64,000 bases of DNA from the IMG/VR virus record IMGVR_UViG_3300024268_000010; one strand, written 5' to 3'. A model generated the notes under the pieces. That model saw only the letters and a list, made by a program, of their open reading frames with translations, was not told the DNA's origin and ran no database searches. Positions 1 through 64,000 of this stretch are shown here, piece after piece. How positions within the stretch are numbered: position 1 is the stretch's first letter; each line of letters starts with the position of its first letter. Source of the DNA: a virus. Its lineage: Duplodnaviria > Heunggongvirae > Uroviricota > Caudoviricetes. Made by a program: the position numbers and the translations under genes.

Positions 1-1000
1 TGAAGGTGCCGGTGGCGCCCTTGATAGGATGAATTCTTGGACAGAAGAAAATGGACCATTTGATATTTTTGCAAACAATGCAACCGAAGATCTGAAAAGT
101 CCATTTGTAAATGGCACAGATGCAGTATATTCATTTGGTCAAAGTGTAAGTGATGCGATGGACACGATGTACACTAATATTCATTCTAATGTCGCAAAAT
201 CACTAGCTGAAATACAAAAGCTTACAACAGAAAGTGAAAAAGTCTATGACACTAATATTCAACCAAATGTTGTTACAAATAACAAAGGTAATCAAACTCA
301 TAATGTAAACAATGTAAGCAAAAAGTACGGTAATATGACAAGTGATGATGTTATGGATTTACAAGATGTATTACGTACTGTATTTGGTGCAAAGATAGAC
401 AATGATGGCAAATATGGCCCAGCAACAAAATCGGCAGTAACTGCGGTGCAACAAAAACTTGGTGTTGAAGATGATGGTTTGTATGGCAAAAATACCAGAG
501 ACGCTATGGAAAAATATATTAAAAACACATGGTTAAAAGAATATGGTGGTTCGAGTATGTACGGAGAAGCAATTCGAGAGATGTTAAGAATACTTCCGTC
601 CTCTTACTATGCAAAGGGCACGATGGGTACAGATAAGAACGAATGGGCAATTACGGACGAACCTTGGCTTGGTGATGAACTTGTTCTTGTTCCAACGGCA
701 CAGGGCAATCTTTCGTATATGAGAAAGGGTACATCAGTAGTACCAGCCGCAATCACTAAAAATTTAGTTGAATGGGGTAAAATGAACCCACACACGATGA
801 ATGCTGGTATTTCTGGCGCAAATGTGAATATGATTAGCAATGCTGTTGTACAACCTAATTATGAATTTACTTTTGATAGTTTGGTACATGTTGATAACTG
901 CGCACAAGATACATTAAAAGATTTAGAAAAACTTGTTGACAACAAGATTAATCAGTTCAGTAGACAACTGAATTATAGTCTAAAGAAGTTTGCAAGATGA
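1..1000 (+). CDS. tail tape-measure protein, C-terminal part, truncated at the window start; contains a PG_binding_1-like peptidoglycan-binding repeat
   Basis: ORF runs to position 1000. A PG-binding-like motif (DVLRTVFGAKIDNDGKYGPATKSAVTAVQQKLGVEDDGLYG) lies just upstream of Dit/Tal-like genes. Confidence 0.5.
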   Translation, partial: EGAGGALDRMNSWTEENGPFDIFANNATEDLKSPFVNGTDAVYSFGQSVSDAMDTMYTNIHSNVAKSLAEIQKLTTESEKVYDTNIQPNVVTNNKGNQTHNVNNVSKKYGNMTSDDVMDLQDVLRTVFGAKIDNDGKYGPATKSAVTAVQQKLGVEDDGLYGKNTRDAMEKYIKNTWLKEYGGSSMYGEAIREMLRILPSSYYAKGTMGTDKNEWAITDEPWLGDELVLVPTAQGNLSYMRKGTSVVPAAITKNLVEWGKMNPHTMNAGISGANVNMISNAVVQPNYEFTFDSLVHVDNCAQDTLKDLEKLVDNKINQFSRQLNYSLKKFAR

Positions 1001-1005
1001 TTAAA

Positions 1006-1035
1006 CAAAGGGGAGTTAATCTCCCCTTTTTGTTA
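1006..1035 (+). terminator. rho-independent terminator
   Basis: aaggggag-ttaa-tctcccctt stem followed by ttttg. Confidence 0.5.
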
Positions 1036-1063
1036 TGTAAAATATTGAAGTAGTTAAGGAGGT

Positions 1064-2020
1064 GTGTGTATGATAAGCGTAAAAGCAATTAAATACAACA
1101 CTTTTAAAAATACAGACTTTGACCTTATTGTAGATGTGGCATTTGATAGCGACAATGGTGAGTCTGATAGTTTTTTAGATAGAGAATCAGTATTATCAGG
1201 AACTTATAATGGAAAATTAAGACATGTTCATAATTATAAATTTACAAATGTGTTTTCTCCAACATTTACATTTATCAAAAAAGATTTTAGCGATGTGACA
1301 GTTAAAGAACAAAAACGAATATTTGCATGGTTAACAAGCAAATCAACACCAAGTTTTTTAACAGCATATGAAGACGACAGTAAAACAATTGCGTTTGAAT
1401 GTCTAGGTGCATTTACCGATGTTAAGCCATATAAGCTTGCAAACAATAGAATAGTTGGATTTACTGCCGTTTTTGAATCCACAATGCCATGGGCACTGTC
1501 TCCTATACGAGAATATAACTATCCAGAAGATATAGAAATTACTATTGGTTCAGATGATTCAGATTCTCCGATTTATCCAAAACTAACAATTGCACAAAGT
1601 AACGTAACATCTGTTGTTGAACTAGATCATGCTTTAACAAACACTGATAAATGGCTTCCAAATACTGTTTATCATTATGGCACAAAGTATTATTGGTTAG
1701 ATTCAAACGGAGAAAAACACGAATCGGAAAAAAATGAATCTGGCATTGATACGACAAGTGTAGTTATTACAAATACAATATATGAAAACGGAATGTTAAA
1801 AACATATGAAACACAAGTTATCAACAATATCGTTGGAGAAACAGTTGTACTTGATGGGCAAAATAAAATTGTTTCAAGTTCCAGAGCAAGTGGTAGAATT
1901 TTTGGAGACGATTTTGATTGGAGTTGGCTGCCATTATTTAATGGATTAAATACTATTTCTGTAATTGGCAACTGTACAATTAAAATTGAGTTTAGAGAGC
2001 CTATAAAAATAGTATCTTAA
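1064..2020 (+). CDS. distal tail protein (Dit-like)
   Basis: 318 aa ORF directly between the tape-measure gene and the large Tal-like gene; RBS aggagg. The call rests on siphophage synteny. Confidence 0.5.
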   Translation: MCMISVKAIKYNTFKNTDFDLIVDVAFDSDNGESDSFLDRESVLSGTYNGKLRHVHNYKFTNVFSPTFTFIKKDFSDVTVKEQKRIFAWLTSKSTPSFLTAYEDDSKTIAFECLGAFTDVKPYKLANNRIVGFTAVFESTMPWALSPIREYNYPEDIEITIGSDDSDSPIYPKLTIAQSNVTSVVELDHALTNTDKWLPNTVYHYGTKYYWLDSNGEKHESEKNESGIDTTSVVITNTIYENGMLKTYETQVINNIVGETVVLDGQNKIVSSSRASGRIFGDDFDWSWLPLFNGLNTISVIGNCTIKIEFREPIKIVS

Positions 2021-2080
2021 TAAAAGGTGCAATATGTTAAAAGAAACAATTAATAATGTAGTAGTTATAAAGGAGGTAGC

Positions 2081-5000
2081 GTGATGTTACTTTCAATTCC
2101 AAAGGATTATTTTGATAATCCAACACCACCTCGCTTATTTTTGTGTACGACAAACGGTAAGCGAATACAAGAATTAAATTATTATGATGGTTCCATAAAT
2201 GCAAAATGGAATACATACAGTGAATTGCAATTTTCTATTGATAGAACGTATATTGATGTGCTTAATGGTATTATTAAAACTCACCCATCATTTGGTAAAG
2301 CAGAATCATTACGACTTATAGAGGTTGAAGGTTTAGGGTTCTTTATACTACAAGACAGTGATGATTCTTATTCAGATAAAGATTCTAAATCGTTGTCTGC
2401 TTTTAGTCTTGATTACTCTTTAAGTTCTAAATACATAGAGCATTTTTTAATTAACAAAGGTAGTGAAGATTCAAAAGAGGTTATTTATCTTTCTACGATT
2501 TATGGGGATGGATATACTATTGATACAAATAATCTTTATAAACTTGCAACTGGAGATTATAATGCATATCAAGATTATTATATGTGTACTATTGAGAATA
2601 TTAAAAAATATGAACAAGTACAAGTTCAAGAATCAGATTATAATGCCTATATTGAAAAGAACATCGATCCAACATCTCAACCGTATGAAAGACTTTATGT
2701 CAAATCTTATCCAAATGTTAGCTTTTATAATCCTGCAATTCCAGAACTCAGCCTTTTGCATTTAATTATGAATTATGCACCAGACTGGTCTATTGGAAAT
2801 GTTGATACGATTTTGTGGAGAAAAGAACGTTCGTTTGAAATAGATAGAATTGATGTATACTCAATACTAACAAACGATATCGTAGATACATTTAAGTGTG
2901 TTGTTGAATTCGATATCCGTAATAAAAAAGTCAATTTTTACGAAGAAGCAGATGATGGGCTTACAGATGACGGCAAAGTTTTAACACGATGGGATACTGA
3001 TATTTATATTTCTCGTGATAACCTTGCTAACGAAGTAAATATTAAAGTATCTGGCGATAACATTAAAACCAAACTTAAAATTAGTGGCGGTGATAATATT
3101 GATATTTCCGAAGTTAACCTAGGGAAAAGCTATATTATGAATCTTGATTATTATCATAACGCAGATTGGATGGAACAAGATTTAATTGAGGCTTATAATG
3201 ATTATCTTGAGGCACAAGAAAAATACTCACAACCTTATGAAGATGCAGTACAACATGTTCTGTCTGCGCAAGAAAAATATAATGATTTATTATATGGTGT
3301 CGCAGCAGAAACAAATGTATTATTGATAGATGATATATTTAAGAAACTATTTTGTCTATATGAACCAATCAACAATGCCTATTGCAACATTACAATTACA
3401 AATGACGTGAGCGTAGTTAATGATTTGTATTCTACAGAAAAATTTGAAACCAATGCTTATATTATAAATAAAAACAGTTTAAATGATAAACAAATTTTTT
3501 GTGTACAAGGATATTGTTTTGTATATGATAGCAAAAGTAAGCAATTTGTAAATCAAGGTTCAATGTTAACTTATAATGAAAAAGCATTGTTTAAAAAATT
3601 GGCACTATATCATGTAAATGAGGATACAGACGCAAATGCTGGTGATAATATTTTGCTTACCTTAAAACATCCAGAAGGACATGAGGTAACAATTCGTATT
3701 TATAATACATACGAGATATACGAAGAGGATGTATATAACGACAAATACAACTATTATATAAAAAATGACAATGATACATATACAGAGGTAACAATAACAG
3801 ATGACAATTTTGCCAGTTATGCTGAGTTGCATATTCCACATTACAAGATTAAATGTATAAAAATTGACGCTAGTTACGGCTCGCAAGCACCAGTTGATTA
3901 TGAAATGTCACAATGGATTAGTGGACAACTTACAGATGAAGTGATGGGCGTAAAAGATTATTCAGTTGCTTCCATTGGTACTATGGGAGCATATTTAGTG
4001 CTTGCAAAAGATGAGAAAAAAGAAGAAAATATTGAAGATTATGGAATCCAACAATTACAAGGAAAATATGATGTATATTTAGAATTATTTTTAACACAAA
4101 CTCAAAATATGTTGTCTGCTGATGGTAAATCTTGTATCGCCACAGATGAAGAGCCTACTGGTAATTATATTGACGGCACACGTTGGTTAGATACAAATAG
4201 TAAGCCAGTTGTTTTAAGAGAATATTCAAATGGCTCATGGCAAAATATCACTAGTGCTGATTATTCACAAAAAAAGAGCGACGCGGAGAATTATGCTCGC
4301 TATACCGATAATTACGACAAAATGATTGTAGCACAAGAAATGCTTGTAAAAAAAAAGAAAGAAGCAGAATACTTAAAGAGTGGATATTCGGTTTCTGGAT
4401 TTAATAATATATTAGATACAACAAACGGATCGTCATTAGAGGGCAATATGCACCGAGTTGCATATAAACATTTTAATACACCTGCAGCAACTTATTATAC
4501 ATTTGAGGAGTTAAAAGTCTCTTATCCAAACGGTGCAACAGATGGTGTATATAAAGTTGGTGATGATTTATATGTGTGGAATAAAACAAGCAATGCTTGG
4601 GTTAAGGGTGAATATACAATAGTTAGAACATCTCTTGATAGCGTGTTGCCATTATATACATTCACAACATCTTATGATCCAATTGCCTATACACCAAACC
4701 TTGATCCGTATAATTCAAAAACACAATATTATGTACAGGGAGATATTCCAACTGTATATACGCTTAAAGAAATAGCAGACATTAATGAGTTTAATGAATA
4801 TGACGCAAGTGATAGTTCTAAAGTTTTATATGTTCAGACCGGACATGAATATGCAGTATATTTGCGTGGCAATACACCGTATGTTGCATATAAAGATTCA
4901 GAGGGAGTATGGCAAACAAAAAGAGAATATATTAGCCAGCAAACAGACATCGAAGCATTTTTAAGCAAAGACCAAATGATTCGTCTTTCTCCGTTAATTA

Positions 5001-6208
5001 GAGAAGATGTATATGAAGACTCAAATTTCTTTTTTACAACTTATGAATCAAAAGAAGAGGAAATAAAAATTCTTAAAGAATTAATGGAAAATGCGACAAA
5101 AGAATTAAAAACACTTTCACAGCCTAGTTTTGAATTCTCAATGACAATGGCAAATATTTTGGCTTTACCAGAGTTTACGCCAATTGTTTCACAGTTTACT
5201 CTTGGCAATTTTATTCGTATTGAATTATTACCAGGTGTTGTTAAACGTTCTAGACTTCTTGAATGTAATATTGGATTGAATGATTTTTCTGATTTTTCAT
5301 GTACATTCGGTAATCTTGTAACTACAAAATCTGAAATTGATTTACATGCCGAATTATTAAAACAAGCAGTTACTGCCGGCAAACAAGTTGCTGCTGCAAA
5401 GGGTACATATCAAGCAACAGTAGATACCGTTAATAAACTTGAAAATAGCATTGCTAATGGGCTACAAGATATTACCTTGAGAGTTGGTGCTGGTACAGGA
5501 CAGGCTATATCGATGGATAGTTCTGGTATGCACTTTAGAAAATACAAGCCTGGTTCCACGACAGAGTATGAACCAGAAGAAATGGCGATTATTAACAATG
5601 CTCTTGTTGCTACTAATGACTCATGGAAAACATCAAAAGCAGCGTTTGGTAAATATACTGTTGATGGTGTTGAAAGATGGGGGCCAATTGCAGAATATGT
5701 CACAGCAAACATTCTTGAAGGTAAAATGATAAAAGGTGGCGCAATTCAAATTGGTGACGAAAATCTTGCCGGTGGAAATCTGTTTAAGGTTAAAGAGGAT
5801 GGTAGTGTTGAAATTATATCTAATGGTGTGGAAAAGTATGCATACAAATCAGGATTAGATGAAATTCAAGCCGCATATCAGTATTCAATTGAATTAGTAT
5901 ACAATGGCTCTACGGTATTCAGTTCTACTAATGCAAATACTATTGTTACAGCAGTAGTAAAAGATTATGGTGTTGATATTACGCATAAATTACCGGTTGG
6001 AACAACTTTTAAGTGGTTACGAGGTGGGGATGTATACAAAACAACGACAATAACAGATGGCAATAAACCATTAGAAGATACTGTTAATACAAATATAAAT
6101 GCTCTTACAGCAAATCAAATTAATATAACGCATACAGATATCGAAGGAAACTCATTTTTCTCATGTCAAGTTGACTTTGATGAAACACAAATTCAGAAAG
6201 GAGAGTGA
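2081..6208 (+). CDS. tail-associated large structural protein (Tal / minor structural protein)
   Basis: 1375 aa, follows Dit, RBS aggagg; typical size and position for a siphophage Tal. Confidence 0.55.
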   Translation: MMLLSIPKDYFDNPTPPRLFLCTTNGKRIQELNYYDGSINAKWNTYSELQFSIDRTYIDVLNGIIKTHPSFGKAESLRLIEVEGLGFFILQDSDDSYSDKDSKSLSAFSLDYSLSSKYIEHFLINKGSEDSKEVIYLSTIYGDGYTIDTNNLYKLATGDYNAYQDYYMCTIENIKKYEQVQVQESDYNAYIEKNIDPTSQPYERLYVKSYPNVSFYNPAIPELSLLHLIMNYAPDWSIGNVDTILWRKERSFEIDRIDVYSILTNDIVDTFKCVVEFDIRNKKVNFYEEADDGLTDDGKVLTRWDTDIYISRDNLANEVNIKVSGDNIKTKLKISGGDNIDISEVNLGKSYIMNLDYYHNADWMEQDLIEAYNDYLEAQEKYSQPYEDAVQHVLSAQEKYNDLLYGVAAETNVLLIDDIFKKLFCLYEPINNAYCNITITNDVSVVNDLYSTEKFETNAYIINKNSLNDKQIFCVQGYCFVYDSKSKQFVNQGSMLTYNEKALFKKLALYHVNEDTDANAGDNILLTLKHPEGHEVTIRIYNTYEIYEEDVYNDKYNYYIKNDNDTYTEVTITDDNFASYAELHIPHYKIKCIKIDASYGSQAPVDYEMSQWISGQLTDEVMGVKDYSVASIGTMGAYLVLAKDEKKEENIEDYGIQQLQGKYDVYLELFLTQTQNMLSADGKSCIATDEEPTGNYIDGTRWLDTNSKPVVLREYSNGSWQNITSADYSQKKSDAENYARYTDNYDKMIVAQEMLVKKKKEAEYLKSGYSVSGFNNILDTTNGSSLEGNMHRVAYKHFNTPAATYYTFEELKVSYPNGATDGVYKVGDDLYVWNKTSNAWVKGEYTIVRTSLDSVLPLYTFTTSYDPIAYTPNLDPYNSKTQYYVQGDIPTVYTLKEIADINEFNEYDASDSSKVLYVQTGHEYAVYLRGNTPYVAYKDSEGVWQTKREYISQQTDIEAFLSKDQMIRLSPLIREDVYEDSNFFFTTYESKEEEIKILKELMENATKELKTLSQPSFEFSMTMANILALPEFTPIVSQFTLGNFIRIELLPGVVKRSRLLECNIGLNDFSDFSCTFGNLVTTKSEIDLHAELLKQAVTAGKQVAAAKGTYQATVDTVNKLENSIANGLQDITLRVGAGTGQAISMDSSGMHFRKYKPGSTTEYEPEEMAIINNALVATNDSWKTSKAAFGKYTVDGVERWGPIAEYVTANILEGKMIKGGAIQIGDENLAGGNLFKVKEDGSVEIISNGVEKYAYKSGLDEIQAAYQYSIELVYNGSTVFSSTNANTIVTAVVKDYGVDITHKLPVGTTFKWLRGGDVYKTTTITDGNKPLEDTVNTNINALTANQINITHTDIEGNSFFSCQVDFDETQIQKGE

Positions 6209-9200
6209 TTATTGTGGCAAAAACAATACATTCTGGCCCATTAACATTTATAGATTTAACGGATACAAAAAAAGTAGACGTGCACATTTTAAGCAATTTA
6301 CCTACGATACAAATATATAATGCAAATACAAACCCAATAACATACTCTCCAGACTGGACGAAGACTCCATTAAAATTAACATTGACTGCATATGCAGATA
6401 GTACTAATATTACAAATATCTTAAGTTCTGACGATATTACATGGTATAAGCAAATTGGTAGTGACGAGCCTGCAAAGATGCAAAGCGGTGGAACAGAATT
6501 AACAATTTCATCAAATGCTCTGCAATTTAATGGTGTTATTTCATATATATGTCAGATTAAATATAATAATAAGACATTTGAAAATAAAATAACATTTGCT
6601 CGTACAGACACTGGATTAAATGGCACAGACGGTACATCAATTACAATTAAGGGCGTTGCTTATTTTTACAGTACATTAACTGATAATTATATTGGCTCAT
6701 TGATTAGTTTAAGATATGAAAACGGTAATATTCTTGATACGACAGGGTTGTCGGAAGGTGATTCATATGTGGTTCAAGGATATCTGTGTACATATAGTAA
6801 TAAAGACGGCAAATTTATTTGCGTTGGTAGACTTCAAGGTCAAAAAGGCGAAGACGCAAAAGGTATTATTTTAACTGGAACTTCTCAGGTTTTCAAGGTT
6901 ACAAATAATGCAATTTCTCCATCAGAAATCGTTATAGCTGCTTCAAAAATTAATTTTACTGAAGCAATAGAATGGTCATACAGATTTAGCGACGACAAAG
7001 AATTTACTATTCTTGATCAAAACAAAGATTATATTACAGCAGACACTGATACGAAAATTAGAATTATTGGCGAAAAATTACCATCGGATGTAATTACAAT
7101 TAAAGCAAAAGAAAAAAACGGTTCAATAGAAGATGTGTTTACGGTTTATAAAGCTATAGACGGAAATAATGGCGATAAAGGCGATTCTGCTTCTATAGCT
7201 TTTTTAACTAATGAAAATATCACTTTTGCAGCAAATTCAAACGGTGAAGTAACCGCAACCAAAGTTGACACGCATATTGTGGCTTATAATGGTACTAAAA
7301 AAGTCATGCCAGTTGTTGGGGCAATAGATAATAGTTTATTACCAAACGGAATGACAGTATCGGTTGATTCTACAACATATGCAGAATTAACACAAGAAGT
7401 TGTATTGACGGTAAATGTTGCAGCAAATAAAAATCTCGGATCTACGTCGAGCAACCATGGAACTATATCTATTCCCATCACTTATCCAGTAGAAACCTCA
7501 TTATTGTTAAGTTGGAGTAAAATCAATTCTGGTTCAGACGGGAAAGAGGGTGTTGGCATTGATTATGTTGAGATTAAATATGGCACCTCTCAAACAATTG
7601 ATTCACCTCCAATATCATGGGAAAATAATGTGTCTGATGTAGTAGTTCCAGATGGACATTATTTGTGGACTCGTACAAAAATTGATTACACTGATTCATC
7701 AAAAGAAGATACCATTACTTACACATATACAAAACAAGGAGAAAAAGGTAGCTCAGGCGATTCTATTAATGTTCAAAAAGTAGAATATTGTGCATATGAT
7801 AAGGCAACAGTGCCTCCTACTAACTGGTCTGATACAATAGTTGGAACCAGTGCTTCAAACCCATATTTATGGACAAAAACTACATTTTCAGATGGCGAAT
7901 ATGCATATAGTGTTGCTAGATATGGTTTAGACGGAGCCAAAGGTGATAAAGGAGACCAAGGCGATGACGGTGTTGGAATTGCTTCAACCACGGTTACCTA
8001 TGGTGTATCTGATTCTTCATCTACTCAACCAGCATCATGGCAGAACACAATACCTACAGTTGCCGACGGCAAATATCTATGGACTCGTACGGTTATAGAC
8101 TATACCGATACGACAAGAGCAGATACGGTTTCATACACATATGCGAAACAAGGAACCAAAGGCTCCACTGGTTCTGCTGGTAGCTCTGTAACCGTTTCTT
8201 CTATTCAATATCAAGCTGGCACTTCTGCTACAACTGCACCAACTGGCACATGGTCAAATAGTGTGGTTTCTGTGGCAGAAGGTAATTATCTTTGGACAAA
8301 AACTACATTTTCGGATGGCAAAACCGCTTATGGTGTTGCCAAGCAAGGAAAAAGTGGTTCTAGTGCATCACTTGTAGATATTACGCCATCGGCGCATTAT
8401 TTTAAGTCTACAACTGGTAAAGATGGTACATTTACACCAGATTATATTTATCTGTATCCAAGATTTCAAACTGTTACATTCAGTAAGTGGCAATATTCTG
8501 TAAATGGTGGTACAACATGGGTTGACGCTTCTGGGGCAAACGGTCTGAATGTAGGTGAGTATAGTTCTGTTAAAAACACATTACGCATATCAAAAACATC
8601 AACTTTGTATACCGACACAGTTACTTCTATTTCATTTAGATGTGTAAGTTCAAATACAGCGGTATATGACACTGTTACTATTGCAAAAATTTACGATGTT
8701 GTGGATTTGGAACTTGGTGTAACATTTCAATTGTATGCTCCAAAAGGATGTTTAATCACAAATGAAATTCCAGAAGTTACATTGCAGACATTTGCACATG
8801 AGGGCAGTAAAGAAATTGCCAATGCTACATTTAAGTGGTATAGTTGGTCTGGTGAAAATTGGACAGAAGTTAATAATTCCACAACCACTTCGTTAGTTGT
8901 TAACAAAAATCATGTTTTGAAATCTAATGTATACAAATGTGAAATGACTTATAACGGGAAGATTTATGAAGCAACTGCAACAGTAGAAGACAAAACAGAT
9001 GTGTATGAATCGTTAATAAGAGTAACAGCAAAGCACACATCAAATAATGGGATTTATTGGATACTTTATGCAACCGTATATTCTGAGGAAGGAGAAAGGG
9101 ATGCATTGCTTGGCCCAGTTAGTGAAACTGCCCCGGCAAGTCCTGTAACTGGTGCATATTGGTATCAAATTGACAAAAACAATTATTCGATTATTTTAAA

Positions 9201-10071
9201 AAAATATTCTGGTACAGCATGGGTTACATCCACAGACAAACAAGAATTATTGTATGATTGGTTGTTATTTAAGGACATAACAAATATGGTGTCACTTGGA
9301 GATAAAAGTAAAGTAAAAATTGTTAAGAGTGGTGACTTTGTAAACACATGCAATGTTCAATGCAACATATTTGATACAGAAAATAATGTATTATCACGCA
9401 ACAACCAGGTGCTAAATGATCCAACAGACCCTATTGTTTCAGAAACTGCACCTGAAAATCCTATTGATGGTCAAATATGGATTCAGATTAGTGAAAATAG
9501 TAGTTATATCCTTTCTGTTTGGAACGCTGGGCTTAATAAATGGATTTTGTCAAGTGCTGATACTCAGAACAAAGTGTATGTAACTAAACCGTCGCAATAC
9601 AATGTTGGTGACTTGTGGATTGTTGATAGCAATTATTCGCCAACTGCATATGAAAATGGTGTAATGAAAGACTACAAACATCCAGAAAAGACAATGCTTA
9701 AAGCAATCGCAACATCACAAATATATAGTGACGCACATTGGGTAGAGGCATTAAAATATCAAAAAGAATTAGACGGAGTTGTCGAAGATGTAGAGAAGTT
9801 TAAGCAATTCATTTCTATCGATGATACTGGTCTAATTCTGCAAGCAAAAGGTGCAAATAACACAATTAGTGACTTTAAGACTATATTAACCAATACAGAG
9901 CTTGGATTTTATCAAGGTTCTACCAGGGTGGCGTATATTAACAATAATCAGCTTAATATTTCCAAGGCAGAAATCACCAATGGTCTTACTGTCAGTGGTA
10001 CTACACCCACATTTAAAATTGGTAATTTTACATTTATACAAGAAAGTAATGGAAGCTTAAGTATCGGATAA
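6205..10071 (+). CDS. tail fibre / structural protein with collagen-like Gly-X-Y stretches
   Basis: 1288 aa; GDKGDQGDDG and GEKGSSG triplet repeats plus repeated 'YLWT(R/K)T...DYTD' modules; ATGA overlap with the upstream gene. Confidence 0.5.
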   Translation: MIIVAKTIHSGPLTFIDLTDTKKVDVHILSNLPTIQIYNANTNPITYSPDWTKTPLKLTLTAYADSTNITNILSSDDITWYKQIGSDEPAKMQSGGTELTISSNALQFNGVISYICQIKYNNKTFENKITFARTDTGLNGTDGTSITIKGVAYFYSTLTDNYIGSLISLRYENGNILDTTGLSEGDSYVVQGYLCTYSNKDGKFICVGRLQGQKGEDAKGIILTGTSQVFKVTNNAISPSEIVIAASKINFTEAIEWSYRFSDDKEFTILDQNKDYITADTDTKIRIIGEKLPSDVITIKAKEKNGSIEDVFTVYKAIDGNNGDKGDSASIAFLTNENITFAANSNGEVTATKVDTHIVAYNGTKKVMPVVGAIDNSLLPNGMTVSVDSTTYAELTQEVVLTVNVAANKNLGSTSSNHGTISIPITYPVETSLLLSWSKINSGSDGKEGVGIDYVEIKYGTSQTIDSPPISWENNVSDVVVPDGHYLWTRTKIDYTDSSKEDTITYTYTKQGEKGSSGDSINVQKVEYCAYDKATVPPTNWSDTIVGTSASNPYLWTKTTFSDGEYAYSVARYGLDGAKGDKGDQGDDGVGIASTTVTYGVSDSSSTQPASWQNTIPTVADGKYLWTRTVIDYTDTTRADTVSYTYAKQGTKGSTGSAGSSVTVSSIQYQAGTSATTAPTGTWSNSVVSVAEGNYLWTKTTFSDGKTAYGVAKQGKSGSSASLVDITPSAHYFKSTTGKDGTFTPDYIYLYPRFQTVTFSKWQYSVNGGTTWVDASGANGLNVGEYSSVKNTLRISKTSTLYTDTVTSISFRCVSSNTAVYDTVTIAKIYDVVDLELGVTFQLYAPKGCLITNEIPEVTLQTFAHEGSKEIANATFKWYSWSGENWTEVNNSTTTSLVVNKNHVLKSNVYKCEMTYNGKIYEATATVEDKTDVYESLIRVTAKHTSNNGIYWILYATVYSEEGERDALLGPVSETAPASPVTGAYWYQIDKNNYSIILKKYSGTAWVTSTDKQELLYDWLLFKDITNMVSLGDKSKVKIVKSGDFVNTCNVQCNIFDTENNVLSRNNQVLNDPTDPIVSETAPENPIDGQIWIQISENSSYILSVWNAGLNKWILSSADTQNKVYVTKPSQYNVGDLWIVDSNYSPTAYENGVMKDYKHPEKTMLKAIATSQIYSDAHWVEALKYQKELDGVVEDVEKFKQFISIDDTGLILQAKGANNTISDFKTILTNTELGFYQGSTRVAYINNNQLNISKAEITNGLTVSGTTPTFKIGNFTFIQESNGSLSIG

Positions 10072-10084
10072 GGAGGGATGACAC

Positions 10085-12307
10085 ATGGCTTCAGGAAGTT
10101 TTACAGGAACAACAGATAATCAATATATAACGCCTCGTATTTTGTGGTCATCTACCGCAAACCAAGAGGCAAATACATCAAATTTAACTGTAACACTACA
10201 GTTAAAGAAATCAAGTGCGTCATCTTCCGCCACTTCTGGTACAGGTGCGTGGACTGTTTTAATCAACGGAACTACATATGACTTTAGTGTGTATGTTACT
10301 ATTCCAGCAAACGGAACATATGTTACTGTATATACAAAAACTGTTAACAACATACCACATAATTCCGACGGTACAAAATCAGTTGTGTTGGGGTGGACTG
10401 GTGGAATTCCTGTAACATCTTATAAAACTACAAACATACCTAATACAACTGTAGAACTTGATACAATTGCTCGTGCTTCTACTGTGTCGAGTTTTAGTTT
10501 TACAAATGGATATATTGACCAAGGCATTGATATAACCATTGCCTCAAAAGTGTCTACATATTACCATGATATTCATTTATATTTGCCAGATACATCTGGA
10601 ACTGGCATTAATTTAGTTAGTGCAAATGATGGTAGAAAATCAGGCGGAACACATCATATTAATTTTCATGCAGATCAATTGGCGCTTATATATTCTGCAA
10701 TGCCTACAACGACAAGTAGTCAATTCACCGTCTATGTGAGGACATACACAGACTCTTCTGGTAACACTTCAATAGGAGATTGGCAGACTGCAATAGCATA
10801 TGGCAATATTAACGCAAATGTGAAACCATCTATTACAAATATTGGTGCAGCTATCAATAGCGGTTTAGGTGGACATTGTGTTCAGGGTAAGAGTTCCGCT
10901 ACGATTACATGTGAAGCAAAGGCTGGTGACGGAGCAACAATCTCTTCTTACAAGTTTAGTGGACATAACTTAAACAAAACTGTCACTAACAATAGTGCAA
11001 CAACTACAACACTTACAAATGCAGGCACACAAACATATACTGTTGTAGTTACTGATAGCCGTGGAAGACAAGCAACATCACAAGTCGATGTATATGTATA
11101 TCCATATTCTAAGCCTAGTTTTAAGTCTGCCACTGTGACGAGATCTGACTCTGCCGGAAATCCAAGTAATGATGGAACATATGCAAAATATGCTGTTGAG
11201 GGAACATACTCTGATATTGGTGGAAAAAATACATATTCAATCACTGCCGCACATAGTTCGAATAACGGAAGCACATATTCGGATGCAATAACCATTCGAG
11301 CAGCAACTAATATCAATTCTGTTGCTACTGGCACATATGGTGCTGGTGCTTTAAGTACAACAAATTCGTATTTGATTAGATTTACAATCAAGGATTCTTA
11401 TGGTGCAACAGATACAATTATTGTTACACTGTCCACTATATCTCGTACTTTTAATATAAAGGCGAATAAAAATGGTGTTGCGTTTGGTAAAATAGCCGAA
11501 GGTGACGGAATAGAAACCGCATGGGACATGACCTTTAAGGGTAGTGGTGAAAAATCTTTAATTTTTGAGAGTGGTTCTACAGATGCATGGAAAACAAAAA
11601 TTTACAAAGGTAGTTCTGCAAGCCCAACAGTATTAGGTGTATGGGATGATACAAACAATCGATCTGTATTTAGGTATGAAAACGATGGAGTGTTTCGTGT
11701 AGATAGACCTATTATATTTAACAATGGTGTTGAATATGTGTTGATAACTGAGAATACTGACTTAAATGCTATGCAAACACCTGGTTTTTATAACTGCCCA
11801 TATAGTGCCACAGCAGCAACATTAAAGCATTGCCCTACCATATATGCATTTAGTTTAGTCATTGAACGCCATGCAGGAGTCAAACAAACACTAACAATAT
11901 ATTCTGCTGACCCAAATCCTATAATGTATATTCGTAATTATTATAATGGAACTTGGGGCGCATGGAGTAGACTATGTTATGCCGGAGAGAACACGATTCT
12001 ATGGAGTGGCATTGCTAGTATAGGTTCAACTCTTACACTCAAAGAGGATTATAAAGGTTTTAAGTTTCTCACTTGCATCATTGGAACTACATCAGAACCA
12101 TACGGAATTGTTTTAGGTTCGTTTCTAGATTCTACGGTTGCAGAATTGCACTTTGGTGCATTGTTTACAACATCAGGCGGAACTGCTGGCAGCAATATAT
12201 ATGGTGCAAAATTTGCAACATCAAGTGGCACATCAATTACACTGGCAGGATGTGGCACAACGGGTTCTTCGAATTTGTCAGTGCGAAAGATTGTGGGGTG
12301 GAGATAA
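10085..12307 (+). CDS. tail fibre / receptor-binding protein
   Basis: 740 aa, Ser/Thr/Gly-rich; last large gene of the tail module. Confidence 0.45.
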   Translation: MASGSFTGTTDNQYITPRILWSSTANQEANTSNLTVTLQLKKSSASSSATSGTGAWTVLINGTTYDFSVYVTIPANGTYVTVYTKTVNNIPHNSDGTKSVVLGWTGGIPVTSYKTTNIPNTTVELDTIARASTVSSFSFTNGYIDQGIDITIASKVSTYYHDIHLYLPDTSGTGINLVSANDGRKSGGTHHINFHADQLALIYSAMPTTTSSQFTVYVRTYTDSSGNTSIGDWQTAIAYGNINANVKPSITNIGAAINSGLGGHCVQGKSSATITCEAKAGDGATISSYKFSGHNLNKTVTNNSATTTTLTNAGTQTYTVVVTDSRGRQATSQVDVYVYPYSKPSFKSATVTRSDSAGNPSNDGTYAKYAVEGTYSDIGGKNTYSITAAHSSNNGSTYSDAITIRAATNINSVATGTYGAGALSTTNSYLIRFTIKDSYGATDTIIVTLSTISRTFNIKANKNGVAFGKIAEGDGIETAWDMTFKGSGEKSLIFESGSTDAWKTKIYKGSSASPTVLGVWDDTNNRSVFRYENDGVFRVDRPIIFNNGVEYVLITENTDLNAMQTPGFYNCPYSATAATLKHCPTIYAFSLVIERHAGVKQTLTIYSADPNPIMYIRNYYNGTWGAWSRLCYAGENTILWSGIASIGSTLTLKEDYKGFKFLTCIIGTTSEPYGIVLGSFLDSTVAELHFGALFTTSGGTAGSNIYGAKFATSSGTSITLAGCGTTGSSNLSVRKIVGWR

Positions 12308-12588
12308 TGTTCTTAAAATTAGACGAAAATAATTACATTAAAGGATATGCTGTTATAGGCAGTATTGAAGGTGCAATTGAAGTTGATTTAAATGAAATTG
12401 ATATTCCATATCCGCATTACGAAGCATATCGATATCTTGATGGGCAAGTTGTGTTAGACGAGAATAAATTAAATGAATTAATTGAGGCTGAGAACCATCA
12501 GCAATTATCTGAAACAGACGAATTAAAACAGCGTATTGCCAAATTAGAAGCCATGGTGGAATCGCTCTTAAAAGAAAAACAAAGTTAA
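12307..12588 (+). CDS. small tail-fibre-associated protein (XkdW-like position), coiled-coil C-terminus
   Basis: ATG at 12307 overlaps the upstream stop; 93 aa beginning MFLKLDENNYIKGY. The ORF-track start at 12073 is an in-frame upstream extension. Confidence 0.4.
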   Translation: MFLKLDENNYIKGYAVIGSIEGAIEVDLNEIDIPYPHYEAYRYLDGQVVLDENKLNELIEAENHQQLSETDELKQRIAKLEAMVESLLKEKQS

Positions 12589-12610
12589 TCAGTTAGGAGG
12601 TGAGTTCGCA

Positions 12611-13252
12611 ATGGTGGATTTAATAGAATACATTGGAATTCCAGGAACCATAGCAGTTGGAATAATTGCCTTGTATGTAGCTATGCAACTTATTGGTGAA
12701 TTCGTAGAGCTTTGTGGCAAAGTCGTTCCAGAGTTCTTTAAGATTCGCAAATTCTTTGCACGTAAAAAGCAAGAAAAGGAAGACACAATAAAGACATTAA
12801 AAAAAGTTGAACAGTTATTGAATGAGGTCAACACACATTACAACGATGACAACATTGCACAACGTAACGAATGGATAAGAAACGTTGACAATAGAGCTGT
12901 TTCGTGCGGCAGTCAAATTACTGAAATTAAAAATACATTATCAGAAGTTACTAATGCATTAAACGTCAACACAAAAATGACAGAAGATATGTTTATTGAA
13001 AATAGTCGAGATAGAATAATTGATTTTGCTGAAAAAGCAGCCGACTATAACATCGTGTTATCAAAAGAACAATTTAGACGAATTAATAGAATACATGATG
13101 ATTACGAAAACTTTCTTAAAGAAAGAAACCGTCAGAATGGCGAAGTTGATACTGCATATGAGACAATACAAGATGGATATAAACATCGATTAAAAAATCA
13201 TTCATTTTTAGAAGACATAAAAGGAATAAGATTGGATAGCAATACAAAATGA
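12611..13252 (+). CDS. membrane-anchored hypothetical protein
   Basis: RBS aggaggtg; N-terminal hydrophobic helix (IGIPGTIAVGIIALYVAMQLIG). Confidence 0.45.
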   Translation: MVDLIEYIGIPGTIAVGIIALYVAMQLIGEFVELCGKVVPEFFKIRKFFARKKQEKEDTIKTLKKVEQLLNEVNTHYNDDNIAQRNEWIRNVDNRAVSCGSQITEIKNTLSEVTNALNVNTKMTEDMFIENSRDRIIDFAEKAADYNIVLSKEQFRRINRIHDDYENFLKERNRQNGEVDTAYETIQDGYKHRLKNHSFLEDIKGIRLDSNTK

Positions 13253-13272
13253 TTTGCAAAGGAGTAATAATT

Positions 13273-13587
13273 ATGGAAATTTTACATATTATTTTATCAA
13301 TCGTTACTGGATTAATCACAGCTATTCCGCTTATAATTCAACTAGTTAAAACAATTAAAGAATCTGCTAAATCTAAAAATTGGACAAGTCTTATGCATCT
13401 TGTGTTTCAATTGATGGTTGACGCAGAAAAGAACTTTGATACTGGTGCAGAGCGTAAACAATATGTAATTGATACTGTAAAGGCAATGGAAAAAACATTA
13501 AATTATGATATTGACGAAGATGTTATTAACGAAATGATTGACGCAATTATTCAAGCTACAAAACGCATAAACACAACAAGTAAATAA
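13273..13587 (+). CDS. holin-like small membrane protein (BhlA/UviB- or LLH-type; start at MEIL)
   Basis: RBS aaaggag placed 9 nt before the ATG at 13273; one N-terminal TM helix (ILHIILSIVTGLITAIPLIIQLV) followed by a charged tail. Confidence 0.4.
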   Translation: MEILHIILSIVTGLITAIPLIIQLVKTIKESAKSKNWTSLMHLVFQLMVDAEKNFDTGAERKQYVIDTVKAMEKTLNYDIDEDVINEMIDAIIQATKRINTTSK

Positions 13588-13602
13588 ATAATAGTTTAGG
13601 GA

Positions 13603-13635
13603 GTACAGATTAATTTCTGTACTCCCTATTTTTTT
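13603..13635 (+). terminator. rho-independent terminator
   Basis: gggagtacag-attaatttc-tgtactccc perfect stem followed by tattttttt. Confidence 0.6.
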
Positions 13636-13778
13636 CAATCTCAAAATATTCTCGCATAACCTTATTTACCCATGAGTTGATTGTTCTCCCGTCTTTGTTC
13701 GCTGCCATTTCAATTTGTAATTTTAAGCTTTGTGGAACTCTTAATGTTAATGTTTCAGTTGGCTCTTTTTTCTTCAAC
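13626..13778 (-). CDS. ribbon-helix-helix (Arc/MetJ/CopG-like) DNA-binding protein, 50 aa
   Basis: ORF below the track size cut-off: MLKKKEPTETLTLRVPQSLKLQIEMAANKDGRTINSWVNKVMREYFEIEKN; RBS aaggggg; has its own TTGACT-17-TATAAT promoter. Confidence 0.5.
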
Positions 13779-13799
13779 ATGTTAACCCCCTTCTAGCTT

Positions 13800-13828
13800 A
13801 TTATATCAATTTTGACTTTTATAGTCAA
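13800..13828 (-). promoter_or_regulatory. sigma-A-type promoter of the RHH gene, overlapping the TTGAC-N7-GTCAA inverted repeat
   Basis: On the - strand: TTGACT, 17-nt spacer, TATAAT, then the RBS. The inverted repeat is at 13812-13828. Confidence 0.45.
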
Positions 13829-13834
13829 AATATA

Positions 13835-13863
13835 TTGACGCACTTGTTCTCTTTTGATAGAAT
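13835..13863 (+). promoter_or_regulatory. sigma-A-type promoter of the tubR-like/tubZ-like operon
   Basis: TTGACG, 17-nt spacer, TAGAAT; divergent from the RHH promoter. Confidence 0.45.
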
Positions 13864-13872
13864 TAATATTGA

Positions 13873-13922
13873 AAATGAACACAAATGAGTGCAAATGAAA
13901 GAAGGGGAATTGAAATAAATGA
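13873..13922 (+). repeat. AAATGA iterons at 10-bp phasing (candidate TubR-binding centromere or autoregulation sites)
   Basis: AAATGA at 13873, 13883 and 13893 with exactly 10-bp spacing; a fourth copy at 13917 overlaps the start codon. Confidence 0.4.
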
Positions 13923-14170
13923 AACTGAATAGAATTCAATTAATTATGCTTTCTATTTTATCAAAAGTAGAAGCAAAAAGTCCTGCGACCAGTGTAAGCA
14001 TTGATGATATTATGAAATCCGTACCACTTGGGAAATCTTATTCAACCATTTATAGGGAAATTAATTCATTACATTATCAAAATTATATTTCTAATGGAGT
14101 GAAAGATGGAAAATTTAACACTTACTATATCAATCAAAATGGAATAGAAAAATTAAAGGAGATGTTATAA
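13919..14170 (+). CDS. small winged-helix DNA-binding protein (TubR-like by position)
   Basis: 83 aa with a wHTH-like pattern (IQLIMLSILSK...SIDDIMKSV...YSTIYREINSL); immediately upstream of the tubulin-like GTPase and overlapping its start. Confidence 0.4.
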   Translation: MKLNRIQLIMLSILSKVEAKSPATSVSIDDIMKSVPLGKSYSTIYREINSLHYQNYISNGVKDGKFNTYYINQNGIEKLKEML

Positions 14171-15189
14171 TGAGAGAGCAATTTGGAGTATTGGCACTCG
14201 GACAAGCGGGAGGAAATATAGGTATGGAGTTTGAGAAGCTAGGTTATTCTGTGGCATTCTTAAATACAAGTACAGAGGATCTTAACAGCATAAAAGGAAC
14301 ACATAAAATTGCAATTCCTAATGCAGAAGGTGCAGCTAAAGATAGAAAAAGAGTACTACAATTAGCTTCTGAACATATAGGTGATATCGTTGATAAAATT
14401 ACTAATATACTTCCACAAAAGTACATTATTTGTGTATTCAGTGCGGGTGGTGGAACAGGATCTGGTTTGAGCACTCCATTGATGACATACCTATCACAAG
14501 TACAAAAGGTGTGTATACCAGTCGTTGTTTTACCGGACGAGAAAATAGAATCTGCAAAAAGTTGTGAAAACACATGGAACTGCTGTGCAGAGTTAATGTC
14601 TATTCGAGGACTTGGTGCAACATTTTTACTCGACAACTCCAAATGCGATAAATTTGTTATTAATGGCAGATTTGTAAGAGAACTAGATGCTTTTATTAAT
14701 CTCAAAAATTTAAGTATGTACGGCAATATAGATATAGCAGAGAGAAAACAAATACTGTCTTGTTCTGGAGTTGCTGTTATCGGTAAACTTAGTAAATCAA
14801 AAAGCGCCGCTTCAGAGATCATTCAAAGCATGCATAACGGTATATATGCTGAAATTACTTCAAAAACAGCAATGTACTTAGGCATTTCTACTTCAAATCG
14901 TTCTTTGGAGATCAATTCTATTACCAAAGAATTTAATGGTGTGTATGATGTATTTTATGGGGTTTCTGAGGCCACAACACTAATAGCAGTTTCTGGATTA
15001 CAATTCCCATTAAAAAGACTAGAAATGTTTCGGAATAAATTTGAGCAAACTGTGCAAAATATAAATAACACAATTATCCAGCAACCTCCAACTATTCAAC
15101 CGTTACAAAGTCTATCGTTTGCACGGGAGGAGTTGAAGCCTACCACCCCAATTAACCCAAGAGATATTCTTTTGGGACTACTGAAATAA
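14170..15189 (+). CDS. tubZ: tubulin/FtsZ-superfamily GTPase (TubZ/PhuZ-like)
   Basis: T1 loop GVLALGQAGGNIG and the tubulin signature SAGGGTGSG; 339 aa. Confidence 0.7.
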   Translation: MREQFGVLALGQAGGNIGMEFEKLGYSVAFLNTSTEDLNSIKGTHKIAIPNAEGAAKDRKRVLQLASEHIGDIVDKITNILPQKYIICVFSAGGGTGSGLSTPLMTYLSQVQKVCIPVVVLPDEKIESAKSCENTWNCCAELMSIRGLGATFLLDNSKCDKFVINGRFVRELDAFINLKNLSMYGNIDIAERKQILSCSGVAVIGKLSKSKSAASEIIQSMHNGIYAEITSKTAMYLGISTSNRSLEINSITKEFNGVYDVFYGVSEATTLIAVSGLQFPLKRLEMFRNKFEQTVQNINNTIIQQPPTIQPLQSLSFAREELKPTTPINPRDILLGLLK

Positions 15190-15209
15190 GAGTCGCTTAT
15201 GCGGCTCTA

Positions 15210-15248
15210 TTTTTTTTACGAAAAAAAATAAGACTGCTAAACACAGTC
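15210..15248 (-). terminator. terminator for the recombinase gene (convergent with a weaker + strand hairpin at 15193-15220)
   Basis: On the - strand: aagactgtgtttagcagtctt followed by attttttttcg. Confidence 0.5.
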
Positions 15249-15251
15249 TTA

Positions 15252-17192
15252 TTATCCAACATGATTTGCCCATTTACATATCTGTAGTAGTTCCAAAAAA
15301 GATACATCAGAGGCACATCTATATCTGTCGATGTATTCTTCTGTGTAAAAATTGAACAACATATAAGCGTGATTTTTAGTACCATTGACATAATTCTTGT
15401 CACTATCTCTTGGAGTTCGAATAATTACGCCTGCACCTATCAATTGTTTGATAATTGGCATAAACTTATTATAATATCCCTCCTTATATCCCATTTTGGC
15501 AACCTCTCTGTGTAAATCTTGAAAATAAAACTCTTTCATTTCAAATGCCTTATCTATTATTGCTTTCTTATAGATGTCTACGGCGGTGAGGCTTATATCA
15601 ACATGACTTCTCATAACCTCATTTAAGTTGCCATGCATATACACATCAATTCCGGCACCATTCTTTACTACAATTCGATCTACAAGAATTTTCAGTTGTT
15701 TAACGGTCAAAGTATCACTAGCAAGAATTTCGTCAAAAACCAATAATGCCTTACTTAGACCTTGTTTTGCCTCCTTTGATGATGTTGATACCGATTCTTG
15801 CTCATCTATTTGTGATTTTAGATTTTGCAAATATGCCGATTTTTCATTAATAGCCTTTTGATAGGTTTGTTCTATAATATCTTTCATAGAGGGATTACTA
15901 ATTATGTCTTTAACCTTTTGCTCCATAAGACCCATCAGTTCTTGTGATGCCTTGCCATATTCTTTTTTTAGGGTTTCAAATGATTTAATAGATTTTTCAT
16001 TATATAATTGCTTGAGTTCACTCTCTATAATACCATCTAGATTTGCTATTGCGTCCTCCAAACTGTTTCTACATTGTCTTAAATATATTTTAATAAATTC
16101 TATTAGTTCATATTCATATACCCTGTTTTGTGAGCAGTAGTCTGATCCAAATGCATTATAAGTTGAGCATAAATAATATCTTCTCTTATTTATTCCACTT
16201 CTAGCAGTCATCAATTTTCCACATTCATTACAATATATCATGCCTGCAAATATATTGTTATTTTTTCTTATTCCTTTGTGTTGATGTTTTTCTGCCCTTT
16301 CCGTTTTTAATTTATTTGCCAGTACAAATGTTTCCTTGTCGATAATAGCCTCATGATTGTTTTCAAATTTAATATACTCTTCTTTGTCTCTTAAAATAGT
16401 TTTGCCATTAATGCCAACTGTTTTACATTTTCTTTGTACAAGAGTGCCAATATAAAATTCATTTGATATCATTCTTTTGACCACAGTGCTTGACCACATT
16501 GTAACAACTTGTCTTTTTGATGGTGGTATACCTTGTTCTTCTCTAATTCGCGCAGCCGCTTGTGTTGGTGTTGGAACTCCGTTGTCATTAAATATTTTTG
16601 CAATTGCGTTTGTGCCGTAGCCGTTGATATACATTTCGAATGCTTGTTTTACATATCCACAAGTTAGTTCGTCCACTTCAAAAGCGTGTTTCTTGCTAAA
16701 TATCTTTTTATATCCAAATGGTACTTCGGTAATCCATCTGCCTTCTTTTTGTTTTGAATGTATTACCGTTTTAATCTTCTTACTAATATCTTTTACGTAT
16801 CTTTCGTTGAACCATGTTTTAATACCTAGAATTGAATCTTCATCTTCCAAGTTGCTATAGTTGTCATTAATACTGATAACCTCTTTGTCTTCCATTGCCA
16901 AGTCTTCTAAGAGTATTTGCACACGAGGAGAGTTTCTTCCGAATCTTGAAAGATCTTTTACAATGACACCATCTATCGTGCCATCTTTTAAATCTTGCAA
17001 CATTCTATTAAATGCAGGTCTTTCCATTTTGTACCCTTTAAATCCGTCATCGATATAAAATTCTACTATATCATATTCATGCTCTTCTGCATACTGTTGT
17101 ATTATGCGGCGCTGATTTGCAATAGATAAAGATTCGTTATTTCCGTCCTCTTCGCTTAATCTCAAATATCCCGCCATTTTTCTTTTTATCAT
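15252..17192 (-). CDS. large serine recombinase (integrase/resolvase)
   Basis: N-terminal resolvase domain (YLRLSEEDG...S...DGVIVKDLSRFGRN), a recombinase domain, a Cys-rich zinc ribbon and a coiled coil; 646 aa; RBS aggaggt. Confidence 0.85.
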   Translation of the reverse strand: MIKRKMAGYLRLSEEDGNNESLSIANQRRIIQQYAEEHEYDIVEFYIDDGFKGYKMERPAFNRMLQDLKDGTIDGVIVKDLSRFGRNSPRVQILLEDLAMEDKEVISINDNYSNLEDEDSILGIKTWFNERYVKDISKKIKTVIHSKQKEGRWITEVPFGYKKIFSKKHAFEVDELTCGYVKQAFEMYINGYGTNAIAKIFNDNGVPTPTQAAARIREEQGIPPSKRQVVTMWSSTVVKRMISNEFYIGTLVQRKCKTVGINGKTILRDKEEYIKFENNHEAIIDKETFVLANKLKTERAEKHQHKGIRKNNNIFAGMIYCNECGKLMTARSGINKRRYYLCSTYNAFGSDYCSQNRVYEYELIEFIKIYLRQCRNSLEDAIANLDGIIESELKQLYNEKSIKSFETLKKEYGKASQELMGLMEQKVKDIISNPSMKDIIEQTYQKAINEKSAYLQNLKSQIDEQESVSTSSKEAKQGLSKALLVFDEILASDTLTVKQLKILVDRIVVKNGAGIDVYMHGNLNEVMRSHVDISLTAVDIYKKAIIDKAFEMKEFYFQDLHREVAKMGYKEGYYNKFMPIIKQLIGAGVIIRTPRDSDKNYVNGTKNHAYMLFNFYTEEYIDRYRCASDVSFLELLQICKWANHVG

Positions 17193-17270
17193 ATGCTTGT
17201 ACCTCCTATGTATTTTTCTTATACCTTAAATGTATTGTAACACGAGGTTTTCATATTGTAAATAAAATTA

Positions 17271-17438
17271 AGATTTATATTTATTTTTAATTAATTCTTT
17301 TATAATTTGCATAATATCTTTGTCACCATTTATAAATGTAACAAGCCTATCCTCTTGGTGCGTGTTATTATTTACTTCGTTTTTTTCTCTATGTATAAAG
17401 ATTGTTTTCTTTTCCATATAAATAACTCCAATCATTTT
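17271..17438 (-). CDS. small hypothetical protein (about 49-56 aa)
   Basis: RBS ggag; begins within the conserved AATGATTGG leader. Confidence 0.3.
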
Positions 17439-17441
17439 GTT

Positions 17442-17472
17442 TTGTATATAAAAAAATAAGCGGTGATATTGC
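17442..17472 (-). terminator. terminator after dut
   Basis: On the - strand: gcggtggtagcaatatcaccgc followed by ttattttttt. Confidence 0.5.
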
Positions 17473-17490
17473 TACCACCGCTATATTGTT

Positions 17491-17928
17491 TTAGTTTGCT
17501 CCAGTTGAACCAAACCCTCCAGTGCCACGCTCTGTTTCATCAAGTTCTTCAACTTCTTTGAATTGTGCCGTTAAATAAGGTAGAATGATAAGCTGCGCAA
17601 TACGCTCACCGGGTTCAACTATCTGTGTAACGCTAGAATCGTTGTGGAGTGCTACGATATATTCGCCTCTGTAATCGGAGTCGGCAACCCCCACGCAGTT
17701 CGATGGTCTTAAACCCTTTTTTGTAGCAAGACCACTTCTGGCGAAGATTGCACCGAAATAGCCATCTGGAACAGCAATTGCAAGTCCTGTGCCGATTTTT
17801 ACGGTTTCACCTGCTGAAATCGCAATTGGTTTATCAGTACAAGCATATAAATCACAGCCTGCCGCACTTGCAGATCCTCTAGTGGGTATCACTGCATTTT
17901 GATTTAATTTTTTAATTTTAATCTCCAT
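17491..17928 (-). CDS. dut: dUTP diphosphatase
   Basis: dUTPase motifs (AAGCDLYA, RSGLATKKGL); start taken at MEIKIKK, which has the RBS gaaagga; upstream in-frame ATG lies in the AATGATTGA motif. Confidence 0.85.
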   Translation of the reverse strand: MEIKIKKLNQNAVIPTRGSASAAGCDLYACTDKPIAISAGETVKIGTGLAIAVPDGYFGAIFARSGLATKKGLRPSNCVGVADSDYRGEYIVALHNDSSVTQIVEPGERIAQLIILPYLTAQFKEVEELDETERGTGGFGSTGAN

Positions 17929-17941
17929 ATTTATTATCCTT

Positions 17942-18463
17942 TCAATCATTTAGGAGTGTGATAATTTTGCCTTGTTTTATAGTTTCTTTCACATCAATTA
18001 GTCTTTGGTTTTTCGATCCGCGGAACGAGAGATGAACATCTCGTTGTTCATCGATGTATGGACCATCTACAATAACATCACACATACGATAAAGTCGATT
18101 TGTAATCACCAAGTCTAATGATTGATCAAAATCTCGCATAGATAATTTGTTTCCAGTATACAGCCAAATAACTTTCGATGGAAATTTTTCCTTGATGTCT
18201 TCAATTAATTCATACACTGCATAGAAGTTTTGATTTGCTATTGGCTCTCCACCTAAAATACTAACTCTTGTTATATATGGTCTATCAACAAGGCTTAAAA
18301 ATTGTTGTTTAATTTCATAAGTCCATTCTTTTCCACCATCAAAATCCCAAGTATTAGGATTAAAACAGTTGTAACAATGAAATGGACACCCTTGAACGAA
18401 GAGGGAAACTCCAATTCCCTCTCCGTTAGTAAGATCTAAATCTCTGATGCTTGCATAACGCAT
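17942..18463 (-). CDS. nrdG: anaerobic ribonucleotide reductase activating protein (radical SAM)
   Basis: CPFHCYNCFNP CxxxCxxC radical-SAM cluster; adjacent to nrdD. Confidence 0.85.
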   Translation of the reverse strand: MRYASIRDLDLTNGEGIGVSLFVQGCPFHCYNCFNPNTWDFDGGKEWTYEIKQQFLSLVDRPYITRVSILGGEPIANQNFYAVYELIEDIKEKFPSKVIWLYTGNKLSMRDFDQSLDLVITNRLYRMCDVIVDGPYIDEQRDVHLSFRGSKNQRLIDVKETIKQGKIITLLND

Positions 18464-18468
18464 AATGA

Positions 18469-20652
18469 TTATTCTCTTTCTTTAATATCATGATCATCCA
18501 TGTGTACGTATCTGTGCGCAATTTCATCTGTACGACCTTGATTCCAGAAGTTTGTGCCAATATATCCACATGTACGTCTTGCGACATTCATTTTGTCTTT
18601 ATCTCTATTACCACAGTTAGGACATTCCCAAACAAGAGAATTATTGTCATCGATAATTTTGATTTCTCCGTCATATCCACACACCTGACAATAGTCAAAT
18701 TTTGTATTAAGTTCTGCATACATAATATTGTTATATATAAAATCAAGTACTTCTAATACTGCGTCAATATTACGGCTTAAATCACATGTCTCAATATAAC
18801 TTATTGCCCCTCCGGGACTTAATTGTTGAAATTTACTTTCGATAGCCAGTTTTGCAAACGGATTTACTTGTTCAAATACTGCAATGTGATAAGAGTTTGT
18901 AATGTAATCTCTGTCTTCTCCGTCAAGTTTAACAAAGATATCATTTCCGAATCTTTTCTTTAGTGCCTTAGCGAATTTATAGGTACCAGACTCCATAGGT
19001 GTGCCGTAAAGAGAATAGTCGATGTTTTCTGCCGCTTTCCATTGTTTGCACTTATCATTTAGTTTCTGCATTACACTTAAACCGAATCGTTCACCAATAT
19101 CACCATCTGTATGTGATTTGCCAGTCATATACTTTACGCACTCATAGAGTCCTGCATAACCAAGAGAAATTGTAGAATAACCATTATGAAGCAATGCGTC
19201 AATTGGTTCTCCTTTCTTCAATCTTCCTAACGCACCATGTTGCCATAGAATAGGGGCGGCATCGGAAAGTGTGCCTGTGAGACGTTCATGTCGGCATTGG
19301 AGCGCTCTGTGGCAAAGCTCAGTTCGTTCCTCAAATAATTCCCAGAACTTATCAAAATCTCTATTAGATGAAAATGCAATATCTGGTAAGTTAATAGTAA
19401 CGACACCCTGATTGAATCTGCCGTAATATTTGGGCTTGCCTTCTTCATCGACATAGGGAGTCAGGAAGCTTCTGCAGCCCATGCAAGGATAACAATGACC
19501 GTCTCCGTTTTTGTCAATCTTATTCTGAAGCATGATTTTTTCGGAAATATAGTCGGGAACCATGCGCTTCGCCGTGCATTTGGCGGCAAGCTTGGTCAGA
19601 TAATAATATTTGCTGTCTTTGTTTATATTGTCTTCTTCGAGAACATAAAGTAGTTTAGGAAACGCTTGTGTGACATAAACGCCAACTTCATTCTTCATAG
19701 ATTTAATTCTTTGATTTAAAAATTCCTCTATGAGCATTGCAAGTTCTTCTTTGTATTCGTTTGTTTCTCCAAGATACATAAACACAGACAAGAATGGAGC
19801 TTGACCATTTGTTGTAGACATACTATTAATTTGATAATTAAATGTTTGAACACCATCAGCAACTTCTTGTGTTAAATCTTCTTTAGCAAATTTAATTGCT
19901 GTTTCATCAGAAAGTCCTCGTTTTGTATGAATATTCAAATATCTATTATAACTATCTCTTATAAATGGAGCCAAATGAGTCAATGAAATTGATACTCCGC
20001 CGTACTGACTTGACGCAACAGCAGTAATGATCTGTGTAGCAATAGTACAAGCGGTAATAAATCTATGAGGTTTTTCAATCATAACACCATTGATTACTGT
20101 TCCATTTTGTAGCATATCGTCCAAGTTAACCAAATCACAGTTGTGGATATGTTGAGCAAAATAATCAGCGTCATGAAAATGAATAATGCCATCGTTATGG
20201 GCTTTTACAACATCTTCTGGTAATAGGAATCTTTTTGTTATATCTGTACTTGTAATGCCGGCAAGATAATCTCTTTGCACTGTTACGGTTTTTGCGTCTT
20301 TATTAGAATTTTCATTATTCCAATAATCATTTGTTCCATCAAGTAATTCTAAAATATTTTTATCTGTAGTATTACTTTCTCTAACAAGTTTTCGTTTAAA
20401 TCGATATTCGACATAATGAGTAGCTACATCTTTTCTTGAACTTGCCATTAACTTATTAACAACAATATCTTGAATATCTTCGACATCCATATCTTTGTTC
20501 AATGACTCAACATAATTAGCAATCTCTCTTGCTTTTTCTTTTGCATAAGAAGTTTCTTCTCCATCAACTTCAATAAATGCCTTTAGTACAGCAATTTTAA
20601 TTTTGCTTTTTTCAAATGGGACTTTTCTACCGTCCCTTTTAATTACATTCAT
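18469..20652 (-). CDS. nrdD: anaerobic ribonucleoside-triphosphate reductase
   Basis: 727 aa; C-terminal glycyl-radical motif RRTCGYIG; Cys-rich zinc site CPNCG. Confidence 0.9.
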   Translation of the reverse strand: MNVIKRDGRKVPFEKSKIKIAVLKAFIEVDGEETSYAKEKAREIANYVESLNKDMDVEDIQDIVVNKLMASSRKDVATHYVEYRFKRKLVRESNTTDKNILELLDGTNDYWNNENSNKDAKTVTVQRDYLAGITSTDITKRFLLPEDVVKAHNDGIIHFHDADYFAQHIHNCDLVNLDDMLQNGTVINGVMIEKPHRFITACTIATQIITAVASSQYGGVSISLTHLAPFIRDSYNRYLNIHTKRGLSDETAIKFAKEDLTQEVADGVQTFNYQINSMSTTNGQAPFLSVFMYLGETNEYKEELAMLIEEFLNQRIKSMKNEVGVYVTQAFPKLLYVLEEDNINKDSKYYYLTKLAAKCTAKRMVPDYISEKIMLQNKIDKNGDGHCYPCMGCRSFLTPYVDEEGKPKYYGRFNQGVVTINLPDIAFSSNRDFDKFWELFEERTELCHRALQCRHERLTGTLSDAAPILWQHGALGRLKKGEPIDALLHNGYSTISLGYAGLYECVKYMTGKSHTDGDIGERFGLSVMQKLNDKCKQWKAAENIDYSLYGTPMESGTYKFAKALKKRFGNDIFVKLDGEDRDYITNSYHIAVFEQVNPFAKLAIESKFQQLSPGGAISYIETCDLSRNIDAVLEVLDFIYNNIMYAELNTKFDYCQVCGYDGEIKIIDDNNSLVWECPNCGNRDKDKMNVARRTCGYIGTNFWNQGRTDEIAHRYVHMDDHDIKERE

Positions 20653-20666
20653 AACATTACGCTCCT

Positions 20667-20894
20667 TTACATTCCATAATAATTATTGTCGATTAACCAC
20701 CTTAGCACATCGTGATAATTGTCAATAATTGTATCACCAACTTCTAAAGCAGGGGCATTTTCTATGTTTTTCTCTTTCATGAGCTCCCTGTCATCCATAA
20801 TTTCTGTATACATGACATTATGAGTGTCCAACATCATTCTAATGATTGGACATCTTCCACATTCAGATAATGTGTATAGTGTAATTGGTTTTTT
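20667..20894 (-). CDS. glutaredoxin-like protein (NrdH-like redoxin)
   Basis: CGRCP redox motif; start taken at MKKPITLY with the RBS aaagga; about 75 aa. Confidence 0.55.
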   Translation of the reverse strand, partial: KKPITLYTLSECGRCPIIRMMLDTHNVMYTEIMDDRELMKEKNIENAPALEVGDTIIDNYHDVLRWLIDNNYYGM

Positions 20895-20920
20895 CATTTC
20901 TTTATTCCTTTCAATAATAA

Positions 20921-21502
20921 TCATTCTGTCTCGTCCTCCAAACGATTCTTCCACAAACCTTCAAGGTCACATATCCATTTAATAACAGAATAGCTTTTTG
21001 CAAAATTAAAATTTTGAACACTGTAATCCCATTTCTCATCAATAATAAACTTTCTAAACTGCGCAGATTCTGAATAACTTCTTGCTCTAAAAGTTTGCTT
21101 ATTGTCGCCACGTATATTTACTGCTCTCTCCATTCTTATATCATCAGGGCAGGAGATATAAATAATAACTAGGTTTAAATTAGGCAAATTCATAGATAAT
21201 AATGAATCTAAGCCTTTCGGATCAAGTGTATAAAAATCCGCTTTATAAACTTGGTCTCTTGTGGCATAATAATAATAGCCATTGATTTTTGTTTCTGCAA
21301 CTATGTCACCGTTTAGTTTTGCTGCATAGTAGTCTTCTTCTGTAATAAATATATGGTCATTGTCATTTTCGTTACGACGAGGACGAGTCGTGTATGAAAT
21401 TAACTGTGTATATCCTTCACGCTCACAAAGTCTGTTGATAAGACTTGATTTGCCACTGCCGCTTTTTCCAACAAAGATAACAAGGGTGTGTTCAATTTTA
21501 CT
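20921..21502 (-). CDS. guanylate-kinase-like (deoxy)nucleoside monophosphate kinase
   Basis: P-loop GKSGSGKSS followed by YTTRPRRNENDNDHIF, which matches the guanylate kinase signature; start ATGAGT overlaps the upstream stop. Confidence 0.6.
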   Translation of the reverse strand, partial: SKIEHTLVIFVGKSGSGKSSLINRLCEREGYTQLISYTTRPRRNENDNDHIFITEEDYYAAKLNGDIVAETKINGYYYYATRDQVYKADFYTLDPKGLDSLLSMNLPNLNLVIIYISCPDDIRMERAVNIRGDNKQTFRARSYSESAQFRKFIIDEKWDYSVQNFNFAKSYSVIKWICDLEGLWKNRLEDETE

Positions 21503-22214
21503 CATGAGATTCACCGTCCAAACAGATTTTATTAAAGTATGGCAATGTTGTAATCCAATAACATAGGATGTGCCATTCGTTAAGTTTATGGTTACGTCTC
21601 GCATAATACATATTCATCAGATTTTCGTAATTCATCGTAACGGTACGAAGTTGATTATAGCTTGATGGCAGAAGTTGAATCATGTCATGCCAATACGCTG
21701 TGTCTTTTGTTTCAATAAACTTCTGTCTGCGATCTTCAAGGTCTGAAACAGTTCTTTTAAGTGACTCAATTGCAAAAGCCCCCATACGATCATGAGAAAA
21801 ATCGTCAATTGTAAACTCTTTTGTATGAATTTTGTGCATGGTGCTCGTGGAATTGGCGACTGTGCCGACCTTGTAGGTGTCGAACTCCTTCCACCAATAC
21901 AGCGGAGCCAGAATGTCAACGCTGACAAAGATCTGTCTCAAAAATTTTCTATGGTCACCTCCGGCTTTAACAAGTTTACGAGCAAGTTTCTTATCGTTTT
22001 GTCCAAGTATAAATGTACATCCATGTTCCTTTACCCAATTATCATCATAGATACATTCTTTTCCAATAGAACCATCTTTTTTTGCTTGTTCAAAGTCTTC
22101 CTCAAACATAAACCCGTTATAACTATCGCTTTTATCCCAACTGTTCATAGGATTTCTCATTCCTCTGATGGCATTTTCAAAGTTCATTATACTAGTGTTT
22201 TTAAATTCAATCAT
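21498..22214 (-). CDS. ThyX-family (flavin-dependent thymidylate synthase-like) protein; the canonical RHR motif is not evident
   Basis: A hand alignment shows ThyX-like blocks: APLYWWKEF... and NLMNMYYARRNHKLNEWHI against the ThyX blocks APIFVARQWFRHR and [21 protein letters not shown]. Confidence 0.4.
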   Translation of the reverse strand: MIEFKNTSIMNFENAIRGMRNPMNSWDKSDSYNGFMFEEDFEQAKKDGSIGKECIYDDNWVKEHGCTFILGQNDKKLARKLVKAGGDHRKFLRQIFVSVDILAPLYWWKEFDTYKVGTVANSTSTMHKIHTKEFTIDDFSHDRMGAFAIESLKRTVSDLEDRRQKFIETKDTAYWHDMIQLLPSSYNQLRTVTMNYENLMNMYYARRNHKLNEWHILCYWITTLPYFNKICLDGESHE

Positions 22215-22216
22215 CC

Positions 22217-22375
22217 TTAAATCTCCAATCTATGTATTCCATGATATATCATAGCGCACTCGTCGGAACAAAAATAATTGCCATCCTCGTCACAATAATA
22301 ATCTTCTACATCATCCATAATATCATTTTGGCATTCTGCGCAAACTCCTAAAACTCTAACTTCTTTTTCATCCAT
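22217..22375 (-). CDS. small zinc-ribbon protein
   Basis: CAECQ...C..DEDGNYFCSDEC; start taken at MDEKEV with the RBS ggtgg, which avoids an 80-nt overlap. Confidence 0.35.
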   Translation of the reverse strand: MDEKEVRVLGVCAECQNDIMDDVEDYYCDEDGNYFCSDECAMIYHGIHRLEI

Positions 22376-22712
22376 TACTACCACCACCTTTTGGTTCAAA
22401 TTTTTCCGCTTCGTATAAAATTCCATTTTTCGGTTGTTTGGTAATAACATCCATAGGCATTAATCTTGCACCACGAGGCATATCCTTGTATGCCTCGTTC
22501 ATAACAGAATCAAACTGAGGTTTGGTAAGTTCACAAACCACTTTGTCGTTATATACTGGTGTTGCATAAGGTAAAAACTGGTGGTCTGCAAAATTAAAGT
22601 TATATCTGCGTTTTTTAATTCGTTCTACGAGAGCTTTCTTTCTATCTTCTGTGAAATTCACAGCCGGATATATTCCAGAAAAGCAATCTGTCCAACCTAC
22701 AACCGAGCTCAT
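22368..22712 (-). CDS. hypothetical protein
   Basis: 114 aa ORF in operon context. Confidence 0.4.
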   Translation of the reverse strand: MSSVVGWTDCFSGIYPAVNFTEDRKKALVERIKKRRYNFNFADHQFLPYATPVYNDKVVCELTKPQFDSVMNEAYKDMPRGARLMPMDVITKQPKNGILYEAEKFEPKGGGSNG

Positions 22713-23029
22713 ACTGCTTCCTCCTGTTCTTCTGAACTATCAGGTGTGTCGTTATTTTCTTCTTCCAAATCATTCTTTTGTGTGAGAGGAACAGTAATAA
22801 TCTTACGAATGTCTTTCATACAACGCTCGTAGCTTCTTAAGCTTGGATTGGGAGCGTCCAGGTGCTTTTGAATTGCACCAAAAACACCGGCGGCAATATA
22901 TTTTGCACCAAGTATCATCCCACTAGTGCGAGTTTTTTCAAACCATCCTTCAATCACATTGCGCAACTCATCTTCAGTTGCATTTTTAATTTCGTCCACT
23001 ACCGCAGACATATTTTCTTTTTCTGCCAT
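22709..23029 (-). CDS. hypothetical protein (acidic C-terminus)
   Basis: 106 aa; conserved leader motif upstream. Confidence 0.4.
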   Translation of the reverse strand: MAEKENMSAVVDEIKNATEDELRNVIEGWFEKTRTSGMILGAKYIAAGVFGAIQKHLDAPNPSLRSYERCMKDIRKIITVPLTQKNDLEEENNDTPDSSEEQEEAV

Positions 23030-23073
23030 ATTGTTTCCTTTCTGATTATAATATAATCATTGTGTATTGTAAA

Positions 23074-24846
23074 TTAATTATTAAAATCAATTTTATATTT
23101 GCTCCAGACATCTGCCTTATGTCCATCTTTTATAAACAAAGAACTGAATAGCGCAACCAAACAACAAGTGCAGATACTATTGCCTGCTTGTTTGTATCTT
23201 GCACTTGCAGATGTGAATTTCGCAGCCCTATCGTGGTCGTTATCCGCGAACCCCATCAATCTCCAACACTCCTTGGGAGTTAACTTACGAATTCTCCACT
23301 TAATTTTGTCTTGAATCTCACCATTGGCAACTTCTAGTCCACCACAATTCTGCCTCAATGTAGGAGAATAGTTCTCGTAAATTCTTGCGTCTCTGCTACC
23401 AGGGAATTGATCTTCGATAATAACAGTCTTTTCAAGAATCTTTACACCATTGCGTTCTGCTGACGCTCCACAATTACAAGTCAGTGTATTAATGGCGTCT
23501 TGGTCAGAACTAATACGACTATTATAGTCATCATAAACAATTGGTTCTTTAACAATAAAACTTGATTGAGTAGTTGTGCCATTAAGTGCAGGGGCATAAC
23601 CATCAAATACTCTGTTAGCTTTATTGTATCCGTTAGGGAAACTAATGTCCGCACAATCACCTACATTAAATTCGTCAACCACATCACTATTAATGTATCG
23701 TTTAACATTACCGTCCTCGGTAATCATCTTCTTTTGTGTTTCAGTCCAAAGAGATTGAGGTTCTGCAACATAATTGTCTTTGAGCAGTGTAGTAATTGTA
23801 TTTGCAACACCATCTGTACGAGGCTTCATTTCTCTCATATTACCAATCTTCTCATTAACTTCACCTGCTTCATACTGTTTACGAATTGCCTTACCATATT
23901 CAGTTCTTTCGGCACGAAGCACTTGAGGTTCACAGATGTAATTGTCTTTTTGTACAGATGTTAGAGTGTTTGTACATCCGGTAAAGTTAGGTTCCAGTCT
24001 CTGCTCGGTAGGTGCACCAGTGGTTCTATCAGAAGGATTGTCTGGATTTCTTCCACGAGAAGCAACTATGAAAGGCTCTGGTTCAATGACCATCTGTCCT
24101 CTGTCACTCATAGGATTTGCAGGAATTGTATGAGCATAATCTCTAATAGAGTATTGACTAGTTCCTCTATCACCAAACTTTTGAATAATCACCGGCTCTT
24201 GTTCCTCTACAATTGGTAAAATTGCAGTTTTAAAACCATCTGGACGAGTGGTGATTGTAGGACAGATGCCAGTGTGATTAACCTTTTTATTAAATGCATC
24301 AACCATATCTCCCGGCTCACATGCATTTTCCATAATTGTTTCCATCACTTGACGGAAAAATCTTTCTTTAATATCTGTGGTTACAACCTGTTTGTTTTCT
24401 TCAATGACCATTGGTTCACGATTACCACCATCCATTTTAGTTAAAGTAGGGGCAATGCCGTTCACATCATAAACTCTTCCCTGATTGGGATTATCTCTTG
24501 TTTTTGTAGGGCAAACATTGCCAATCTGTTTAACTTCTGGTTCTTCTTCCACAGGAATACATTTCGGATCTTTATAATCTCTTGCAAGTAATGTATCACA
24601 CACATCGGTTGTTTGAATGCGTTTCTTTTCTTGCACAAATGTTGAGTTAAGAATCTTCTCGATACGGTCATCCGGAAGGTAGTATTTCTCATCAACCGAT
24701 TTTTCAAGGATATCTTTTAAACGAGTTGTGAGTGGAATCTGTTCAGGGAAGATGAAACCATGAGTATCTACATCTTTGCGAATTGATATAGCAAATACAC
24801 GTTCACGATTCTGCGGAATGCCATAGTTCTTTGCGTTGCAATTTGT
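23074..24846 (-). CDS. C5 cytosine DNA methyltransferase, C-terminal exon/segment (motifs VIII-X); upstream boundary approximate
   Basis: The reading frame stays open upstream of the ORF-track Met and encodes NCNAKNYGIPQNRERVF (motif VIII); motif X is YKQAGNSI. Confidence 0.6.
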   Translation of the reverse strand, partial: TNCNAKNYGIPQNRERVFAISIRKDVDTHGFIFPEQIPLTTRLKDILEKSVDEKYYLPDDRIEKILNSTFVQEKKRIQTTDVCDTLLARDYKDPKCIPVEEEPEVKQIGNVCPTKTRDNPNQGRVYDVNGIAPTLTKMDGGNREPMVIEENKQVVTTDIKERFFRQVMETIMENACEPGDMVDAFNKKVNHTGICPTITTRPDGFKTAILPIVEEQEPVIIQKFGDRGTSQYSIRDYAHTIPANPMSDRGQMVIEPEPFIVASRGRNPDNPSDRTTGAPTEQRLEPNFTGCTNTLTSVQKDNYICEPQVLRAERTEYGKAIRKQYEAGEVNEKIGNMREMKPRTDGVANTITTLLKDNYVAEPQSLWTETQKKMITEDGNVKRYINSDVVDEFNVGDCADISFPNGYNKANRVFDGYAPALNGTTTQSSFIVKEPIVYDDYNSRISSDQDAINTLTCNCGASAERNGVKILEKTVIIEDQFPGSRDARIYENYSPTLRQNCGGLEVANGEIQDKIKWRIRKLTPKECWRLMGFADNDHDRAAKFTSASARYKQAGNSICTCCLVALFSSLFIKDGHKADVWSKYKIDFNN

Positions 24847-25760
24847 TATCCTATGGGCTTTTTATCCCATAGTTCTTATAGTTTCCTATAAGTTCAGCAT
24901 ACTTTTTCACCCTCGTTTAACGTTAGGTTTGATATTATCTCAGAATAGACTATATCTATCCGTGTTGGTGCCTCTTGGAGAGGTTATATTCTATATGCAA
25001 TAGTTTCACTCTCTATGCGTTGCCCCTGACTACACTTTTAAATGTAGCCTTCGGTTCGAGTTAACTTATTATAAATAATAATTTCCAGTATTTTTGTCAA
25101 ATTTAATTACGCCTTGTTTGCACAACTCATATGATAATTTTTGCAACTGATCATGAAGTTGTTGGTGTTCTGTGTTATCTCGACACAAATACAAATTTTC
25201 CAAGTCGTCATTACTCTTATCACCATCAATATGATGTACAATTTCTTCTGAAGTTAATTTTCGACCAATTTGTTGTTCTATTTTTTCACGATGGGTAAAT
25301 ACTTTTTTATCATAATCAAACCAATATTTATACCCCGCTATGTCTCGATGCAATTGTTTTGGTTTGTCAATAAGCCCCAACTGCAATCTTTTTCTCATAA
25401 CAACATAGTGTCCAAATCCAAGTCTTCCAATATTTAAATCTTCCCATATTTCTTTGTCCGTCCTGGTCATCCAATGTGTTTTTAAGTATTCAATATCATC
25501 GTCTGACCACGGATAAATCTGACCCATAATACTTTTTTCTGTTATACCAAGTCTTTGATATTTGTTATTAATCGATGCCAAAGAAACATTGAAGATTTTG
25601 CAAAATTCTTTCTTAGATTTAGTTTTGTAATTATCTAAAATATACTGATTTTCCTCTTGCGTCCAATCATGAGCCATAACAATCACCTCTCATTCATGGA
25701 ATATTATTATTCATAACTTAGTTTTCTCGCTTAATTCACCAATCATAATCTTATTTATTT
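24847..25760 (-). other. intervening sequence splitting the methyltransferase gene (candidate group I intron) with an embedded HNH ORF; boundaries approximate
   Basis: About 0.9 kb lies between motif VI/VII and motif VIII of a single MTase. The 24850-25068 segment has no ORF and is rich in hairpins (ccttcgg, cctcttggagagg, ctacac...gtgtag) plus a GATATAGTC S-element-like string. Confidence 0.45.
25069..25686 (-). CDS. HNH homing endonuclease
   Basis: HNH motif VHHIDGDKSNDDLENLYLC...H; 205 aa inside the intervening sequence. Confidence 0.7.
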   Translation of the reverse strand: MIVMAHDWTQEENQYILDNYKTKSKKEFCKIFNVSLASINNKYQRLGITEKSIMGQIYPWSDDDIEYLKTHWMTRTDKEIWEDLNIGRLGFGHYVVMRKRLQLGLIDKPKQLHRDIAGYKYWFDYDKKVFTHREKIEQQIGRKLTSEEIVHHIDGDKSNDDLENLYLCRDNTEHQQLHDQLQKLSYELCKQGVIKFDKNTGNYYL

Positions 25761-26489
25761 CTAAACAAGACGCCCACTGAGCACCTTCCAATATGTGTTA
25801 TATCCAACACTATCAAGCCAACGAACCCATGCTTCAAACTGTCCAATAAACTTCTTCTGCACCAAATTCTTGACATTTTCAAGCATTAAATATTCAGGCA
25901 ACTCATTTTCCTCATATGCTACAGAAAGCAATCTCTGCACTTCTTGGAGCAAACCAGAAGTCGTGCTTTCAAGAGAAGCATTACCACATACTGGACACTT
26001 GTAATTGTAGTCGGGATTGCTAAAGTCGATATCCCATTTGTGACCACACTTAGTACAAGTCTTTGCCGCTCCAGCCAACTTTCCAGCAACAGAAAATGAC
26101 TGACATGGACTACTATATGTAACAAAATTTGCACGAGGCAAGCGTTCAACTTTTGATATGTCACCCAAATTCTTCAGGAGTTTGTCACTAATGTAATATT
26201 GTTTCAGTTTAGGGATGGGTGTTCTGTTTGTAATAGTATGTTTTGATTTCTCAAAATCATATCCTATATTCTTTTCTTGAAGTTCTTTTATCATAATTTC
26301 TGCACTAGGAAAATTATAACTTTCAATTTCCCTTTCAAGGTCAAATCTCATCGCAGCAGATGACACAAGAACATCTTTATCACAATCACATACGCCAACA
26401 CTTTCGTATGGAATATTTAATTGCCGAATTGCTCGTTCTTGGCTTTGAATTCCACTGAATAGTTCTAACAGTTTAATTGATTCTGTCAT
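25761..26489 (-). CDS. C5 cytosine DNA methyltransferase, N-terminal exon/segment (motifs I, IV, VI)
   Basis: LFSGIQ (motif I), SPCQSFSVAG (motif IV), ENVKNLV (motif VI); start taken at MTESIK with the RBS aaaggtga. Confidence 0.65.
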   Translation of the reverse strand: MTESIKLLELFSGIQSQERAIRQLNIPYESVGVCDCDKDVLVSSAAMRFDLEREIESYNFPSAEIMIKELQEKNIGYDFEKSKHTITNRTPIPKLKQYYISDKLLKNLGDISKVERLPRANFVTYSSPCQSFSVAGKLAGAAKTCTKCGHKWDIDFSNPDYNYKCPVCGNASLESTTSGLLQEVQRLLSVAYEENELPEYLMLENVKNLVQKKFIGQFEAWVRWLDSVGYNTYWKVLSGRLV

Positions 26490-26599
26490 TAAATAAATCA
26501 CCTTTCTGTAATCATTCTGTATTGTACAATGTTTAAATATATAGACAAAACTAGCATTTTTGTCTATAATTACAAACATAATCATTTTGTACTGTATAT

Positions 26600-26627
26600 A
26601 TTATAGCATATTATTACCAATTGTCAA
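26600..26627 (-). promoter_or_regulatory. canonical TTGACA-16-TATAAT promoter followed by the ACAGTACAAAATGATT leader
   Basis: On the - strand: TTGACAattggtaataatatgcTATAATatatACAGTACAAAATGATTATG. Confidence 0.55.
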
Positions 26628-26635
26628 TAAATAAA

Positions 26636-26673
26636 AATGGTAGTTTACAATTTGTTTACAATTGCAACTACCA
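26636..26673 (-). terminator. terminator hairpin whose loop carries two tandem GTTTACAATT boxes
   Basis: ATGGTAGTT ... AACTACCAT 9-bp inverted repeat followed by ttttatttat on the - strand; the loop holds two GTTTACAATT copies 11 bp apart. Confidence 0.45.
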
Positions 26674-26678
26674 TTTTA

Positions 26679-26848
26679 ATGTTTTATTCTTTTGTCATGC
26701 TATCAATACGTTGAATTTCTTTTCTGATTTCATCCAAGATGTTTTCATAGTGTCCTCTGGATACAATCCATTGACCATTTATATAAAGGTCATATACACC
26801 ATCTGCTCTTTGTTTTACTTTTGCTTCAAATACAGTTGCATTGCTCAT
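26679..26848 (-). CDS. small hypothetical protein (56 aa)
   Basis: MSNATVFEAKVKQRADGVYDLYINGQWIVSRGHYENILDEIRKEIQRIDSMTKE; the ligase stop provides the ggag RBS. Confidence 0.35.
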
Positions 26849-26852
26849 CGTA

Positions 26853-28781
26853 TTAATCTCCAATCATCATTAAAAATTCATTTTCTGTAATAATAGGTAT
26901 ATTTAACTCAATCGCTTTTTTATATTTACTGCTACCACTTTGTTCGTTTGTGATTAAATAATTTGTATTTTTACTGACTGATCCGGTTGTTTTTGCGCCG
27001 AGTTCAACAATTTTTGTGTTAATACTATCTCTTGTAAAATGGGTAAGTTTTCCTGTCACGCATAGTATTTTTCCACTGAATGGATTCTGTTTCGTCACAG
27101 TCTTCGTCGGCACAACAAACTTCATCTCCGACGCTAAATCAACGATTTCTGCCTCATTGTCAATGAAATACTTAGTAATATTTGCACACGTCTTATCACC
27201 AATATCCTGTAAGTCTGACCAATTGTATCCGTTCTTAAAAGCACTAAGTAATTGCTCAAAATCACCGTTAAATGCTTCCGCAATAGTTTTGGAAGCAGAT
27301 TTACCTACTCCGTCAATAGACAAAGCACATATAAAGTTTTCAAGTTTTACATCCCTGCTCTTTTCAATTGATTCAAGCAATTTATTTACTGACTTGTCTC
27401 CAAATCCATCAAGCTTAATCATATCTGCTTTGTTGACATCCAAATAGTAAATGTCAACAAACTTAGTCAGCCAACCAAGTTCGATAAACTTTTCAAGAGT
27501 CGCCTCGCTTAACCCTTCGATATCCATTGCGGGCTTGGATACAAAGAACTTCAATCTACCCAATAATTTGCCTAAGCAGTTGATGTTTTTGCACATAAGT
27601 ACTTCGGACTCATTCTCTTTCACGACTTCAGTTTTACCACCACAAACTGGGCATTGCTTAGGATAAGTTATAGGAGAATCGCCATCCTGGAGGCAAGAAT
27701 CAATCTGAGGAATGATTTGGTTGGCTTTATACACTTTCACGGTACAATTATTCGTGAGTCCTAACTTCTTAATAATAGAAATGTTATGGAGGGAAGCTTT
27801 ACTAACATCAGTACCGTCAATATTAACTGTTTCAAAAATTGCCGTAGGAGTAAGAGTGTTTGTTTTGCCCATTGTCCATTCAATATCAAGCAGTTTCGTT
27901 TCGTAAAGTTCGTCGTAGAATTTATAAGCTAATCCTCCGCAGAAGTGGTGATCCGTTCTACCCATTAATTCATATTCAACAGGGTTATCTAACTTAAACA
28001 CCAGTCCGTCAATTGGATAACTATAATCTTCTGCAACCTGTTTTAGGCACATTGTATCCTCAACAACATGATATAAACCTCTTAAAAGCGGAACGACAGT
28101 AAAGGAAAGATTTCTGAGCCAAGCCAATACTGCACGCAGACTATTTGACTTAGGGTTTCCAATCACATCCCACGCCACAAATGTCAATTTTCTCTTGGCG
28201 CATTCGTTGCTATCAAGAAGTCTAATGCTTCCAGAAGCGAAGTTTCTAGCATTCTTATATTCGCTTTCAAATTCCTTAAAGTCGTCAAGTTTACAAATGA
28301 TTTCGCCGTCAACTACAAGCCTATCAGTATACGGAATTTTCTTTGGAATCGAAGGAATAACCATTGCATTGTGAGTAATATCCTCACCAATCTCACCATC
28401 CCCTCGTGTTTCTGCTCTTACCAGCCTACCATTTTCATACAAAAGCGAACATGTTAAACCGTCCATCTTTAACATAGCAATCCAATCTTTGTCTCCAACA
28501 AAAGATTTGATCTCTTCAATATCCTTTGTCTTGTCCAGAGATAGCATAGAATGGTTGTGCTTAACCTTCGGCAGTTCATTAACGACAGTATAGTTTACTT
28601 TTTGAGTTGGTGAGTCAGGCATAGTATATCCCCATGTGTGTTCCAATTCGACAAGTTCAAAATACTTATCGTCCCATTCTTTATCAGAGATTTCTGGAAT
28701 ACCTTTGTCATACAATTCTGTATGTCTATTGAGTTCTTTAGTAAGAAATTTAATGCGTGCATATGCGTCAAGTTTTTCCAT
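26853..28781 (-). CDS. ligA: NAD+-dependent DNA ligase
   Basis: KxDG adenylation motif (LKMDGLTCSL), zinc finger CPVCG, C-terminal BRCT-like region; start taken at MEKLD with the RBS aaggag. Confidence 0.9.
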   Translation of the reverse strand: MEKLDAYARIKFLTKELNRHTELYDKGIPEISDKEWDDKYFELVELEHTWGYTMPDSPTQKVNYTVVNELPKVKHNHSMLSLDKTKDIEEIKSFVGDKDWIAMLKMDGLTCSLLYENGRLVRAETRGDGEIGEDITHNAMVIPSIPKKIPYTDRLVVDGEIICKLDDFKEFESEYKNARNFASGSIRLLDSNECAKRKLTFVAWDVIGNPKSNSLRAVLAWLRNLSFTVVPLLRGLYHVVEDTMCLKQVAEDYSYPIDGLVFKLDNPVEYELMGRTDHHFCGGLAYKFYDELYETKLLDIEWTMGKTNTLTPTAIFETVNIDGTDVSKASLHNISIIKKLGLTNNCTVKVYKANQIIPQIDSCLQDGDSPITYPKQCPVCGGKTEVVKENESEVLMCKNINCLGKLLGRLKFFVSKPAMDIEGLSEATLEKFIELGWLTKFVDIYYLDVNKADMIKLDGFGDKSVNKLLESIEKSRDVKLENFICALSIDGVGKSASKTIAEAFNGDFEQLLSAFKNGYNWSDLQDIGDKTCANITKYFIDNEAEIVDLASEMKFVVPTKTVTKQNPFSGKILCVTGKLTHFTRDSINTKIVELGAKTTGSVSKNTNYLITNEQSGSSKYKKAIELNIPIITENEFLMMIGD

Positions 28782-28924
28782 TTTCAAGCTCCTTAATAAA
28801 ATCTGCAATTAAAACAACAACTTCTGTAAAATCTGCAGCCAAATTATCAAAACCAAGTCGTTTAAAATAATCTGCTTTTTCTTGATATTTTTCTTTTTGT
28901 TCTTTCAAATACTCTGGCGTCATA

Positions 28925-29443
28925 TTATTCTCCAATCACATTAATCTGACACATTTTCATGACTTCGAGTGCGTGTCTATGACTCTCTGGAGTTACACAA
29001 GCACAGCAACTTGCGTCTACAGTGATGTTTGCGTCTGGGAACTGTGCTTTAAGCATAATCGCGTTTGATACTACGCAGATGCTTGTACAAGTACCCACGA
29101 GCTCAATGTTTTCAAAATCGCCCTCATACTCCCAATAACGATAACCGAAGGTGGTTTTGTTAATATGGCGACATTCTGGGTGCGACAATTCATCCACAAC
29201 AAGCCAGCCATATGTTCCGTGTACACAATGTTCAATCGGAAGGTGTTTGCCCTCGTTAGTTTCTAAATAATTAAATTTATGCGTGTCTCTTGTAAAAATT
29301 ACTTCATCACCACGAGCTAAATATTCATCAATCTTCTTTTTGACATTTGGAATGATTGCTTGTGCGTATGGATTTGCAAGTGTACCTGTCAAGAAATCAT
29401 TCTGCATATCTATTACAATTAAAGTTTTCATATTATTCTCCAA
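28925..29443 (-). CDS. isochorismatase-family hydrolase, PncA-like nicotinamidase
   Basis: IVIDMQNDF (Asp), a conserved Lys, and catalytic Cys in GTCTSICV; 172 aa. Confidence 0.6.
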   Translation of the reverse strand: MENNMKTLIVIDMQNDFLTGTLANPYAQAIIPNVKKKIDEYLARGDEVIFTRDTHKFNYLETNEGKHLPIEHCVHGTYGWLVVDELSHPECRHINKTTFGYRYWEYEGDFENIELVGTCTSICVVSNAIMLKAQFPDANITVDASCCACVTPESHRHALEVMKMCQINVIGE

Positions 29444-29675
29444 TCTTGATATTTTTTATCTGCACCTCAGTAAGTTCAGTAACCTTAAACGGGTCTCTCT
29501 GGTCTTCTCGTTCAACTTCTTTTATAACAAAAGTTATGTCTTGATGACTAACGTTCTTTATATTATTTGCGCTTAAATAATTGCAAATGATTTCCATAAC
29601 TTGCACTGGCGTTAGACTTATAGTTGCATTTAATTTCATATCAAATACCTTCCTTGATTCTATAATCAACTGCAT
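29433..29675 (-). CDS. hypothetical protein
   Basis: 80 aa ORF between the PncA-like and pncB genes. Confidence 0.4.
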   Translation of the reverse strand: MQLIIESRKVFDMKLNATISLTPVQVMEIICNYLSANNIKNVSHQDITFVIKEVEREDQRDPFKVTELTEVQIKNIKIGE

Positions 29676-30834
29676 TTTTCAAATATGTGATGTAGTCATT
29701 GTTTTGGCACATGGTTTTGCCGGGCACATCACTCAATTTTGCAACTGGATGTCCATTAACATATTGCAATTTAATAACAATATTGATAGGGTTGACATTA
29801 GTATCGTTACTTAAATAAGTACCAATCCCAAAACTTACATTGATTCTGTCTTTAAGTACATCATAAATACTCTGTGCCTTGTCAAAATCCAGACCGTCGC
29901 TAAACAGTAATGTTTTCGTTTTAGGATCGATTCCAAGTTTTTCGTAATGAGCAATCAATTTTTCTCCCCACTCAATCGGATCACCACTATCATGTCTTAC
30001 ACCAGTATAACAAGTTGCTTGAAGTCTATTAAAGTCCATAAGAAACAAGTCTGTGCCAAGTGTGTCAGTAAGTGCAGTGCCGAGATCTCCTTGATATTCA
30101 TCGAACCATTCATCCATTGCCATCTTATTTGTATATGCAAGAGTTACACCAGGAATACCTTGAAACATTTGTACATATTCGTGAGCATATGTACCAATAG
30201 GCTTGCACCCATACTTCATTGCAAGATATACATTAGAAGTACCAACACACTTGCCCGTTAAAAGAAGACGTTCGACCGCAAAATCTTGGAACTCTCTACT
30301 TAATCTTCTACGGCAACCAAATTCCGCAAAATTAAATGTATATTTTCCTGTGTTAATATTATGCATTTTATGAAAGAGTTTTATAACCGCAGAATCCAGA
30401 AGTTCATCATAATCATATTTCATTCTAAAATATACTTCATTCACAATTTCAAGAAGATAGATTTCAAACTGCATTACGGAAAACAGTGGTCCATCAACTT
30501 GAAGATTGAGCGTGCCGTCTGGGTTGCCGTGACAAGTGACATATCTACGAAGAGGGCGCCAGAGACGAAGGAATTCCACATAGTCAGATTTAATAAACCG
30601 AAGTGAATTTAGATAATCAAGTTCTTCGTCGGTAAATGTAAGTGTACAAAAGTGGTCAATCTGTGCATTGATTTCATCAACCATTTCAGGAGTAAATTCA
30701 ACATCTTTATTACGACATTTGAAAAGATAAACACCATTTAAATTAGTATGTTTATGAAACATTACCTGTCCCATTGTAAACTTATATAAATCTGTATCCG
30801 TCAAATGCGTAATAATAGGGCTAAGTTTCATCAT
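29641..30834 (-). CDS. pncB: nicotinate phosphoribosyltransferase
   Basis: Strong similarity to E. coli PncB along its length: DTDLYKFTM, GVRHDSGDPIEWGEKLIAHYEKLGIDPKTKTLLFSD, NIVIKLQYVNGHPVAKLSDVPGKTMC. Confidence 0.85.
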   Translation of the reverse strand: MMKLSPIITHLTDTDLYKFTMGQVMFHKHTNLNGVYLFKCRNKDVEFTPEMVDEINAQIDHFCTLTFTDEELDYLNSLRFIKSDYVEFLRLWRPLRRYVTCHGNPDGTLNLQVDGPLFSVMQFEIYLLEIVNEVYFRMKYDYDELLDSAVIKLFHKMHNINTGKYTFNFAEFGCRRRLSREFQDFAVERLLLTGKCVGTSNVYLAMKYGCKPIGTYAHEYVQMFQGIPGVTLAYTNKMAMDEWFDEYQGDLGTALTDTLGTDLFLMDFNRLQATCYTGVRHDSGDPIEWGEKLIAHYEKLGIDPKTKTLLFSDGLDFDKAQSIYDVLKDRINVSFGIGTYLSNDTNVNPINIVIKLQYVNGHPVAKLSDVPGKTMCQNNDYITYLKNAVDYRIKEGI

Positions 30835-30849
30835 TTTTTCTTTTTCCTT

Positions 30850-31398
30850 TCATTTCTTTTGATGTTGGCAAATATTCTTAAACATTGTCTTAAAACCGCA
30901 TTCTTCGTCAACTTTTAAGCAATAAAGAATAATTTCAATATAGTCTTTATCGTTTTCGTGCATTGCACGAGGAAGTTTTATTTTATTAGTCCACCACTTA
31001 TATTCTGCATCATATGAAAAATTCTTTCCCATATAGGCTCTTGCTGCACCAAGATAATCACAAAGCATTTCTACTTTATATTTCCAAGGCATTTCAACTG
31101 GATGCCCACCTTTGTCAAAGTTATCTTGCCAATATTCATAGTGATGCGGATTACGACCCTTATGGTGCATCCAAGCCATAGACACTCCATTTTCTTCCTT
31201 ACATGCGTCAATGGGTGATCGAGTTCCACTATAATATTTTACACCTTCCCAGAATTCAACTGGAGAAAATTTAGACATATCATGCCACAAACCTTGCCAA
31301 CCACGACCACATTTGCACATATAATACCAAACCCAAAATTTGTGTTTGATGATTGTTTTAAGATGTCCAAAGAATCTCTTAAAAAAATTCATAACCAA
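30850..31398 (-). CDS. hypothetical His/Trp-rich protein
   Basis: 182 aa, MHHKGRNPHHYEYW; no family recognised. Confidence 0.45.
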   Translation of the reverse strand: MVMNFFKRFFGHLKTIIKHKFWVWYYMCKCGRGWQGLWHDMSKFSPVEFWEGVKYYSGTRSPIDACKEENGVSMAWMHHKGRNPHHYEYWQDNFDKGGHPVEMPWKYKVEMLCDYLGAARAYMGKNFSYDAEYKWWTNKIKLPRAMHENDKDYIEIILYCLKVDEECGFKTMFKNICQHQKK

Positions 31399-31469
31399 AC
31401 TCCTCTTTCTTTTACCTTACTACATTATCATTATGCCCTCACGAAAATCGCAAGGGCATAAATTTCATT

Positions 31470-32396
31470 TTAACCGATTCCTTTAAGAATGGTTGTGTCA
31501 CTACCAACAACCTCCGGCAATTTGCCATCCCAGTTATCGGCATATGTTTTTTCAATAAGTTTGTCTGTAATCGACTCAGAAATCTTCTTGTTAGCTTCTG
31601 CCTCTGCTTCAGCAGCAATTCTCTTTGCCTCTGCTTCAGCTTCTGCTTTGATAATCGCCTGTTCTGCATTAATGCGAGCGACTTCTTTTTCAGCCTCTGC
31701 TTGTTTCAAAGCAACTTCTTTGTCTTTCTGAGCCTGAATCAAAGCAGTTTTCGCCTCAATCTCTGCAAGTTCAAGTTCCTGTTGTGCCGTAACTTTTTTC
31801 TGAATCGCCTGTGCGGTTTCCTCGTCCACAGAAATGTTAGTAAAGTTAACAGTATCAATAATAATTCCATAAGCAGCAAACTTTTCTCGGAGATATACAT
31901 CAAGTTCTGCATTAATTTGTGTTCGTTTATCGCCAAAAATATCTGTTACGGGATAATTCGCAGATACTTCCTGTGTCCATGCAACCACCTTGGGTTTGAT
32001 AAAAGTATTTTTAATTTCCTCTCCTGAACGACCCTTAAATAACGTAAATGTTTCTGTTAGTCTTTCAGCATCAAATTTATACGAAAACTCAAGATCCACT
32101 TTCACTGTTTTGCCATCAGATGTAGGAATGCTAAAACTTTCATCTGTCTTTGAGTCGCCTTTGTTATCTGCTGTTAAATAAGATTGTTCAAGCCCAATGG
32201 AATATGTAGTTACTTTTTTTGTAGGGGAAACCACATGCCAACCCTGTGACAATGTTTTTTCTTCAATGCCACCTCGCATATTGTAGACAACACCTGCATA
32301 ACCAGCGTCTATTTTTGCAGTGCACATAAACACCATTACAATTGCCAAAACAAGAATTACCGCCAAGACAATACCACCAACCAAACCTTTTTTCAT
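31470..32396 (-). CDS. SPFH/band-7 (prohibitin/flotillin-like) membrane protein
   Basis: N-terminal TM helix followed by an SPFH core and an Ala/Glu-rich coiled coil; start taken at MKKGLVGG with the RBS ggag. Confidence 0.75.
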   Translation of the reverse strand: MKKGLVGGIVLAVILVLAIVMVFMCTAKIDAGYAGVVYNMRGGIEEKTLSQGWHVVSPTKKVTTYSIGLEQSYLTADNKGDSKTDESFSIPTSDGKTVKVDLEFSYKFDAERLTETFTLFKGRSGEEIKNTFIKPKVVAWTQEVSANYPVTDIFGDKRTQINAELDVYLREKFAAYGIIIDTVNFTNISVDEETAQAIQKKVTAQQELELAEIEAKTALIQAQKDKEVALKQAEAEKEVARINAEQAIIKAEAEAEAKRIAAEAEAEANKKISESITDKLIEKTYADNWDGKLPEVVGSDTTILKGIG

Positions 32397-32397
32397 A

Positions 32398-32553
32398 TTA
32401 TTGCTCCTTTTCTTTATTCTCTTCAAACATTGCTTCTTTTGCATCAATAAATAATCTGCTGAAAAATTTACCAATTGGTCTGTACAAAAATGCACACAAA
32501 AACCACAGCAGACATACACCAAGAAAAACTAATAATAAAAATACGGGATTCAT
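32398..32553 (-). CDS. small membrane protein (51 aa)
   Basis: MNPVFLLLVFLGVCLLWFLCAFLYRP...; RBS aggaga. Confidence 0.3.
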   Translation of the reverse strand: MNPVFLLLVFLGVCLLWFLCAFLYRPIGKFFSRLFIDAKEAMFEENKEKEQ

Positions 32554-32658
32554 TTACATCTCTCCTATCTTATCGTTTGCGTCTTCTTGACGCCACAACC
32601 ACACCAAGAACAAAAACAATCACAAGAGTAATAGCAAACGATGTTAAACTCAAATATA

Positions 32659-33411
32659 TCATTTGTTACCTCTTTGTCTCTTTAGTTCGTCAACAACACG
32701 TTGTGCTTCTCTGTTTTGCTCCGACTGTCTCATTCTGTTCTCTGCGGCCTGAGCACTCGTATCATATGCGATCTTACTACCCTTTGCTCTTTCTCTTGTT
32801 TTCTTTGCACCTTCACGAACACGTTCCAGCATTCGATCGCTTTCACTGTTAAGTGCAAGATTGTCAAGAGATTGGTGAAGTTCAATCATTTGGTGATCTG
32901 CCTCAAGCTGAAATACAACTTGTTCTTTTTCTTCTCGAAGTTTTCTCAACTCCACTGCCGCCTGATCTCTCACTTCTTTTTGATGCTTCTGCGCTTCTTT
33001 CATTTCGGCAATTGTGTCCTGAAGAACTTCAATTTTGCTTTCCAGTGTCACCAATCTATTTGCATAATACAGTGCGTCTTCATCATTACTACCATCAACA
33101 CACAAGTTTAATTGCTGTTTGGTCTTCATAACATCTTTTTTTACTTGATACAAATCTTTTTCAGTGGTATCCACTTTACCAGAAATATCAGCATAAGTAG
33201 CAGACGCTCTGTTGTAAAATTCTTCTTTCTCACGAATGGCCGCATTATAATAATCTTTCGCACCCTCTGGCGTTGAGGCATCTTGCCTCATAATTTCATC
33301 TGTTCTTCCTCTAAATTTAACAAGCAACTGTTGCAAAAACGGCTTATTAAAAATCAAAAGAAAAACAAGTACAATGAGTAAAACTCCAATTAAAATTCCA
33401 ACAACAGTCAT
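32659..33411 (-). CDS. membrane-anchored coiled-coil protein (PspA/LemA/TelA-like stress protein)
   Basis: N-terminal TM helix (VVGILIGVLLIVLVFLLIF) followed by a long charged coiled coil; sits next to the TerD genes. Confidence 0.45.
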   Translation of the reverse strand: MTVVGILIGVLLIVLVFLLIFNKPFLQQLLVKFRGRTDEIMRQDASTPEGAKDYYNAAIREKEEFYNRASATYADISGKVDTTEKDLYQVKKDVMKTKQQLNLCVDGSNDEDALYYANRLVTLESKIEVLQDTIAEMKEAQKHQKEVRDQAAVELRKLREEKEQVVFQLEADHQMIELHQSLDNLALNSESDRMLERVREGAKKTRERAKGSKIAYDTSAQAAENRMRQSEQNREAQRVVDELKRQRGNK

Positions 33412-33422
33412 ACATTTACTCC

Positions 33423-34004
33423 TTATTCTGCGTCAATTCCATATGTGGCACACAGTTTTGCTAAGCCACCATTATATCCACTGCCAATTGCTTTGAATTG
33501 CCACTGACTATTGTGCTTATAAATTTCTCCAACGACCAATGCTGTTTGTGTGGAGAAATCCTCACTCAAATCATAGCGCAAAATTTCTTCGTTGTTATTC
33601 TCGTCAACAAGTCGAATATAGGCATTAGAAATCATTCCGAAGTTTTGAAGTCTATGCTCTGCGTCATAAATTGTAATAACTGCAACCAATCGTTCATAAC
33701 CATCAGGAATTTTTGACAATTCGATTTTGATCACCTCGTCGTCTCCGTCACCTTCGCCAGTACGATTATCTCCGGTGTGAATCACACTTTTGCTCGGATG
33801 TGTTAAATTACCATAAAAGACAAAATCATTATCATTGCCTACCTTGCCATTGTGCTTAAGCATGAAAATTGACGCGTCCAAATCAAAATTTGCTTCGCCG
33901 TCATAGTGATTAATATCCCAACCCAAACCAATAAGAACCTTATCAAGAGAGGGGTTGCCTTTTGTAAGGCTCACCCTCTGACCTTTGTTTAAACTTACAG
34001 ACAT
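33423..34004 (-). CDS. TerD-domain protein (paralogue 1)
   Basis: TerD hallmarks: GLGWD, the acidic Ca-binding GDNRTGEGDGDDE loop, FGMI. Confidence 0.85.
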   Translation of the reverse strand: MSVSLNKGQRVSLTKGNPSLDKVLIGLGWDINHYDGEANFDLDASIFMLKHNGKVGNDNDFVFYGNLTHPSKSVIHTGDNRTGEGDGDDEVIKIELSKIPDGYERLVAVITIYDAEHRLQNFGMISNAYIRLVDENNNEEILRYDLSEDFSTQTALVVGEIYKHNSQWQFKAIGSGYNGGLAKLCATYGIDAE

Positions 34005-34014
34005 TTTATTCTCC

Positions 34015-34587
34015 TTATCTATATTTTCTTGTCATCGAGGAAATACTAGTATCAGTCGTACCTTGACCGACAGCGTTGAATTTCCATTCATTATTATGAT
34101 TGTATACTTCTGCAAAAATCATTGCTGTTTTACCATCATAATTATCTGATAGATTGTACTTACAAATTTCTTTGTGTGTAGAAGCATCAACCAAACGAAT
34201 GAATGCATTCTTAATCATGCCAAAATCCTGTTTTCTTGATTCACAAGCATAAATATTAACGACAAACACAATCTTTTTTACTTTGGACGGCATATCGGAA
34301 AGGCTGACAATAATCTGTTCGTCATCCCCATCTCCATCTCCCGTGAGATTGTCTCCAGTATGACGAACCTTACCATCCAGAGAATAAGTGTGTCCGTAAT
34401 ACACACAATCTATCAACTTTTCATTTTCATCAAGAATAATTGCCGAAGCGTCACAGTCAATGTTAGGCTGATAACCGAAGATTCCTCTTTTTACAGCATC
34501 CCAACCAAGACCAACGACGACTTTGCTCAGCCCATTCACTTCTTTAGACAAACTGATTTTCTGACCCTTTGATAAACTAATAGACAT
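34015..34587 (-). CDS. TerD-domain protein (paralogue 2)
   Basis: GLGWDAV, GDNLTGDGDGDDE, FGMIKNAFIRL. Confidence 0.85.
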   Translation of the reverse strand: MSISLSKGQKISLSKEVNGLSKVVVGLGWDAVKRGIFGYQPNIDCDASAIILDENEKLIDCVYYGHTYSLDGKVRHTGDNLTGDGDGDDEQIIVSLSDMPSKVKKIVFVVNIYACESRKQDFGMIKNAFIRLVDASTHKEICKYNLSDNYDGKTAMIFAEVYNHNNEWKFNAVGQGTTDTSISSMTRKYR

Positions 34588-34603
34588 ATTTACTTCCTCC
34601 CTA

Positions 34604-35182
34604 TTAAATATTCAAACCAAAATTACGACCAATGGTGCTCAAGCCACCTGCATAACCAGAACCAACAGCAGCAAACTTCCATTCACCATTATGTCTGTAC
34701 AGTTCGCCAGCAACAATGCCAGTTTCCAGCGAAAAATCTTCATTCAACTCATACTTAAACAGTTCTTCGTTTGTGGTAATGTTATATGCTCGAATATAAG
34801 AATTGTCCACCATGCCAAAATTCTGAAGTCTTGTTTCTGCGTCATAAATCGTTGCTGCAAAACTAATCTTTGAGATATTGGTTGGCACTTTAGACAAATC
34901 AACCTTAATGGTTTCATCATCACCGTCACCAACACCACTTCTGTTGTCACCAGAATAATCGACTGCACCACTAGGATGTGTGGGCTGATTATAGAAAATG
35001 AAATCGTGTTCGCCGGTCACTTTGCCTGACGCATCGGTAAGAAATACCGATACATCCAAATCAAATTCATTGTTGCCATCATACTTATTGGTGTCCCAAC
35101 CAAGCCCAAATGCAACATTAACCAAGCCGCTGTTTCCTTTCGTCAGATCAATCTTCTGACCTTTTACCAAGCTAATAGACAT
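34604..35182 (-). CDS. TerD-domain protein (paralogue 3)
   Basis: GLGWD, GDNRSGVGDGDDE, FGMVDNSYIR. Confidence 0.85.
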   Translation of the reverse strand: MSISLVKGQKIDLTKGNSGLVNVAFGLGWDTNKYDGNNEFDLDVSVFLTDASGKVTGEHDFIFYNQPTHPSGAVDYSGDNRSGVGDGDDETIKVDLSKVPTNISKISFAATIYDAETRLQNFGMVDNSYIRAYNITTNEELFKYELNEDFSLETGIVAGELYRHNGEWKFAAVGSGYAGGLSTIGRNFGLNI

Positions 35183-35188
35183 ATTCTT

Positions 35189-37819
35189 TTATCTCCTTTT
35201 ATTAATTAAAATTTTTCTCATAATATCAATCGGGATTACGATGAACGACAATCCGATAACTACTGCCCACTGCATGGGGGTAAGGGCACAAACTTTCATA
35301 AAATCACCAGCAAGAGTACATACAAAGACTACGCCAAGCATGATACCAATTGCGATCTTGCTAAACAGTTTGTTTTTGCTAAGACCTGTAAACAGGTTAA
35401 TATGTTCGGTTCTAATATTAAAACCATTAAGCACTGCCATGAAACAGAGCAAAGCAAAGCGAGCGGTAAGTTTACTTGTTTCATCAGTAAACAATGTATT
35501 AGGAATTGCGAAAATTAAGATGGAGTATGCGATAAGAAAAGCAATGGCACTGCATGCAATTTTACATTTCGCACCACGGATGAAGAGTCCAGAACCTTTT
35601 TTGATAGGTTGTTCGTGCATATATTCTTCTTTGGGAGGCTCGCCACCAAATGACAGTGAGTTAAGAGAGTCCATAATAATGTTGACAAGAAGGATTTGTA
35701 CCGAAGCCAACACTGCCAAACCACCTGTCAGCATTGGGAAAATCATACTGAGTACAAGAAGAGAAATATTGATAGGCAACTGAAATTCAAGGAACATCAT
35801 GATATTGTGCATAAATGTTCTACCAAGCTCCACAGCTTTTACAACGGATGCGAAGTTATCATCGGTAAGAATGATATCGGATGCTTCTTTCGCAACATCA
35901 CTACCACTCTGCATACCAAATCCAACATCTGCTCTCTTCAAGGCGGGGGAGTCATTTACACCGTCACCAGTCATTGCGACCGACATACCAAGTTCTTGAG
36001 CCAAAGTAACCAATCTTAACTTTGTATTAGGGGAACATCTGGAAATTACTCTGAGACGAGGAATGATTTCTTTGACTTCGTCGTCTGACATTTTTTCAAA
36101 CTCATCGTTTGTCAATGCAACATCTCCATCTTTGTAAATTCCACATTCTTTTGCAACCGCAATTGCTGTTTCAATGCAGTCACCGGTGATTTCAATTACC
36201 TGAATACCCGCTTCGTGTGCAACACGAACTGCCTCAGGAACTTCTTTTCTTACAGGGTCAACCACACCAATGATACCCAAGAAAGTCATATCATTAGGAA
36301 GTTCATTTTCAACGAGCTTTCCGTTTGCAATACCAAGTGCAATGCATCTGATTGAGTTTGTCGTAAACTCTTTGATTTTTGCATTAAGTTCGTCTTTGTT
36401 TGCAAAACTTACAATGGAACCGTCACTTGTCATTGCAGAACTGCAAGCAGTGATAATCTTTTCTGGAGCACCTTTGTAATATGTAACTTCTTCCTCGTTG
36501 GTGCAAGCAGAATATTTGTTGACACTATTGAATACCTGTTTATCAAGTATGCCATATTCTGCAACAATATCATGTGCCTCTTTGGATGTTACCAATGATA
36601 GCACTGCTCTATCGATTGAGTTGCCACCAGTGATACAGTCATTTGAATCAAAGACGGCGCTATTGTTAAGAATAATATTGATTTTTAGAAAATCAAGCAA
36701 CATGGTGTTTTGTTCAATTTCGTTTCCGTTATAATCAACGATTGTTTTCGGAGACATAATACCAGTTGTCAGTGTGCCAGTTTTATCAGTGCAAATCAAA
36801 TTAACATATGCAAGTTCGGGAATTTTGCCGGGGTTTTTAGCAAGAATATTAAACTTTTCCATTGTTTTAACGTTCTGCTTTGTAACAAGCTTAACAATCA
36901 ACGGCAGTCCTTCTGGTACTGCGGCAACGACAATCGTAAGCGCGACAGAGAAATTTGAAGCGAACTTCTGAATAAGTTCCAGAACATTTCCTGTAAAATA
37001 CTGAGAAAATCCAACTTCCAAAATGCCCGTGATTGTCAATACAAAAAATGTAATGACTGCTGCAATTGTTCCCCATTTCGAAATGAATTCACTCAGCTTA
37101 TCGAGCGCAATGGTGAGTGCAGTCTTTGGAGCTTCCAATGTCTGCATTTTAACAAGTGTGTCACCGTTTACAGTATTAACGCCAACATCCGTGACTATCA
37201 TTTTACCTTCACCGGACATTACACTTGTTCCTGCAAACAAACAGTTCTGATTCGTGTATGCGTCAGTTGAAGTTGTTTTTGTGTGTATATAGTCTTTGAC
37301 AGGAGTTTTACGGCATTCTTTCGTTTCACCGTTAATGGCTGCGTTGTTTACACTAACCTTTCCTTCGACGATGTAACCATCTGCAAAAATTTCCTGACCC
37401 ATACCGATACAAACAACATCTCCAACTACAAGGTCGTCTTTGTTGATCGTTTGTACTTTTCCATCTCGAATAACATCACAATATCTTACCGATGTCTTGA
37501 GTCGCAATTCTGTGGCTGATTTTTGTACACCAAGACCTGTTCTGATTGCAATACCTGTGACAATTGCCAGAACCAGCATAATCATCAGAGGTTCAGAACA
37601 TTCCATTACACCGAGCGCCGCTAGTGCTAACTGCAGTACCGTGATTGCGATTAGAATTAGTGTAATCTTTTCGCTCAGTGCTTCTTTGGCAAAATCGTAC
37701 CACTTCTTTTGTTTTGGTTCAGGCAATTTGTTGCTACCATGCTTCCATCTGCTTTCAACTACCTGTTTTTGTGTCAATCCGTTCATCTTTTTTGTTTCTC
37801 CTTTTTTTGTTTCATTCAA
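35189..37819 (-). CDS. P-type cation-transporting ATPase (type II, Ca2+-ATPase-like)
   Basis: DKTGTLT phosphorylation site, TGDGVNDSPALKRADVGFGM hinge, about 10 TM segments, 876 aa. Confidence 0.85.
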   Translation of the reverse strand: MNETKKGETKKMNGLTQKQVVESRWKHGSNKLPEPKQKKWYDFAKEALSEKITLILIAITVLQLALAALGVMECSEPLMIMLVLAIVTGIAIRTGLGVQKSATELRLKTSVRYCDVIRDGKVQTINKDDLVVGDVVCIGMGQEIFADGYIVEGKVSVNNAAINGETKECRKTPVKDYIHTKTTSTDAYTNQNCLFAGTSVMSGEGKMIVTDVGVNTVNGDTLVKMQTLEAPKTALTIALDKLSEFISKWGTIAAVITFFVLTITGILEVGFSQYFTGNVLELIQKFASNFSVALTIVVAAVPEGLPLIVKLVTKQNVKTMEKFNILAKNPGKIPELAYVNLICTDKTGTLTTGIMSPKTIVDYNGNEIEQNTMLLDFLKINIILNNSAVFDSNDCITGGNSIDRAVLSLVTSKEAHDIVAEYGILDKQVFNSVNKYSACTNEEEVTYYKGAPEKIITACSSAMTSDGSIVSFANKDELNAKIKEFTTNSIRCIALGIANGKLVENELPNDMTFLGIIGVVDPVRKEVPEAVRVAHEAGIQVIEITGDCIETAIAVAKECGIYKDGDVALTNDEFEKMSDDEVKEIIPRLRVISRCSPNTKLRLVTLAQELGMSVAMTGDGVNDSPALKRADVGFGMQSGSDVAKEASDIILTDDNFASVVKAVELGRTFMHNIMMFLEFQLPINISLLVLSMIFPMLTGGLAVLASVQILLVNIIMDSLNSLSFGGEPPKEEYMHEQPIKKGSGLFIRGAKCKIACSAIAFLIAYSILIFAIPNTLFTDETSKLTARFALLCFMAVLNGFNIRTEHINLFTGLSKNKLFSKIAIGIMLGVVFVCTLAGDFMKVCALTPMQWAVVIGLSFIVIPIDIMRKILINKRR

Positions 37820-37839
37820 TCATTTTGGATTGTAATTCT

Positions 37840-37867
37840 ATTATACTGATATTTTCAAATTTGTCAA
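37840..37867 (-). promoter_or_regulatory. canonical TTGACA-16-TATAAT promoter followed by the TACAATCCAAAATGATTGA leader
   Basis: On the - strand: TTGACAaatttgaaaatatcagTATAATagaatTACAATCCAAAATGATTGAATG; an AATTGTAAAT box lies about 20 nt upstream of the -35. Confidence 0.55.
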
Positions 37868-37901
37868 TATATTACTGAAGTTATTTACAATTTGTTAATA
37901 A

Positions 37902-38930
37902 TTATATCTCACCTTTAACAATTCTCTCATTAACAGACGCCACGAACTCGTTAATTTTGTTGTAATCCGGGTTATCTGGTAACTCTGTTGTCTGCTTTGC
38001 CTTGTCGAGTCTTGCTTCTAGCTCATCTACAATCTCAAAAAATTCTGGGATTGGTTGTCTATTTTCGTCAAGATATTTACCATTACGAATATCCATAAGG
38101 AAATCATGATCTTTTTCTCTGTATGTAATAATTTCTCCATTGTTAAGAATATCAAGGCACATCAGATAAAGACGAACCAAATGCATCATGTGCTTCGACA
38201 GCTTGCCGTGTTCGATGGCATTCTGATTGCGTTTACCAATCTTGCCGTATTCTTTGACAATATTGTTCATTACAGACCACATACACTTATAATCTCTAAG
38301 AGGATAATGCTTGAGATTGACATCCATAAAGATTTCACTCTCGTACTCTTCCGACTCAGACTTGTCGATATAGAGTTTAATTGCGTCGTCATCGTATGTG
38401 AAGTATCTGGTCTTGAAATCATAGGATGCGTTTTCAATGCTATTCAGAATATGACGTTCCTGCTCCGTTTGAGATACCAATCTTGCAGCCTTATTGTCGA
38501 GACGACGTAATTGAGCATTAGCATAACCTCCAAATGAATGAACACAACGCTTTGAAAGGAATAAATGACGATGATCAAGTAATTCCTTACCTATCGGAGA
38601 GAGGTAGATATAATGTTCTGGCTTGCAACCTAATAGTTCAATTGTATTTGGATTCACATTTGTCAGAAGGGAAATCAATTTATTAAAACTATAAATTGTA
38701 GTATCAGTATCCTCGTTGACGAACTGCTCAAAATTCTTATTTGTTAAGATTTCATCTTTTGCATTTAATGCACAGCCACGGATATCAACATCAGACCCTT
38801 CCACATTAGTTCCATATGCATGACTTCCACCAAGAGTAAGAAGAATGATATTGGGACCGAGATGCTCGTTGGTTCTAAGGAAATTATATTCCGGCGTTTG
38901 TATTAGAGTTTTAATTTCATTAATTGTCAT
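37902..38930 (-). CDS. Pol-beta-superfamily nucleotidyltransferase (paralogue A)
   Basis: GGSHAYGTNVEGSDVDIRG, a GS...DxD nucleotidyltransferase motif. Confidence 0.5.
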   Translation of the reverse strand: MTINEIKTLIQTPEYNFLRTNEHLGPNIILLTLGGSHAYGTNVEGSDVDIRGCALNAKDEILTNKNFEQFVNEDTDTTIYSFNKLISLLTNVNPNTIELLGCKPEHYIYLSPIGKELLDHRHLFLSKRCVHSFGGYANAQLRRLDNKAARLVSQTEQERHILNSIENASYDFKTRYFTYDDDAIKLYIDKSESEEYESEIFMDVNLKHYPLRDYKCMWSVMNNIVKEYGKIGKRNQNAIEHGKLSKHMMHLVRLYLMCLDILNNGEIITYREKDHDFLMDIRNGKYLDENRQPIPEFFEIVDELEARLDKAKQTTELPDNPDYNKINEFVASVNERIVKGEI

Positions 38931-38957
38931 TTTATCACCTCAATCATTTTGTATGGT

Positions 38958-39836
38958 TTAATGAGCGTTTAAATCTGCTTCGTGAAGCAAATCTATCTGT
39001 TTCTTCAAGCACGGAGGTAGATTGTTGTAATACTTGGTGTTCATAAAAGGATCCATATGTGTGCTAATAAGCCAAGCAATATACGGAGTAACATATTGCA
39101 TACCATACGACACCCATGCTCCTACACATTGATGCTGATAATAATGTGCAGTTTCACAAGGATTGCCTTTATTATCTACGAATGCCTTGACATATGGTTT
39201 ACCAACATCATGATAGAATGCCGCAAACCCAATATCACTAGAATACACACCAATCTTATTAACAATATATTTGTTTGCCTCCAAACAATGGTCAAATACA
39301 TTTAATGTATGGTGAGGATTATCATGGGAAATCTGCATACTCGAACAAGTGGAATTTGCATAGTCATATGCATTAAAATCTTTTGGTTTAACAATCTGAA
39401 TTTCGTCAATACCTTCATCATAATAAGGGGCATGGAATCGTTTAAGCATTCGGTCAATAACTTCCTTGCCAACAGTACGTTCTCTCTCAGAGTCCCTTTC
39501 AATACAAACCTCAATAGGTGCCCAAGCAATATGACACTCAATCTTAGCAAACTTTGGACACGCTCCAATAATACCCATTCTATCCTTTCGGGTGACATTG
39601 GTTGCGTCATACAACACATCATGACCGTCATTAAGCGCCACGATAGCTCTATTTTGCATCAAAGAGAACACATCAACTGGATTTCCCTGTACGCTTTCAT
39701 CACCGTAAAGTTCTTTACGAATTTCGTCCGAACTTAAATGGACAGCATTTGAATTGTGTTGAATGTAATTTTTTGCATATGTGGTCTTTCCAGAACCCGG
39801 AATTCCACACAAAATTATCAGTTTTGGTCTATTCAT
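38958..39836 (-). CDS. P-loop polynucleotide-kinase-like domain fused to an HD phosphohydrolase domain
   Basis: Walker A (ILCGIPGSGKTTYAKNY) at the N-terminus; HD motifs at the C-terminus (HDNPHHTLNVFDH, FYHDVGKPY). Confidence 0.55.
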   Translation of the reverse strand: MNRPKLIILCGIPGSGKTTYAKNYIQHNSNAVHLSSDEIRKELYGDESVQGNPVDVFSLMQNRAIVALNDGHDVLYDATNVTRKDRMGIIGACPKFAKIECHIAWAPIEVCIERDSERERTVGKEVIDRMLKRFHAPYYDEGIDEIQIVKPKDFNAYDYANSTCSSMQISHDNPHHTLNVFDHCLEANKYIVNKIGVYSSDIGFAAFYHDVGKPYVKAFVDNKGNPCETAHYYQHQCVGAWVSYGMQYVTPYIAWLISTHMDPFMNTKYYNNLPPCLKKQIDLLHEADLNAH

Positions 39837-40672
39837 TTGTTAATCTCCAATTCTTTTGTAATTCCTATTTTGATAATGTTATATGCCACTTCTTCAAAAA
39901 GTGCATATACGGTTTCGTCAACAGTGTTGTTGCAGGTTTTAAGATAGTCATTGTACATTTTTTGAATATTGTCCATAGTTTCCTTACCCAGGCATCTTGC
40001 GTCATCAAGATTATATTTGCCCTTCTTAACATCGATAAGCCAGTCTGGTTCAGCAGAAATTAGGCAATCGCCAAAAGAACAACCATTTACCCATCTATGC
40101 ATAAATTCTTTAATTCTAAACAGATGGTGCAATTGTTTTACGTCATAGCCCCATTTGTCAATTACATGCATTCTCGAAGGGTACTTATGCTCCATCGCGT
40201 GATACTTTTCACCCGCAATACCCTTCATTGATTTAATCAAAGACGGCAAATTCATCGAAACAATGGAATCCCTTGCCTCAACAAGTTTATTCCATTCCTC
40301 TTCATAGATGGGATTGATAATATAATATTTTGTATATAGGATTTCAAGAAAATTAAGATTTGACTTCTTGAATGTTTCAAGTAAAATTCTAATATCCTTA
40401 AAGTCGATATGTTCATCATTCTCTCTGACGTATGTGGTACTAGTCATCTTGCTTTCTGCAAGTTCTTTAAGAGATGGTGCTAATACGCACTTTGTATCGA
40501 CGTCTGACTCATTATAATCGAGGCCATAGTTGCCTGCCCCTTGGCAGTACACGCCGACAATTCTCTCTTTGGGATATTGTGTGATAGCGTCATTGTAATG
40601 ATCCCACATTCGCTTCATTATCCAGTCATAACTATGAAAATTCATGTTAATCTCCTTAATTTCCAATTTCAA
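39833..40672 (-). CDS. Pol-beta-superfamily nucleotidyltransferase (paralogue B)
   Basis: GAGNYGLDYNESDVDTK motif, paralogous to 37902-38930. Confidence 0.5.
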   Translation of the reverse strand: MKLEIKEINMNFHSYDWIMKRMWDHYNDAITQYPKERIVGVYCQGAGNYGLDYNESDVDTKCVLAPSLKELAESKMTSTTYVRENDEHIDFKDIRILLETFKKSNLNFLEILYTKYYIINPIYEEEWNKLVEARDSIVSMNLPSLIKSMKGIAGEKYHAMEHKYPSRMHVIDKWGYDVKQLHHLFRIKEFMHRWVNGCSFGDCLISAEPDWLIDVKKGKYNLDDARCLGKETMDNIQKMYNDYLKTCNNTVDETVYALFEEVAYNIIKIGITKELEINK

Positions 40673-41873
40673 TCAGATACTTAATAGTCATTTGGTCATT
40701 TCTATAAAATACAATCTCGTCATTTCTCAACATACCCTTGTCTGCTTTTGCATGCAAACAATTACATTTGGGTGTTTTCTTCTGAAGCACATCATAATTC
40801 AAGTGATAACAACTACTGTCGTGCTGATAAATAACATAAGGTGTTCCATATGCAACTTCAAACAACGCCATGTAGGCCGTGTTATTACCACCATGTGTCC
40901 AATACGCTCCTGACAAAGATGTATATCCAATGGATTTTTGACACTTAGGGGCGAAATAGATGCCATCGCTAAACATCGATCCTGTGTATACGGCATTACT
41001 AGGACGAATCATAAGCCCGGTTTTGATAATTGAAAACCAGTTCTCGCTACGGCTACCGTGGAATAACAGTCTAGTGTCCTTGATATCGTTTTCATTAACA
41101 AACTTATCAAAGCGCTCTTGGGTCTTGAGGTTAGTAACTCTCCAAGCCTTTCTAAACTTATCAACAGACTCGTTCATTAGTGTCTTAATCAGAGCTACAT
41201 CATCTTTCGTCGCCTCTTCCATCACAAGGCTAAGTTCCTCCAAGATAGTCTGTTGTTTCTTTTCATTCGTTTCAACAGGTTCAATATCCGGCTTGACATA
41301 AATCTGTCCACGCATTACATCGAGCAGATCCTGCTCCTTAGTAATAATCTTCGAAAAGTCATCCGTATTACTAGCCAAATAACACCGTACATCACCCATT
41401 CTACGAGGAATAACTGTAAACAACTTAAGTAGATTGGCATTAAACTCTTCCACAGTCGCACTATTATTAGCAAGTTCGTCGATAATTTTCTGTGCGGCGT
41501 CAACCATATCCTTGGTTACAGCAGACGCCTTAACAGTATAGTTCTTGCGAACCGTCTCACGAGCAAGACTTTGCAACTTTTCAACGATTAGTCTTACGGC
41601 TTCGTTTTCAATTTCTCTATAAGGACTTTCGGGATTGGTAGAAGAAATTTCCTCTACCAAGTCTTTCCGAAGATCTGTTACATCCACGTATCCTTTTTTT
41701 AACTTTGCTTTGATTTGTGATTCGAATTTAGAGATTGGATAGTATACCGTTGTTTTAGTTGCGTCAATGCGTCCATACTCCACTCTACATCTATCGCCTT
41801 CCGGAAAAATGTTGTAATATTTATTGTTATTTTGTGCCGTTGTCATAACGAGATAAGTGGGCCGTACTTCCAT
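40656..41873 (-). CDS. WGR-domain poly/mono-ADP-ribose polymerase (PARP catalytic domain)
   Basis: N-terminal WGR (RVEYGRIDA); C-terminal PARP core LLFHGSRSENWFSIIKTGLMIRP...YTGSMFSDGIYFAP, matching the human PARP1 block LWHGSRTTNFAGILSQGL...GYMFGKGIYFA. Confidence 0.75.
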   Translation of the reverse strand: MEVRPTYLVMTTAQNNNKYYNIFPEGDRCRVEYGRIDATKTTVYYPISKFESQIKAKLKKGYVDVTDLRKDLVEEISSTNPESPYREIENEAVRLIVEKLQSLARETVRKNYTVKASAVTKDMVDAAQKIIDELANNSATVEEFNANLLKLFTVIPRRMGDVRCYLASNTDDFSKIITKEQDLLDVMRGQIYVKPDIEPVETNEKKQQTILEELSLVMEEATKDDVALIKTLMNESVDKFRKAWRVTNLKTQERFDKFVNENDIKDTRLLFHGSRSENWFSIIKTGLMIRPSNAVYTGSMFSDGIYFAPKCQKSIGYTSLSGAYWTHGGNNTAYMALFEVAYGTPYVIYQHDSSCYHLNYDVLQKKTPKCNCLHAKADKGMLRNDEIVFYRNDQMTIKYLIEIGN

Positions 41874-41885
41874 GATGTCCTCCTA

Positions 41886-42311
41886 TTAAAGTTCACAAAT
41901 CAAAATCTCAACGTCTGTATCTTCGAACACTTCACAAATAATATCGTAAACATCGTCCCACTGAAGGCGATCAAGACCACAACCGATTTTCGGCATTGCC
42001 AACTTAGTTGCGTCAAGGTTTACCATAATTTCTTTCATCACTTCAAGTGCTTCTCTTACGGCTTCATATCTAGGTTTATGATAACACTTCGGCTTCGTGA
42101 CAAGATTGAACACATTATCAATCGGAAGTGCGTCTCCACCCTCGTATGCATAATTATCATAGTTCTTAAAGAGCTTAAATCTCATGTTGTAAACTTCATC
42201 AAACTTCTTCGCAATACCGGCACCGAGAGCAAAGTCGGCACTAATGCAGTGTGCCAGATAATAGCCCTGAGGCACCGTAAACAAGTCTCTTTTTTCAATT
42301 GTAATATTCAT
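41886..42311 (-). CDS. macro-domain protein (ADP-ribose binding/hydrolase)
   Basis: 141 aa; ALGAGIAKKF glycine-rich macro motif, IGCGLDRL. Confidence 0.7.
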   Translation of the reverse strand: MNITIEKRDLFTVPQGYYLAHCISADFALGAGIAKKFDEVYNMRFKLFKNYDNYAYEGGDALPIDNVFNLVTKPKCYHKPRYEAVREALEVMKEIMVNLDATKLAMPKIGCGLDRLQWDDVYDIICEVFEDTDVEILICEL

Positions 42312-42326
42312 AATTCTGTTCTCCTA

Positions 42327-43499
42327 TTATTTAAAAATTGTTACTGACTCTCTGTCTCGTCTATCAGACAAATAAATATTGTTTATAAAACCTCTTTGCA
42401 ATACCGAATAATCAAACTGCTTTTCGTTTGTGTGAGTAATTGCAATAGATGTAATGGCATTAAATTTTTTCAAATCACTCTTATTGATATCATTGTGTAC
42501 ACGATTCAGCAATTGTTCTGGAATGAGCTCACCATAACGCAAGTTGCCTTGAAACTCATTAGTAGGGTTGCTTTCATCAATCATCATTGAATTAATGCAG
42601 TCCTTGCCACATTCTGTTTCAAATCTGCCGGCACCATGCCTTGTCATATAAGTTCGACTTACATAACACACCTCAAGATTCGCCTTATCAAATACACCAT
42701 TAATCACCTTAAGAGGATTTGTAATGCCCGTGTTGCTTGGAGTGGTATTATCTCCATAGAACGTCATATTTTGGTCGAGAAGAAGTCCTTGACCATTTTC
42801 GAACACAACATTGTTAAATTTCTTTAAGAACGCATATGGAGCAGTCGCCGTATGCAAACACATATATTTAACATCTGCAATAAAATTATCGATCAGAACT
42901 TTAGAGTATACAATTTCCTTCCATTCACACGGAATGCTTGTAATCCCGTGTTCTTTAAGTCTGTCCATCATATAAGAATCCCTAAGGCTTTTCAAATACG
43001 ATACTTGTGTATCGTAAGATAGGTTTGCAAACTCATTCAATGTGAATACGCACGGTTTTTGCGCATATCTATATACAGTCTCCCATATACCCATTCCACA
43101 ACTGCCATGCTTTTTATTGTCTCGAACTTCTTCTCCAATCTGATTAATAAACATGTCATAAGGAGTAGTCCATCTGCAATTTGGATGAATATACATAAAT
43201 GGCTTGTAACCAATGCTCCACAATTCGTTGTACTCTTTGACAAAACTCATAGGGTTAAGTATATAATCTTCCATGCAGTATGTGCTTGCTCCGGCTAATG
43301 TTCCAGAACTAAAATGCTTAAATATAAATTTTTCACCGTTTGGTGTTGTAACAGTATGGCCTCTTTGTGCTCCACCATTACTCATAACAACTATACAATT
43401 TTTCCCTTGTGAAGTTGATTGATGACAGAAATAATCCGTCATCAATCCCTTACCTTCATCGCCAAAATTAGCACCGATTACAACCTTTATGTTTGTCAT
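42327..43499 (-). CDS. adenylosuccinate-synthetase (PurA) family enzyme, divergent (PurZ-like candidate)
   Basis: P-loop GDEGKG, GHTV, VFENGQGLLLD, TRHGAG and TTPSNTG blocks match the PurA family, but overall identity is low. Confidence 0.7.
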   Translation of the reverse strand: MTNIKVVIGANFGDEGKGLMTDYFCHQSTSQGKNCIVVMSNGGAQRGHTVTTPNGEKFIFKHFSSGTLAGASTYCMEDYILNPMSFVKEYNELWSIGYKPFMYIHPNCRWTTPYDMFINQIGEEVRDNKKHGSCGMGIWETVYRYAQKPCVFTLNEFANLSYDTQVSYLKSLRDSYMMDRLKEHGITSIPCEWKEIVYSKVLIDNFIADVKYMCLHTATAPYAFLKKFNNVVFENGQGLLLDQNMTFYGDNTTPSNTGITNPLKVINGVFDKANLEVCYVSRTYMTRHGAGRFETECGKDCINSMMIDESNPTNEFQGNLRYGELIPEQLLNRVHNDINKSDLKKFNAITSIAITHTNEKQFDYSVLQRGFINNIYLSDRRDRESVTIFK

Positions 43500-43500
43500 A

Positions 43501-44373
43501 TTACCAGCAAATTTCTCCGTTATTATTTATTGACACAACGACATCACTCATAGATTCAGACGCCTTTACAATGATATCTACAATCGTGTCTGCAATAGTT
43601 TCAAGCGTTACCTTTTTGTAATGTTCCGTATCCAAAATAGACTGCCAAGAAGCGTCAATTCCAGAATCCCATCTATAACCATGGTCAACATCCAAGTGAT
43701 AAATATCGTACTTCTCACTTACTTCATCAAACAGAGATTTCGAATCGATATCTGCTTGTATTCTATCTCCAGTTACAGAATTGAGCCGTTCGTGGGGCAG
43801 ATAGGGGTTAATGCGTTCGTCACCCATTGTGATGATAATGCCCTTCTTGCCTCTATTCCAACAATCCAATTTAGTATGTCTTGCCCCCATATACCATGCC
43901 GCTGTATATGATTCATATGCGTTGCCGCCGCCACCGTATTCAAAATATACTTTGTCCATCTGCTCAGCAATGCGAATATCAGATTCAAACTGTGAAATTT
44001 GAACCGGACATCTATCACAAGCTAAATCACCAATGCCCATAATCAAAAACTCAACATCAGTAACCTTGTCATACAAGTTCGTCATCACCACATTGAGCTT
44101 TTTAGCCACTTCAACCGCTGCTTTGCCCATACTACCAGTAACATCAAGCGCAAGAATTACAGGAATTGTATTAGGGTGCTCTTCCGTATCAATACATTCT
44201 CTCATGATATTATACGGGTTCAGAGCGTTATCAATGGTTTTTGCTTTGAACATTTCCTGCGAAGACATTGTTGCCGTAATGCTTCCATCAAGGGAAATGG
44301 CACTTTTATCAATACCTCTTGTTGTTGTGCAATAACTTGTAAAACTTGACGTTGTCCAACTTCCGCCACCCAT
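43501..44373 (-). CDS. von Willebrand factor A (vWA) domain protein
   Basis: MIDAS DVTGSMG with downstream T and D residues; 290 aa. Confidence 0.55.
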   Translation of the reverse strand: MGGGSWTTSSFTSYCTTTRGIDKSAISLDGSITATMSSQEMFKAKTIDNALNPYNIMRECIDTEEHPNTIPVILALDVTGSMGKAAVEVAKKLNVVMTNLYDKVTDVEFLIMGIGDLACDRCPVQISQFESDIRIAEQMDKVYFEYGGGGNAYESYTAAWYMGARHTKLDCWNRGKKGIIITMGDERINPYLPHERLNSVTGDRIQADIDSKSLFDEVSEKYDIYHLDVDHGYRWDSGIDASWQSILDTEHYKKVTLETIADTIVDIIVKASESMSDVVVSINNNGEICW

Positions 44374-44981
44374 TACTCATCATCCTCCGTTTCATCAATG
44401 TCTTCAACAACTACTTCAGCAGAATCTTCATCGTCATCAAAGTTGAAAAGACCACCGAACATATCACTTGTTCCACCATTCATCATCATAAGAGGAAGCA
44501 TAGCTCCGAATCCACCACTGTGAGCACCATTACTACCTTTCATCATTTCATACATCATCATATACTTCATAATTTTGTTCATGCCTTTTTTGCCATTAAA
44601 GATATCCTGACCAAACATAGATACGATTTTGCCATAGAAATAGGTATTGCCCATAAAGACGTGTCTTTCAGGGAGAATAGTGTCTACCGTAGAGTCTTCA
44701 TAGTTAATTACGGTAATCTTGTTCTTGCCAGTCTCAATGACGCACTTAGGTTTTCCACCTACGAGAATAATGTCACCAATTTCGACCTTGTTAGTGGGAA
44801 TGACAAAGAAGAAATCCTCGCCAATGTCGAATACGAAATTTGAGCAGTTAGTAAGTCTGCCCGTTTTTACATTGTAAGACTTGTAGCCTCCAGAGGTCTT
44901 TACTGCGATACCCCCGTTCATTGAGAGTCTGCACATGCCGGGTGCGACTTTACCAAACATTCCATTCAAGTTGTTAATCAT
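44373..44981 (-). CDS. hypothetical Gly/Met-rich protein with an acidic tail
   Basis: 202 aa; ATGA overlap with the vWA gene. Confidence 0.45.
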   Translation of the reverse strand: MINNLNGMFGKVAPGMCRLSMNGGIAVKTSGGYKSYNVKTGRLTNCSNFVFDIGEDFFFVIPTNKVEIGDIILVGGKPKCVIETGKNKITVINYEDSTVDTILPERHVFMGNTYFYGKIVSMFGQDIFNGKKGMNKIMKYMMMYEMMKGSNGAHSGGFGAMLPLMMMNGGTSDMFGGLFNFDDDEDSAEVVVEDIDETEDDE

Positions 44982-45014
44982 TTGTTTTTTCTCCTTTTAT
45001 ATATATAAATTTTA

Positions 45015-45923
45015 TTAATAATCATTCTGTATCGTTTCCAATATTCTTTCTAATATTTGATCAACATTATCAAGTTCCCAATATGGAATTTCATATAGAG
45101 GGATATTTAACCTCTTACAACCCTCTCTGCGTTCTTCATCGCGTCTTACGGTTTGTTTGAAATTTTCTTCATTGTCCCATCCATATCCACTATAACTATA
45201 GTGTTGTGGTCCTTGATATTCTATAAGGCACAATAGATTATCACAGTTATCAAAAATTGCAAAATCAAAAAATGGTCTTCTTCCGCTAGATAAAAATATA
45301 TCGTTATGAGAATACTGTGGTATAAAATTAATTTTATGGCTTGTTAACCATTGATTAATTTTCATTTCGCCTTTTGATTTAATGCAACCACAAGAAGTTG
45401 TATTTCCGTTTTTTAAATTGGTTGAATCAACTATTGTTCCTCCGCCACAATCACACTTGCACCGATAACATACGTGGTCAAATCTATTATTTGCAACTCG
45501 TTCTACTACTACCAATTTGCCAAACCGTTGTCCTACTAGCGACTTAAAAGTTGCTTCACTAACTCTTTGTTTTTGATAACATCCACAAGACTGAGTGTTA
45601 TTGTTTGTTAAATTCGATGTTTTAACAACAACTTCGTTACCACAATCACATATACATTTTTGATAAATTGGTGGAATCGATTCAATTACAGTTAATTTGC
45701 CAAACTTTTGACCAGTCAAATCAAGTTTATAAAAATGTTGATCTTTAATGTGTCCACAGCTAGTTGTGTGCCCACTAGTTAGGTAATCGGTTCTGACTTC
45801 TGTCATTCTTCCACAAGAACATTGGCAAACCCATCTAGTATATTTGTCATTTCTTTTTTCTGCTGGTATCAATGCGATAAGTTCGCCAAATTGTATCCCT
45901 GTCAAATTTAATTTTTTAGCCAT
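45015..45923 (-). CDS. Cys-rich triple-repeat zinc-ribbon protein with a C-terminal endonuclease-like (PD-(D/E)xK / Vsr-DUF559-like) domain
   Basis: Three repeats of GxxFGxLxV...CxCxCG...TxSCGC; C-terminal FDFAIF...LCLIEYQGPQHY. Confidence 0.4.
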   Translation of the reverse strand: MAKKLNLTGIQFGELIALIPAEKRNDKYTRWVCQCSCGRMTEVRTDYLTSGHTTSCGHIKDQHFYKLDLTGQKFGKLTVIESIPPIYQKCICDCGNEVVVKTSNLTNNNTQSCGCYQKQRVSEATFKSLVGQRFGKLVVVERVANNRFDHVCYRCKCDCGGGTIVDSTNLKNGNTTSCGCIKSKGEMKINQWLTSHKINFIPQYSHNDIFLSSGRRPFFDFAIFDNCDNLLCLIEYQGPQHYSYSGYGWDNEENFKQTVRRDEERREGCKRLNIPLYEIPYWELDNVDQILERILETIQNDY

Positions 45924-45932
45924 AATATTTTA

Positions 45933-47438
45933 TTACATTTCAGAAAGAATGTCATCGCTTACATTATCGACTCCGCCTTCTTCAACTTGTGCCACTGCAA
46001 TTCCGGACAACGCCTTAAAGAACCAGTTCTTGTGCTTATATGCACAGAACTTAGGACGGTTGATAATACGCACTACAACTCCCTCACGAATGTGCGTCTT
46101 ACCGACAGGATCGGGACCATCGTAGAACTGTTCAGCAATATCTTTTACTGCTTCGCCAATATGAGCTTCCTCATATTTAGCAACAAAGCGCTCTTCTCCT
46201 TCTGGAGTGGTATAGTACAATATAGAGCCATTGTTGTTCAAAATTGCTTTTGCAAAAACAGGGACAGTCTTTACACCAATCTGCTCACAACGGTAACGCA
46301 TAAAGTCGGGGCTATACTCAACAGTGAAGCCGTCTTCGTTGGTCATGGTCATACGATATACATAGATGTCTGACTGAGGCGTTTTTTCATTATAAACATT
46401 AACACCTTCAATCATATCCTCTGTCTCAACCAACCGAAGACCATCAGGTTCGCATCCATAAGAGAACACTGTGGTCTGTCCATACTGTTTAACAAAATCT
46501 TTATCGTTGAGTTTCTTATTGTCTCCACTTGCCATAATAGGGGCACCAGTATGAGTGTATCCCACTACTTCGTAGAAAATTTCCTCACCCTTATTCAACT
46601 TGCCCTCAAAGAACTTTGAATGTGCTTCACGGAATTCATTACTTCCATAATATCCACCCTCAAAATTCTCAAGTACGGTACGACGAGTACCAGATACGTA
46701 GCCCCAATCATAAATTGGCTCGCCGTGCTTAAGGCTATGATATAGCGCATTACGTCCATCCGAACCCCAATTCTTTTTTGCCTTGACTGCCATTATAAGC
46801 TTGTTGATGAATCTACGATAAGAAGAATCTTTATAACCAACAAGAACAGGAAGATAGCCAGTTCTCTGTGAAGTGCCATGCATCTTGAGTGTAATCTCAA
46901 TCTCATCACCGGGCTTAAATGCGCCAAGATTGTACGCAAGCTGTTCAGTATCTGCGTGTTCTGAAAACAAAGGTGCTACGGGCACTTTCTTCTTTCGAGT
47001 CTTGTTACCAGAAGAATAATGTCCTCTTCTATTCTGAGCGCGAGGTACATATTTGCAACAAATCTCGTGTCCGTTAAAACTATTAATTGCTCCCTCACGA
47101 AGAGTGGTAATATCACCAAAAGATTCAAGTGCCTTCAGAGGAAGGAAGAGGCCATCCGATTTCTCACCCCGAAGCTTAATAGCAGTTACATTTCTCTTGT
47201 CGGGATCCATATAACCACCGATATTATTACCGTTCTCATCCTTCTTGCGAAGCAGGTTGTTTGCCTCTGCGAATTCTACGGAAAGCTGACCGTCCGAAGG
47301 GAAATAAATTCCTAACTGATTATCCTGATACTCCATCGATACGATTACGGCATTGCCAAAGCATTCACCAATCTGTAGTCGATCTGCATTTGGATGTTTG
47401 TGTAGGTTTTTGATTCTTGTAATGTAAGCGTTGTACAT
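45933..47438 (-). CDS. RNA ligase (Rnl2-like nucleotidyltransferase motif I KMHGT) with an N-terminal tRNA-binding (Myf/CsaA-like) domain
   Basis: N-terminal NLHKHPNADRLQIGE, a tRNA-binding-domain signature; TLKMHGTSQRTGY resembles the KxHGT(N) motif I of the T4 Rnl2 family. Confidence 0.5.
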   Translation of the reverse strand: MYNAYITRIKNLHKHPNADRLQIGECFGNAVIVSMEYQDNQLGIYFPSDGQLSVEFAEANNLLRKKDENGNNIGGYMDPDKRNVTAIKLRGEKSDGLFLPLKALESFGDITTLREGAINSFNGHEICCKYVPRAQNRRGHYSSGNKTRKKKVPVAPLFSEHADTEQLAYNLGAFKPGDEIEITLKMHGTSQRTGYLPVLVGYKDSSYRRFINKLIMAVKAKKNWGSDGRNALYHSLKHGEPIYDWGYVSGTRRTVLENFEGGYYGSNEFREAHSKFFEGKLNKGEEIFYEVVGYTHTGAPIMASGDNKKLNDKDFVKQYGQTTVFSYGCEPDGLRLVETEDMIEGVNVYNEKTPQSDIYVYRMTMTNEDGFTVEYSPDFMRYRCEQIGVKTVPVFAKAILNNNGSILYYTTPEGEERFVAKYEEAHIGEAVKDIAEQFYDGPDPVGKTHIREGVVVRIINRPKFCAYKHKNWFFKALSGIAVAQVEEGGVDNVSDDILSEM

Positions 47439-47462
47439 TTGTTGTTTCTCCTTTATATATTA

Positions 47463-48074
47463 TTAATTAATAAGACTTTTATAAGTGTCAAGCATTTCTT
47501 TTAACTCAGGACTCTTTGTTGCCATCATTTCAAACAAAGTGAGTTCTTGTATTTCCTTAACTTTTTTGTCCATCTCTGCTTTCAATTTTGCAGCCTGTTC
47601 TCTTTTTGCTACACGCTTATTATAGGTTGTCATATCAATATTACAAACGATTTCACGACCTTCGTGGCAAGAATCAAGCATATATTGTTCAGCTTCATTT
47701 CTTGCAATAATATCGTCAAGAATTGCAAGTGCCATATCATGATGTGCCGGTTTAACCACAACCATGTCTCCAATAGCACACATTGTATCATCATACAAAG
47801 CGTAATAGTATGTTTTGTTTGTATTACTGCCGTTCAGAAAGCGAATTTTTGCTACATCATATTTGCCAATCATCATTTGTTTCTCCTCTTTTTGTTCTGT
47901 ATTATTCTTAACATGTTTTAAATTCATATTATTATAAGTCAACACATGATCATATTCTTTAAATTTCACCCGTGTTGAACGACATGTTGAGTCTGTTACA
48001 TAGCCCATTTTTTGATAAGTTTTAAGCATAGAATTGGCCACTGTGACCCAATCGCCTTTATTAAATTGTCTCAT
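47463..48074 (-). CDS. hypothetical protein
   Basis: 203 aa ORF. Confidence 0.45.
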   Translation of the reverse strand: MRQFNKGDWVTVANSMLKTYQKMGYVTDSTCRSTRVKFKEYDHVLTYNNMNLKHVKNNTEQKEEKQMMIGKYDVAKIRFLNGSNTNKTYYYALYDDTMCAIGDMVVVKPAHHDMALAILDDIIARNEAEQYMLDSCHEGREIVCNIDMTTYNKRVAKREQAAKLKAEMDKKVKEIQELTLFEMMATKSPELKEMLDTYKSLIN

Positions 48075-48238
48075 TGTGACCTCCTTCTTTTATCCACCGA
48101 TTATAAGCTTCAACAAAAATCTCTTTTGAAATAAGCAGTTTATACAATGGGGCTTCACTTTCATATTGATATCGATAAACTGGAACATAAATCCCATCAT
48201 CTGCAACATAAGGCTGATGTTGAATTAACTGTTTTTCC
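48065..48238 (-). CDS. small hypothetical protein (57 aa)
   Basis: RBS gaggagaa; stop overlaps the downstream start (ATGA). Confidence 0.3.
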
Positions 48239-48243
48239 ATCTG

Positions 48244-48489
48244 CTACTTCTCCTCTTCGAGTGTTACATGATAACAACAATTTTGGCAAAACCGTTGTCC
48301 ACCATCTGTTGTAAAATAATCGTCTACGATCCATTTACCACAGTCATCACATCTGTGTGTTGCAACAAAAGAACCACCACACTCTGGACATCCATCAAAT
48401 TCTTCATATGGTGGTGTATCAAGACCATGTGTTTCTACATAATGTGCTGGATGTTCAAATAAATGCTGACATTCAAGACATACAAACAT
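48244..48489 (-). CDS. zinc-ribbon protein
   Basis: CLEC...CPECGG...CDDCG...CQNCC; start taken at MFVC with the RBS ggagga. Confidence 0.4.
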   Translation of the reverse strand: MFVCLECQHLFEHPAHYVETHGLDTPPYEEFDGCPECGGSFVATHRCDDCGKWIVDDYFTTDGGQRFCQNCCYHVTLEEEK

Positions 48490-48524
48490 ATAAGTTTTTC
48501 CTCCAATCATTCTGCTGTGTTTAT

Positions 48525-48552
48525 ATTATAGCATATATTTTTAAAATGTCAA
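48525..48552 (-). promoter_or_regulatory. canonical TTGACA-16-TATAAT promoter followed by the ACACAGCAGAATGATTGGAGG leader
   Basis: On the - strand: TTGACAttttaaaaatatatgcTATAATataaACACAGCAGAATGATTGGAGG; an AAATGTAAAT box lies upstream. Confidence 0.55.
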
Positions 48553-48582
48553 TAATTACATTGATTTATTTACATTTTGTTA

Positions 48583-48608
48583 ATAAAAAAGGAGAGATTA
48601 CTCTCTCC
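48583..48608 (-). terminator. terminator after the endolysin gene
   Basis: On the - strand: ggagagagtaatctctcc followed by ttttttatta. Confidence 0.5.
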
Positions 48609-48615
48609 ATTACAA

Positions 48616-49359
48616 TTATTTAATACCTAATAGTGTTTTCCATGTATTAAGTCCACAGCATCCATCGACCACAAGCCCATTTCTCTGTTGAAAATTTTTT
48701 ATTGCGGTTTCTGTTTCCTTGCCGGCAAGACCGTCTGGCTTTATTCCAAGCAATCTTTGTACAAGCATTGTTGAGTTTTTATATTTGTAAAATAATCTTC
48801 TTTTAACAATACACTTCGTCGCAACGCTTTCGGTTTCATTTCCCCATTTGCCATCTAAGCCATATGAGTTAAATTTAAAACCATCTGCTGATGCTGCTCT
48901 TTGAAAAGATAATACAAGATTTTCATCTTCGTTGGTTGTAAACTTTTCTAGTGGAAATAGACTCCCTGGGCAATTAGTTGTCATTAAATCTTTATGACCT
49001 TTGACATTCTTTATATTGTATTTCTTTTTCAAGTGCTCCACAAGCTCTAATCCAGATTCGACTTGTACTTGTGTTGGCATTTCTTTTTCGAAATCTCCTT
49101 CAAAACATATTCCAATGCTTGTTGAATTATACCCTTTTGCATGAGATCCAATAACATCATCTTGTCTACCTCTAAATATTCTGCCCTCTTTGTTTATGAA
49201 GTAATGGTATCCACAACCACTCCATTGATTAGACAAATGCCAATTATGAATATTGTATATACTACAATGACTTGATGCTGCATGGTGTAATACTATCATA
49301 TCAATCTTGCTTCTTTTAGCTAATGCACCTGCCCAATTTAGGTTTGTTTCAATAATGTT
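48616..49359 (-). CDS. N-acetylmuramoyl-L-alanine amidase (Amidase_2/PGRP) with a C-terminal PG_binding_1 domain (endolysin)
   Basis: Amidase_2 Zn ligands (LHHAAS...H...C) and a C-terminal LVQRLLGIKPDGLAGKETETAIKNFQQRNGLVVDG; start taken at ATGAAC. Confidence 0.8.
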   Translation of the reverse strand, partial: NIIETNLNWAGALAKRSKIDMIVLHHAASSHCSIYNIHNWHLSNQWSGCGYHYFINKEGRIFRGRQDDVIGSHAKGYNSTSIGICFEGDFEKEMPTQVQVESGLELVEHLKKKYNIKNVKGHKDLMTTNCPGSLFPLEKFTTNEDENLVLSFQRAASADGFKFNSYGLDGKWGNETESVATKCIVKRRLFYKYKNSTMLVQRLLGIKPDGLAGKETETAIKNFQQRNGLVVDGCCGLNTWKTLLGIK

Positions 49360-49460
49360 CATAAGATAAACCACATCCTTGCTATAATCATTTTGTTGTG
49401 TTAAATCGTCGGCTATTTAACGCAACTTAATTATATCATAAGATGTGGTTTAGTTCAATC

Positions 49461-49577
49461 ATTTTGCATTGTGAAGTGCTCTGAGTTTGCGCTCCAATTT
49501 CGCAATAATACGGTCGTTATTGCTCGGTCTGGTTTTTAAAAGTGCAATACGTGCTTTAATTGCTGTTTCGTTCATTG
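49461..49577 (-). CDS. tiny ORF (38 aa), speculative
   Basis: MNETAIKARIALLKTRPSNNDRIIAKLERKLRALHNAK; ends inside the conserved AAATGATTG motif. Confidence 0.2.
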
Positions 49578-49605
49578 GTTGTGTTCTCCTTATTTGTTTT
49601 TAGTA

Positions 49606-49680
49606 TGGCTGGGATGGAAGGGATCGAACCTTCGAATACAGGAGTCAAAGTCCTGTGCCTTACCACTTGGCGACATCCCA
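49606..49680 (-). tRNA. tRNA-Gln (anticodon TTG)
   Basis: Hand-folded cloverleaf: acceptor TGGGATG/CATCCCA, anticodon loop CUUUGAC, T-loop TTCGATC, CCA encoded. Confidence 0.7.
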
Positions 49681-49769
49681 ATATATTGCGCTTTTAACTT
49701 CGATAGGAGCGCTAACCTATCAAGCAATCACCTTCATCCACTTTGGAGTCATACCAAGGTTGCTCGTAT

Positions 49770-50845
49770 GATATGATTTTTGTTGACAAAAGCACACGAG
49801 TGTGTACGATTATCTGTGTAGCATGGCGCCACATTGAGGTGTCGATCCCCATACCTTTCACAGTACCTTTCGTTTTCAAGACGAAGTGCGAAGCCGTCCG
49901 CATTAATGTGGCATTTGGCGGAAAGCGTAGTATTCGAAACTAATACACTAAACATGTACGCATCCCTTAGCAGGGGAGCCGCAATCCTCTTGCGTTCACT
50001 TTCCATATTAAGAGCCGAGTATTCTATTATCCATGGAAGCCCCTCGGCTGGGCTACTCTGTTATCCTGAGTAAGGTGTGTCCTTATCGGACTAAATGCAT
50101 CAACCGCCGAAACGATTGAAGGAACCTTTTCTACTGCTAGTAGATAGGCACAATTTGGTTAACCAAAAGACAGTAACGATATGGACAAAGCCGGCTTCGA
50201 ACCAACCTCACCAACAGCATCGTCCCTCACAATGCTTAGTGCCCAGTATCTACATCTTTTGGTATACGATTTCTATCTAAGCATCGCAACGACACGTTCT
50301 CGTCTTCCGCCGCTGGCAGTTCATTAGCTTCCCACTTATCCCTCAATTCAATCCGTCCCCAGCACGCATGCTGTCGAGGGGGCCAACTACTTTTCGATAG
50401 TATTGTTGTTTATAGGCTGTTCATCTCACATCCATTTACCACAGCTGCTAGACCTCACCTTTATAATAGTATCGACCTATTTCCTGGATGTTTACTCGGG
50501 TTAACAGCCCGTCCCAGGCTTCGTGGCACCTATAATTAACTTTCTTGTTCTGGCGCCCTCAAGAGAAAGGGTTCGTTAATGTGCCATAACGATAGGCTCC
50601 CTCACAAAAACTATCTGGAGAATAACACCAAACAATCGCGGCTTGTAGCTGCCCGTTATGCCCAGCTTCTATATTCCCACTATGCCCTTCGCTACAAATT
50701 AAAGCGAGTTTTTTATAAACAAGTACTCACCCTCCCGATTCTCCAAGTGAGACATCTGCACGATTGACCCATAATATTCAACCCTTTTCGGTGTAACAAA
50801 CAGATGTGACTATTTTATTGATCGTTCTTTTATCACAATACTTGT
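49770..50845. other. about 1.1 kb of GC-rich, ORF-poor sequence between tRNA-Gln and tRNA-Trp; probably a structured ncRNA of unknown identity
   Basis: Markedly higher GC than its surroundings, many local hairpins, and no plausible ORF with an RBS. Confidence 0.3.
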
Positions 50846-50849
50846 TCTT

Positions 50850-50924
50850 TGGCAGGAGTGGATTGAAATCGAACAATCGTCAACAGTTTTGGAGACTGTT
50901 GTGCTACCATTGCACCACACTCCT
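50850..50924 (-). tRNA. tRNA-Trp (anticodon CCA)
   Basis: Acceptor AGGAGTG/CACTCCT, anticodon loop CUCCAAA, CCA encoded. Confidence 0.6.
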
Positions 50925-50935
50925 ATATAACTAGC

Positions 50936-51018
50936 CACCTTTATAAGACGGGATTCGAACCCGCGTCTTCAGCTTTTCACGGCTGACGCTCTAACCTCTA
51001 AGCTACACTGGCAATGAT
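50936..51018 (-). pseudogene. tRNA-like element (D-, anticodon- and T-arms; GUGAAAA Phe-like loop) with no pairable acceptor stem
   Basis: GCGGGTTCGAATCCCGT T-arm and CAGCC-GTGAAAA-GCTG arm; the 3' flank TTATAAAGG has no 5' partner. Confidence 0.25.
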
Positions 51019-51053
51019 GAAGCCAATAGAATTAAAGTTGCTGTAGGTGACTA

Positions 51054-51129
51054 TGGAGCGAGATACCAGATTCGAACTGGCGCTTACTGCTTGGAAGGCA
51101 GTCGTGCTAGCCGCTAACACTAATCCCGC
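51054..51129 (-). tRNA. tRNA-Gly (anticodon TCC)
   Basis: Acceptor GCGGGAT/ATCTCGC, anticodon loop CUUCCAA, CCA encoded. Confidence 0.7.
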
Positions 51130-51187
51130 ATATGTTGCCTTTTTACAGAAGGCTAACTGTTTCTGGAGGTATAGAATGAAAAGTGGT

Positions 51188-51259
51188 TGGCCCTTAGGGA
51201 CTTGAACCCTAGACCGCCTCGTTATGAGCGAGATGCTCTAACCAACTGAGCTAAAGGCC
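51188..51259 (-). tRNA. tRNA-Met/fMet/Ile2 (anticodon CAT)
   Basis: Acceptor GGCCTTT/AAGGGCC, D-arm GCTCAGTTGGTTAGAGC, anticodon loop CUCAUAA. Confidence 0.65.
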
Positions 51260-51296
51260 AATATAGCATGGCTTTCGCCATACTTAGTTGTGGCAT

Positions 51297-51386
51297 TGGT
51301 GCCGGAGAACGGGCTCGAACCGTCACGGAGTGTTTAGTTCCACGGGATTTTAAGTCCCGGGTGTCTGCCAATTCCACCACTCCGGC
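51297..51386 (-). tRNA. tRNA-Leu (anticodon TAA), class II
   Basis: Acceptor GCCGGAG/CTCCGGC, anticodon loop CUUAAAA, long variable arm, CCA encoded. Confidence 0.7.
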
Positions 51387-51390
51387 ATGT

Positions 51391-51465
51391 TGGTCGGGAT
51401 GACAGGGATCGAACCTGCGTAAACCAGTCCCCAAAGCTGGTGGGCAACCACTGCCCCACATCCCG
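51391..51465 (-). tRNA. tRNA-Pro (anticodon TGG)
   Basis: Acceptor CGGGATG/CATCCCG, D-stem GGGC/GCCC, anticodon loop UUUGGGG, CCA encoded. Confidence 0.65.
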
Positions 51466-51469
51466 ATAT

Positions 51470-51551
51470 TGGTGCTCGTAACAGGACTTGAACCTGCACG
51501 AATTAACATATGATCCTAAGTCATACGCGTCTTCCATTCCGCCATACGAGC
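51470..51551 (-). tRNA. tRNA-Leu (anticodon TAG), class II
   Basis: Acceptor GCTCGTA/TACGAGC, anticodon stem TATGA/TCATA, loop CUUAGGA, long variable arm, CCA encoded. Confidence 0.65.
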
Positions 51552-51626
51552 ATATTACAGTCCTCAATTAGCTACTTCAAGAACTGCAACACTTTGTACA
51601 AAACTCGTGAGTGTATACCTCACTTG

Positions 51627-51715
51627 TTGCCAGCGACAGGATTTGAACCTGCTCTAAGCCATAACTGGCATATTCGTTGATTGAGCCATAGGATTTTCAC
51701 CTATGGGAGCAAGCG
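51627..51715 (-). pseudogene. tRNA-like element (T-arm GCAGGTTCAAATCCTGT plus a 7-bp hairpin with a UGAAAAU loop); 5' acceptor unresolved
   Basis: Canonical T-arm and CGCTGGC-A 3' end, but no matching 5' acceptor strand could be found by hand. Confidence 0.2.
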
Positions 51716-51818
51716 TTATTAGGCGGCTAGCATACCTAATAACAGGCTTTACTAATTCTATCCCCACTTACCATTTTCTTGCTTTTTCACATCTTGTATT
51801 TTTAAGAGATTTTCTTTT

Positions 51819-51895
51819 TGGTCGCCCTCAGGAGATTCGAACTCCATCGCTGCACACCTGTGCCGCCGCTCTTACCCTTAAGCTATCGTTAGACT
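51819..51895 (-). pseudogene. tRNA-like element (GGAGTTCGAATCTCC T-arm, CCA end) with degenerate anticodon and acceptor pairing
   Basis: Its D-arm GCTT-AAGGGTAA-GAGC is paralogous to the element at 50936-51018. Confidence 0.25.
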
Positions 51896-52000
51896 AATCT
51901 CTGCAACCCTATCCTAGAGTTGTACGGACTCCTATGGATAGGTCGTACTTGTTGCATACTTAATGTGGCTTTATACTCACTACTCAATCATTTTGTTTTG

Positions 52001-53560
52001 TTAAACAATGTCCTTAACTGCGTCCTCGATAGCTTGATATCTTTCGACATTAAGCACATCGAGCAAACATTCGTAAGGATCAAGTTTGTTAGACATCACC
52101 ATTTTGACAATGTTAACACTAAATCCACTAACAAGGGCAACGCCGAGGCCATTTTCTTTGACAGGAATGGTACCGGTGCGAGAATTTACATTCCAGAACA
52201 CAAGTCTAGGGAGCTTGTATCCATGTGCTTCGTACTTCTTAGCAATCGTCTCAAAGAGTGTTGCCGTAGGAGCTTCACGATATGAATACCAGCCACTAGA
52301 GCGAGTGGAATTTGTGGTGGCACAAGAGTCAAATTCCATATCAGACACGATAAGAATATTAGTAGGAATATCCTCCTGGGCCATATGGTTATTCACTGCC
52401 GTCTGAAGAATCAAATCAAATACTGCCTCAATATTAGTGTTTGCACACTCATTGTGTCTCAGAGCAATACCCAACTTATCATGAAGAGTCTTGGCGTTGC
52501 TAAAGTCAACAAACTGTGGTCTTTCACTAAAGGTGATATACTTATCCTTAAACTCACCAGAAGCTCTTTCAGCAAAATAAATAGCAAGAGCATTGGCAAC
52601 ATCAAGAGCAGTAACACTAGTCTGACCACCAACATTGACAGTCATGCTGCCGGAACCGTCTGCGACAACAAGTGTATTGCCATTGCCATTCACTGTGTCG
52701 GGCAGAGCTTTCCACATACCCTCAAGTGCGGCGTCATGTAATCTAACGGACTGACTCCACATACCACCAGACATGTACTTATGCACAATATCATGAGGAA
52801 ACAAAACAGAAGCATTAATCTTAGCCTCGCCTTTTTCAAGCGCACCAAGATATGCTCTACGACGCTCCTCATCGTTGCAAAGGAATGCATTGTTGTAAAT
52901 AAGATTTGCACGAGAAGGAACGGCCTCATAATTGATTCTACCCCATTCTCTTGCAGACATCTTACATTCAACCACGTCAATATACTTACGGAGTTTAGAG
53001 AGCATCTTACGATAGTTCTTTGATGTCATGCCAAGCCCATTGCGAATGATAGTTGCATATCTCTTTGTTTCCTTGGAAGACGCATTCTCTGAAGGAAGCC
53101 ACTTTCCAATAAGAGAGATAGATTTATTGTTCTCCATGTTAATTCTGTCTTCACCAAGCTGTTCTGCGACACCAGCAATGATGTTCTGCTTCAAATCTGT
53201 ATCAAGAAGACACCACATATCGTCGTATCTACCATATTCAGATGTAAACTTCAGCACTGCCTTGATTACCTCAGGCTTATTCTGAGCAAGGTGCTTAAGC
53301 ACGATTCTAAACAGTCTTCTTTCGCCAAGACCCTCACGGCAGTCTCTAGTGTAAAAGAGCCACTTGATTGCCACAATAGGATCTTCCCAATAAGCGTCCA
53401 TAAACTTATCGATAATCGTCTGTTCCAAAGCGCCTCTGAGAGAAGCAACGGAGAAGTTAAGATCAAGCAGTTTCTTGCCTGTGCTTTTAAATCCAACAGC
53501 ACCATTTTCGGTCAACTGCTTTTCGTTGTTAAGTTCATTTTTCATTGCATTCATAAACAT
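52001..53560 (-). CDS. vWA-domain protein (about 519 aa; DUF2828/TROVE-like architecture)
   Basis: MIDAS LVVADGSGSMT; start taken at MFMNAMK with the RBS ggagga. Confidence 0.5.
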   Translation of the reverse strand: MFMNAMKNELNNEKQLTENGAVGFKSTGKKLLDLNFSVASLRGALEQTIIDKFMDAYWEDPIVAIKWLFYTRDCREGLGERRLFRIVLKHLAQNKPEVIKAVLKFTSEYGRYDDMWCLLDTDLKQNIIAGVAEQLGEDRINMENNKSISLIGKWLPSENASSKETKRYATIIRNGLGMTSKNYRKMLSKLRKYIDVVECKMSAREWGRINYEAVPSRANLIYNNAFLCNDEERRRAYLGALEKGEAKINASVLFPHDIVHKYMSGGMWSQSVRLHDAALEGMWKALPDTVNGNGNTLVVADGSGSMTVNVGGQTSVTALDVANALAIYFAERASGEFKDKYITFSERPQFVDFSNAKTLHDKLGIALRHNECANTNIEAVFDLILQTAVNNHMAQEDIPTNILIVSDMEFDSCATTNSTRSSGWYSYREAPTATLFETIAKKYEAHGYKLPRLVFWNVNSRTGTIPVKENGLGVALVSGFSVNIVKMVMSNKLDPYECLLDVLNVERYQAIEDAVKDIV

Positions 53561-53899
53561 TTGATTGTCCTCCAAAATTGAATTTTTATAAAACAATCCA
53601 AGACACATTTGGTTATATAGATTAAAAGTCTATTCCAGTTAAGATTGCTGTCTGTGTCTTAAGATATCGTTTACATACGAGATACCATAATTGTAATTAA
53701 TTTAAACTAGGTTTAAATTGGCTATTGTCAGTCAATGCCTAAAACACAAGTATATTCCGCTTGGCATAACCGCGAATTAATTTCATCACTTACTATAATG
53801 TTATTAAAATTGCTGTAGGTATCTCTTTGTTAAGCAAGACGCATTTAACTTCAATCCCACTTTGAATTATATAAAATTGCTGTGTGCGTCTTTAAATTA

Positions 53900-54028
53900 T
53901 GGTTGAGAGGGTTGGATTCGAACCAACGAGGCACAATGCCGATGGATTTACAGTCCAGAACATTGCTGCGTAGTCTCTATCAAGACTAACATAAGGCTCC
54001 ATTGCGTTTACCACTTCGCCACCTCTCA
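53900..54028 (-). tRNA. tRNA-Tyr (GTA)-like gene carrying an insertion of about 43 nt between the D-arm and the anticodon loop
   Basis: Perfect acceptor TGAGAGG/CCTCTCA, D-arm GCGAAGTGGTAAACGC, anticodon CUGUAAA with TCCAT, Tyr-type variable arm, T-arm and CCA. The inserted block is flanked by a TGGA direct repeat and holds its own hairpin TAGTCT/AGACTA. Confidence 0.45.
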
Positions 54029-54036
54029 TTATTTGT

Positions 54037-54154
54037 TGCACGGAGTAGGATTCGAACCTACGGCACCAGGCACCCGAACGCATTGTAAATTTGCAGTTTA
54101 GGTTTATGTCTAAACCCAATTATTACTGTGCTCTACCAGCTGAGCTATCCGTGC
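54037..54154 (-). tRNA. tRNA-like gene with an expanded central region of about 45 nt; anticodon unresolved
   Basis: Perfect acceptor GCACGGA/TCCGTGC, D-arm GCTCAGCTGGTAGAGC, T-arm GTAGG-TTCGAAT-CCTAC; the insert contains the hairpin GGTTTA/TAAACC and a TTTACAAT box. Confidence 0.4.
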
Positions 54155-54162
54155 ATATTAGG

Positions 54163-54290
54163 CGGGAAGGGCAAGATTCGAACTTGCGACCAACGGCTTA
54201 GCAGGCATTATCGTTAACATTGCTGTGTACGGCTTTACCAAGTCGCATTGGTTGATGTTTACGTTGCTCTACCAACTGAGCTACCTTCCC
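54163..54290 (-). tRNA. tRNA-like gene with an expanded central region of about 55 nt; anticodon unresolved
   Basis: Perfect acceptor GGGAAGG/CCTTCCC, D-arm GCTCAGTTGGTAGAGC, T-arm GCAAG-TTCGAAT-CTTGC; the insert has an AAGCCGT direct repeat. Confidence 0.4.
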
Positions 54291-54338
54291 AGGTCTCGAT
54301 GAATCAATCATTTTGTTGTGTATCATCATCGTGAATTT

Positions 54339-54367
54339 ATTGTACCATACTTTATTTGATTTGTCAA
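54339..54367 (-). promoter_or_regulatory. promoter P2 (TTGACA-17-TACAAT) immediately upstream of the 54.3-53.9 kb tRNA cluster
   Basis: On the - strand: TTGACAaatcaaataaagtatggTACAAT, then the ACACAACAAAATGATTGATTC leader, which runs straight into the tRNA. Confidence 0.5.
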
Positions 54368-54382
54368 TAGTTCTTTCAATCT

Positions 54383-54410
54383 GTTTACAAATCGTTTACA
54401 TTTGTTTATA
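54383..54410 (+). repeat. three direct GTTTACA/GTTTATA repeats at 10-11 bp phasing (iteron-like)
   Basis: GTTTACAAatcGTTTACAtttGTTTATA lies between tandem promoters P1 and P2. Confidence 0.45.
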
Positions 54411-54438
54411 TTTTGGATTGATTTCCTATTGTGTTATC

Positions 54439-54467
54439 ATTATAGCACAATCATTTTGTTTTGTCAA
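54439..54467 (-). promoter_or_regulatory. promoter P1 (TTGACA-17-TATAAT) with the AACAAAATGATTG box inside its spacer
   Basis: On the - strand: TTGACAaaacaaaatgattgtgcTATAAT; an AATTGTAAAC box lies about 20 nt upstream. Confidence 0.5.
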
Positions 54468-54503
54468 GTACTATTTGTAAGCGTTAACATTTTGTTTACA
54501 ATT

Positions 54504-54746
54504 TTACTCTTCGTCATTAGGACTCTGATCTACAATGAAGTCTTTAATGCACATATAAATGTCTTTTGAACAACTTACATACAAATCTGCCCAACACATT
54601 CTTGCCGTAGCAGTAAACATCAAAGACTTCGCCGTAACTCTGCTTCCAAGTCCGTCCTCGATAAATACATCTTCCGGCACGGTCGATACATTTTTAACAA
54701 ACTGAGCAATGTCATTCATTGTTTCTAAGTAAATTTTCTGTCTCAT
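54504..54746 (-). CDS. small hypothetical protein (possibly HPr-like fold; weak)
   Basis: Start taken at MRQKIY with the RBS aaaggag; a ...AKSLMFTATA... block is reminiscent of HPr, but no phospho-His is evident. Confidence 0.35.
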   Translation of the reverse strand: MRQKIYLETMNDIAQFVKNVSTVPEDVFIEDGLGSRVTAKSLMFTATARMCWADLYVSCSKDIYMCIKDFIVDQSPNDEE

Positions 54747-54786
54747 GCTGTTCACTCCTTTCTCAATCATTTTTGATTGTATGTTC

Positions 54787-54814
54787 ATTATATCATATAT
54801 TTTCCAATTGTCAA
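54787..54814 (-). promoter_or_regulatory. canonical TTGACA-16-TATAAT promoter followed by the ACAATCAAAAATGATTGAGAAAGGAG leader
   Basis: On the - strand: two AATTGTAAAC boxes, then TTGACAattggaaaatatatgaTATAAT, then the leader. Confidence 0.55.
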
Positions 54815-54829
54815 TATGTTTTTGTTATC

Positions 54830-54850
54830 GTTTACAATTCGTTTACAATT
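54830..54850 (+). repeat. tandem GTTTACAATT boxes (11-bp period) upstream of the promoter
   Basis: gtttacaattcgtttacaatt. Confidence 0.5.
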
Positions 54851-54910
54851 ATACCCCAAAGGGTGTGTTCCAATGGGGTATAATAGGTAATTATCACCGA
54901 TAGGGTGTAA

Positions 54911-57900
54911 TTATAGAGTGGTTTTTCGAAGAGATTTCGTATCGTGCAGCCACTGTTGATAAGTCTTTAACTTTTCTACAAACAAATGGTTATCTTCTTT
55001 TCTTCCAAGAATACATAAACAACTGCCTTTAACAACAAAATCAGAATACTCTTTCAGCTGTCTACTCCAAATTGTACCCTCAACAATTTGATTGTTGATA
55101 CACAAGTCGATATATGCAAATGGATTGTTATTTTTATCTTTTTTTCGCTTAATGTCAACAATAACACATGGCACTATCGCTTTATCTCCATCGGGAATGT
55201 CATCCCATTCAATACCAATACGCGCATATGCTTCTTGTAAAGGGTTATCAGTAATAAACATAGACAAACTTTGAAATTCCCACAAAAACTCATCCTGTGC
55301 ATATTGCTCCTTAAAGTCTTGCATGTGCTTAGTGTACTTTTCTTTTTGTTGTTTTTCAAATAAGTCTTTCTTCTTCTGATTATAGATTGCCAAAACTGCG
55401 GTCTTATCTGTCTTTTTGCCAACTCGATAATCGTTAACATCAATTTCCCACTCGGTAAGTAACTTCAGCTTTGTCGGCAAAGAAGACACAGGAGTATATT
55501 CCTTAAATGTAAAGAGTGACTTAGCATATCTCTGCATCAATTTCATTTTATCACTAACTGGGAATGCCCCCGCTTTAATCAAAGCAATTGTGGCGGTTTT
55601 ATCTTGAACCTTTGCTAAAAAATCATTAAAACTAGAATACGGCTGATTCTCAATAATTTTAGCAATTACAGACGATCCAATACCTTTAACTGCACCAAAC
55701 CCAAACAGGATTTCTTTTTTGTCTGGATGTGCAGTAAAGCTATCACTAGATTCATTAATCTTTGGAGGAAGTACATTAACTTCTAGTCTGTGACAATCAT
55801 TAATAATTGAACTCAACTTTTCAGTTCTATCTGATTTTGCCGTCAATAGTGCAGTCATAAATTCAACAGGATAATAAACCTTCAGCCACGCCGTCAAATA
55901 AGACAACAAACTGTACGCGACAGCGTGCCCACGATTAAAACTGTACTCTGCTTGCTTCGATATTAAAGCCCACACATCTTCAATCTGTTGTTCTGTCCAC
56001 TGTTTACTGTCTAAACCATCCTTAAATTCTGTATATAAGGACGCCATCACATCTTTCTTCTTTTTTCCAATTGCACGTCTTGCGGTATCTTGCTTTTCTT
56101 CTGGAAACCCTGCATAGGCAAACAGATGGAGTGCGTCTTCCTGGTATAAGAGAATTGAGTGTGTTTTCTTGAACAACTCATCTAAGTCTGGATGAATACT
56201 CTTTATCTCCTCTGGATGTAATTTGTTCTTGCAATAATCGGGAAAACTATCTTTTGTGCCTGGTCTATTACTTGCATTAACAGCGATAACATCTTCTATG
56301 TTATCAACATGTGCATTAATACTCATTGTCCTTGCTTCTTGTGATTCAAACTGGAAAATACCAATTGTGTTACCAGAACTATAAACCTCATCGAATACTT
56401 TTTTATCATCAAGATTTAAGTGGTTAATATCAACATCTTTCCAAGTCAAACCAGTCAACCTCAAAGTGTCATCAACAATGTCCAAATTCTCCAATCCCAG
56501 ATAGTCCATCTTACAATACCCAAGAGAATCCATCGCTGCATGCATTTCCAATTGTGCCATTACATTTTTGTCGTTGTCAAGACACAGAGGCATATGTTCT
56601 ATGACCGGGTGTGGTGTAATTAAAGTAGCACTTGCGTGTCTACCTCTCGACTTAGGAAGCCCCTCAAGTTCCATAACATACTTAAACCACAAAGGAAACT
56701 GCTTATATATCTTGTCGAGCTTTTCATTTTTACCAACCAACTCTTTAAGCAACACTTCTTTTTCTTCTTCTTCACCAAGGTCACTTAAAGTTTTAACGGT
56801 AGGTATCATCTTGGCAACTTCATCCCTCATAGAATAAGAAATCTGCCCAAAATAAGGACTACTCTCTTTCTCGTTAAGAACCTTGCCAATATCTTTAATG
56901 GCCACTTTGGTACTCAAAGTATTAAATGTAGCAATTGGTGCGACATTCTCCTTACCAAACAATTCCTCAGTTAGCTCAATTATTTCTTTTCTTCTTCGTT
57001 TACTAATATCCCAGTCGAAGTCTGCAAGGCTACCAATACGACCCATGTTTGCAAAACGAGAAAAGTCCAAATCCCAACGCACACTATCAATCTGAGTAAC
57101 GCCAAGCAAAAATAAACATAAGCAATTTGCTCCTGATCCTCTAGAGTAACCCCTTGGCAACTCTCTTTTATCTGCTTCTTGAGCAATCATATACAACATG
57201 ATAAAATAGTCCGTATAATCTAAAGCATTAATGACCGGTAACTCCCGCTCAAGTCTATCTCGTCTAATTTTCTGATCCTTTGTAGACATCCAACCAAACT
57301 TTTCATCAAAAGATTTAAAAACCAAGTAATGAAGATATTCTTCGTGAGATGAGTATTCTGCTGGTACATCTACAACTGGTGTAATACTACCATGCCCAAC
57401 ACCATAATCAATGTTATCATCAACCATGTTGGCAATTTTTACAGTTTCGTCAATGCCTTTCTGAATAACCTCTTGAGAATTCCATCCACTCAAATATTGA
57501 TATACATCTTTTTCGGTTTGCAAATGACATCCTGCATAAATTTCTCCTGCTTCACGACCCTCTCCAATTTCAACAAAAATAGAATGAGTATCAAGTTGGT
57601 CTGCATTTAACATATGTGCGTCAGTAGTAATAACATATGGAAGTCCATTATCTTTTGCAAAATTATAAATTGCAGTATTGCATGACAACTGTTCCTCGGT
57701 AGGATGTGATTGAATCTCAAGTGATACATAATCAAATGTATCTTTAAGTAAATCAACATACTCTTTCGTTTCTTGAACTTTTCCATTCTCAAGATATCTA
57801 CTCACACGCCCTGCTTGACAAGCAGTAAGACAAATAATACCCTCTCCAAGATTATTGTTATTAATCCAAGAGATAGATACCCTTGGCTTTCCATAGAATC

Positions 57901-58240
57901 CAGTTGTTGCAGCCTCACTTACAATCTTGAATAAATTTTTAAGACCTTGTTGTGTTTTAACAATTAACAATAGGTGATATCTTGGCTGTTTATACTCTTT
58001 AGTGTCTTGCTTTTCTAGGTAGTTGTCTACCTCATAAATCTCACAAGCCACAATGGGTTTAACTCCATGTTTGTTACACAACTCTACTTGATTGACAAAC
58101 CCATGCATAGTCCCATGGTCTGAAACTGCAATAGCCGGCTGATTGTTGTCAGCAGCATATTTAACAATTTGCTCTACTGTTAAAATAGAGTCTAACAATG
58201 ACCCAAGTGCTGAGTGCACATGCAAATTAACAAAACTCAC
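54911..58240 (-). CDS. dnaE: DNA polymerase III alpha subunit (DnaE-type, N-terminal PHP domain)
   Basis: 1109 aa from a GTG start (SFVNLHVHSALGSLLDS PHP motif); polymerase core and OB region; RBS aggagg. Confidence 0.85.
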   Translation of the reverse strand: MSFVNLHVHSALGSLLDSILTVEQIVKYAADNNQPAIAVSDHGTMHGFVNQVELCNKHGVKPIVACEIYEVDNYLEKQDTKEYKQPRYHLLLIVKTQQGLKNLFKIVSEAATTGFYGKPRVSISWINNNNLGEGIICLTACQAGRVSRYLENGKVQETKEYVDLLKDTFDYVSLEIQSHPTEEQLSCNTAIYNFAKDNGLPYVITTDAHMLNADQLDTHSIFVEIGEGREAGEIYAGCHLQTEKDVYQYLSGWNSQEVIQKGIDETVKIANMVDDNIDYGVGHGSITPVVDVPAEYSSHEEYLHYLVFKSFDEKFGWMSTKDQKIRRDRLERELPVINALDYTDYFIMLYMIAQEADKRELPRGYSRGSGANCLCLFLLGVTQIDSVRWDLDFSRFANMGRIGSLADFDWDISKRRRKEIIELTEELFGKENVAPIATFNTLSTKVAIKDIGKVLNEKESSPYFGQISYSMRDEVAKMIPTVKTLSDLGEEEEKEVLLKELVGKNEKLDKIYKQFPLWFKYVMELEGLPKSRGRHASATLITPHPVIEHMPLCLDNDKNVMAQLEMHAAMDSLGYCKMDYLGLENLDIVDDTLRLTGLTWKDVDINHLNLDDKKVFDEVYSSGNTIGIFQFESQEARTMSINAHVDNIEDVIAVNASNRPGTKDSFPDYCKNKLHPEEIKSIHPDLDELFKKTHSILLYQEDALHLFAYAGFPEEKQDTARRAIGKKKKDVMASLYTEFKDGLDSKQWTEQQIEDVWALISKQAEYSFNRGHAVAYSLLSYLTAWLKVYYPVEFMTALLTAKSDRTEKLSSIINDCHRLEVNVLPPKINESSDSFTAHPDKKEILFGFGAVKGIGSSVIAKIIENQPYSSFNDFLAKVQDKTATIALIKAGAFPVSDKMKLMQRYAKSLFTFKEYTPVSSLPTKLKLLTEWEIDVNDYRVGKKTDKTAVLAIYNQKKKDLFEKQQKEKYTKHMQDFKEQYAQDEFLWEFQSLSMFITDNPLQEAYARIGIEWDDIPDGDKAIVPCVIVDIKRKKDKNNNPFAYIDLCINNQIVEGTIWSRQLKEYSDFVVKGSCLCILGRKEDNHLFVEKLKTYQQWLHDTKSLRKTTL

Positions 58241-58275
58241 TACTTTTATCCTCCTAATCATTGTGTTGCGTAATT

Positions 58276-58305
58276 ATGATAATACCAAAGTACCTAATTT
58301 GTCAA
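58276..58305 (-). promoter_or_regulatory. promoter (TTGACA-18-TATCAT) followed by the ACACAATGATTAGGAGG leader, for dnaE
   Basis: An AATTGTAAAT box lies upstream of the -35. Confidence 0.4.
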
Positions 58306-58339
58306 GATACTTTGGTATTAATTCACATTTTATTTACAA

Positions 58340-59467
58340 TTACATTGCTATAACCAATTTTTCACTGGCACGTGTCATACCTGTGTATAGCCAACGCAAA
58401 TATTGCTCTCGATCATTGCCTAAATATTCATTGAAAAGAACAACTTTTTCATACTGGCTGCCTTGGCTTTTGTGAACAGTGGTACAATACGCATAATCAA
58501 ATTCCATCGGTCTGATTTCCTTTGGATACATCTTCCAATTATCCTGATTTACCGTTGGTTTACCATCTACAAACAACTTGTAGTCCATACTCAAGTCCAC
58601 AAACCAATCATTATAATCTGTATCAAAATTGGCAACCATTTTTGGCTTTAAATAAAAAGTATCTTCCTTTCTAATATTGCTAATCGTTCCAATTGATCCA
58701 TTAACCAAATCACCAACAGCCCACTGGTTTTTAAGACAAATGCATTTATCTCCATTAATCGGTTCGTCAACATATCGATTTCCCCAATGAGCACGTCTAA
58801 TACGATTATTTAATGAAAATCTTGTTACATTCTTCCCACACAAAACCATATCTGCCGTCACAAGCAACTTATCAGCAATATTATCCTTGGGTACAATGCG
58901 TACATCCTTACCCTTGAAGTAATTTAAGTACTTACCTTCTCGTACATCCATAGATAACCGAATAATTTCACTATCTTGAGCTTGTCGCATAATTTCATCG
59001 AGAAAGATGTGAGGATGTTGCAAAACTCCATTGTCCTCTGCGATAGGAGGTAATTGAAATGGATCTCCTAGGCATATGATATGAATACCCCACTTCATCA
59101 AGATGTCCCATTGAGATTTTTCTAACATCGAAACTTCATCTATTACGATTAGTTTAAGTGCTTTTTCTGGCTTCTCTCTTGGAGTATGTACGAAGGTACC
59201 ATCTGGTAATTCGGTTGTGTGATACAAAAGTTTGTGTGCTGTTGTTGCATCTGGACAACCTTTGTTTTTTAAAACTAACGCTGCCCTACCAGTATATGCT
59301 ACATACGCTATTTTGTTTTTTGGAATATTAAGTTCTTGGATAATAAATTGCACAAGAGTAGACTTTCCAGTGCCTGCAAACCCGGCTATTACTGTAAATG
59401 GTTCCTTATTCTTATATCTAGAAATTGCCAATCTAAGACCTTTTTCTTGCTTGTCAGTTAATATCAC
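58340..59467 (-). CDS. SF1 DNA helicase (Dda/RecD-like)
   Basis: Walker A AGFAGTGKST; DEVSM Walker B; a C-terminal RecD-like SH3/2B region; 375 aa. Confidence 0.75.
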   Translation of the reverse strand: MILTDKQEKGLRLAISRYKNKEPFTVIAGFAGTGKSTLVQFIIQELNIPKNKIAYVAYTGRAALVLKNKGCPDATTAHKLLYHTTELPDGTFVHTPREKPEKALKLIVIDEVSMLEKSQWDILMKWGIHIICLGDPFQLPPIAEDNGVLQHPHIFLDEIMRQAQDSEIIRLSMDVREGKYLNYFKGKDVRIVPKDNIADKLLVTADMVLCGKNVTRFSLNNRIRRAHWGNRYVDEPINGDKCICLKNQWAVGDLVNGSIGTISNIRKEDTFYLKPKMVANFDTDYNDWFVDLSMDYKLFVDGKPTVNQDNWKMYPKEIRPMEFDYAYCTTVHKSQGSQYEKVVLFNEYLGNDREQYLRWLYTGMTRASEKLVIAM

Positions 59468-59470
59468 AGT

Positions 59471-60325
59471 TTACTTTCTCTCTTTCTGTTGTATATCAAC
59501 ATTACTCTTATCATTTGTTATTACTTCATAATCTTCTTTATATACCCAACGAAAGCCTCCGGCTGTTTTGCGCTCACCACGGCAACAAGCCGTTATTGAA
59601 GTTCCAAAAGTATTTAATGTCTGTGCCGCACAAGTCGCACTACAAAAACTATCAACAAACTCGCCATCCTTTGTGAGTTGTACAACTTGTTTTGCCACTG
59701 GACTTTTTTCACCCCTTTTGGAATCACCAATTCTCTTACAAGTTTCTTTAGAAAAATGTTTTCCGTAATTATGTGACTTCTCTCCCTTTTGTGCCTCACT
59801 CATTTTCTTACGAGTTTCTTCGGATAACCGTTTCCCTTTATGCGATTCACTCATTCTCTTGCGAGTTTCTTCGGAGATATTTTTGTTAGCTTCACTAATT
59901 TTCTGACGGGTTTCTTGGGTGTGACATTTCCCATACATTGGATTGTTCTCACCAGCAAGTTTGTGGTTGCCATAATTAGGATTATTTTTTCCAGTGCGCA
60001 ATTGTGCTACTTTACTCAAATGCACTTTTATTTCCTCGTACTCTTCAGGACTTAGTTCATATCTTTGATGTGTATTAGATCTAAGAAGTGCCATGCAAGT
60101 ATATGCGTACACTAAACTATTATTGTTTGGATTTTCTTGTGCTAATAATTTGTGTGCAATAAAATGTTCTCTTGCAAATAAATCAATTAAATTATCTGTG
60201 GCATTATCACCACCCATACATCTTGGAGTAATATGATGTTGTTCATGATATTCATCCCCACATCCAAACCTACCCCTAGTGTCTATAATATTTTGTATAT
60301 ATTCTTTATATGTCATATCGTTCAA
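59471..60325 (-). CDS. HNH homing endonuclease with repeated NUMOD3-like DNA-binding modules
   Basis: HHITPRCMGGDNATDNLIDL...H, followed by several ...TRKKMSEAQKG... NUMOD3-like repeats. Confidence 0.65.
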   Translation of the reverse strand: MNDMTYKEYIQNIIDTRGRFGCGDEYHEQHHITPRCMGGDNATDNLIDLFAREHFIAHKLLAQENPNNNSLVYAYTCMALLRSNTHQRYELSPEEYEEIKVHLSKVAQLRTGKNNPNYGNHKLAGENNPMYGKCHTQETRQKISEANKNISEETRKRMSESHKGKRLSEETRKKMSEAQKGEKSHNYGKHFSKETCKRIGDSKRGEKSPVAKQVVQLTKDGEFVDSFCSATCAAQTLNTFGTSITACCRGERKTAGGFRWVYKEDYEVITNDKSNVDIQQKERK

Positions 60326-60347
60326 AACTTAATCCTTTTATTTTCTT

Positions 60348-62093
60348 TTATCTCACAATCTCTAAATCTTTAATATTAACCTGCCCAGTAGTTATGTTAT
60401 TAAAATTACTCACTTCCAAGGTTCCAACAACATTAATCTCTACAGTAGCATTTTCATCCCAATTATTCATAAGCCAATCATATAATTCATTGCTGTTATC
60501 AACCTTAAATTGTACATATTTTACAGGGTGGTCTTCCCATGTGATTTGAATCGTATCACTGTTTTTCCCACATATTCTTGCGCTTTTATTGTCAACAACC
60601 AAGCCTTTAATAGCAAACAATGGTTCTTCAACTTCTTTGGCCCATAATGTTTTGTATTCATCTACGGCTTTACACAAGAAAAAGTCCACATTATTCGCGT
60701 CAATCTCAAAATCCACCGCATAAACTTTTCTGAAATCCATATCTGCAAGTTGCCGATTAAACCATTCTTGTGCCTTAGATATATTCTCTTCGGCAATCTC
60801 AATTCCGAAAGCACTATTATGACCCTGTGCCAAAGCCACATACGGACAACTCTCAGTGAATCCTCTAAAGTCTTCAATCGGACAATAATCAAATGCTCTG
60901 CCTGATCCACCAAACACACTTGGATTGTCTGCTCGTCTTCTGAGCAATAATATAGGCTTGTTAAACACCTCTGCCGTCTTGATTGCAACCAGACCAGTTA
61001 ATGCTTGTTCCAACTCTTCGGTACAATCACACACAATCACTTTGTCGTGTAATGACTGTGCTTCAATTTTATCTTTCAGTGCCTTAAATCCTTTCTCTTT
61101 TTGTCTATCCTGTTTGCCTTTGTAAGACTTCATTATTCTCACACAATGCTGATAAATATTCTCTTGGATGGGAGTTGATTCACCTCGTTTGGTATACTCA
61201 AACATTTCTGACTCATCCTCACAAAACGCCCTCAGTAACAATTTCTTATCTTCTGCTGTACCCATGCGAATATATGAGTTAATTAACGGTGCTACATAAA
61301 AAGCCACAGTAAAGGGAGAAATAATACCTTTTGTGCTAAAACTTTGGGCGTCAAAAATTTCTAACATCATTTTATTACGAATATTTGAAAGTCCAAATGC
61401 AACTTCTCTACGAGTTGCAATATCTTTTAATGACATAACATCTGCAATATTTGCAATTGCAACAAGATCATCATAATTGCTGGCATAATCAGTCCAATAA
61501 AAGTCATCAAGTGCTCTACATAGTTCTCTTGTAATAGCACACCCACAATATGATTTGTTTGGATAATTTTCAGAAGTTTGATTGTTAATAACAACTGCAC
61601 CACTTTCGATGTTTTTATAGCCATCTTCGGAGCATTCATGGTGGTCAGTAATAATCACATCAATGCCTCGTGTCTTTAATTCCAAGCATTGCTTAAAATC
61701 ATTTGAGGCAGCATCTGGAATCCACAACAATCTTGTGTCATTGGGCAACTCAAAATCTCCAGACAATCCGTGGCTTTTTGGATTGTCATGCACTACAATT
61801 TCGACTGGATAATTTTTATCCAAATCCTTAATATACTGACGCGCCACTGTAGCAGAGCATAATCCGTCTGTATCATTGTCAGCAAGAATTGCAATCTTGT
61901 TTCTACTTGAAAAATGTTTGTCAAATAAATCTACTGCTTTATCAATGTGATCTAGCAATCTCCAGTCTTCCGACCCTTGTGTTTTTGTGCAATTCAAATA
62001 TTCTTTCGGATTTTCAATCCCTCTATTTCTTAGCACAGTGCCAACTATATCTGTAGTGTCATTTGCGCTGTTGTTAATAAGTTTATATCGCAA
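60348..62093 (-). CDS. DHH-family phosphoesterase (RecJ-like ssDNA exonuclease)
   Basis: DNDTDG and VIITDHHE DHH motifs; DHHA1-like GHNSAFG; 581 aa. Confidence 0.65.
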   Translation of the reverse strand: MRYKLINNSANDTTDIVGTVLRNRGIENPKEYLNCTKTQGSEDWRLLDHIDKAVDLFDKHFSSRNKIAILADNDTDGLCSATVARQYIKDLDKNYPVEIVVHDNPKSHGLSGDFELPNDTRLLWIPDAASNDFKQCLELKTRGIDVIITDHHECSEDGYKNIESGAVVINNQTSENYPNKSYCGCAITRELCRALDDFYWTDYASNYDDLVAIANIADVMSLKDIATRREVAFGLSNIRNKMMLEIFDAQSFSTKGIISPFTVAFYVAPLINSYIRMGTAEDKKLLLRAFCEDESEMFEYTKRGESTPIQENIYQHCVRIMKSYKGKQDRQKEKGFKALKDKIEAQSLHDKVIVCDCTEELEQALTGLVAIKTAEVFNKPILLLRRRADNPSVFGGSGRAFDYCPIEDFRGFTESCPYVALAQGHNSAFGIEIAEENISKAQEWFNRQLADMDFRKVYAVDFEIDANNVDFFLCKAVDEYKTLWAKEVEEPLFAIKGLVVDNKSARICGKNSDTIQITWEDHPVKYVQFKVDNSNELYDWLMNNWDENATVEINVVGTLEVSNFNNITTGQVNIKDLEIVR

Positions 62094-62096
62094 CTT

Positions 62097-62534
62097 TTAT
62101 CCCTCCAGTTCATTTAACCTTTTTTCAATCTCATTAAGTTGCTCTTCTGTGTCTCTGTCCTTGCAACTAATCGACCAATAAGTTGTACTTTGCCAGGTGG
62201 TATATTTGTAATACCATTTATTATCCTTTAACTTGTAAATGCAATCACTTCCTTGTATTTCTGTTACACCAAGCTGATTTGCCTTGTCTCGCAGTTCATT
62301 ATATTTTTGCAATTTCTGATTAAATTTAAGAATTCTCTTGGCTGCCGGAACACCACCCTTCTTGCTTTCTTGCTCAAACTCTGCACACACGGTTTCGCGT
62401 GTAATATAACAACAGTGCTTATAGCACCATCTTTCAGTCTTAGCGACATCATAATGAGCCGCATGTTGTTCTGGTCTTTTAGGCTTATTTGAGTGCACAC
62501 AATTACCACAACAATTTGCAAATGTTAAATTCAT
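62097..62534 (-). CDS. Cys-rich hypothetical protein
   Basis: 145 aa; CCGNC...C..HCC cluster at the N-terminus. Confidence 0.4.
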   Translation of the reverse strand: MNLTFANCCGNCVHSNKPKRPEQHAAHYDVAKTERWCYKHCCYITRETVCAEFEQESKKGGVPAAKRILKFNQKLQKYNELRDKANQLGVTEIQGSDCIYKLKDNKWYYKYTTWQSTTYWSISCKDRDTEEQLNEIEKRLNELEG

Positions 62535-62737
62535 TCTTGTACCTCAACTTCCTCATAAACAAGTCTTGGATAAACATCATGTAAATCAACCATTTTCTTA
62601 CACTTGTTGCATGTATGATAATACATAGTAGGATATATAGCAACGCTAAAACCGCTACCGTTATACTTAAACTCGCCACCACATTCACAATACATATGTT
62701 CGGTATATACTTTTGTTTCTACTCGTTTCGTTTTCAT
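62531..62737 (-). CDS. small zinc-ribbon protein
   Basis: CEC...C..C pairs; 68 aa. Confidence 0.4.
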   Translation of the reverse strand: MKTKRVETKVYTEHMYCECGGEFKYNGSGFSVAIYPTMYYHTCNKCKKMVDLHDVYPRLVYEEVEVQE

Positions 62738-62784
62738 TTCGTTTCCTCCTAAAAATTTCGTATAAATTTCGTATTTATTGCGTT

Positions 62785-63810
62785 TTACTTTATTCTATAT
62801 ATATGATTCCGAACAAGACGCACCCATTTGTTTACATCATCACTCGGACTCTCTTTTTCGTTCAAAATATTGTCTTTGTCGAGAATTGCATACACTGGCA
62901 CACCGTCCACAAATCTTGCAGCAATCTCTTTTAATTGATCTTCTTGAATATCTTTATCATACGCAAAAACTATTTGCACCCCCATACGAGTTAGCATATT
63001 GATTTGATATTTTGATATTTTGGAACCACCAGTAGCCACTCCATAATACCCCATATCATATAACTGCATAACACCTTTTTCGCTCTCAGTAACATACACC
63101 TTGCCATGCTCCAAAATCATATTCAAGTTTTTATCAAGACCGTACAAAATTTTTCCCTTGTTGCAATTAAAAAGATATAAATATTTGTTCTGCCACTCTT
63201 CAATTTCTTCTTGAAACAGACGTCCTTTTACGCCTACTAAATCTGCGATTTCAGAGTATATTGGTATGGTCAGTCTATTCGTCTGTGGATCATATCCAAC
63301 CTCAAAAAATCGCTGAGTACTTAGTGAAATTCCATCCCTTTCGAAGAGAATATTGCCAACTGGAAGATAATAATTAAGCACTTGTGGGTTCAGTGGTTTT
63401 AATGGTGAACTGTCTTGCTCTTCTGCAACACACTCTTTGTTCATATCATTTATGCATTGCAAAATCTGCAAACTTTCCGGCACTTCTTCATCTGTGTGAT
63501 AATAATCCAAGCCACACAAGTCACAAAGCCATTTAATCGCTTCAAAAAAAGAACATTCAATAATATAACTTACCAAATCATATAAATCCGTACTTCTTGT
63601 TTGCCCTTTTGGGAGTATTTGCCTTGTGTAATTTATGGTAGTTAAATTATCATTAAGATAAACACAAATTGCTGTTGCATTATCACCATCTGGGTTGGCT
63701 GCTTGCACCATATCACTACGAATTTTAATATGATGACAACCAAGTTCTTCCAAAACATTAGGGACTAAATTGTTGTCCAAAATGTGCCCTTTTAACTTTT
63801 GTGCGTCCAA
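62785..63810 (-). CDS. DnaG-like DNA primase (zinc-binding domain + TOPRIM)
   Basis: N-terminal CHH...C zinc motif; TOPRIM VYVTESEKGVMQLYDMGYYGVATGG...DKD; RBS aaggaggga. Confidence 0.65.
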   Translation of the reverse strand: MDAQKLKGHILDNNLVPNVLEELGCHHIKIRSDMVQAANPDGDNATAICVYLNDNLTTINYTRQILPKGQTRSTDLYDLVSYIIECSFFEAIKWLCDLCGLDYYHTDEEVPESLQILQCINDMNKECVAEEQDSSPLKPLNPQVLNYYLPVGNILFERDGISLSTQRFFEVGYDPQTNRLTIPIYSEIADLVGVKGRLFQEEIEEWQNKYLYLFNCNKGKILYGLDKNLNMILEHGKVYVTESEKGVMQLYDMGYYGVATGGSKISKYQINMLTRMGVQIVFAYDKDIQEDQLKEIAARFVDGVPVYAILDKDNILNEKESPSDDVNKWVRLVRNHIYRIK

Positions 63811-63834
63811 TTTAATCCCTCCTTTTTATATTAT

Positions 63835-64000
63835 GCTTTTTTAAATTTGTTAACATTTCTACTGCTTTTTACAATCAGTTCTCCGTTGATTTGATTCCAT
63901 ACATTGGTATCAAGATTGGTTTCCATTACAAAAATAGAACCCTTGTTACCTCGTCTGTTCTTTAAAATTTTTAAGCCAGTGTATTGCTTTTTAGGATCAA
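63835..64000 (-). CDS. C-terminal fragment of a gene that continues beyond the window
   Basis: Open frame ...NLDTNVWNQINGELIVKSSRNVNKFKKA, with a stop at about 63835. Confidence 0.3.

Follow-up and report, generated by a model that had tools for sequence, protein, structure and literature searches.

The window, a 64-kb stretch of DNA from a large gut-type phage, carries on its minus strand seven consensus sigma-A-type promoters, and each of them is preceded by two head-to-tail 11-bp units of the form nAAWTGTAAAY (Table 1). The perfect TTGACA -35 boxes of this strand begin at 58305, 54814, 54467, 54367, 48552, 37867 and 26627, and all seven promoters of this kind carry the tandem boxes. The 94-aa ORF behind the second promoter had no Pfam or PHROG match. 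For the tRNA-like genes the identity YrlA was rejected, as the match of 25.7 bits is under the threshold. A PurA-like gene, for which the identity PurZ was tried, reached only about 50 bits against PurA structures.

Table 1. Tandem boxes, core promoters and accompanying elements of the window (PWM, position-weight matrix).
Feature	Position	Strand	Remarks
Tandem boxes TAATTGTAAAT + AAAATGTGAAT	58321..58342	-	before promoter of DnaE-type polymerase; tandem PWM 23.5 bits
Core promoter TTGACA-N18-TATCAT	58276..58305	-	drives DnaE (54911-58261); promoter scan
Tandem boxes TAATTGTAAAC + GAATTGTAAAC	54830..54851	-	tandem PWM 30.5 bits; terminator-like hairpin upstream
Core promoter TTGACA-N16-TATAAT	54787..54814	-	drives 94-aa ORF (54504-54788)
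Tandem boxes AAATTGTAAAC + AAAATGTTAAC	54483..54504	-	tandem PWM 28.8 bits
Core promoter TTGACA-N17-TATAAT	54439..54467	-	AATGATT within spacer
Boxes CAAATGTAAAC + GATTTGTAAAC + degenerate third unit (…AATATAAAC)	54383..54415	-	tandem PWM 26.6 bits
Core promoter TTGACA-N17-TACAAT	54339..54367	-	drives insertion-carrying tRNA-like genes
Tandem boxes TTTTTATTAAC + AAAATGTAAAT	48568..48589	-	first unit degenerate, overlaps terminator T run; tandem PWM 17.3 bits
Core promoter TTGACA-N16-TATAAT	48525..48552	-	drives 88-aa ORF and genes downstream
Tandem boxes TAATTATTAAC + AAATTGTAAAT	37883..37904	-	tandem PWM 24.3 bits
Core promoter TTGACA-N16-TATAAT	37840..37867	-	drives P-type cation ATPase gene (35189-37819)
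Tandem boxes CAATTGTAAAC + AAATTGTAAAC	26643..26664	-	tandem PWM 31.0 bits
Terminator-like hairpin	26634..26677	-	encloses both boxes, then U run; RNA fold -19.2 kcal/mol, z -4.98
Core promoter TTGACA-N16-TATAAT	26600..26627	-	drives 5' part of split C5 DNA methylase gene
AATGATT leader motif	26580..26586	-	element separate from boxes
Further AATGATT leaders	58256-58262, 54765-54771, 54449-54455, 54306-54312, 48505-48511, 37818-37824	-	

Architecture of the tandem boxes

The element is a tandem direct repeat of two 11-bp units of AATTGTAAAC with the core TGTAAA-N5-TGTAAA. At all seven promoters it lies upstream of the -35 box without overlapping it and in a single orientation relative to transcription. 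From the 3' end of the proximal unit to TTGACA there are 15 nt at seven of seven promoters, instead of the 20-25 nt estimated in a preliminary description of this DNA, and this gap is A/T-rich and not conserved in sequence among them. The same description spoke of single or near copies. Those at 37883, 48568, 54494 and 58332 have degenerate partners (TAATTATTAAC, TTTTTATTAAC, AAAATGTTAAC and AAAATGTGAAT, respectively), so that every site is tandem, and one of the seven (54383..54415) has a degenerate third unit in addition. Of the tandem copies described as 11 bp apart, those at 54830/54841 were recovered as such and those given as 26642/26653 start one base further on (26643/26654). The boxes at 26643-26664 do lie within a terminator-like hairpin; they are partly in its stem and not only in the loop. 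With a start site assumed 7 nt after the -10 hexamer, the 22-bp tandem site extends from about -72 to -51, with its centre near -61.

The recurrence of the 10-mer GTTTACAATT is real, with six exact copies in the window compared with 0.59 expected, a number reached in 0 of 100 shuffles. Five of these copies are on the plus strand (26643, 26654, 54494, 54830 and 54841) and a lone one is on the opposite strand at 21807; copies with one mismatch lie at 37883, 54383, 54394 and 58332. When one mismatch is allowed, 18 copies stand against 13.8 expected, which as a count is not significant. It is the arrangement of the boxes, and not the number of one-mismatch copies, that is significant. TGTAAAY-N15-TTGACA with at most one mismatch gave nine matches (0.66 expected; 0 of 100 shuffles reached nine), and seven of the nine are the promoters. 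The boxes are thus positionally tied to promoters, and their register, orientation and spacing fit an activator or repressor site, as had been proposed. A position-weight scan of the whole window on both strands gave 17-31 bits for the seven promoter sites, scores that are circular because the matrix was trained on the same sites. The next match, at 14.4 bits, was a TTTACA -35 box read backwards, and no further tandem site was found within the 64 kb.

Other functions of the repeat were considered and rejected. A divergent or antisense promoter with TTTACA as its plus-strand -35 box would have no -10 at 16-18 nt, and the sequence past the distal box is unconserved. Likewise, read as an ECF-type -35 (..AAC), the box has no CGT-type -10 at a distance of 16-17 nt. 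Replication iterons or packaging sites are incompatible with seven copies that are each locked to a promoter.

Conservation in a phage clade

In related phages the boxes belong to a cassette that consists of two boxes, N15, TTGACA, N16-17, TATAAT and usually a ACAAAATGATT leader. In IMG/VR, 98 stretches contain TGTAAAY-N4-TGTAAAY-N15-TTGACA, corresponding to 68 non-redundant sites, and the carriers form a clade of phage contigs of 65-173 kb with many copies per contig. At 63 of the 68 sites a -10 hexamer with at most one mismatch to TATAAT follows, and the flanks AAT and A are conserved; neither the -10 nor these flanks had been included in the search. None of the 68 sites has a third unit. 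The reported co-occurrence with AATGATT was confirmed at all seven window promoters and at 51 of the 68 sites. Since terminator, boxes, core promoter and leader are shared as modules, they could have spread together by recombination, with the boxes as functionless passengers of a duplicated promoter/terminator cassette. This is very improbable: the boxes and their register are kept at 7/7 promoters of the window and at the 68 sites of its relatives while neither the 15-nt gap nor the DNA preceding the distal box is conserved, and bacterial chromosomes carry the element independently.

The boxes are absent from sister clades. Three relatives with 82-84% DnaE identity (L024, L093 and L094) have promoters without boxes, and therefore a syntenic comparison was unusable. 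Megablast against 50,697 phage records gave no match to this phage, and by protein the closest isolate, 47% identical in DnaE, is Clostridium phage Amboise.

The preliminary description attributed the coordination of all these promoters to one phage-encoded factor, which does not hold as stated because the identical tandem box is found at equal promoter distance in bacterial chromosomes as well. A phage binder would be a clade-specific early protein with the boxes as its target, and it would either coordinate or switch off every box promoter, its own among them. The cassette is confined to a single phage clade, whose genomes have it in many copies, and is missing from sister clades, which is consistent with such a protein; the reverse complement of the box, GTTTACA, resembles a -35 element. 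The stoperators of mycobacteriophage L5, which a phage repressor binds, are asymmetric, have one orientation relative to transcription and lie within or across promoters or transcribed DNA. The boxes share this single orientation; they stand upstream of the -35 without overlap, and no repressor gene was found in the window. The best candidate is a DUF6291 protein of about 128 aa with a C-terminal helix-turn-helix resembling sigma-70 region 4. In at least seven related contigs its gene comes first downstream of a box promoter, and a scan of the whole IMG/VR yielded 14 loci, 13 of them full-length and all of these on box-promoter contigs, whereas the 14th is a partial match (52 residues, 43%) on another contig. 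However, the protein was not found in the 64-kb window, among whose genes no gene for a DNA-binding protein or repressor was found, nor was there a match on a 139-kb contig with at least five box promoters. In Pfam the helix-turn-helix scores a marginal 24.9 bits where the cut-off is 25.7, and the co-occurrence of protein and box may simply reflect shared ancestry. Moreover, early promoters have to be active at a time when phage proteins are still lacking, and a phage binder leaves unexplained why the same box and spacing are kept before rpsB in four Clostridia MAGs and before further chromosomal genes. On this evidence we consider a phage-encoded binder unlikely, though it is the strongest competitor of a host factor.

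The tandem box in bacterial chromosomes

The exact tandem box (21-mer) was found in 76 bacterial genome contigs, of which 44 are labelled Clostridia, and its contexts include some of 0.56-0.62 G+C. Promoter-like -35/-10 pairs cluster 13-16 nt downstream of it (13 of 77 sites, with a peak at 15). Four box matches precede rpsB, the gene of ribosomal protein S2, in four different Clostridia MAGs, where the box is followed by 14-15 nt, a weak -35 (TTGAAA, TTGCAT, TTGCTT or TTGAAT) and TATAAT; the flanks of these four boxes have diverged. The box also precedes pgm, rpoB, an abrB-like gene and the genes of an ABC ATPase, a DUF348-G5-3D wall hydrolase and a choline-binding-repeat protein. Further adjoining genes encode GroES, citrate synthase, a subtilase, lipoproteins and regulators. 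No pst or pho genes adjoin the box in the 76 loci. Eleven of the 76 matches are in CPR bacteria, in which the box accompanies an unrelated winged-helix gene of about 330 aa, and four further matches belong to TnpV mobile elements. Therefore, the box sequence alone does not identify its binder. As the identical box stands at the same promoter distance in bacterial chromosomes, a host-encoded binder must exist for the bacterial box. The same element at the same distance before Clostridia rpsB makes it most likely that the phage copied a host-factor docking site.

That the box stands at host genes with very high expression (rpsB, rpoB, groES) and at strong phage promoters would also be expected if no dedicated factor were involved and the boxes were an UP-like element for the alpha C-terminal domains, as had been suggested, or bent DNA that raises promoter strength. 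Upstream curved DNA stimulates SP82 phage promoters in Bacillus. UP elements resemble the boxes in being A/T-rich, in having two subsites and in lying upstream of the -35 at strong promoters; two 11-bp units could accommodate two alpha subunits, and the boxes have phased AAA runs. Nevertheless, an UP element is composed of A/T only and abuts the -35 at -59 to -38, whereas the boxes are placed one helical turn further upstream and have an invariant-type G and a C/T among their most informative positions. Moreover, the bacterial boxes occur in either orientation, at 0-19 nt from the -35 and beside regulator genes, which is the behaviour of a transcription factor site. We therefore rejected the identity as an UP element, and an explanation by UP-like or bent DNA in general appears improbable.

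A Ruminococcus locus (L177) has the exact tandem box some 80 nt before a gene for an OmpR-family regulator; in orthologues of this gene, TTTACA-N5-TT[ACT]A is retained about 19 nt ahead of the -10. From this arrangement the regulator appears to be autoregulated. Its best NCBIfam model is YycF/WalR, and since the score of 257 bits is below the YycF cut-off of 340 bits and the gene sits in a regulator-kinase-HtrA operon, it may be a different paralogue.

A candidate host response regulator

We propose, with a probability of roughly 45%, that a host response-regulator-type factor binds the boxes and contacts RNA polymerase. Protein binding, the identity of the protein and the direction of its effect are what we infer from the arrangement of the sites. 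The binder is probably encoded by the host, its assignment to the OmpR/PhoB family is tentative, and WalR itself is a doubtful candidate. In 2.8 Mb of related phage loci there is no gene for an OmpR-type protein. The most likely binder would be a winged-helix regulator of the WalR/PhoP type, attaching to one helix face of the 22-bp site as a tandem (head-to-tail) dimer and touching the alpha C-terminal domain of RNA polymerase docked in the 15-bp gap. Such an arrangement would correspond to class I activation. With the host element before many early/middle promoters, the phage clade would make their output follow or exploit growth or envelope signalling of the host. Class I activator sites are centred near -61.5, -71.5 and so on. 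The CAP site of the lac promoter at -61.5 is one of them, and the boxes resemble it with their 22 bp, their position (for the assumed start site), a gap of about the size of one alpha C-terminal domain before the -35 and strict helical phasing. In contrast, CAP binds inverted repeats as a symmetric dimer at weak promoters, while the phage boxes are direct repeats at consensus promoters. As the promoters of the window already are consensus (TTGACA/TATAAT), they should not need an activator, which counts against this reading. We favour activation, but the factor might also hold RNA polymerase at these promoters.

WalR (YycF/VicR) sites of Firmicutes likewise consist of two hexameric direct repeats with an 11-bp period, and TGTAAA, TGTTAA and TATTAA variants are found in both. 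The WalR consensus is TGTWAH-N5-TGTWAH, and sites upstream of the -35 activate whatever their orientation (PMC9210968, PMC4168254, PMC10746227); the rule that this location leads to activation is given in PMC10746227. All seven phage sites are located in this way near a sigma-A promoter. The Firmicutes consensus is matched exactly at 26644-26660, 54384-54400, 54484-54500 and 54831-54847, and the other three sites are one base off (TGTGAA, TATTAA and TATTAA). As a count the enrichment in the window is marginal, since four matches compare with 1.33 expected and 5 of 100 shuffles contained at least four. In C. difficile, Wal-responsive genes have TGTAAA-N5-TGTAAA.

Several observations argue against WalR itself or set the box apart from WalR sites. 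Conservation of the phage box exceeds the WalR hexamers, comprising 10 of 11 positions (AATTGTAAAY) with AAT before each and C/T after it, and its position is invariant. S. mutans VicR favours A at the seventh position of the half-site, where the phage has C/T. Part of the bacterial gene set is housekeeping (rpsB, rpoB, groES), unlike the cell-wall regulon of WalR, and the Ruminococcus regulator appears autoregulated, whereas wal operons are reported not to be. Read on the other strand, the half-sites agree just as well with the consensus of B. subtilis PhoP. Further points against the proposed reading are the relatives that lack boxes and the phage-specific helix-turn-helix protein that co-occurs with them.

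Boxes of B. subtilis PhoP are TT(A/T/C)ACA-N5 repeats, and promoters activated by PhoP have at least four of them on the coding strand in place of the -35. On the opposite strand the phage box offers such half-sites (TTTACA, TTAACA and TTCACA) with the same 11-bp period. We nevertheless rejected a pho box of PhoP/PhoB, since there are only two repeats, on the non-coding strand and with an intact -35, and pst/pho neighbours are lacking in the 76 loci; by eye, the CTGTCAT pho box was not found either. Spo0A '0A boxes' are known from early promoters of phi29, and PhoB 'pho boxes' stand before cyanophage pstS and phoA. In these parallels the phage carries sites of a host two-component regulator, so that the infection reads host physiology. 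Unlike them, the boxes described here have a fixed distance upstream of the -35, occur at many promoters and are common to host rpsB promoters. The 0A box itself (TGTCGAA) was rejected because its positions 4, 5 and 7 differ in all copies (TGTAAAC/T).

The same holds for other regulators. The CopY/BlaI operator TACAnnTGTA does not agree with direct repeats, and TACA precedes AATTGTA in no copy; Rex and TnrA/GlnR require inverted repeats. A cre site of CcpA fits partially and only with G between the boxes, where A stands in 55 of the 68 sites. The CodY box agrees by eye at 11 of 15 positions with mismatches at the best conserved G and C.

We found nothing relevant on the box sequence in the literature, and to our knowledge almost nothing is known about promoter biology in Lachnospiraceae and Oscillospiraceae. 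In these families the element points to a control of ribosomal protein S2 and other core genes that has gone unrecognised. It is a speculative thought, and rather unlikely, that tandem AATTGTAAAC marks an undescribed growth-linked regulon of gut Clostridia which the phage clade has copied onto dozens of early promoters. Its members would be rpsB, rpoB, groES, genes for envelope proteins and the operon of the regulator itself, and a new factor would read it. The lytic programme of the phages could in this way be coupled to growth or envelope state of the host. Alternatively, replicating phage DNA would multiply high-affinity sites and could titrate the factor off host promoters. If a host regulator does bind, this clade would read a two-component or growth signal of its host at most early promoters, which would offer a direct handle on infection timing by large gut phages. 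The 22-bp box with its 15-bp gap could also serve as a compact upstream module for promoter building in gut Firmicutes, and the box as a marker for early promoters of this phage clade.

Arrangement of the boxes in the window

In the window the exact 10-mer GTTTACAATT occurs six times where 0.59 copies are expected. With one mismatch allowed we counted 18 copies against 13.8 expected, which is no enrichment, and thus the signal lies in the arrangement of the boxes. When the seven promoters with a perfect TTGACA were aligned on this hexamer, each was found to carry two head-to-tail 11-bp units with the consensus nAAWTGTAAAY, the proximal one ending exactly 15 nt before the hexamer. The preliminary description had listed single boxes and a distance of about 20-25 nt to the -35; the alignment revealed instead that all supposed single copies are tandems with one degenerate unit and that the 15-nt gap is invariant. 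At promoter 54367 (named after the first T of its TTGACA) a third, degenerate unit is present. Neither the sequence of the gap nor the DNA on the upstream side of the distal unit is conserved among the seven promoters.

The pattern TGTAAAY-N15-TTGACA with at most one mismatch matched nine times against 0.66 expected, and seven of these matches are the box promoters. A position-weight scan of both window strands detected no further tandem sites; the seven sites scored 17-31 bits with a matrix trained on these same sites, and the next-best match (14.4 bits) is a TTTACA -35 box in reverse reading. Three other good minus-strand promoter matches (23073, 17262 and 13828) lack the boxes. We conclude that this is a genuine and conserved element with a precise position. 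A terminator-like hairpin (26634-26677; -19.2 kcal/mol, z -4.98) incorporates both boxes of one tandem, and promoters 54814 and 48552 each have a hairpin just upstream. The promoters drive early/middle-type functions: two of them serve the tRNA-like genes with insertions, and the others serve DnaE, a 94-aa ORF, an 88-aa ORF with RNA-ligase-type genes behind it, a P-type cation ATPase and a split C5 methylase.

Assuming a 17-bp spacer and a start site 7 nt past the -10 hexamer, the 22-bp tandem lies at -72 to -51 of the predicted transcripts with its centre near -61. CAP at -61.5 occupies a class I activator site, and the tandem covers the same span. The fixed A/T-rich 15-bp gap would give one alpha C-terminal domain the room it requires between sigma region 4 and an activator bound upstream. 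An UP-like or curvature role is improbable, as the tandem is located one helical turn upstream of the UP-element position. Activation is the simplest effect for a site at -72 to -51, but over-stabilisation, repression or titration of a host factor are also possible because the core promoters already match the consensus.

Coordinates of the boxes and associated features
Feature	Locus	Position	Strand	Remark
Perfect TTGACA, first T	window	58305, 54814, 54467, 54367, 48552, 37867, 26627	-	promoter scan
ACAAAATGATT(G)	window	58256-58262, 54765-54771, 54449-54455, 54306-54312, 51986-51992, 49386-49392, 48505-48511, 38942-38948, 37818-37824, 26580-26586, 23055-23061, 17944-17950, 17430-17436	-	
(A/T)TTGTGGTA boxes	L025, L027, L028	17150-17200, 21390-21437, 21190-21240	+	
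Reversed tandem boxes	L007, L005	904-960, 8285-8330		unrelated low-GC viral contigs
rpsB boxes	L111, L123, L130, L141	7025-7045, 6374-6394, 460-480, 2385-2405		four different Clostridia MAGs
CPR loci	L108, L114, L129, L134, L137, L140, L152, L153, L155, L158, L166			Patescibacteria-type genomes
TnpV loci	L103, L107, L116, L132			mobile elements of Clostridia
DUF6291 genes	L270, L285, L321, L330, L333, L125	459-845, 10192-10581, 2487-2870, 1528-1908, 3573-3974, 3197-3583		first behind box promoter

Occurrence among phages

In a survey of 79 loci around DnaE homologues (47-84% identity, about 1.7 Mb) only one locus, L032, carried the box in this architecture, and the closest ones (L024, L093 and L094, 82-84% DnaE identity) possess terminator-plus-promoter modules without boxes. 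Of 23 IMG/VR contigs with the exact tandem box, five have the whole cassette, 15-nt gap and AATGATT leader included; among these is L010, which shares 70-79% nucleotide identity with parts of the window. The pattern TGTAAAY-N4-TGTAAAY-N15-TTGACA was detected in 98 IMG/VR stretches; the contigs measure 65-173 kb, and single ones hold as many as nine sites or more. Removal of near-duplicates left 68 sites, and features outside the search pattern were also conserved in these: a -10 within one mismatch of TATAAT (63/68), a spacer of 16 or 17 bp (67/68), a downstream AATGATT (51/68), AAT before each core and an A between the units (55/68). A third unit was found at none of the 68 non-redundant phage sites. 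Owing to this conservation we regard the cassette as a hallmark of one phage clade; that the boxes are hitch-hikers is extremely improbable.

A clade with 73% DnaE identity carries another 11-bp tandem box, (A/T)TTGTGGTA, in two to three copies upstream of a TTGACC promoter, which is an analogous architecture with different specificity. In two unrelated low-GC viral contigs two to four tandem boxes are reversed, in L007 directly upstream of a TTGACA promoter and in L005 overlapping the promoter spacer and -10. Outside this phage clade the element thus occurs in other arrangements as well.

Boxes in bacterial genomes and the candidate binder

The exact 21-mer AATTGTAAAC-N-AATTGTAAAC is present in 76 contigs of the genome collection, where by our estimate a few at most would be expected by chance. 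Six loci of 0.56-0.62 G+C carry it, with an estimated chance number well below one. Labels assign 44 of the 76 contigs to Clostridia (Acutalibacteraceae, Oscillospiraceae, Ruminococcus, Lachnospiraceae, Eubacteriales) and four to Bacilli. Promoter-like -35/-10 pairs follow the box at 13-16 nt in 13 of 77 sites, with a peak at 15 nt (seven sites) and about one per offset elsewhere. In four independent loci the box precedes rpsB, followed by 14-15 nt, a weak -35 (TTGAAA, TTGCAT, TTGCTT or TTGAAT), 17-18 nt and TATAAT, while the flanks have otherwise diverged. Four such matches among about 44 cannot be due to chance. These promoters also share a conserved leader consisting of a hairpin and AATA(A/C)ACACACA, and the gene upstream is ylmC/ymxH-like. 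Further boxes adjoin pgm (15-nt gap, TTGACT), an ABC ATPase gene (15 nt, TTGCAA) and an AbrB-like gene (13 nt, TTGACA), as well as rpoB, groES and genes for a DUF348-G5-3D wall hydrolase, a choline-binding-repeat protein, a subtilase, small sigma factors and lipoproteins. In the literature we found no description of the box, of its invariant geometry or of the fact that host rpsB promoters share it. Precedents of the same kind are known, namely the Spo0A boxes of phi29 and the pho boxes of cyanophages.

Direct repeats with a 6-7 bp core and an 11-bp period are characteristic of the sites bound by OmpR/PhoB-family winged-helix response regulators. Read on the opposite strand, the half-sites fit the Bacillus PhoP consensus equally well; no phosphate genes were found beside the box. 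For WalR the consensus TGTWAH-N5-TGTWAH and the variants TGTTAA and TATTAA have been described, along with the rule that a site upstream of the -35 leads to activation whatever its orientation (PMC9210968, PMC4168254, PMC10746227). TGTAAA-N5-TGTAAA is present in Wal-responsive C. difficile genes. In Ruminococcus (locus L177) the exact tandem box is flanked by groES and by a gene for an OmpR-family regulator, whose start is about 80 nt away. The best NCBIfam model for this regulator is YycF/WalR with 257 bits, below the cut-off of 340, followed by MtrA and PhoB. Eighty metagenomic orthologues lie in a regulator-kinase-HtrA operon. In many of these TTTACA-N5-TT[ACT]A is retained about 19 nt ahead of the -10, which points to autoregulation. 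Wal operons, in contrast, are reported to lack autoregulation, and for this reason the regulator may be a paralogue resembling WalR rather than WalR.

In the most likely reading, at a probability slightly below one half, the boxes are a class I-type site for a host-encoded factor of the WalR/PhoP kind, which would bind the two units in tandem, and the phage clade has copied the host site onto its own early/middle promoters. A search of 2.8 Mb of phage DNA from this family revealed no gene for an OmpR-type protein, and no DNA-binding domain was detected among about 60 window proteins. The preliminary description had proposed one phage-encoded factor, which we consider rather unlikely. The co-occurrence of the boxes with a DUF6291 protein (~128 aa) fits this proposal: in at least seven related contigs a box promoter is followed first by its gene, there is a marginal resemblance (24.9 bits) between its C-terminal helix-turn-helix and sigma-70 region 4, and of 14 loci in a scan of the whole viral collection IMG/VR 13 are full-length matches on box-promoter contigs. 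The protein, which also has a GGRP motif, is a candidate phage regulator. However, the fourteenth match is partial (52 residues, 43%) and on another contig, the co-occurrence may only reflect shared ancestry, and the gene was not found in the window. Besides, early promoters have to work before the protein is made, and a phage protein leaves the boxes at host rpsB promoters unexplained.

Two subsets imply that sequence alone does not name the binder. In 11 loci of CPR bacteria the base between the units is T or C, and the box lies beside an unrelated winged-helix/ATPase-like gene. The conserved ~330-aa product of this gene combines a winged-helix region at its N-terminus with an ATPase-like region, and the tandem box and AATTGTCAAC variants lie 48-180 nt upstream, an arrangement that resembles an autoregulated operator belonging to an unrelated system. 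Four TnpV mobile elements of Clostridia also carry the box, in opposite orientation and 5-6 nt upstream of a TTGACA-N16-TATTAC promoter into tnpV.

The AATGATT motif and the gene content of the phage

AATGATT is an element separate from the boxes. It is found within promoter spacers as well (54449-54455, 23055-23061) and, without any promoter, directly before ribosome-binding sites or a tRNA-like gene. Sister phage clades have AATTATT, AATTAAT or AATGAAT in the same places, and this variation suggests a phage-specific partner or a role at the RNA level. The occurrences of ACAAAATGATT(G) suggest an operator specific to the clade, or else a signal for RNA processing or translation.

The window originates from a large phage of an anaerobic Firmicute. 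No close nucleotide relative was found among 50,697 phage records, and the DnaE-type polymerase (54911-58261, minus strand) is 47% identical to its counterpart in Clostridium phage Amboise. Anaerobic ribonucleotide reductase NrdD/NrdG, a large serine recombinase, TubZ, an amidase endolysin, seven tRNAs and many host-takeover-type genes are encoded, and from 15.2 kb onward the genes lie on the minus strand. Two regions (14170-17192 and 28925-42311) hold cargo unusual for a phage, namely a TubZ-like tubulin, the recombinase, a PARP-like protein and a Macro domain, three TerD paralogues, PspA-like and SPFH proteins, the P-type cation ATPase and the NAD salvage enzymes NAPRTase and nicotinamidase. 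A divergent adenylosuccinate-synthetase-like gene (42327-43499, minus strand), with only ~50 bits to solved PurA structures, could encode a PurZ-type enzyme for modified purine DNA. The C5 cytosine methylase gene (23074-26585, minus strand) is apparently split into an N-terminal (25761-26585) and a C-terminal part (23074-24636); the HNH endonuclease gene between them (25069-25686) suggests an intron or other mobile insertion.

Two box promoters transcribe three successive tRNA-like genes with insertions of ~40-50 nt (53905-54290, minus strand). ARAGORN made no calls on these genes, and only one (54037-54154, 49 bits) passes the Rfam tRNA threshold. A YrlA (Y RNA-like) match at 54107-54211 is weak and under threshold (25.7 bits). 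The next gene (52001-53608) encodes a DUF2828/DUF7788 protein with RNA-repair genes close by, and a ACAGCAAT motif is repeated across 53600-54250.

Follow-up and report, generated by a model that had tools for sequence, protein, structure and literature searches.

Depletion of NAD+ is among the commonest strategies with which bacteria resist phages. The phage pathways that restore the cofactor, NARP1, NARP2 and NARP3, have been defined mainly in Proteobacteria and Bacillus phages, and each of them altered the understanding of phage host range and defense evasion. Experimentally, all three counter NADase defenses by rebuilding NAD+ (PMC13464706 for NARP3). NARP1 (Adps and Namat) rebuilds NAD+ from the products of the NADase, and its Namat shares the PF04095 fold family with PncB. 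NARP2 (Nampt and Nmnat; NadV/NatV in Vibrio phage KVP40) follows an amidated two-step route from nicotinamide via NMN, and NARP3 pairs a PnuC transporter with a NadR-like enzyme and imports nicotinamide riboside (Sci Adv 2026, PMC13464706). In addition, a pncB-nadD-nadE Preiss-Handler cluster has been annotated in gut and rumen "NAD-jumbo phages" with genomes of >200 kb, such as Kuafu_71, where this annotation was read as NAD+ supply and counter-defense (Microbiome 2024, PMC11662467).

Here we analyzed a 64-kb window, the whole stretch of DNA under study, from a phage genome of ~174.8 kb, in which genes for a PncA-like protein and PncB lie close together. The two proteins correspond to the first two enzymes of bacterial PncA/PncB/NadD/NadE salvage (E. 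coli pncA/pncB), and their clustering, with nadE in related phages, mirrors the P. aeruginosa pncA-pncB1-nadE operon (PA4918-4920). Unlike the bacterial pathway, the present one is phage encoded, has no NadD or NadE in the inspected sequence, uses a short PncA of ~170 aa rather than the E. coli type and has a DUF5662 gene embedded. The full cassettes of related phages are the same kind of cluster as in the NAD-jumbo phages, whereas the phage studied here has a genome of only ~175 kb and carries pncA and DUF5662 with pncB but no nadD or nadE nearby. NARP2 likewise starts from nicotinamide with a PF04095-family transferase and PRPP, but the present route would deamidate first, through a PncB-type enzyme, and would need NadD and NadE; the transferase matches PncB equivalogs and not NadV, and the window has no CTP_transf_like protein. 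In contrast to NARP1, ADP-ribose would not be reused, as the window lacks a PRPS-like Adps: no Prs-family domain was found in the scanned window ORFs, and the PRPS-like and NAMPT-like queries from Phass-1 missed the window. With NARP3 it shares the design of a two-gene phage module on a classical salvage route (PMC13464706), while PnuC and NadR domains were absent from the scanned window ORFs. The original prediction of a route distinct from NARP1 and NARP2 therefore stands and extends to NARP3, but its wider claim of a departure from the routes described so far does not, because the pncB-nadD-nadE cluster had already been reported (PMC11662467).

Results

The genes of interest form a co-directional, tightly packed string on the minus strand (26853-31398) in the order DUF5662, PncB, small ORF, PncA, small ORF and LigA. 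Neighboring genes abut or overlap, and no strong promoter or terminator was found inside the string. The LigA, PncA-like and PncB genes are all on the minus strand with coordinates identical to those first proposed; we extended the unit to 31398 because the DUF5662 gene precedes PncB by 16 nt and has been kept as a partner in related phages. A long string of replication and nucleotide-metabolism genes surrounds the PncA and PncB genes, with the NAD+-dependent ligase adjoining. The phage is one of gut anaerobes, its host being anaerobic and low-GC, and it may be temperate, because it encodes a serine recombinase and has integrase-like genes beyond the window.

PncB (29641-30834, 397 aa) was assigned by equivalog models and by alignment with the E. 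coli enzyme. It scored 483 bits against NF003704 (cutoff 379) and 416.6 bits against TIGR01514 (cutoff 269.6), which verified its description as a bona fide nicotinate phosphoribosyltransferase, and it contains the NAPRTase N-terminal domain PF17767 (104 bits) and the catalytic domain PF04095 (220 bits). The match to P. aeruginosa PncB2 (1yir) reached 304 bits, and the alignment with E. coli K-12 PncB showed 43% identity over 392 aa with 11 gap positions (3%), so that the two proteins are near-collinear, as predicted. H218, within the GTYAHE motif, aligns with the phosphohistidine position H220 of the E. coli enzyme (Met1 counted), which we take to be the ATP-dependent autophosphorylation site, His219 in mature Salmonella PncB. 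The equivalog match and the co-occurrence with PncA and NadE suggest that the enzyme would prefer nicotinate over nicotinamide.

The PncA-like gene (28925-29443, 172 aa; called as 168 aa from 29431) lies downstream of PncB, as expected, with a small ORF in between (29433-29675, 80 aa at its longest; called as 68 aa, 29433-29639). Gene calls on three independent contigs include this ORF; it has no Pfam or PHROG match and no homologue in the related viral loci. A similar small ORF between PncA and LigA (28768-28935, 55 aa; called as 51 aa, 28768-28923) was also called on independent contigs and matched no Pfam or PHROG family. The PncA-like protein carries an Isochorismatase domain (PF00857, 91.7 bits, residues 7 to 169), and its closest solved relative is the P. 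horikoshii pyrazinamidase/nicotinamidase (1im5/1ilw). The catalytic triad D12/K96/C123 aligns with D10/K94/C133 and the metal site D53/H55/H72 with D52/H54/H71 of P. horikoshii PncA (1im5). The Asp-x-His...His metal site is presumably what sets nicotinamidases apart from other members of the isochorismatase family. Among 61 distinct phage homologues with 42 to 70% identity, the six defining residues are kept in 60 to 61, and the metal-site Asp-x-His...His is invariant in all 61.

An alternative would be a generic cysteine hydrolase of the isochorismatase family that acts on another substrate and whose adjacency to PncB has no pathway meaning. In line with this, the protein stayed far below the cutoff of the curated PncA equivalog NF008623 (26.6 bits against 174, over the N-terminal third only), a model built on the longer E. 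coli-type PncA; only the N-terminal 55 residues align with E. coli PncA in BLASTP, and the matching PHROG family is annotated as "unknown function". We consider this alternative very improbable, since the triad and the metal site are both present and invariant in the phage homologues, the closest solved relatives are nicotinamidases, and well over 100 viral loci associate the family with PncB/NadE or with PRPS-like/NAMPT-like/NadE genes. With all six defining residues in place, the protein is a predicted nicotinamidase of the short, ~170-aa type. Both assignments thus agree with the proposal that PncA and PncB would carry out the first two Preiss-Handler steps from nicotinamide.

By comparing 82 viral PncB loci, we found PncA within 5 kb of PncB in 77, DUF5662 in 72, NadE in 71 and NadD in 60. 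Although these counts are dominated by one cluster of 58 near-identical loci, the pattern holds after dereplication to 16 clusters and across several gene orders, and the PncA-PncB adjacency is kept in most of the 16. Divergent CTP_transf_like adenylyltransferases adjoin NadE in most of the other clusters, and two related loci encode an adenylyltransferase-NadE fusion. The window genes are thus a reduced form of a PncA, DUF5662, PncB, NadD and NadE cassette that is common in related gut phages. PncA-like genes of the same family also flank PRPS-like/NAMPT-like/NadE operons elsewhere, for example in Phass-1. NadE acts on deamido-NAD only, and its presence therefore indicates that the deamidated route is in use.

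The DUF5662 gene (30850-31398, 182 aa as the longest ORF; called as 180 aa from 31392), which often accompanies the phage NAD cassette, was missing from the original prediction. Its product is all-helical and histidine-rich with a weak resemblance to HD-GYP domains, and is possibly an HD-like metal-dependent hydrolase. Phages without PncB also carry DUF5662, in nucleotide-metabolism neighborhoods, and no NAD-related neighbors of the family were found in bacteria, so the protein may function outside the NAD pathway.

The original prediction had proposed a look for NadD and NadE elsewhere in the genome. Pfam scans of ORFs of at least ~90 aa, tblastn and profile HMMs validated by a positive control detected neither gene in the 64-kb window or in the 10 kb adjoining one end; the profile HMMs also found neither in locus L169. 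Therefore, the genes in the inspected sequence would take nicotinamide, via nicotinate, only as far as NaMN, NAD+ flux would be capped by the host enzymes, and a counter-defense role becomes weaker for this particular phage.

LigA (26853-28808, 651 aa as the longest ORF; called as 642 aa, 26853-28781) is a complete NAD+-dependent DNA ligase, as predicted. It passed the cutoffs of NF005932 (516.5 bits, cutoff 369) and TIGR00575 (512.6 bits, cutoff 444); the adenylation, OB and BRCT domains exceed their Pfam cutoffs, with HHH_2 just below (25.4 bits, cutoff 27), the NAD-specific Nlig-Ia domain was found, and the translation shows the KMDG motif. Its proposed membership in the NAD+ module failed, because LigA adjoins the NAD cassette in one related locus only (L085); it is a neighbor here and not a conserved cassette member. 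The enzyme consumes NAD+ and releases NMN and AMP, not nicotinamide, and PncA and PncB therefore do not recycle its product.

The PARP and macro domain predicted nearby lie about 10 kb away, also on the minus strand; the former was confirmed, whereas the latter is borderline. The PARP-like ADP-ribosyltransferase (40656-41873, 405 aa; PF00644, 80.2 bits) displays in its translation HGS...GIYF...EIVFY motifs compatible with an H-Y-E triad, and would release nicotinamide if it acts as its sequence implies. The Macro-domain-like protein (41886-42311, 141 aa; PF01661, 22.5 bits against a cutoff of 22) is a possible hydrolase of ADP-ribose derivatives. In 9 of the 58 loci of the main related cluster, PncA has a Macro-like homologue (48 to 52% identity) on its upstream side, and the order Macro, PARP, DUF5662 occurs in three loci. 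Essentially none of the 82 loci has a PARP gene less than 5 kb from PncB, whereas 71 have NadE at that distance, and selection thus appears to be aimed at completing NAD+ synthesis and not just at removing nicotinamide.

Discussion

The gene identities, the catalytic residues and the conserved co-occurrence are direct observations, and they suggest the following pathway. PncA would deamidate nicotinamide to nicotinate and NH3, and PncB would combine nicotinate with PRPP (and ATP) into NaMN, which would then be converted to NaAD by NadD and to NAD+ by NadE, presumably through host enzymes or through genes in the ~100 kb beyond our inspection. The nicotinamide would come from NAD+ cleavage by host NADase defenses or by the phage PARP-like enzyme, and drawing it back to NAD+ during infection would be the likely value of the cassette. 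On balance we lean towards a role in which the reduced PncA/PncB cassette returns nicotinamide towards NAD+ during infection, with host NadD and NadE presumably finishing the synthesis. From the genes we infer the activities of PncA and PncB, the dependence on host NadD and NadE, the timing of expression and the benefit against host defense.

The phage might instead be self-sufficient, with NadD and/or NadE in the ~100 kb outside the window and all four steps phage-borne. NadE and an adenylyltransferase are indeed part of most related cassettes, viral contigs very often encode NadE (at least 517 matches), and our inspection covered ~74 of ~175 kb; but the relatives keep NadD and NadE beside PncB rather than dispersed, the lineage of L001-L003 and L011 also has no NadE within 10 kb on either side, and neither gene turned up in the window or in L169, so that we regard self-sufficiency as possible but doubtful. 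As to the use of the NAD+, supply of the phage's own consumers is as good a reading as counter-defense, and a four-step route that spends ATP in three reactions is slower and more expensive than NARP1 or NARP2, which counts against our preferred reading. A stricter version, in which the cassette only supplies NAD+ for LigA, the PARP-like enzyme and redox reactions, or gives a niacin-dependent host better vitamin B3 salvage by lysogenic conversion, and anti-phage NADases are irrelevant, would suit its position in the replication and nucleotide-metabolism string beside an NAD+-dependent ligase, as well as the recombinase and integrase-like genes of a perhaps temperate phage. We judge this version unlikely, because all phage NAD+ pathways tested so far, NARP1, NARP2 and NARP3, counter NADase defenses, the NMN from LigA cannot be used by PncA and PncB, and a nicotinamidase is useful chiefly where cleavage of NAD+ yields nicotinamide.

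Nicotinamide is also a product inhibitor of ADP-ribosyltransferases and sirtuins, as in the Pnc1/Sir2 logic of yeast, and PncA could remove it so that the PARP-like enzyme keeps working, with PncB disposing of the nicotinate. The PARP-like enzyme, with its apparent H-Y-E triad, and the Macro-like protein 10 kb away, together with the relatives that place Macro directly upstream of PncA or in the Macro, PARP, DUF5662 order, would fit such clearance, but the near-total absence of PARP around PncB, where NadE is so frequent, makes it improbable. Return of nicotinamide towards NAD+ remains the reading that we prefer.

A broader proposal can be made only tentatively: PncA-dependent, deamidating rebuilding of NAD+ might be a fourth phage strategy against NADases, and one that is widely distributed among the large phages that infect gut Firmicutes. 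Two architectures would exist, a PncB type (PncA, DUF5662, PncB, NadD and NadE), of which the window is a reduced member, and a NARP1-like type (PncA, PRPS-like, NAMPT-like and NadE) that could rebuild NAD+ via deamido-NAD, with DUF5662 as a new accessory metal-dependent hydrolase that feeds or protects the pathway, e.g., with ADP-ribose derivatives, NADP or mononucleotides as substrates. DUF5662, a family without a described function, thereby gains a concrete biochemical context for testing, and the cassette itself is directly testable, with two to five genes and clear substrates. If the proposal is true, gut anaerobes would have their native version of NAD+ rebuilding in the nicotinate-based deamidating route, and infection by phages would be tied to the metabolism of vitamin B3 in the gut.

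Gene assignments of the NAD+ module

The NAD+ genes lie on the minus strand in a compact string, which runs from DUF5662 (31398-30850) through PncB (30834-29641), a 68-80 aa ORF, the PncA-like gene (29443-28925), a 51-55 aa ORF and LigA (28808-26853) to a 54-59 aa ORF after LigA. Neighbouring genes abut or overlap, and a consensus scan detected no strong internal promoter or terminator, with counts no higher than in shuffled sequence, which makes co-transcription of the string likely. In the Rfam search at the gathering threshold tRNAs were the sole matches, and neither an NAD+ riboswitch nor an intron was seen near the module. At 26600-26627 on the minus strand, just downstream of the LigA string and before a methyltransferase gene, lies a perfect sigma-70 consensus (TTGACA and TATAAT 16 nt apart, plus an upstream TG), which may be the start of the next transcription unit. 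Also on this strand, an HNH endonuclease gene (25069-25686) sits between two ORFs that appear to be the N-terminal (25761-26585) and C-terminal (23074-24636) parts of one C-5 cytosine DNA methyltransferase; Rfam at the gathering threshold detected no intron.

The three enzyme assignments of the original prediction were borne out. LigA passes two curated equivalog models and contains the adenylation, OB, BRCT and NAD-specific Ia domains, together with a helix-hairpin-helix match just under the Pfam cutoff. PncB passes the equivalogs TIGR01514 and NF003704, scores about 300 bits against solved PncB structures, and has H218 (in GTYAHE) conserved as the histidine of the autophosphorylation site; its predicted likeness to the E. 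coli enzyme was confirmed by 43% identity to K-12 PncB over 392 residues with 3% gaps. It belongs to the E. coli type of about 400 aa (TIGR01514, 417 bits), not the TIGR01513 type of about 450 aa (90 bits). Because it is of the E. coli type while the likely hosts are Clostridia, the phage may not have taken the gene from its host recently.

The PncA-like protein, an isochorismatase fold of 172 aa, scores 26.6 bits on the E. coli-type PncA equivalog, below the cutoff of 174. Among solved structures it is closest to the short nicotinamidase of P. horikoshii. By alignment with that enzyme, the catalytic triad D12/K96/C123 corresponds to D10/K94/C133, and the metal ligands D53/H55/H72 correspond to D52/H54/H71. 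All six residues are kept in 60 to 61 of 61 distinct phage homologues, which are 42-70% identical to the window protein. The nicotinamidase assignment is thus well supported by sequence, not proven.

The window encodes the first two steps of the deamidated route

Whether NadD- or NadE-like genes occur elsewhere in the genome had been raised with the original prediction, and none was found in the window or in the 10 kb past its end (L169). Among window ORFs from about 90 aa upwards, Pfam identified no NAD synthase and no NadD/NMNAT-type adenylyltransferase, and tblastn with phage NadD and NadE queries gave no window match. Profile HMMs of NadD and NadE, run over all window stop-to-stop ORFs of at least 50 aa, also found none (best window match E = 0.8; positive control, 346 bits). 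Furthermore, PRPS-like, NadV, PnuC, NadR and NMN-deamidase genes were not found in the window. As far as shown by the window plus 10 kb, about 74 kb of a genome of roughly 175 kb, only nicotinamide to nicotinate to NaMN is encoded, which makes the module a partial cassette for deamidating nicotinamide salvage.

Related phages carry a longer cassette

A PncB scan of IMG/VR gave 109 matches, from which 80 loci were kept, and a PncA scan added 5; the 82 loci with a detected PncB match served as the base for co-occurrence. Within 5 kb of PncB we found PncA in 77 loci, NadE in 71 and NadD in 60. DUF5662, which the prediction had overlooked, is this close in 72 of the 82. The most frequent order is PncA, DUF5662, PncB, NadD, NadE, on gut contigs of about 150 kb; one relative's five-gene cassette lies at L055, 987-4632. 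Dereplication at 90% PncB identity left 16 clusters. Since 58 loci fall into a single one of these, the raw counts exaggerate independence; the association nevertheless holds across several gene orders after dereplication.

NadE and adenylyltransferase identities were confirmed with PF02540, PF01467, TIGR00552 and TIGR00482. NadE is 38-56% identical among the relatives, and deamido-NAD is its only substrate. Its near-constant presence argues that the deamidated route is the one used by the related phages, and this adds support to the nicotinamidase assignment. In two loci an adenylyltransferase is fused to NadE, joining the last two pathway steps in some phages; both are single ORFs (L015, 1859-3235; L016, 15676-16917) that combine a NadD-type or NadR/NadM-type domain with an NAD synthetase (PF01467 + PF02540). 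The NadE-less arrangement of the window resembles a small lineage (L001-L003 and L011) that is also without NadE within 10 kb on either side, and the contigs of these relatives are not among the best 80 NadE-anchored viral loci.

LigA had been predicted to belong to the NAD+ module, and this part of the prediction was rejected: among the related loci the gene adjoins the cassette only in L085, so LigA is a neighbour, not a cassette member.

DUF5662 is a frequent partner of phage NAD+ genes

The protein collection contains 1827 homologues of DUF5662, all without an informative name, and a full-text literature search for "DUF5662" returned zero papers. AlphaFold2 predicts an all-helical protein with confidence (pLDDT 89.8), and neither Foldseek against the PDB nor a profile search of PDB sequences gave a match. 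The invariant residues are H12, H19, H39-D40, K43, H78-H79, R82, H86, E88 and D114. In our reading, DUF5662 could be a hydrolase that depends on a metal and whose substrate resembles a nucleotide.

The best 80 viral loci anchored on DUF5662 divide as follows: PncA, DUF5662 and PncB occur together in 54, PncA alone adjoins DUF5662 in 3, Macro, PARP and DUF5662 are combined in 3, and 20 are without any tested NAD or ADP-ribose gene. Two of these 20 were inspected: in one, DUF5662 lies beside a dUTPase, a dNMP-kinase-like gene and FolD, and in the other, beside an RNA ligase. Clostridia genomes also carry the family widely, and at least 591 matches come from Oscillospiraceae, Ruminococcus, Lachnospiraceae and others. 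In the 80 such loci inspected (L089-L168) it stands alone among unrelated housekeeping neighbours, none conserved; PncA or PncB is near it in 0 of 80, and a NadE-like match in 1 of 80. The link between DUF5662 and NAD genes is specific to phages.

Several DUF5662 clusters seemed to lack NadD by tblastn, which raised the idea that DUF5662 stands in for this enzyme. The idea was rejected, since profile HMM and Pfam searches revealed divergent CTP_transf_like genes adjoining NadE in most clusters apparently without NadD. We read DUF5662 as a protein often recruited to phage NAD/ADP-ribose neighbourhoods, with a putative role in the pathway.

A second, NARP1-like cassette

PncA-like family members with 44-49% identity head a second cassette, e.g., in Phage Phass-1 (OQ749652.1, 96860-101298, equal to L249, 9001-13439), where the order is PncA-like, diverged PRPS-like, NAMPT-family, HAD-like and NadE. 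The NAMPT-like plus NadE pattern appears in 51 of the best 80 NadE-anchored IMG/VR loci (the second cassette is also seen in L254-L329), and PncA lies inside the 3-kb flank in 19 of these 51. PRPS-like plus NAMPT-like is the NARP1 gene pair, here bracketed by a nicotinamidase and NadE; this arrangement suggests a candidate deamidated variant of NARP1 working via deamido-NAD, with putative orthology to Adps and Namat. Identity between the PRPS-like protein and other PRPS-like genes of phages is as low as 27-33%. A literature search found no description of the PncA/PRPS-like/NAMPT-like/NadE arrangement.

Genomic setting of the module

The window is part of a large phage with tail, holin and amidase genes, a GC content of about 36%, replication genes (PolIII-alpha type replicase, helicase, RecJ) and nucleotide-metabolism genes (anaerobic ribonucleotide reductase NrdD/NrdG, dUTPase). 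The exact PncB protein is present on 23 metagenomic contigs. Window genes recur on two of these, both about 174.8 kb long (JGI 3300031555 Ga0318466_10001326, 174,765 bp, and ENA ERZ27248370 k141_4000473, 174,779 bp), and their differing positions and orientations suggest that the genome is complete and circularly permuted. When the module was compared with GenBank phages by megablast there were zero matches, hence no close cultured relative. A TubZ-like tubulin and a large serine recombinase (14170-17192), together with two tyrosine-recombinase-like genes in L169 (2421-4427), suggest that the phage is temperate or lives like a plasmid, as do Clostridium phages that carry TubZ.

A stress-type cluster (31470-37819, minus strand) borders the NAD genes on their upstream side and comprises SPFH/Band 7, PspA-like and P-type cation ATPase genes and three TerD paralogues. 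In the related phage contigs L026, L040, L059, L069 and L079, the genes for PspA, TerD and the ATPase are again beside the NAD cassette, at 69-81% identity. RNA-repair-like genes on the same strand (37902-40672, 45933-47438 and 49609-54154) encode RlaP, an AAA_33 + HD kinase, a nucleotidyltransferase and a protein with the PHA02142 OB fold, which is known from RNA ligases. Nine tRNA genes accompany this set, and one tRNA match of 118 nt (54037-54154) may contain an intron; a DUF2828/DUF7788 protein is located at 52001-53608. The adenylosuccinate-synthetase-like protein at 42327-43499 (minus strand) scores 202 bits to the PHROG 2-aminooxy adenylosuccinate synthetase (PurZ type), with best phage matches about 33-47% identical. 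With this match a 2-aminoadenine (Z) genome becomes a possibility; neither DatZ nor MazZ was identified as a partner.

Comparison with known pathways and proposed role

LigA consumes NAD+ and releases NMN, which is unusable by PncA and PncB, so this product is not recycled by the module. Nicotinamide is released by any NAD+-cleaving enzyme, including host NADase defences and the PARP-like enzyme of the phage (40656-41873), whose motifs are consistent with an H-Y-E triad. PncA would convert it to nicotinate, PncB would commit this with PRPP and ATP to NaMN, and host NadD and NadE would complete NAD+ synthesis. Such a pathway should speed nicotinamide recycling and also remove a product inhibitor of ADP-ribosyltransferases.

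The route had been predicted to be distinct from NARP1 and NARP2. NARP1 consists of Adps and Namat and NARP2 of Nampt and Nmnat (NARP preprint, which does not mention PncA, PncB, NadE or deamidation), while NARP3 is PnuC plus NadR (PMC13464706); a survey of NAD+/ADP-ribose systems in viruses from 2022 names NadV, NadM and NadR only. The enzyme sets of NARP1-3 indeed differ from ours, but novelty is reduced by gut jumbo phages reported with complete salvage or Preiss-Handler pathways by annotation only, including a pncB-nadD-nadE cluster and a passing mention of phage pncA (Microbiome 2024, PMC11662467). These phages are the closest precedent, and the window shares purpose and enzyme families with their clusters; it differs by its attached nicotinamidase and DUF5662, by the absence of the last two steps and by a genome smaller than 200 kb.

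With two of the four steps left to host enzymes, it is doubtful that the module suffices to beat an activated NADase. By analogy with NARP1-3, which counter NADase defences, a counter-defence role is plausible, though less so here than in the relatives, whose full cassettes are the better candidates for counter-defence.

Follow-up and report, generated by a model that had tools for sequence, protein, structure and literature searches.

The window, a stretch of 64,000 nucleotides, derives from a phage of ~175 kb from a gut metagenome, whose host is probably a member of the Bacillota; its nearest isolated relative infects Clostridium innocuum. Eight closely packed genes, all on the - strand, form a cassette in the replication and host-takeover arm of the phage genome (Table 1), and the genes listed in a preliminary description of this DNA were all recovered where it had placed them. 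Read 5' to 3', the order is ATPase, TerD1, TerD2, TerD3, a PspA-like protein, a 30-aa TM peptide, a 51-aa TM peptide and an SPFH protein; the SPFH and the two tiny TM genes thus exist as described, but they are transcribed after the TerD genes, being downstream and not upstream of them. Neighbouring genes overlap or are separated by gaps of 1-16 nt. The window also codes for a 646-aa serine recombinase (phrog_95) and a TubZ-like tubulin.

Table 1. Features of the cassette and its borders, in the order of transcription
Feature	Position	Strand	Basis or remark
Sigma-A/sigma-70-type promoter-like site	37840..37867	-	TTGACA-N16-TATAAT, 12/12 positions match
Type II P-type ATPase (865 aa), PMCA-like; putative Ca2+ exporter	35189..37786	-	Pfam domains, TIGR01517
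TerD paralogue 1, 192 aa, YceD/E-like	34604..35182	-	Pfam TerD E 6.7e-76
TerD paralogue 2, 190 aa, YceC-like	34015..34587	-	Pfam TerD E 1.2e-70
TerD paralogue 3, 193 aa	33423..34004	-	Pfam TerD E 2.4e-82
Membrane-anchored PspA/Vipp1-like coiled-coil protein, 250 aa	32659..33411	-	Family profile, AF2 model
30-aa single-TM peptide, basic C-terminal tail	32570..32662	-	Start overlaps PspA-like stop (ATGA)
51-aa single-TM peptide, acidic C-terminal tail, partner of SPFH gene	32398..32553	-	
SPFH/Band-7 protein, prohibitin-like, 308 aa	31470..32396	-	Band_7 E 6.6e-23, phrog_200
14-bp stem-loop	31431..31461	-	Directly after SPFH stop

The cassette is bounded by a perfect host-type promoter on its 5' side and by a strong hairpin on its 3' side. 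The promoter-like site is located 54 nt 5' of the ATPase ATG, and four perfect copies of this element, all on the - (coding) strand and with similar spacers, are found in the genome. The promoter had been called conserved, which holds for the type repeated inside this genome but not for the site upstream of the ATPase across phage lineages: it is present only in the lineage of the window, and in the others the cassette has no promoter of its own and is apparently read through from upstream phage genes. The hairpin has a minimum free energy of -20.2 kcal/mol (z -4.4; 0/200 shuffles equally stable) and no U tract; it is possibly the 3' end of the transcript or a stabiliser. Together with the close gene spacing, the promoter is consistent with transcription as the single operon originally proposed.

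All three TerD paralogues cover the full Pfam TerD model, scoring 254, 237 and 275 bits at a cut-off of 25.3 bits; every domain assignment passed, so that no TerD protein fell below the profile threshold, the outcome that the preliminary description had named as speaking against it. The acidic Ca2+-binding motif ascribed to each protein is likewise borne out, as two Ca2+-binding motifs are retained in each paralogue and in nearly all of ~295 orthologues. TerD3 can be aligned over its full length with Klebsiella TerD (PDB 2KXT; E 1e-72), including FDLDAS and GDNRTGEGDGDDE; the motifs are FDLDVS and GDNRSGVGDGDDE in TerD1, and IDCDAS and GDNLTGDGDGDDE in TerD2. Pan et al. are said to have reported in 2011 that TerD binds Ca2+ and to have solved its structure (2KXT/2KXV). 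TerD1 shares 78-81% of its residues with its counterparts from other lineages and 61% with B. thuringiensis TerD2, and the top bacterial match of TerD2 is B. thuringiensis TerD1 (49%). Because orthology is 1:1 across lineages and orthologues (69-87% identity between lineages) are closer than paralogues (40-57%), the triplication appears to be old. The three proteins are predicted to be cytoplasmic.

The ATPase comprises the Pfam domains E1-E2_ATPase, Cation_ATPase_N, Cation_ATPase_C and Hydrolase. Its translation most likely begins at ATG 37786, since a ribosome-binding site is present, gene calls agree and homologues measure 863-866 aa; the type II assignment stands, and the length is corrected from 876 to 865 aa. 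The start codon TTG 37819 was rejected: it lacks a ribosome-binding site, and ~14 nt separate it from the position where transcription is predicted to begin. All catalytic and ion-site motifs are retained, and DKTGT, PEGLP, KGAPE, TGDGVND and VNIIMD are kept in all 129 phage homologues, and the A-domain motif is NGET in place of the canonical TGES. The top NCBIfam model is the PMCA-type TIGR01517 with 493.7 bits, below its cut-off of 507.05, and this score and the NGET motif leave ion specificity and kinetics putative. The closest solved relatives are ACA8, SPCA1 and LMCA1. The transported ion might mainly be one other than Ca2+, such as the Mn2+ moved by SPCA/PMR1-type pumps, with the ATPase taking the place of TerC beside TerD in metal export or metallation; in keeping with this, the Ca2+/Mn2+ pump SPCA1 ranks second among the solved relatives, TIGR01522 (PMR1 type) scores 384 bits, the PMCA equivalog cut-off is missed, and in Bacillus a TerD triplet is followed by TerC, a family whose members export Mn2+. 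We regard this as improbable, however: the top profile and top solved matches are of the PMCA type, the retained single-site ligands (Glu of PEGLP in M4, Asn and Asp of VNIIMD in M6) agree with the Ca2+ site of PMCA/ACA8, and the TerD motifs are Ca2+-binding ones.

The 250-aa coiled-coil protein, formerly labelled PspA/LemA/TelA-like, scores 25.2 bits with PF04012, under the curated cut-off of 33.9, and the four best solved matches of its 80-member family profile are Vipp1/PspA (E 3e-7). An AF2 model (pLDDT 92.9) consists of a TM helix and a long helical hairpin, which fold searches did not separate from generic helical hairpins; the TM helix is N-terminal and takes the place of the amphipathic helix alpha0. 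Judged from its profile, the protein is a remote, TM-tethered homologue of PspA/Vipp1 (ESCRT-III superfamily). The PspA part of the label is thereby upheld and the TelA part dropped, as an hhalign comparison of the family with TelA was non-significant. The family comprises 234 clusters among 1.84 billion representatives; of 185,579 species genomes from bacteria and archaea, only 4 contain a member, each time on a MAG contig with the same cassette; it seems to be phage-resident.

Both tiny TM ORFs are real and conserved in other lineages. The 30-aa peptide, translationally coupled to the PspA-like protein, has equivalents of 28-30 aa at the same position in four lineages, and peptides of 51-53 aa resembling the second one lie directly 5' of SPFH in lineages L029 and L043. 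The SPFH protein itself, laid out as TM helix, SPFH domain and Ala/Glu-rich coiled coil, clearly passes the Band_7 cut-off (82 versus 23.6 bits), and its closest solved relative is prohibitin-1 (E 4e-8). SPFH is found near the cassette in just 6 of 80 viral loci; the 51-aa peptide/SPFH pair is a separate, lineage-specific second module.

The five-gene core from the ATPase to the PspA-like gene keeps its order in 74 of the 75 IMG/VR loci that extend far enough upstream (80 loci in total; of the six others, five are truncated at a contig end). The same block recurs in several lineages with differing flanks, and synteny persists at 47% ATPase and 51% PspA-like identity. These features argue against a host operon that was acquired recently and persists as a neutral passenger, for which one could cite the 56-61% identity between the TerD proteins and Bacillus TerD and the fact that a TerD triplet is normal in Bacillota. 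The block is intact and in order in >100 phage contigs from lineages whose proteins have diverged to ~50% identity, the ATPase shares only ~30% of its residues with the bacterial pumps compared, the PspA-like gene is virtually absent from bacterial and archaeal genomes, and the TerD order is unlike that of bacterial yceCDE; such a passenger is already largely refuted and very hard to credit. In the variant L004, the ATPase, TerD1, TerD2, both peptides and SPFH are missing, whereas TerD3 still adjoins the PspA-like gene; from this deletion variant, the cassette appears to be dispensable in nature. TerD x3 and ATPase are independently linked, in other gene orders, in MT840059 and MT836648, and TerD is annotated in >100 isolated phages.

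A phage TerD triplet with a Ca2+ pump had been considered unusual, which is only half right: the block is common in gut viromes, and its parts are known from phages through work reported in 2025-26 (PMC12880540, Sci Adv 2026). Jug phages carry a Ca2+-translocating P-type ATPase and three terD genes, with one terD adjoining a pspA-like gene that is likened to the present one by description, and four smaller gut phages (159-197 kb) also have such ATPases; ATPases resembling those of Bacillota are mentioned there as well. The phage studied here may be of the same kind as these smaller ones. In Jug phages (360-402 kb, predicted host Bacteroides), however, the terD regions are described as operons apart from that of the ATPase, which is preceded by a partner of 77-91 aa, whereas here ATPase, TerD x3, PspA-like protein and TM peptide (plus peptide/SPFH) form one contiguous block. 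A description of the fused cassette was found neither in PMC12880540 nor in the other literature searched; what is new is the fixed ATPase-TerD x3-PspA-like combination of parts known before. The Ca2+-transporting P-type ATPase of Chlorella virus (Bonza et al. 2010, cited in PMC12880540) is likewise a virus-encoded type II pump without long regulatory tails, but it belongs to a eukaryote-infecting virus, and TerD or PspA partners are not reported for it.

Among bacterial systems, the yceCDEFGH-type operon of Bacillus (TerD x3-TerC-YceG-TelA) shares one YceC-like and two YceD/E-like TerD proteins (49-61% identical), but the phage cassette lacks TerC, YceG and TelA and differs in paralogue order. 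On B. thuringiensis pLUSID2, such an operon adjoins a P-type ATPase gene, which is, however, convergent and only 30% identical to the phage one. The terZABCDE operon of IncHI2 plasmids and E. coli O157 has a TerD domain 58% identical in the plasmid case; the cassette lacks TerZ/A, TerB and TerC, and hence no tellurite-related function can be inferred for it. With TerC, TerB and TelA absent, the cassette, first described as a Ter-like island, does not qualify as a canonical Ter island. A parallel to its part from the PspA-like gene to SPFH is B. subtilis pspA-ydjGHI (samGHI), with the order PspA family, two membrane proteins, SPFH, in which PspA is connected to the membrane through the SPFH protein (PMC8581546; PMC11237479); in the phage, the PspA-like protein is anchored by a TM helix of its own, the small peptides are not YdjG/YdjH, and SPFH is an infrequent neighbour. 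A survey of PSP partners contains no PspA-TerD link ("TerD" occurs 0 times in its text).

On balance, we lean towards the cassette being a conserved phage-resident calcium and membrane homeostasis block, its most likely role being to export and buffer Ca2+ and to stabilise the membrane while the cell is infected or lysogenised. Two other roles have to be weighed. In the first, which we consider unlikely but a serious contender, the genes are lysogenic-conversion cargo, expressed from a (plasmid-)prophage to the benefit of the gut host, for instance in tolerance of Ca2+, bile, membrane-active compounds or pore-forming bacteriocins. The serine recombinase and the TubZ-like tubulin, a pair as in plasmid prophages, make expression in the lysogen instead of lytic growth possible; the cassette's own promoter and terminal hairpin and the natural deletion variant point the same way, and canonical ter operons protect against pore-forming colicins. 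Yet the block is co-directional with the surrounding replication, nucleotide, NAD and RNA-repair arm, away from the genome end and the integrase, other lineages seem to rely on read-through from phage genes, and the PspA-like component is essentially missing from bacterial genomes. Moreover, the related Ca-ATPase and terD/pspA-like operons of Jug phages are highly transcribed in gut samples with transcriptionally active phage (PMC12880540).

In the second, which we rate as doubtful, the cassette serves superinfection exclusion or inter-phage competition by mimicking the ter Phi phenotype and blocking DNA entry or the Ca2+-dependent steps of rivals. The ter operons of IncHI2 plasmids confer phage inhibition (Phi) together with resistance to colicins and tellurite, many phages of Gram-positive hosts depend on Ca2+ to infect them, and every component other than the TerD proteins resides in the membrane. 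However, none of the cassette proteins matches a PADLOC defence model, and the canonical Phi phenotype requires TerZABC components, which are absent here.

Within the homeostasis reading, the genes would be transcribed by host RNA polymerase; the pump would lower cytosolic Ca2+, which the TerD proteins may buffer or sense, and the anchored PspA-like protein may stabilise or repair the cytoplasmic membrane, helped in the window's lineage by an SPFH scaffold, much as PspA and its SPFH partner stabilise the membrane in B. subtilis (PMC8581546). Manipulation of host Ca2+ and membrane-stress signalling, as first suggested, may reasonably be inferred. Through these combined actions, the infected or lysogenised Bacillota cell would keep its ion gradients and membrane integrity while a ~175 kb phage completes its long cycle, and might thereby withstand injection damage, superinfection and membrane-targeting defences or bacteriocins.

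On the minus strand of the window, eight close-packed ORFs at 31431-37867 encode a P-type ATPase, three TerD proteins (TerD1-3), a PspA-like protein combining a transmembrane (TM) helix with a coiled coil, two TM peptides and an SPFH protein (see the table below). Intergenic spacers in the cassette measure 1-16 nt, apart from one pair of genes whose stop and start codons overlap as ATGA; such packing behind a host-type promoter appears operon-like. The preliminary description of this region as a Ter-like Ca2+ and membrane stress island (31470-37819) is confirmed as an observation, the two tiny TM ORFs included, with minor corrections, and is borne out in part alone as an interpretation. The promoter, which it called conserved, is a perfect site upstream of the ATPase in the window's own lineage alone, and conservation across lineages is rejected; it is repeated within this genome, with four perfect TTGACA-N16-TATAAT sites on the coding strand (26600-26627, 37840-37867, 48525-48552 and 54787-54814, minus) that have similar, A/T-rich spacers. 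A search allowing one mismatch returned five matches, these four and one on the plus strand, versus ~1.35 expected. Probably, the four sites represent a class of strong host-RNA-polymerase promoters spaced along the leftward gene array. Known RNA elements, riboswitches among them, were ruled out for the cassette by an Rfam search of the window, in which tRNAs were the sole matches.

Positions of the gene block, its signals and the RNA-repair/tRNA regions in the window
Feature	Position	Strand	Remarks
Promoter-like site, TTGACA-N16-TATAAT	37867-37840	-	sigma-70/sigma-A consensus 12/12
P-type ATPase, 865 aa	37786-35189	-	first gene after promoter
TerD1	35182-34604	-	Pfam TerD
TerD2	34587-34015	-	Pfam TerD
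TerD3	34004-33423	-	Pfam TerD; 2KXT alignment
PspA-like TM + coiled-coil protein, 250 aa	33411-32659	-	remote PspA/Vipp1 profile similarity
30-aa TM peptide	32662-32570	-	overlaps PspA-like stop codon
51-aa TM peptide	32553-32398	-	ORF
SPFH protein	32396-31470	-	Band_7
14-bp hairpin, no U tract	31461-31431	-	-20.2 kcal/mol, z -4.4
RNA-repair/tRNA regions	37902-40672, 45933-47438, 49606-51551, 50947-51006, 52001-54154	-	

The sequence shows the identity of the parts, their intact catalytic and Ca2+ motifs, long-term conservation, strict synteny and operon-like packing, and the most likely way for the parts to act together is as follows: the P-type pump would export Ca2+, the TerD proteins would buffer or sense it, and the anchored PspA-like protein with its TM peptide and, here, the SPFH protein would keep the membrane stable or mend it. 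An infected or lysogenised cell would thereby retain its ion gradients and an intact envelope.

The ATPase contains all P-type domains, including Cation_ATPase_N and Cation_ATPase_C, in a 10-TM layout. The domains and motifs attributed to it earlier stand, but not the length of 876 aa; a start at ATG 37786, giving 865 aa, is likely because gene calls and homologues of 863-866 aa agree. Its top-scoring NCBIfam model is the PMCA-type TIGR01517, at 493.7 bits and hence below the equivalog cut-off of 507.05, and its nearest solved relatives are plant ACA8, human SPCA1 and Listeria LMCA1. DKTGT, KGAPE and TGDGVND are in register and invariant in 129 phage homologues; VPEGLPL and LLVNIIMDSL are in register with ACA8 (8QMP) and SPCA1. 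A transported ion other than Ca2+, a reading that overlaps partly with the proposed Ca2+ and membrane function, is quite improbable; the predicted Ca2+-site ligands, namely the Glu of PEGLP in M4 and the Asn and Asp of VNIIMD in M6 (tested as (V/I)N(L/I)(I/V)MD), are kept and invariant in the same 129 homologues. The usual A-domain dephosphorylation motif of P-type ATPases is TGES; in its place, 129/129 phage homologues have NGE(T/S), with the catalytic Glu retained (window ~37290-37310, minus strand), which is a signature of this phage ATPase family. A calmodulin-binding autoinhibitory extension, typical of eukaryotic PMCA and not of bacterial pumps, is absent from the 865-aa protein, whose alignment begins at ACA8 residue 144. 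The best 120 homologues listed are all at least 74% identical, and the contigs examined among them carry the same phage cassette.

TerD1, TerD2 and TerD3 score 254.4, 237.3 and 275.4 bits against PF02342 (cut-off 25.3) and cover model positions 1-187 of 187; all three proposed paralogues thus pass the curated Pfam threshold. The alignment of TerD3 to Klebsiella TerD (2KXT, E 1e-72) spans both proteins entirely and takes in the two Ca2+ motifs. The acidic Ca2+-binding loop ascribed to each paralogue was found in all three as GDN(R/L)TGxGDGDDE, along with DxDxS, as in 2KXT; these motifs, which are kept in most orthologues, make TerD1-3 predicted Ca2+ binders. Each of the three is 1:1 orthologous across lineages with 69-87% identity, versus 40-57% between paralogues, and the triplication is therefore older than the divergence of the lineages. 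TerD is annotated in 133 phage records. In one TerD-bearing phage, Bacillus phage YungSlug, the proteins encoded close to the two TerD genes are not PspA-like.

The relationship of the coiled-coil protein to PspA is more remote. It scores 25.2 bits against PF04012 (PspA_IM30), under the gathering threshold of 33.9, and a sub-threshold, colinear match recurs in 11 of 12 close and 4 of 10 distant family members (best distant score, 33.2 bits). With an 80-member family profile, the top four PDB matches are Vipp1/PspA chains (E 3e-7 to 6e-7), aligned colinearly over ~160 residues (query 48-205 to target 29-187) with generic coiled coils ranking lower, and hhalign against E. coli PspA yields E 6e-4, coiled-coil composition bias being a caveat on these profile matches. 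A profile of the 12 close homologues gave no match in the PDB and none to E. coli PspA. Residues 2-21 form a hydrophobic TM helix where the N-terminal amphipathic helix alpha0, absent from this protein, would stand; PspA/Snf7 homologues with a TM helix are known (PMC11237479). The protein is accordingly called a putative membrane-anchored remote PspA/Vipp1 homologue. The earlier label "PspA/LemA/TelA-like" is thus retained for the remote PspA/Vipp1 similarity seen with the 80-member profile, and TelA identity is rejected (hhalign against B. thuringiensis TelA, E 0.39). A full scan of 1.84 billion cluster representatives returned only 234 clusters, which marks the family as small and distinct from mainstream PspA; scans of viral contigs with three divergent representatives found no loci. 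The sole distant homologue in GenBank phages, at 28% identity, lies on MT835556.1 (3082-3912) between an ABC-permease-like protein and a 528-aa protein with an OmpA-like end, both assigned from ORF translations. This context, which has no TerD neighbour, matches the described neighbourhood of TM-PspA/Snf7 with ABC and OmpA proteins (PMC11237479).

The SPFH/band-7 protein is as previously claimed: it reaches 82.1 bits against Band_7 (cut-off 23.6), has an N-terminal TM helix and a C-terminal coiled coil, and is nearest to prohibitin-1 among solved structures. SPFH genes occur near the cassette in 6 of 80 viral loci, in varying positions and accompanied by their own 51-53-aa TM peptide, and four lineages each have a 28-30-aa TM peptide whose ORF overlaps the stop codon of the PspA-like gene. 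The window combines two modules, the core cassette and an SPFH/peptide module.

The order ATPase-TerD1-TerD2-TerD3-PspA-like is found in 74 of the 80 IMG/VR loci from which synteny was read (103 loci have a PspA-like relative), and five of the remaining six are truncated by the end of a contig, the sixth holding just a 1.3-kb fragment in unrelated flanks (IMGVR_UViG_3300045988_145941, see below). Synteny is kept in lineages whose ATPase and PspA-like protein are at 47% and 51% identity, respectively; identical or similar PspA-like proteins are encoded on many contigs of 100-550 kb. Among 185,579 species genomes, the PspA-like protein occurs on 4 contigs only, all in MAGs and all with the same block. 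This conservation and the near-absence from species genomes argue that the core of the cassette resides in phages and was not freshly copied from a host operon; its carriage as a neutral passenger is unlikely. The region had no megablast match among GenBank phages. A role in superinfection exclusion, overlapping partly with the Ca2+ and membrane model, is quite improbable; the PADLOC defence models matched none of the cassette proteins.

Two related sequences depart from this pattern. A phage contig with 83-93% nucleotide identity (L004, ENA TONG22-1 scaffold_6144) has clean deletions, either genuine variation or an error of assembly: relative to window 34057-38593, two-thirds of RlaP, the promoter, the ATPase, TerD1 and most of TerD2 are gone, and relative to 31474-32657, both TM peptides and the SPFH gene. 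Since L004 has lost most of the cassette, the latter seems dispensable; the retained genes are TerD3 and the PspA-like gene, and this pair may be the functional kernel. In IMGVR_UViG_3300045988_145941 (8515-9818), 1.3 kb comprising the second half of TerD3 and the PspA-like gene stand in unrelated flanks; the segment, with 98% identity to sibling phages, results either from recombination or from chimeric assembly.

Among bacterial arrangements, B. thuringiensis pLUSID2 has TerD x3-TerC-YceG-TelA with a convergent P-type ATPase. Its TerD proteins share 49-61% identity with those of the phage, whereas the paralogue order differs and the ATPases are just 30% identical. The canonical ter operon (terZABCDE/yceCDEFGH) includes TerC, which in the Bacillus reference directly follows the three TerD genes; the phage cassette, in contrast, has no TerC match, and Pfam likewise gave no match there for TelA/YceH or TerB. 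The order PspA, membrane proteins, SPFH has a parallel in B. subtilis pspA-ydjGHI (PMC8581546).

Two unannotated human-gut phage contigs in GenBank, MT840059.1 (L107) and MT836648.1 (L005), carry a TerD triplet with a divergent P-type ATPase (28-37% identity), the ATPase preceding the triplet in L107 and following it in L005; a PspA-like gene was detected on neither. These arrangements suggest repeated functional coupling of TerD and pump. The 2025-26 study of the jumbo gut (Jug) phages describes its Ca2+-translocating P-type ATPases as the first from phages; beyond the Jug phages, it reports such ATPases, Bacteroidaceae-like or Bacillota-like in sequence, from a further 81 huge phages and from four gut phages with genomes of 159-197 kb (PMC12880540). 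Jug phages have three terD genes per genome, one beside a pspA-like gene, and these genes show high in-situ transcription; the ATPase and terD regions are described as separate operons and SPFH is unmentioned (PMC12880540), whereas the window has one contiguous block. A survey of PSP partners lists Band-7 associations and never mentions TerD or calcium (PMC11237479). The combination of three TerD proteins and a Ca2+ pump, earlier judged unusual for a phage, thus consists of known components, and the fixed cassette is a new variation on them.

A 174,765-bp metagenome contig contains the sequence of the window unchanged. The genome carries tail proteins, a serine recombinase, NrdD, a PolIII-alpha-type polymerase, RecJ and a TubZ-like tubulin, besides genes for NAD salvage, ADP-ribosylation and RNA repair and seven tRNAs in the window; its GC content is ~36%, and the nearest isolated phage by polymerase is Clostridium phage Amboise (47%). 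The phage is large, and its host most likely belongs to the gut Bacillota. The block may serve as lysogenic-conversion cargo, a possible if rather unlikely reading that in part coincides with the Ca2+ and membrane model. The tubulin gene (14170-15189, plus strand; Tubulin and TubZ_C_3) lies just after the tail genes and beside the 646-aa serine recombinase (15252-17192, minus); the pair is reminiscent of plasmid-prophage maintenance, for which Clostridium phage c-st offers a parallel, and is relevant to the question of a temperate lifestyle.

NAD-related genes flank the cassette at 26853-30834 and 40656-43499 (minus): a PARP-like ADP-ribosyltransferase, a macro domain protein, nicotinate phosphoribosyltransferase, a nicotinamidase-like isochorismatase, NAD-dependent DNA ligase and an adenylosuccinate-synthetase-like protein. 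Related lineages have NAMPT and NAD synthase in place of the window's NAD genes, and the set looks like an NAD+ salvage or counter-defence module. The RNA-repair set comprises the RlaP nucleotidyltransferase, a polynucleotide-kinase/HD protein and an RNA ligase, with a block of seven tRNAs. ARAGORN missed two tRNA-like Rfam matches, 50947-51006 and 54037-54154; the latter, near a DUF2828/DUF7788 "RNA-binding" protein (52001-53608), is by its length of 118 nt either a tRNA with an insertion or a tRNA-like RNA. Homing-endonuclease-like genes, HNH (25069-25686) and NUMOD3 (59471-60325), stand among DNA methylase and replication genes (minus). At 23074-26585, the C5-methylase signal is divided over two ORFs (25761-26585 and 23074-24636), which are separated by the HNH ORF and additional sequence; the methylase gene may be interrupted.

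A more specific mechanism, considered unlikely, is a machine, encoded by the virus and set off by Ca2+, that repairs membranes much as the ALG-2/ESCRT-III system heals wounds in eukaryotes: Ca2+ entering through a damaged membrane would be sensed by TerD, which would recruit or activate the anchored PspA-like polymer (putative ESCRT-III superfamily) at the lesion, and the adjacent P-type pump would then reset cytosolic Ca2+. A direct TerD-PspA partnership, unlisted in the published PSP-partner survey (PMC11237479), is hinted at by the recurrence of the minimal pair of TerD and PspA-like protein in L004 and in Jug phages (PMC12880540). If true, this would give a concrete biochemical role to TerD, a domain of long-unclear function. 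To our knowledge, TerD is among the most widespread of those bacterial stress domains that still lack a mechanism. In hundreds of gut-phage genomes it is locked in place, with a Ca2+ pump on one side and a membrane-anchored, putative ESCRT-III-superfamily protein on the other; this position leads to a testable model in which TerD is a Ca2+ buffer or sensor coupled to membrane stabilisation, and the five-to-eight-gene block is compact enough to be moved into B. subtilis or E. coli. The cassette would add to what was recently reported on Ca2+ pumps of phages and their likely functional partners, and it suggests active control by large phages of gut Bacillota over the ion balance of the host cell and the integrity of its envelope.
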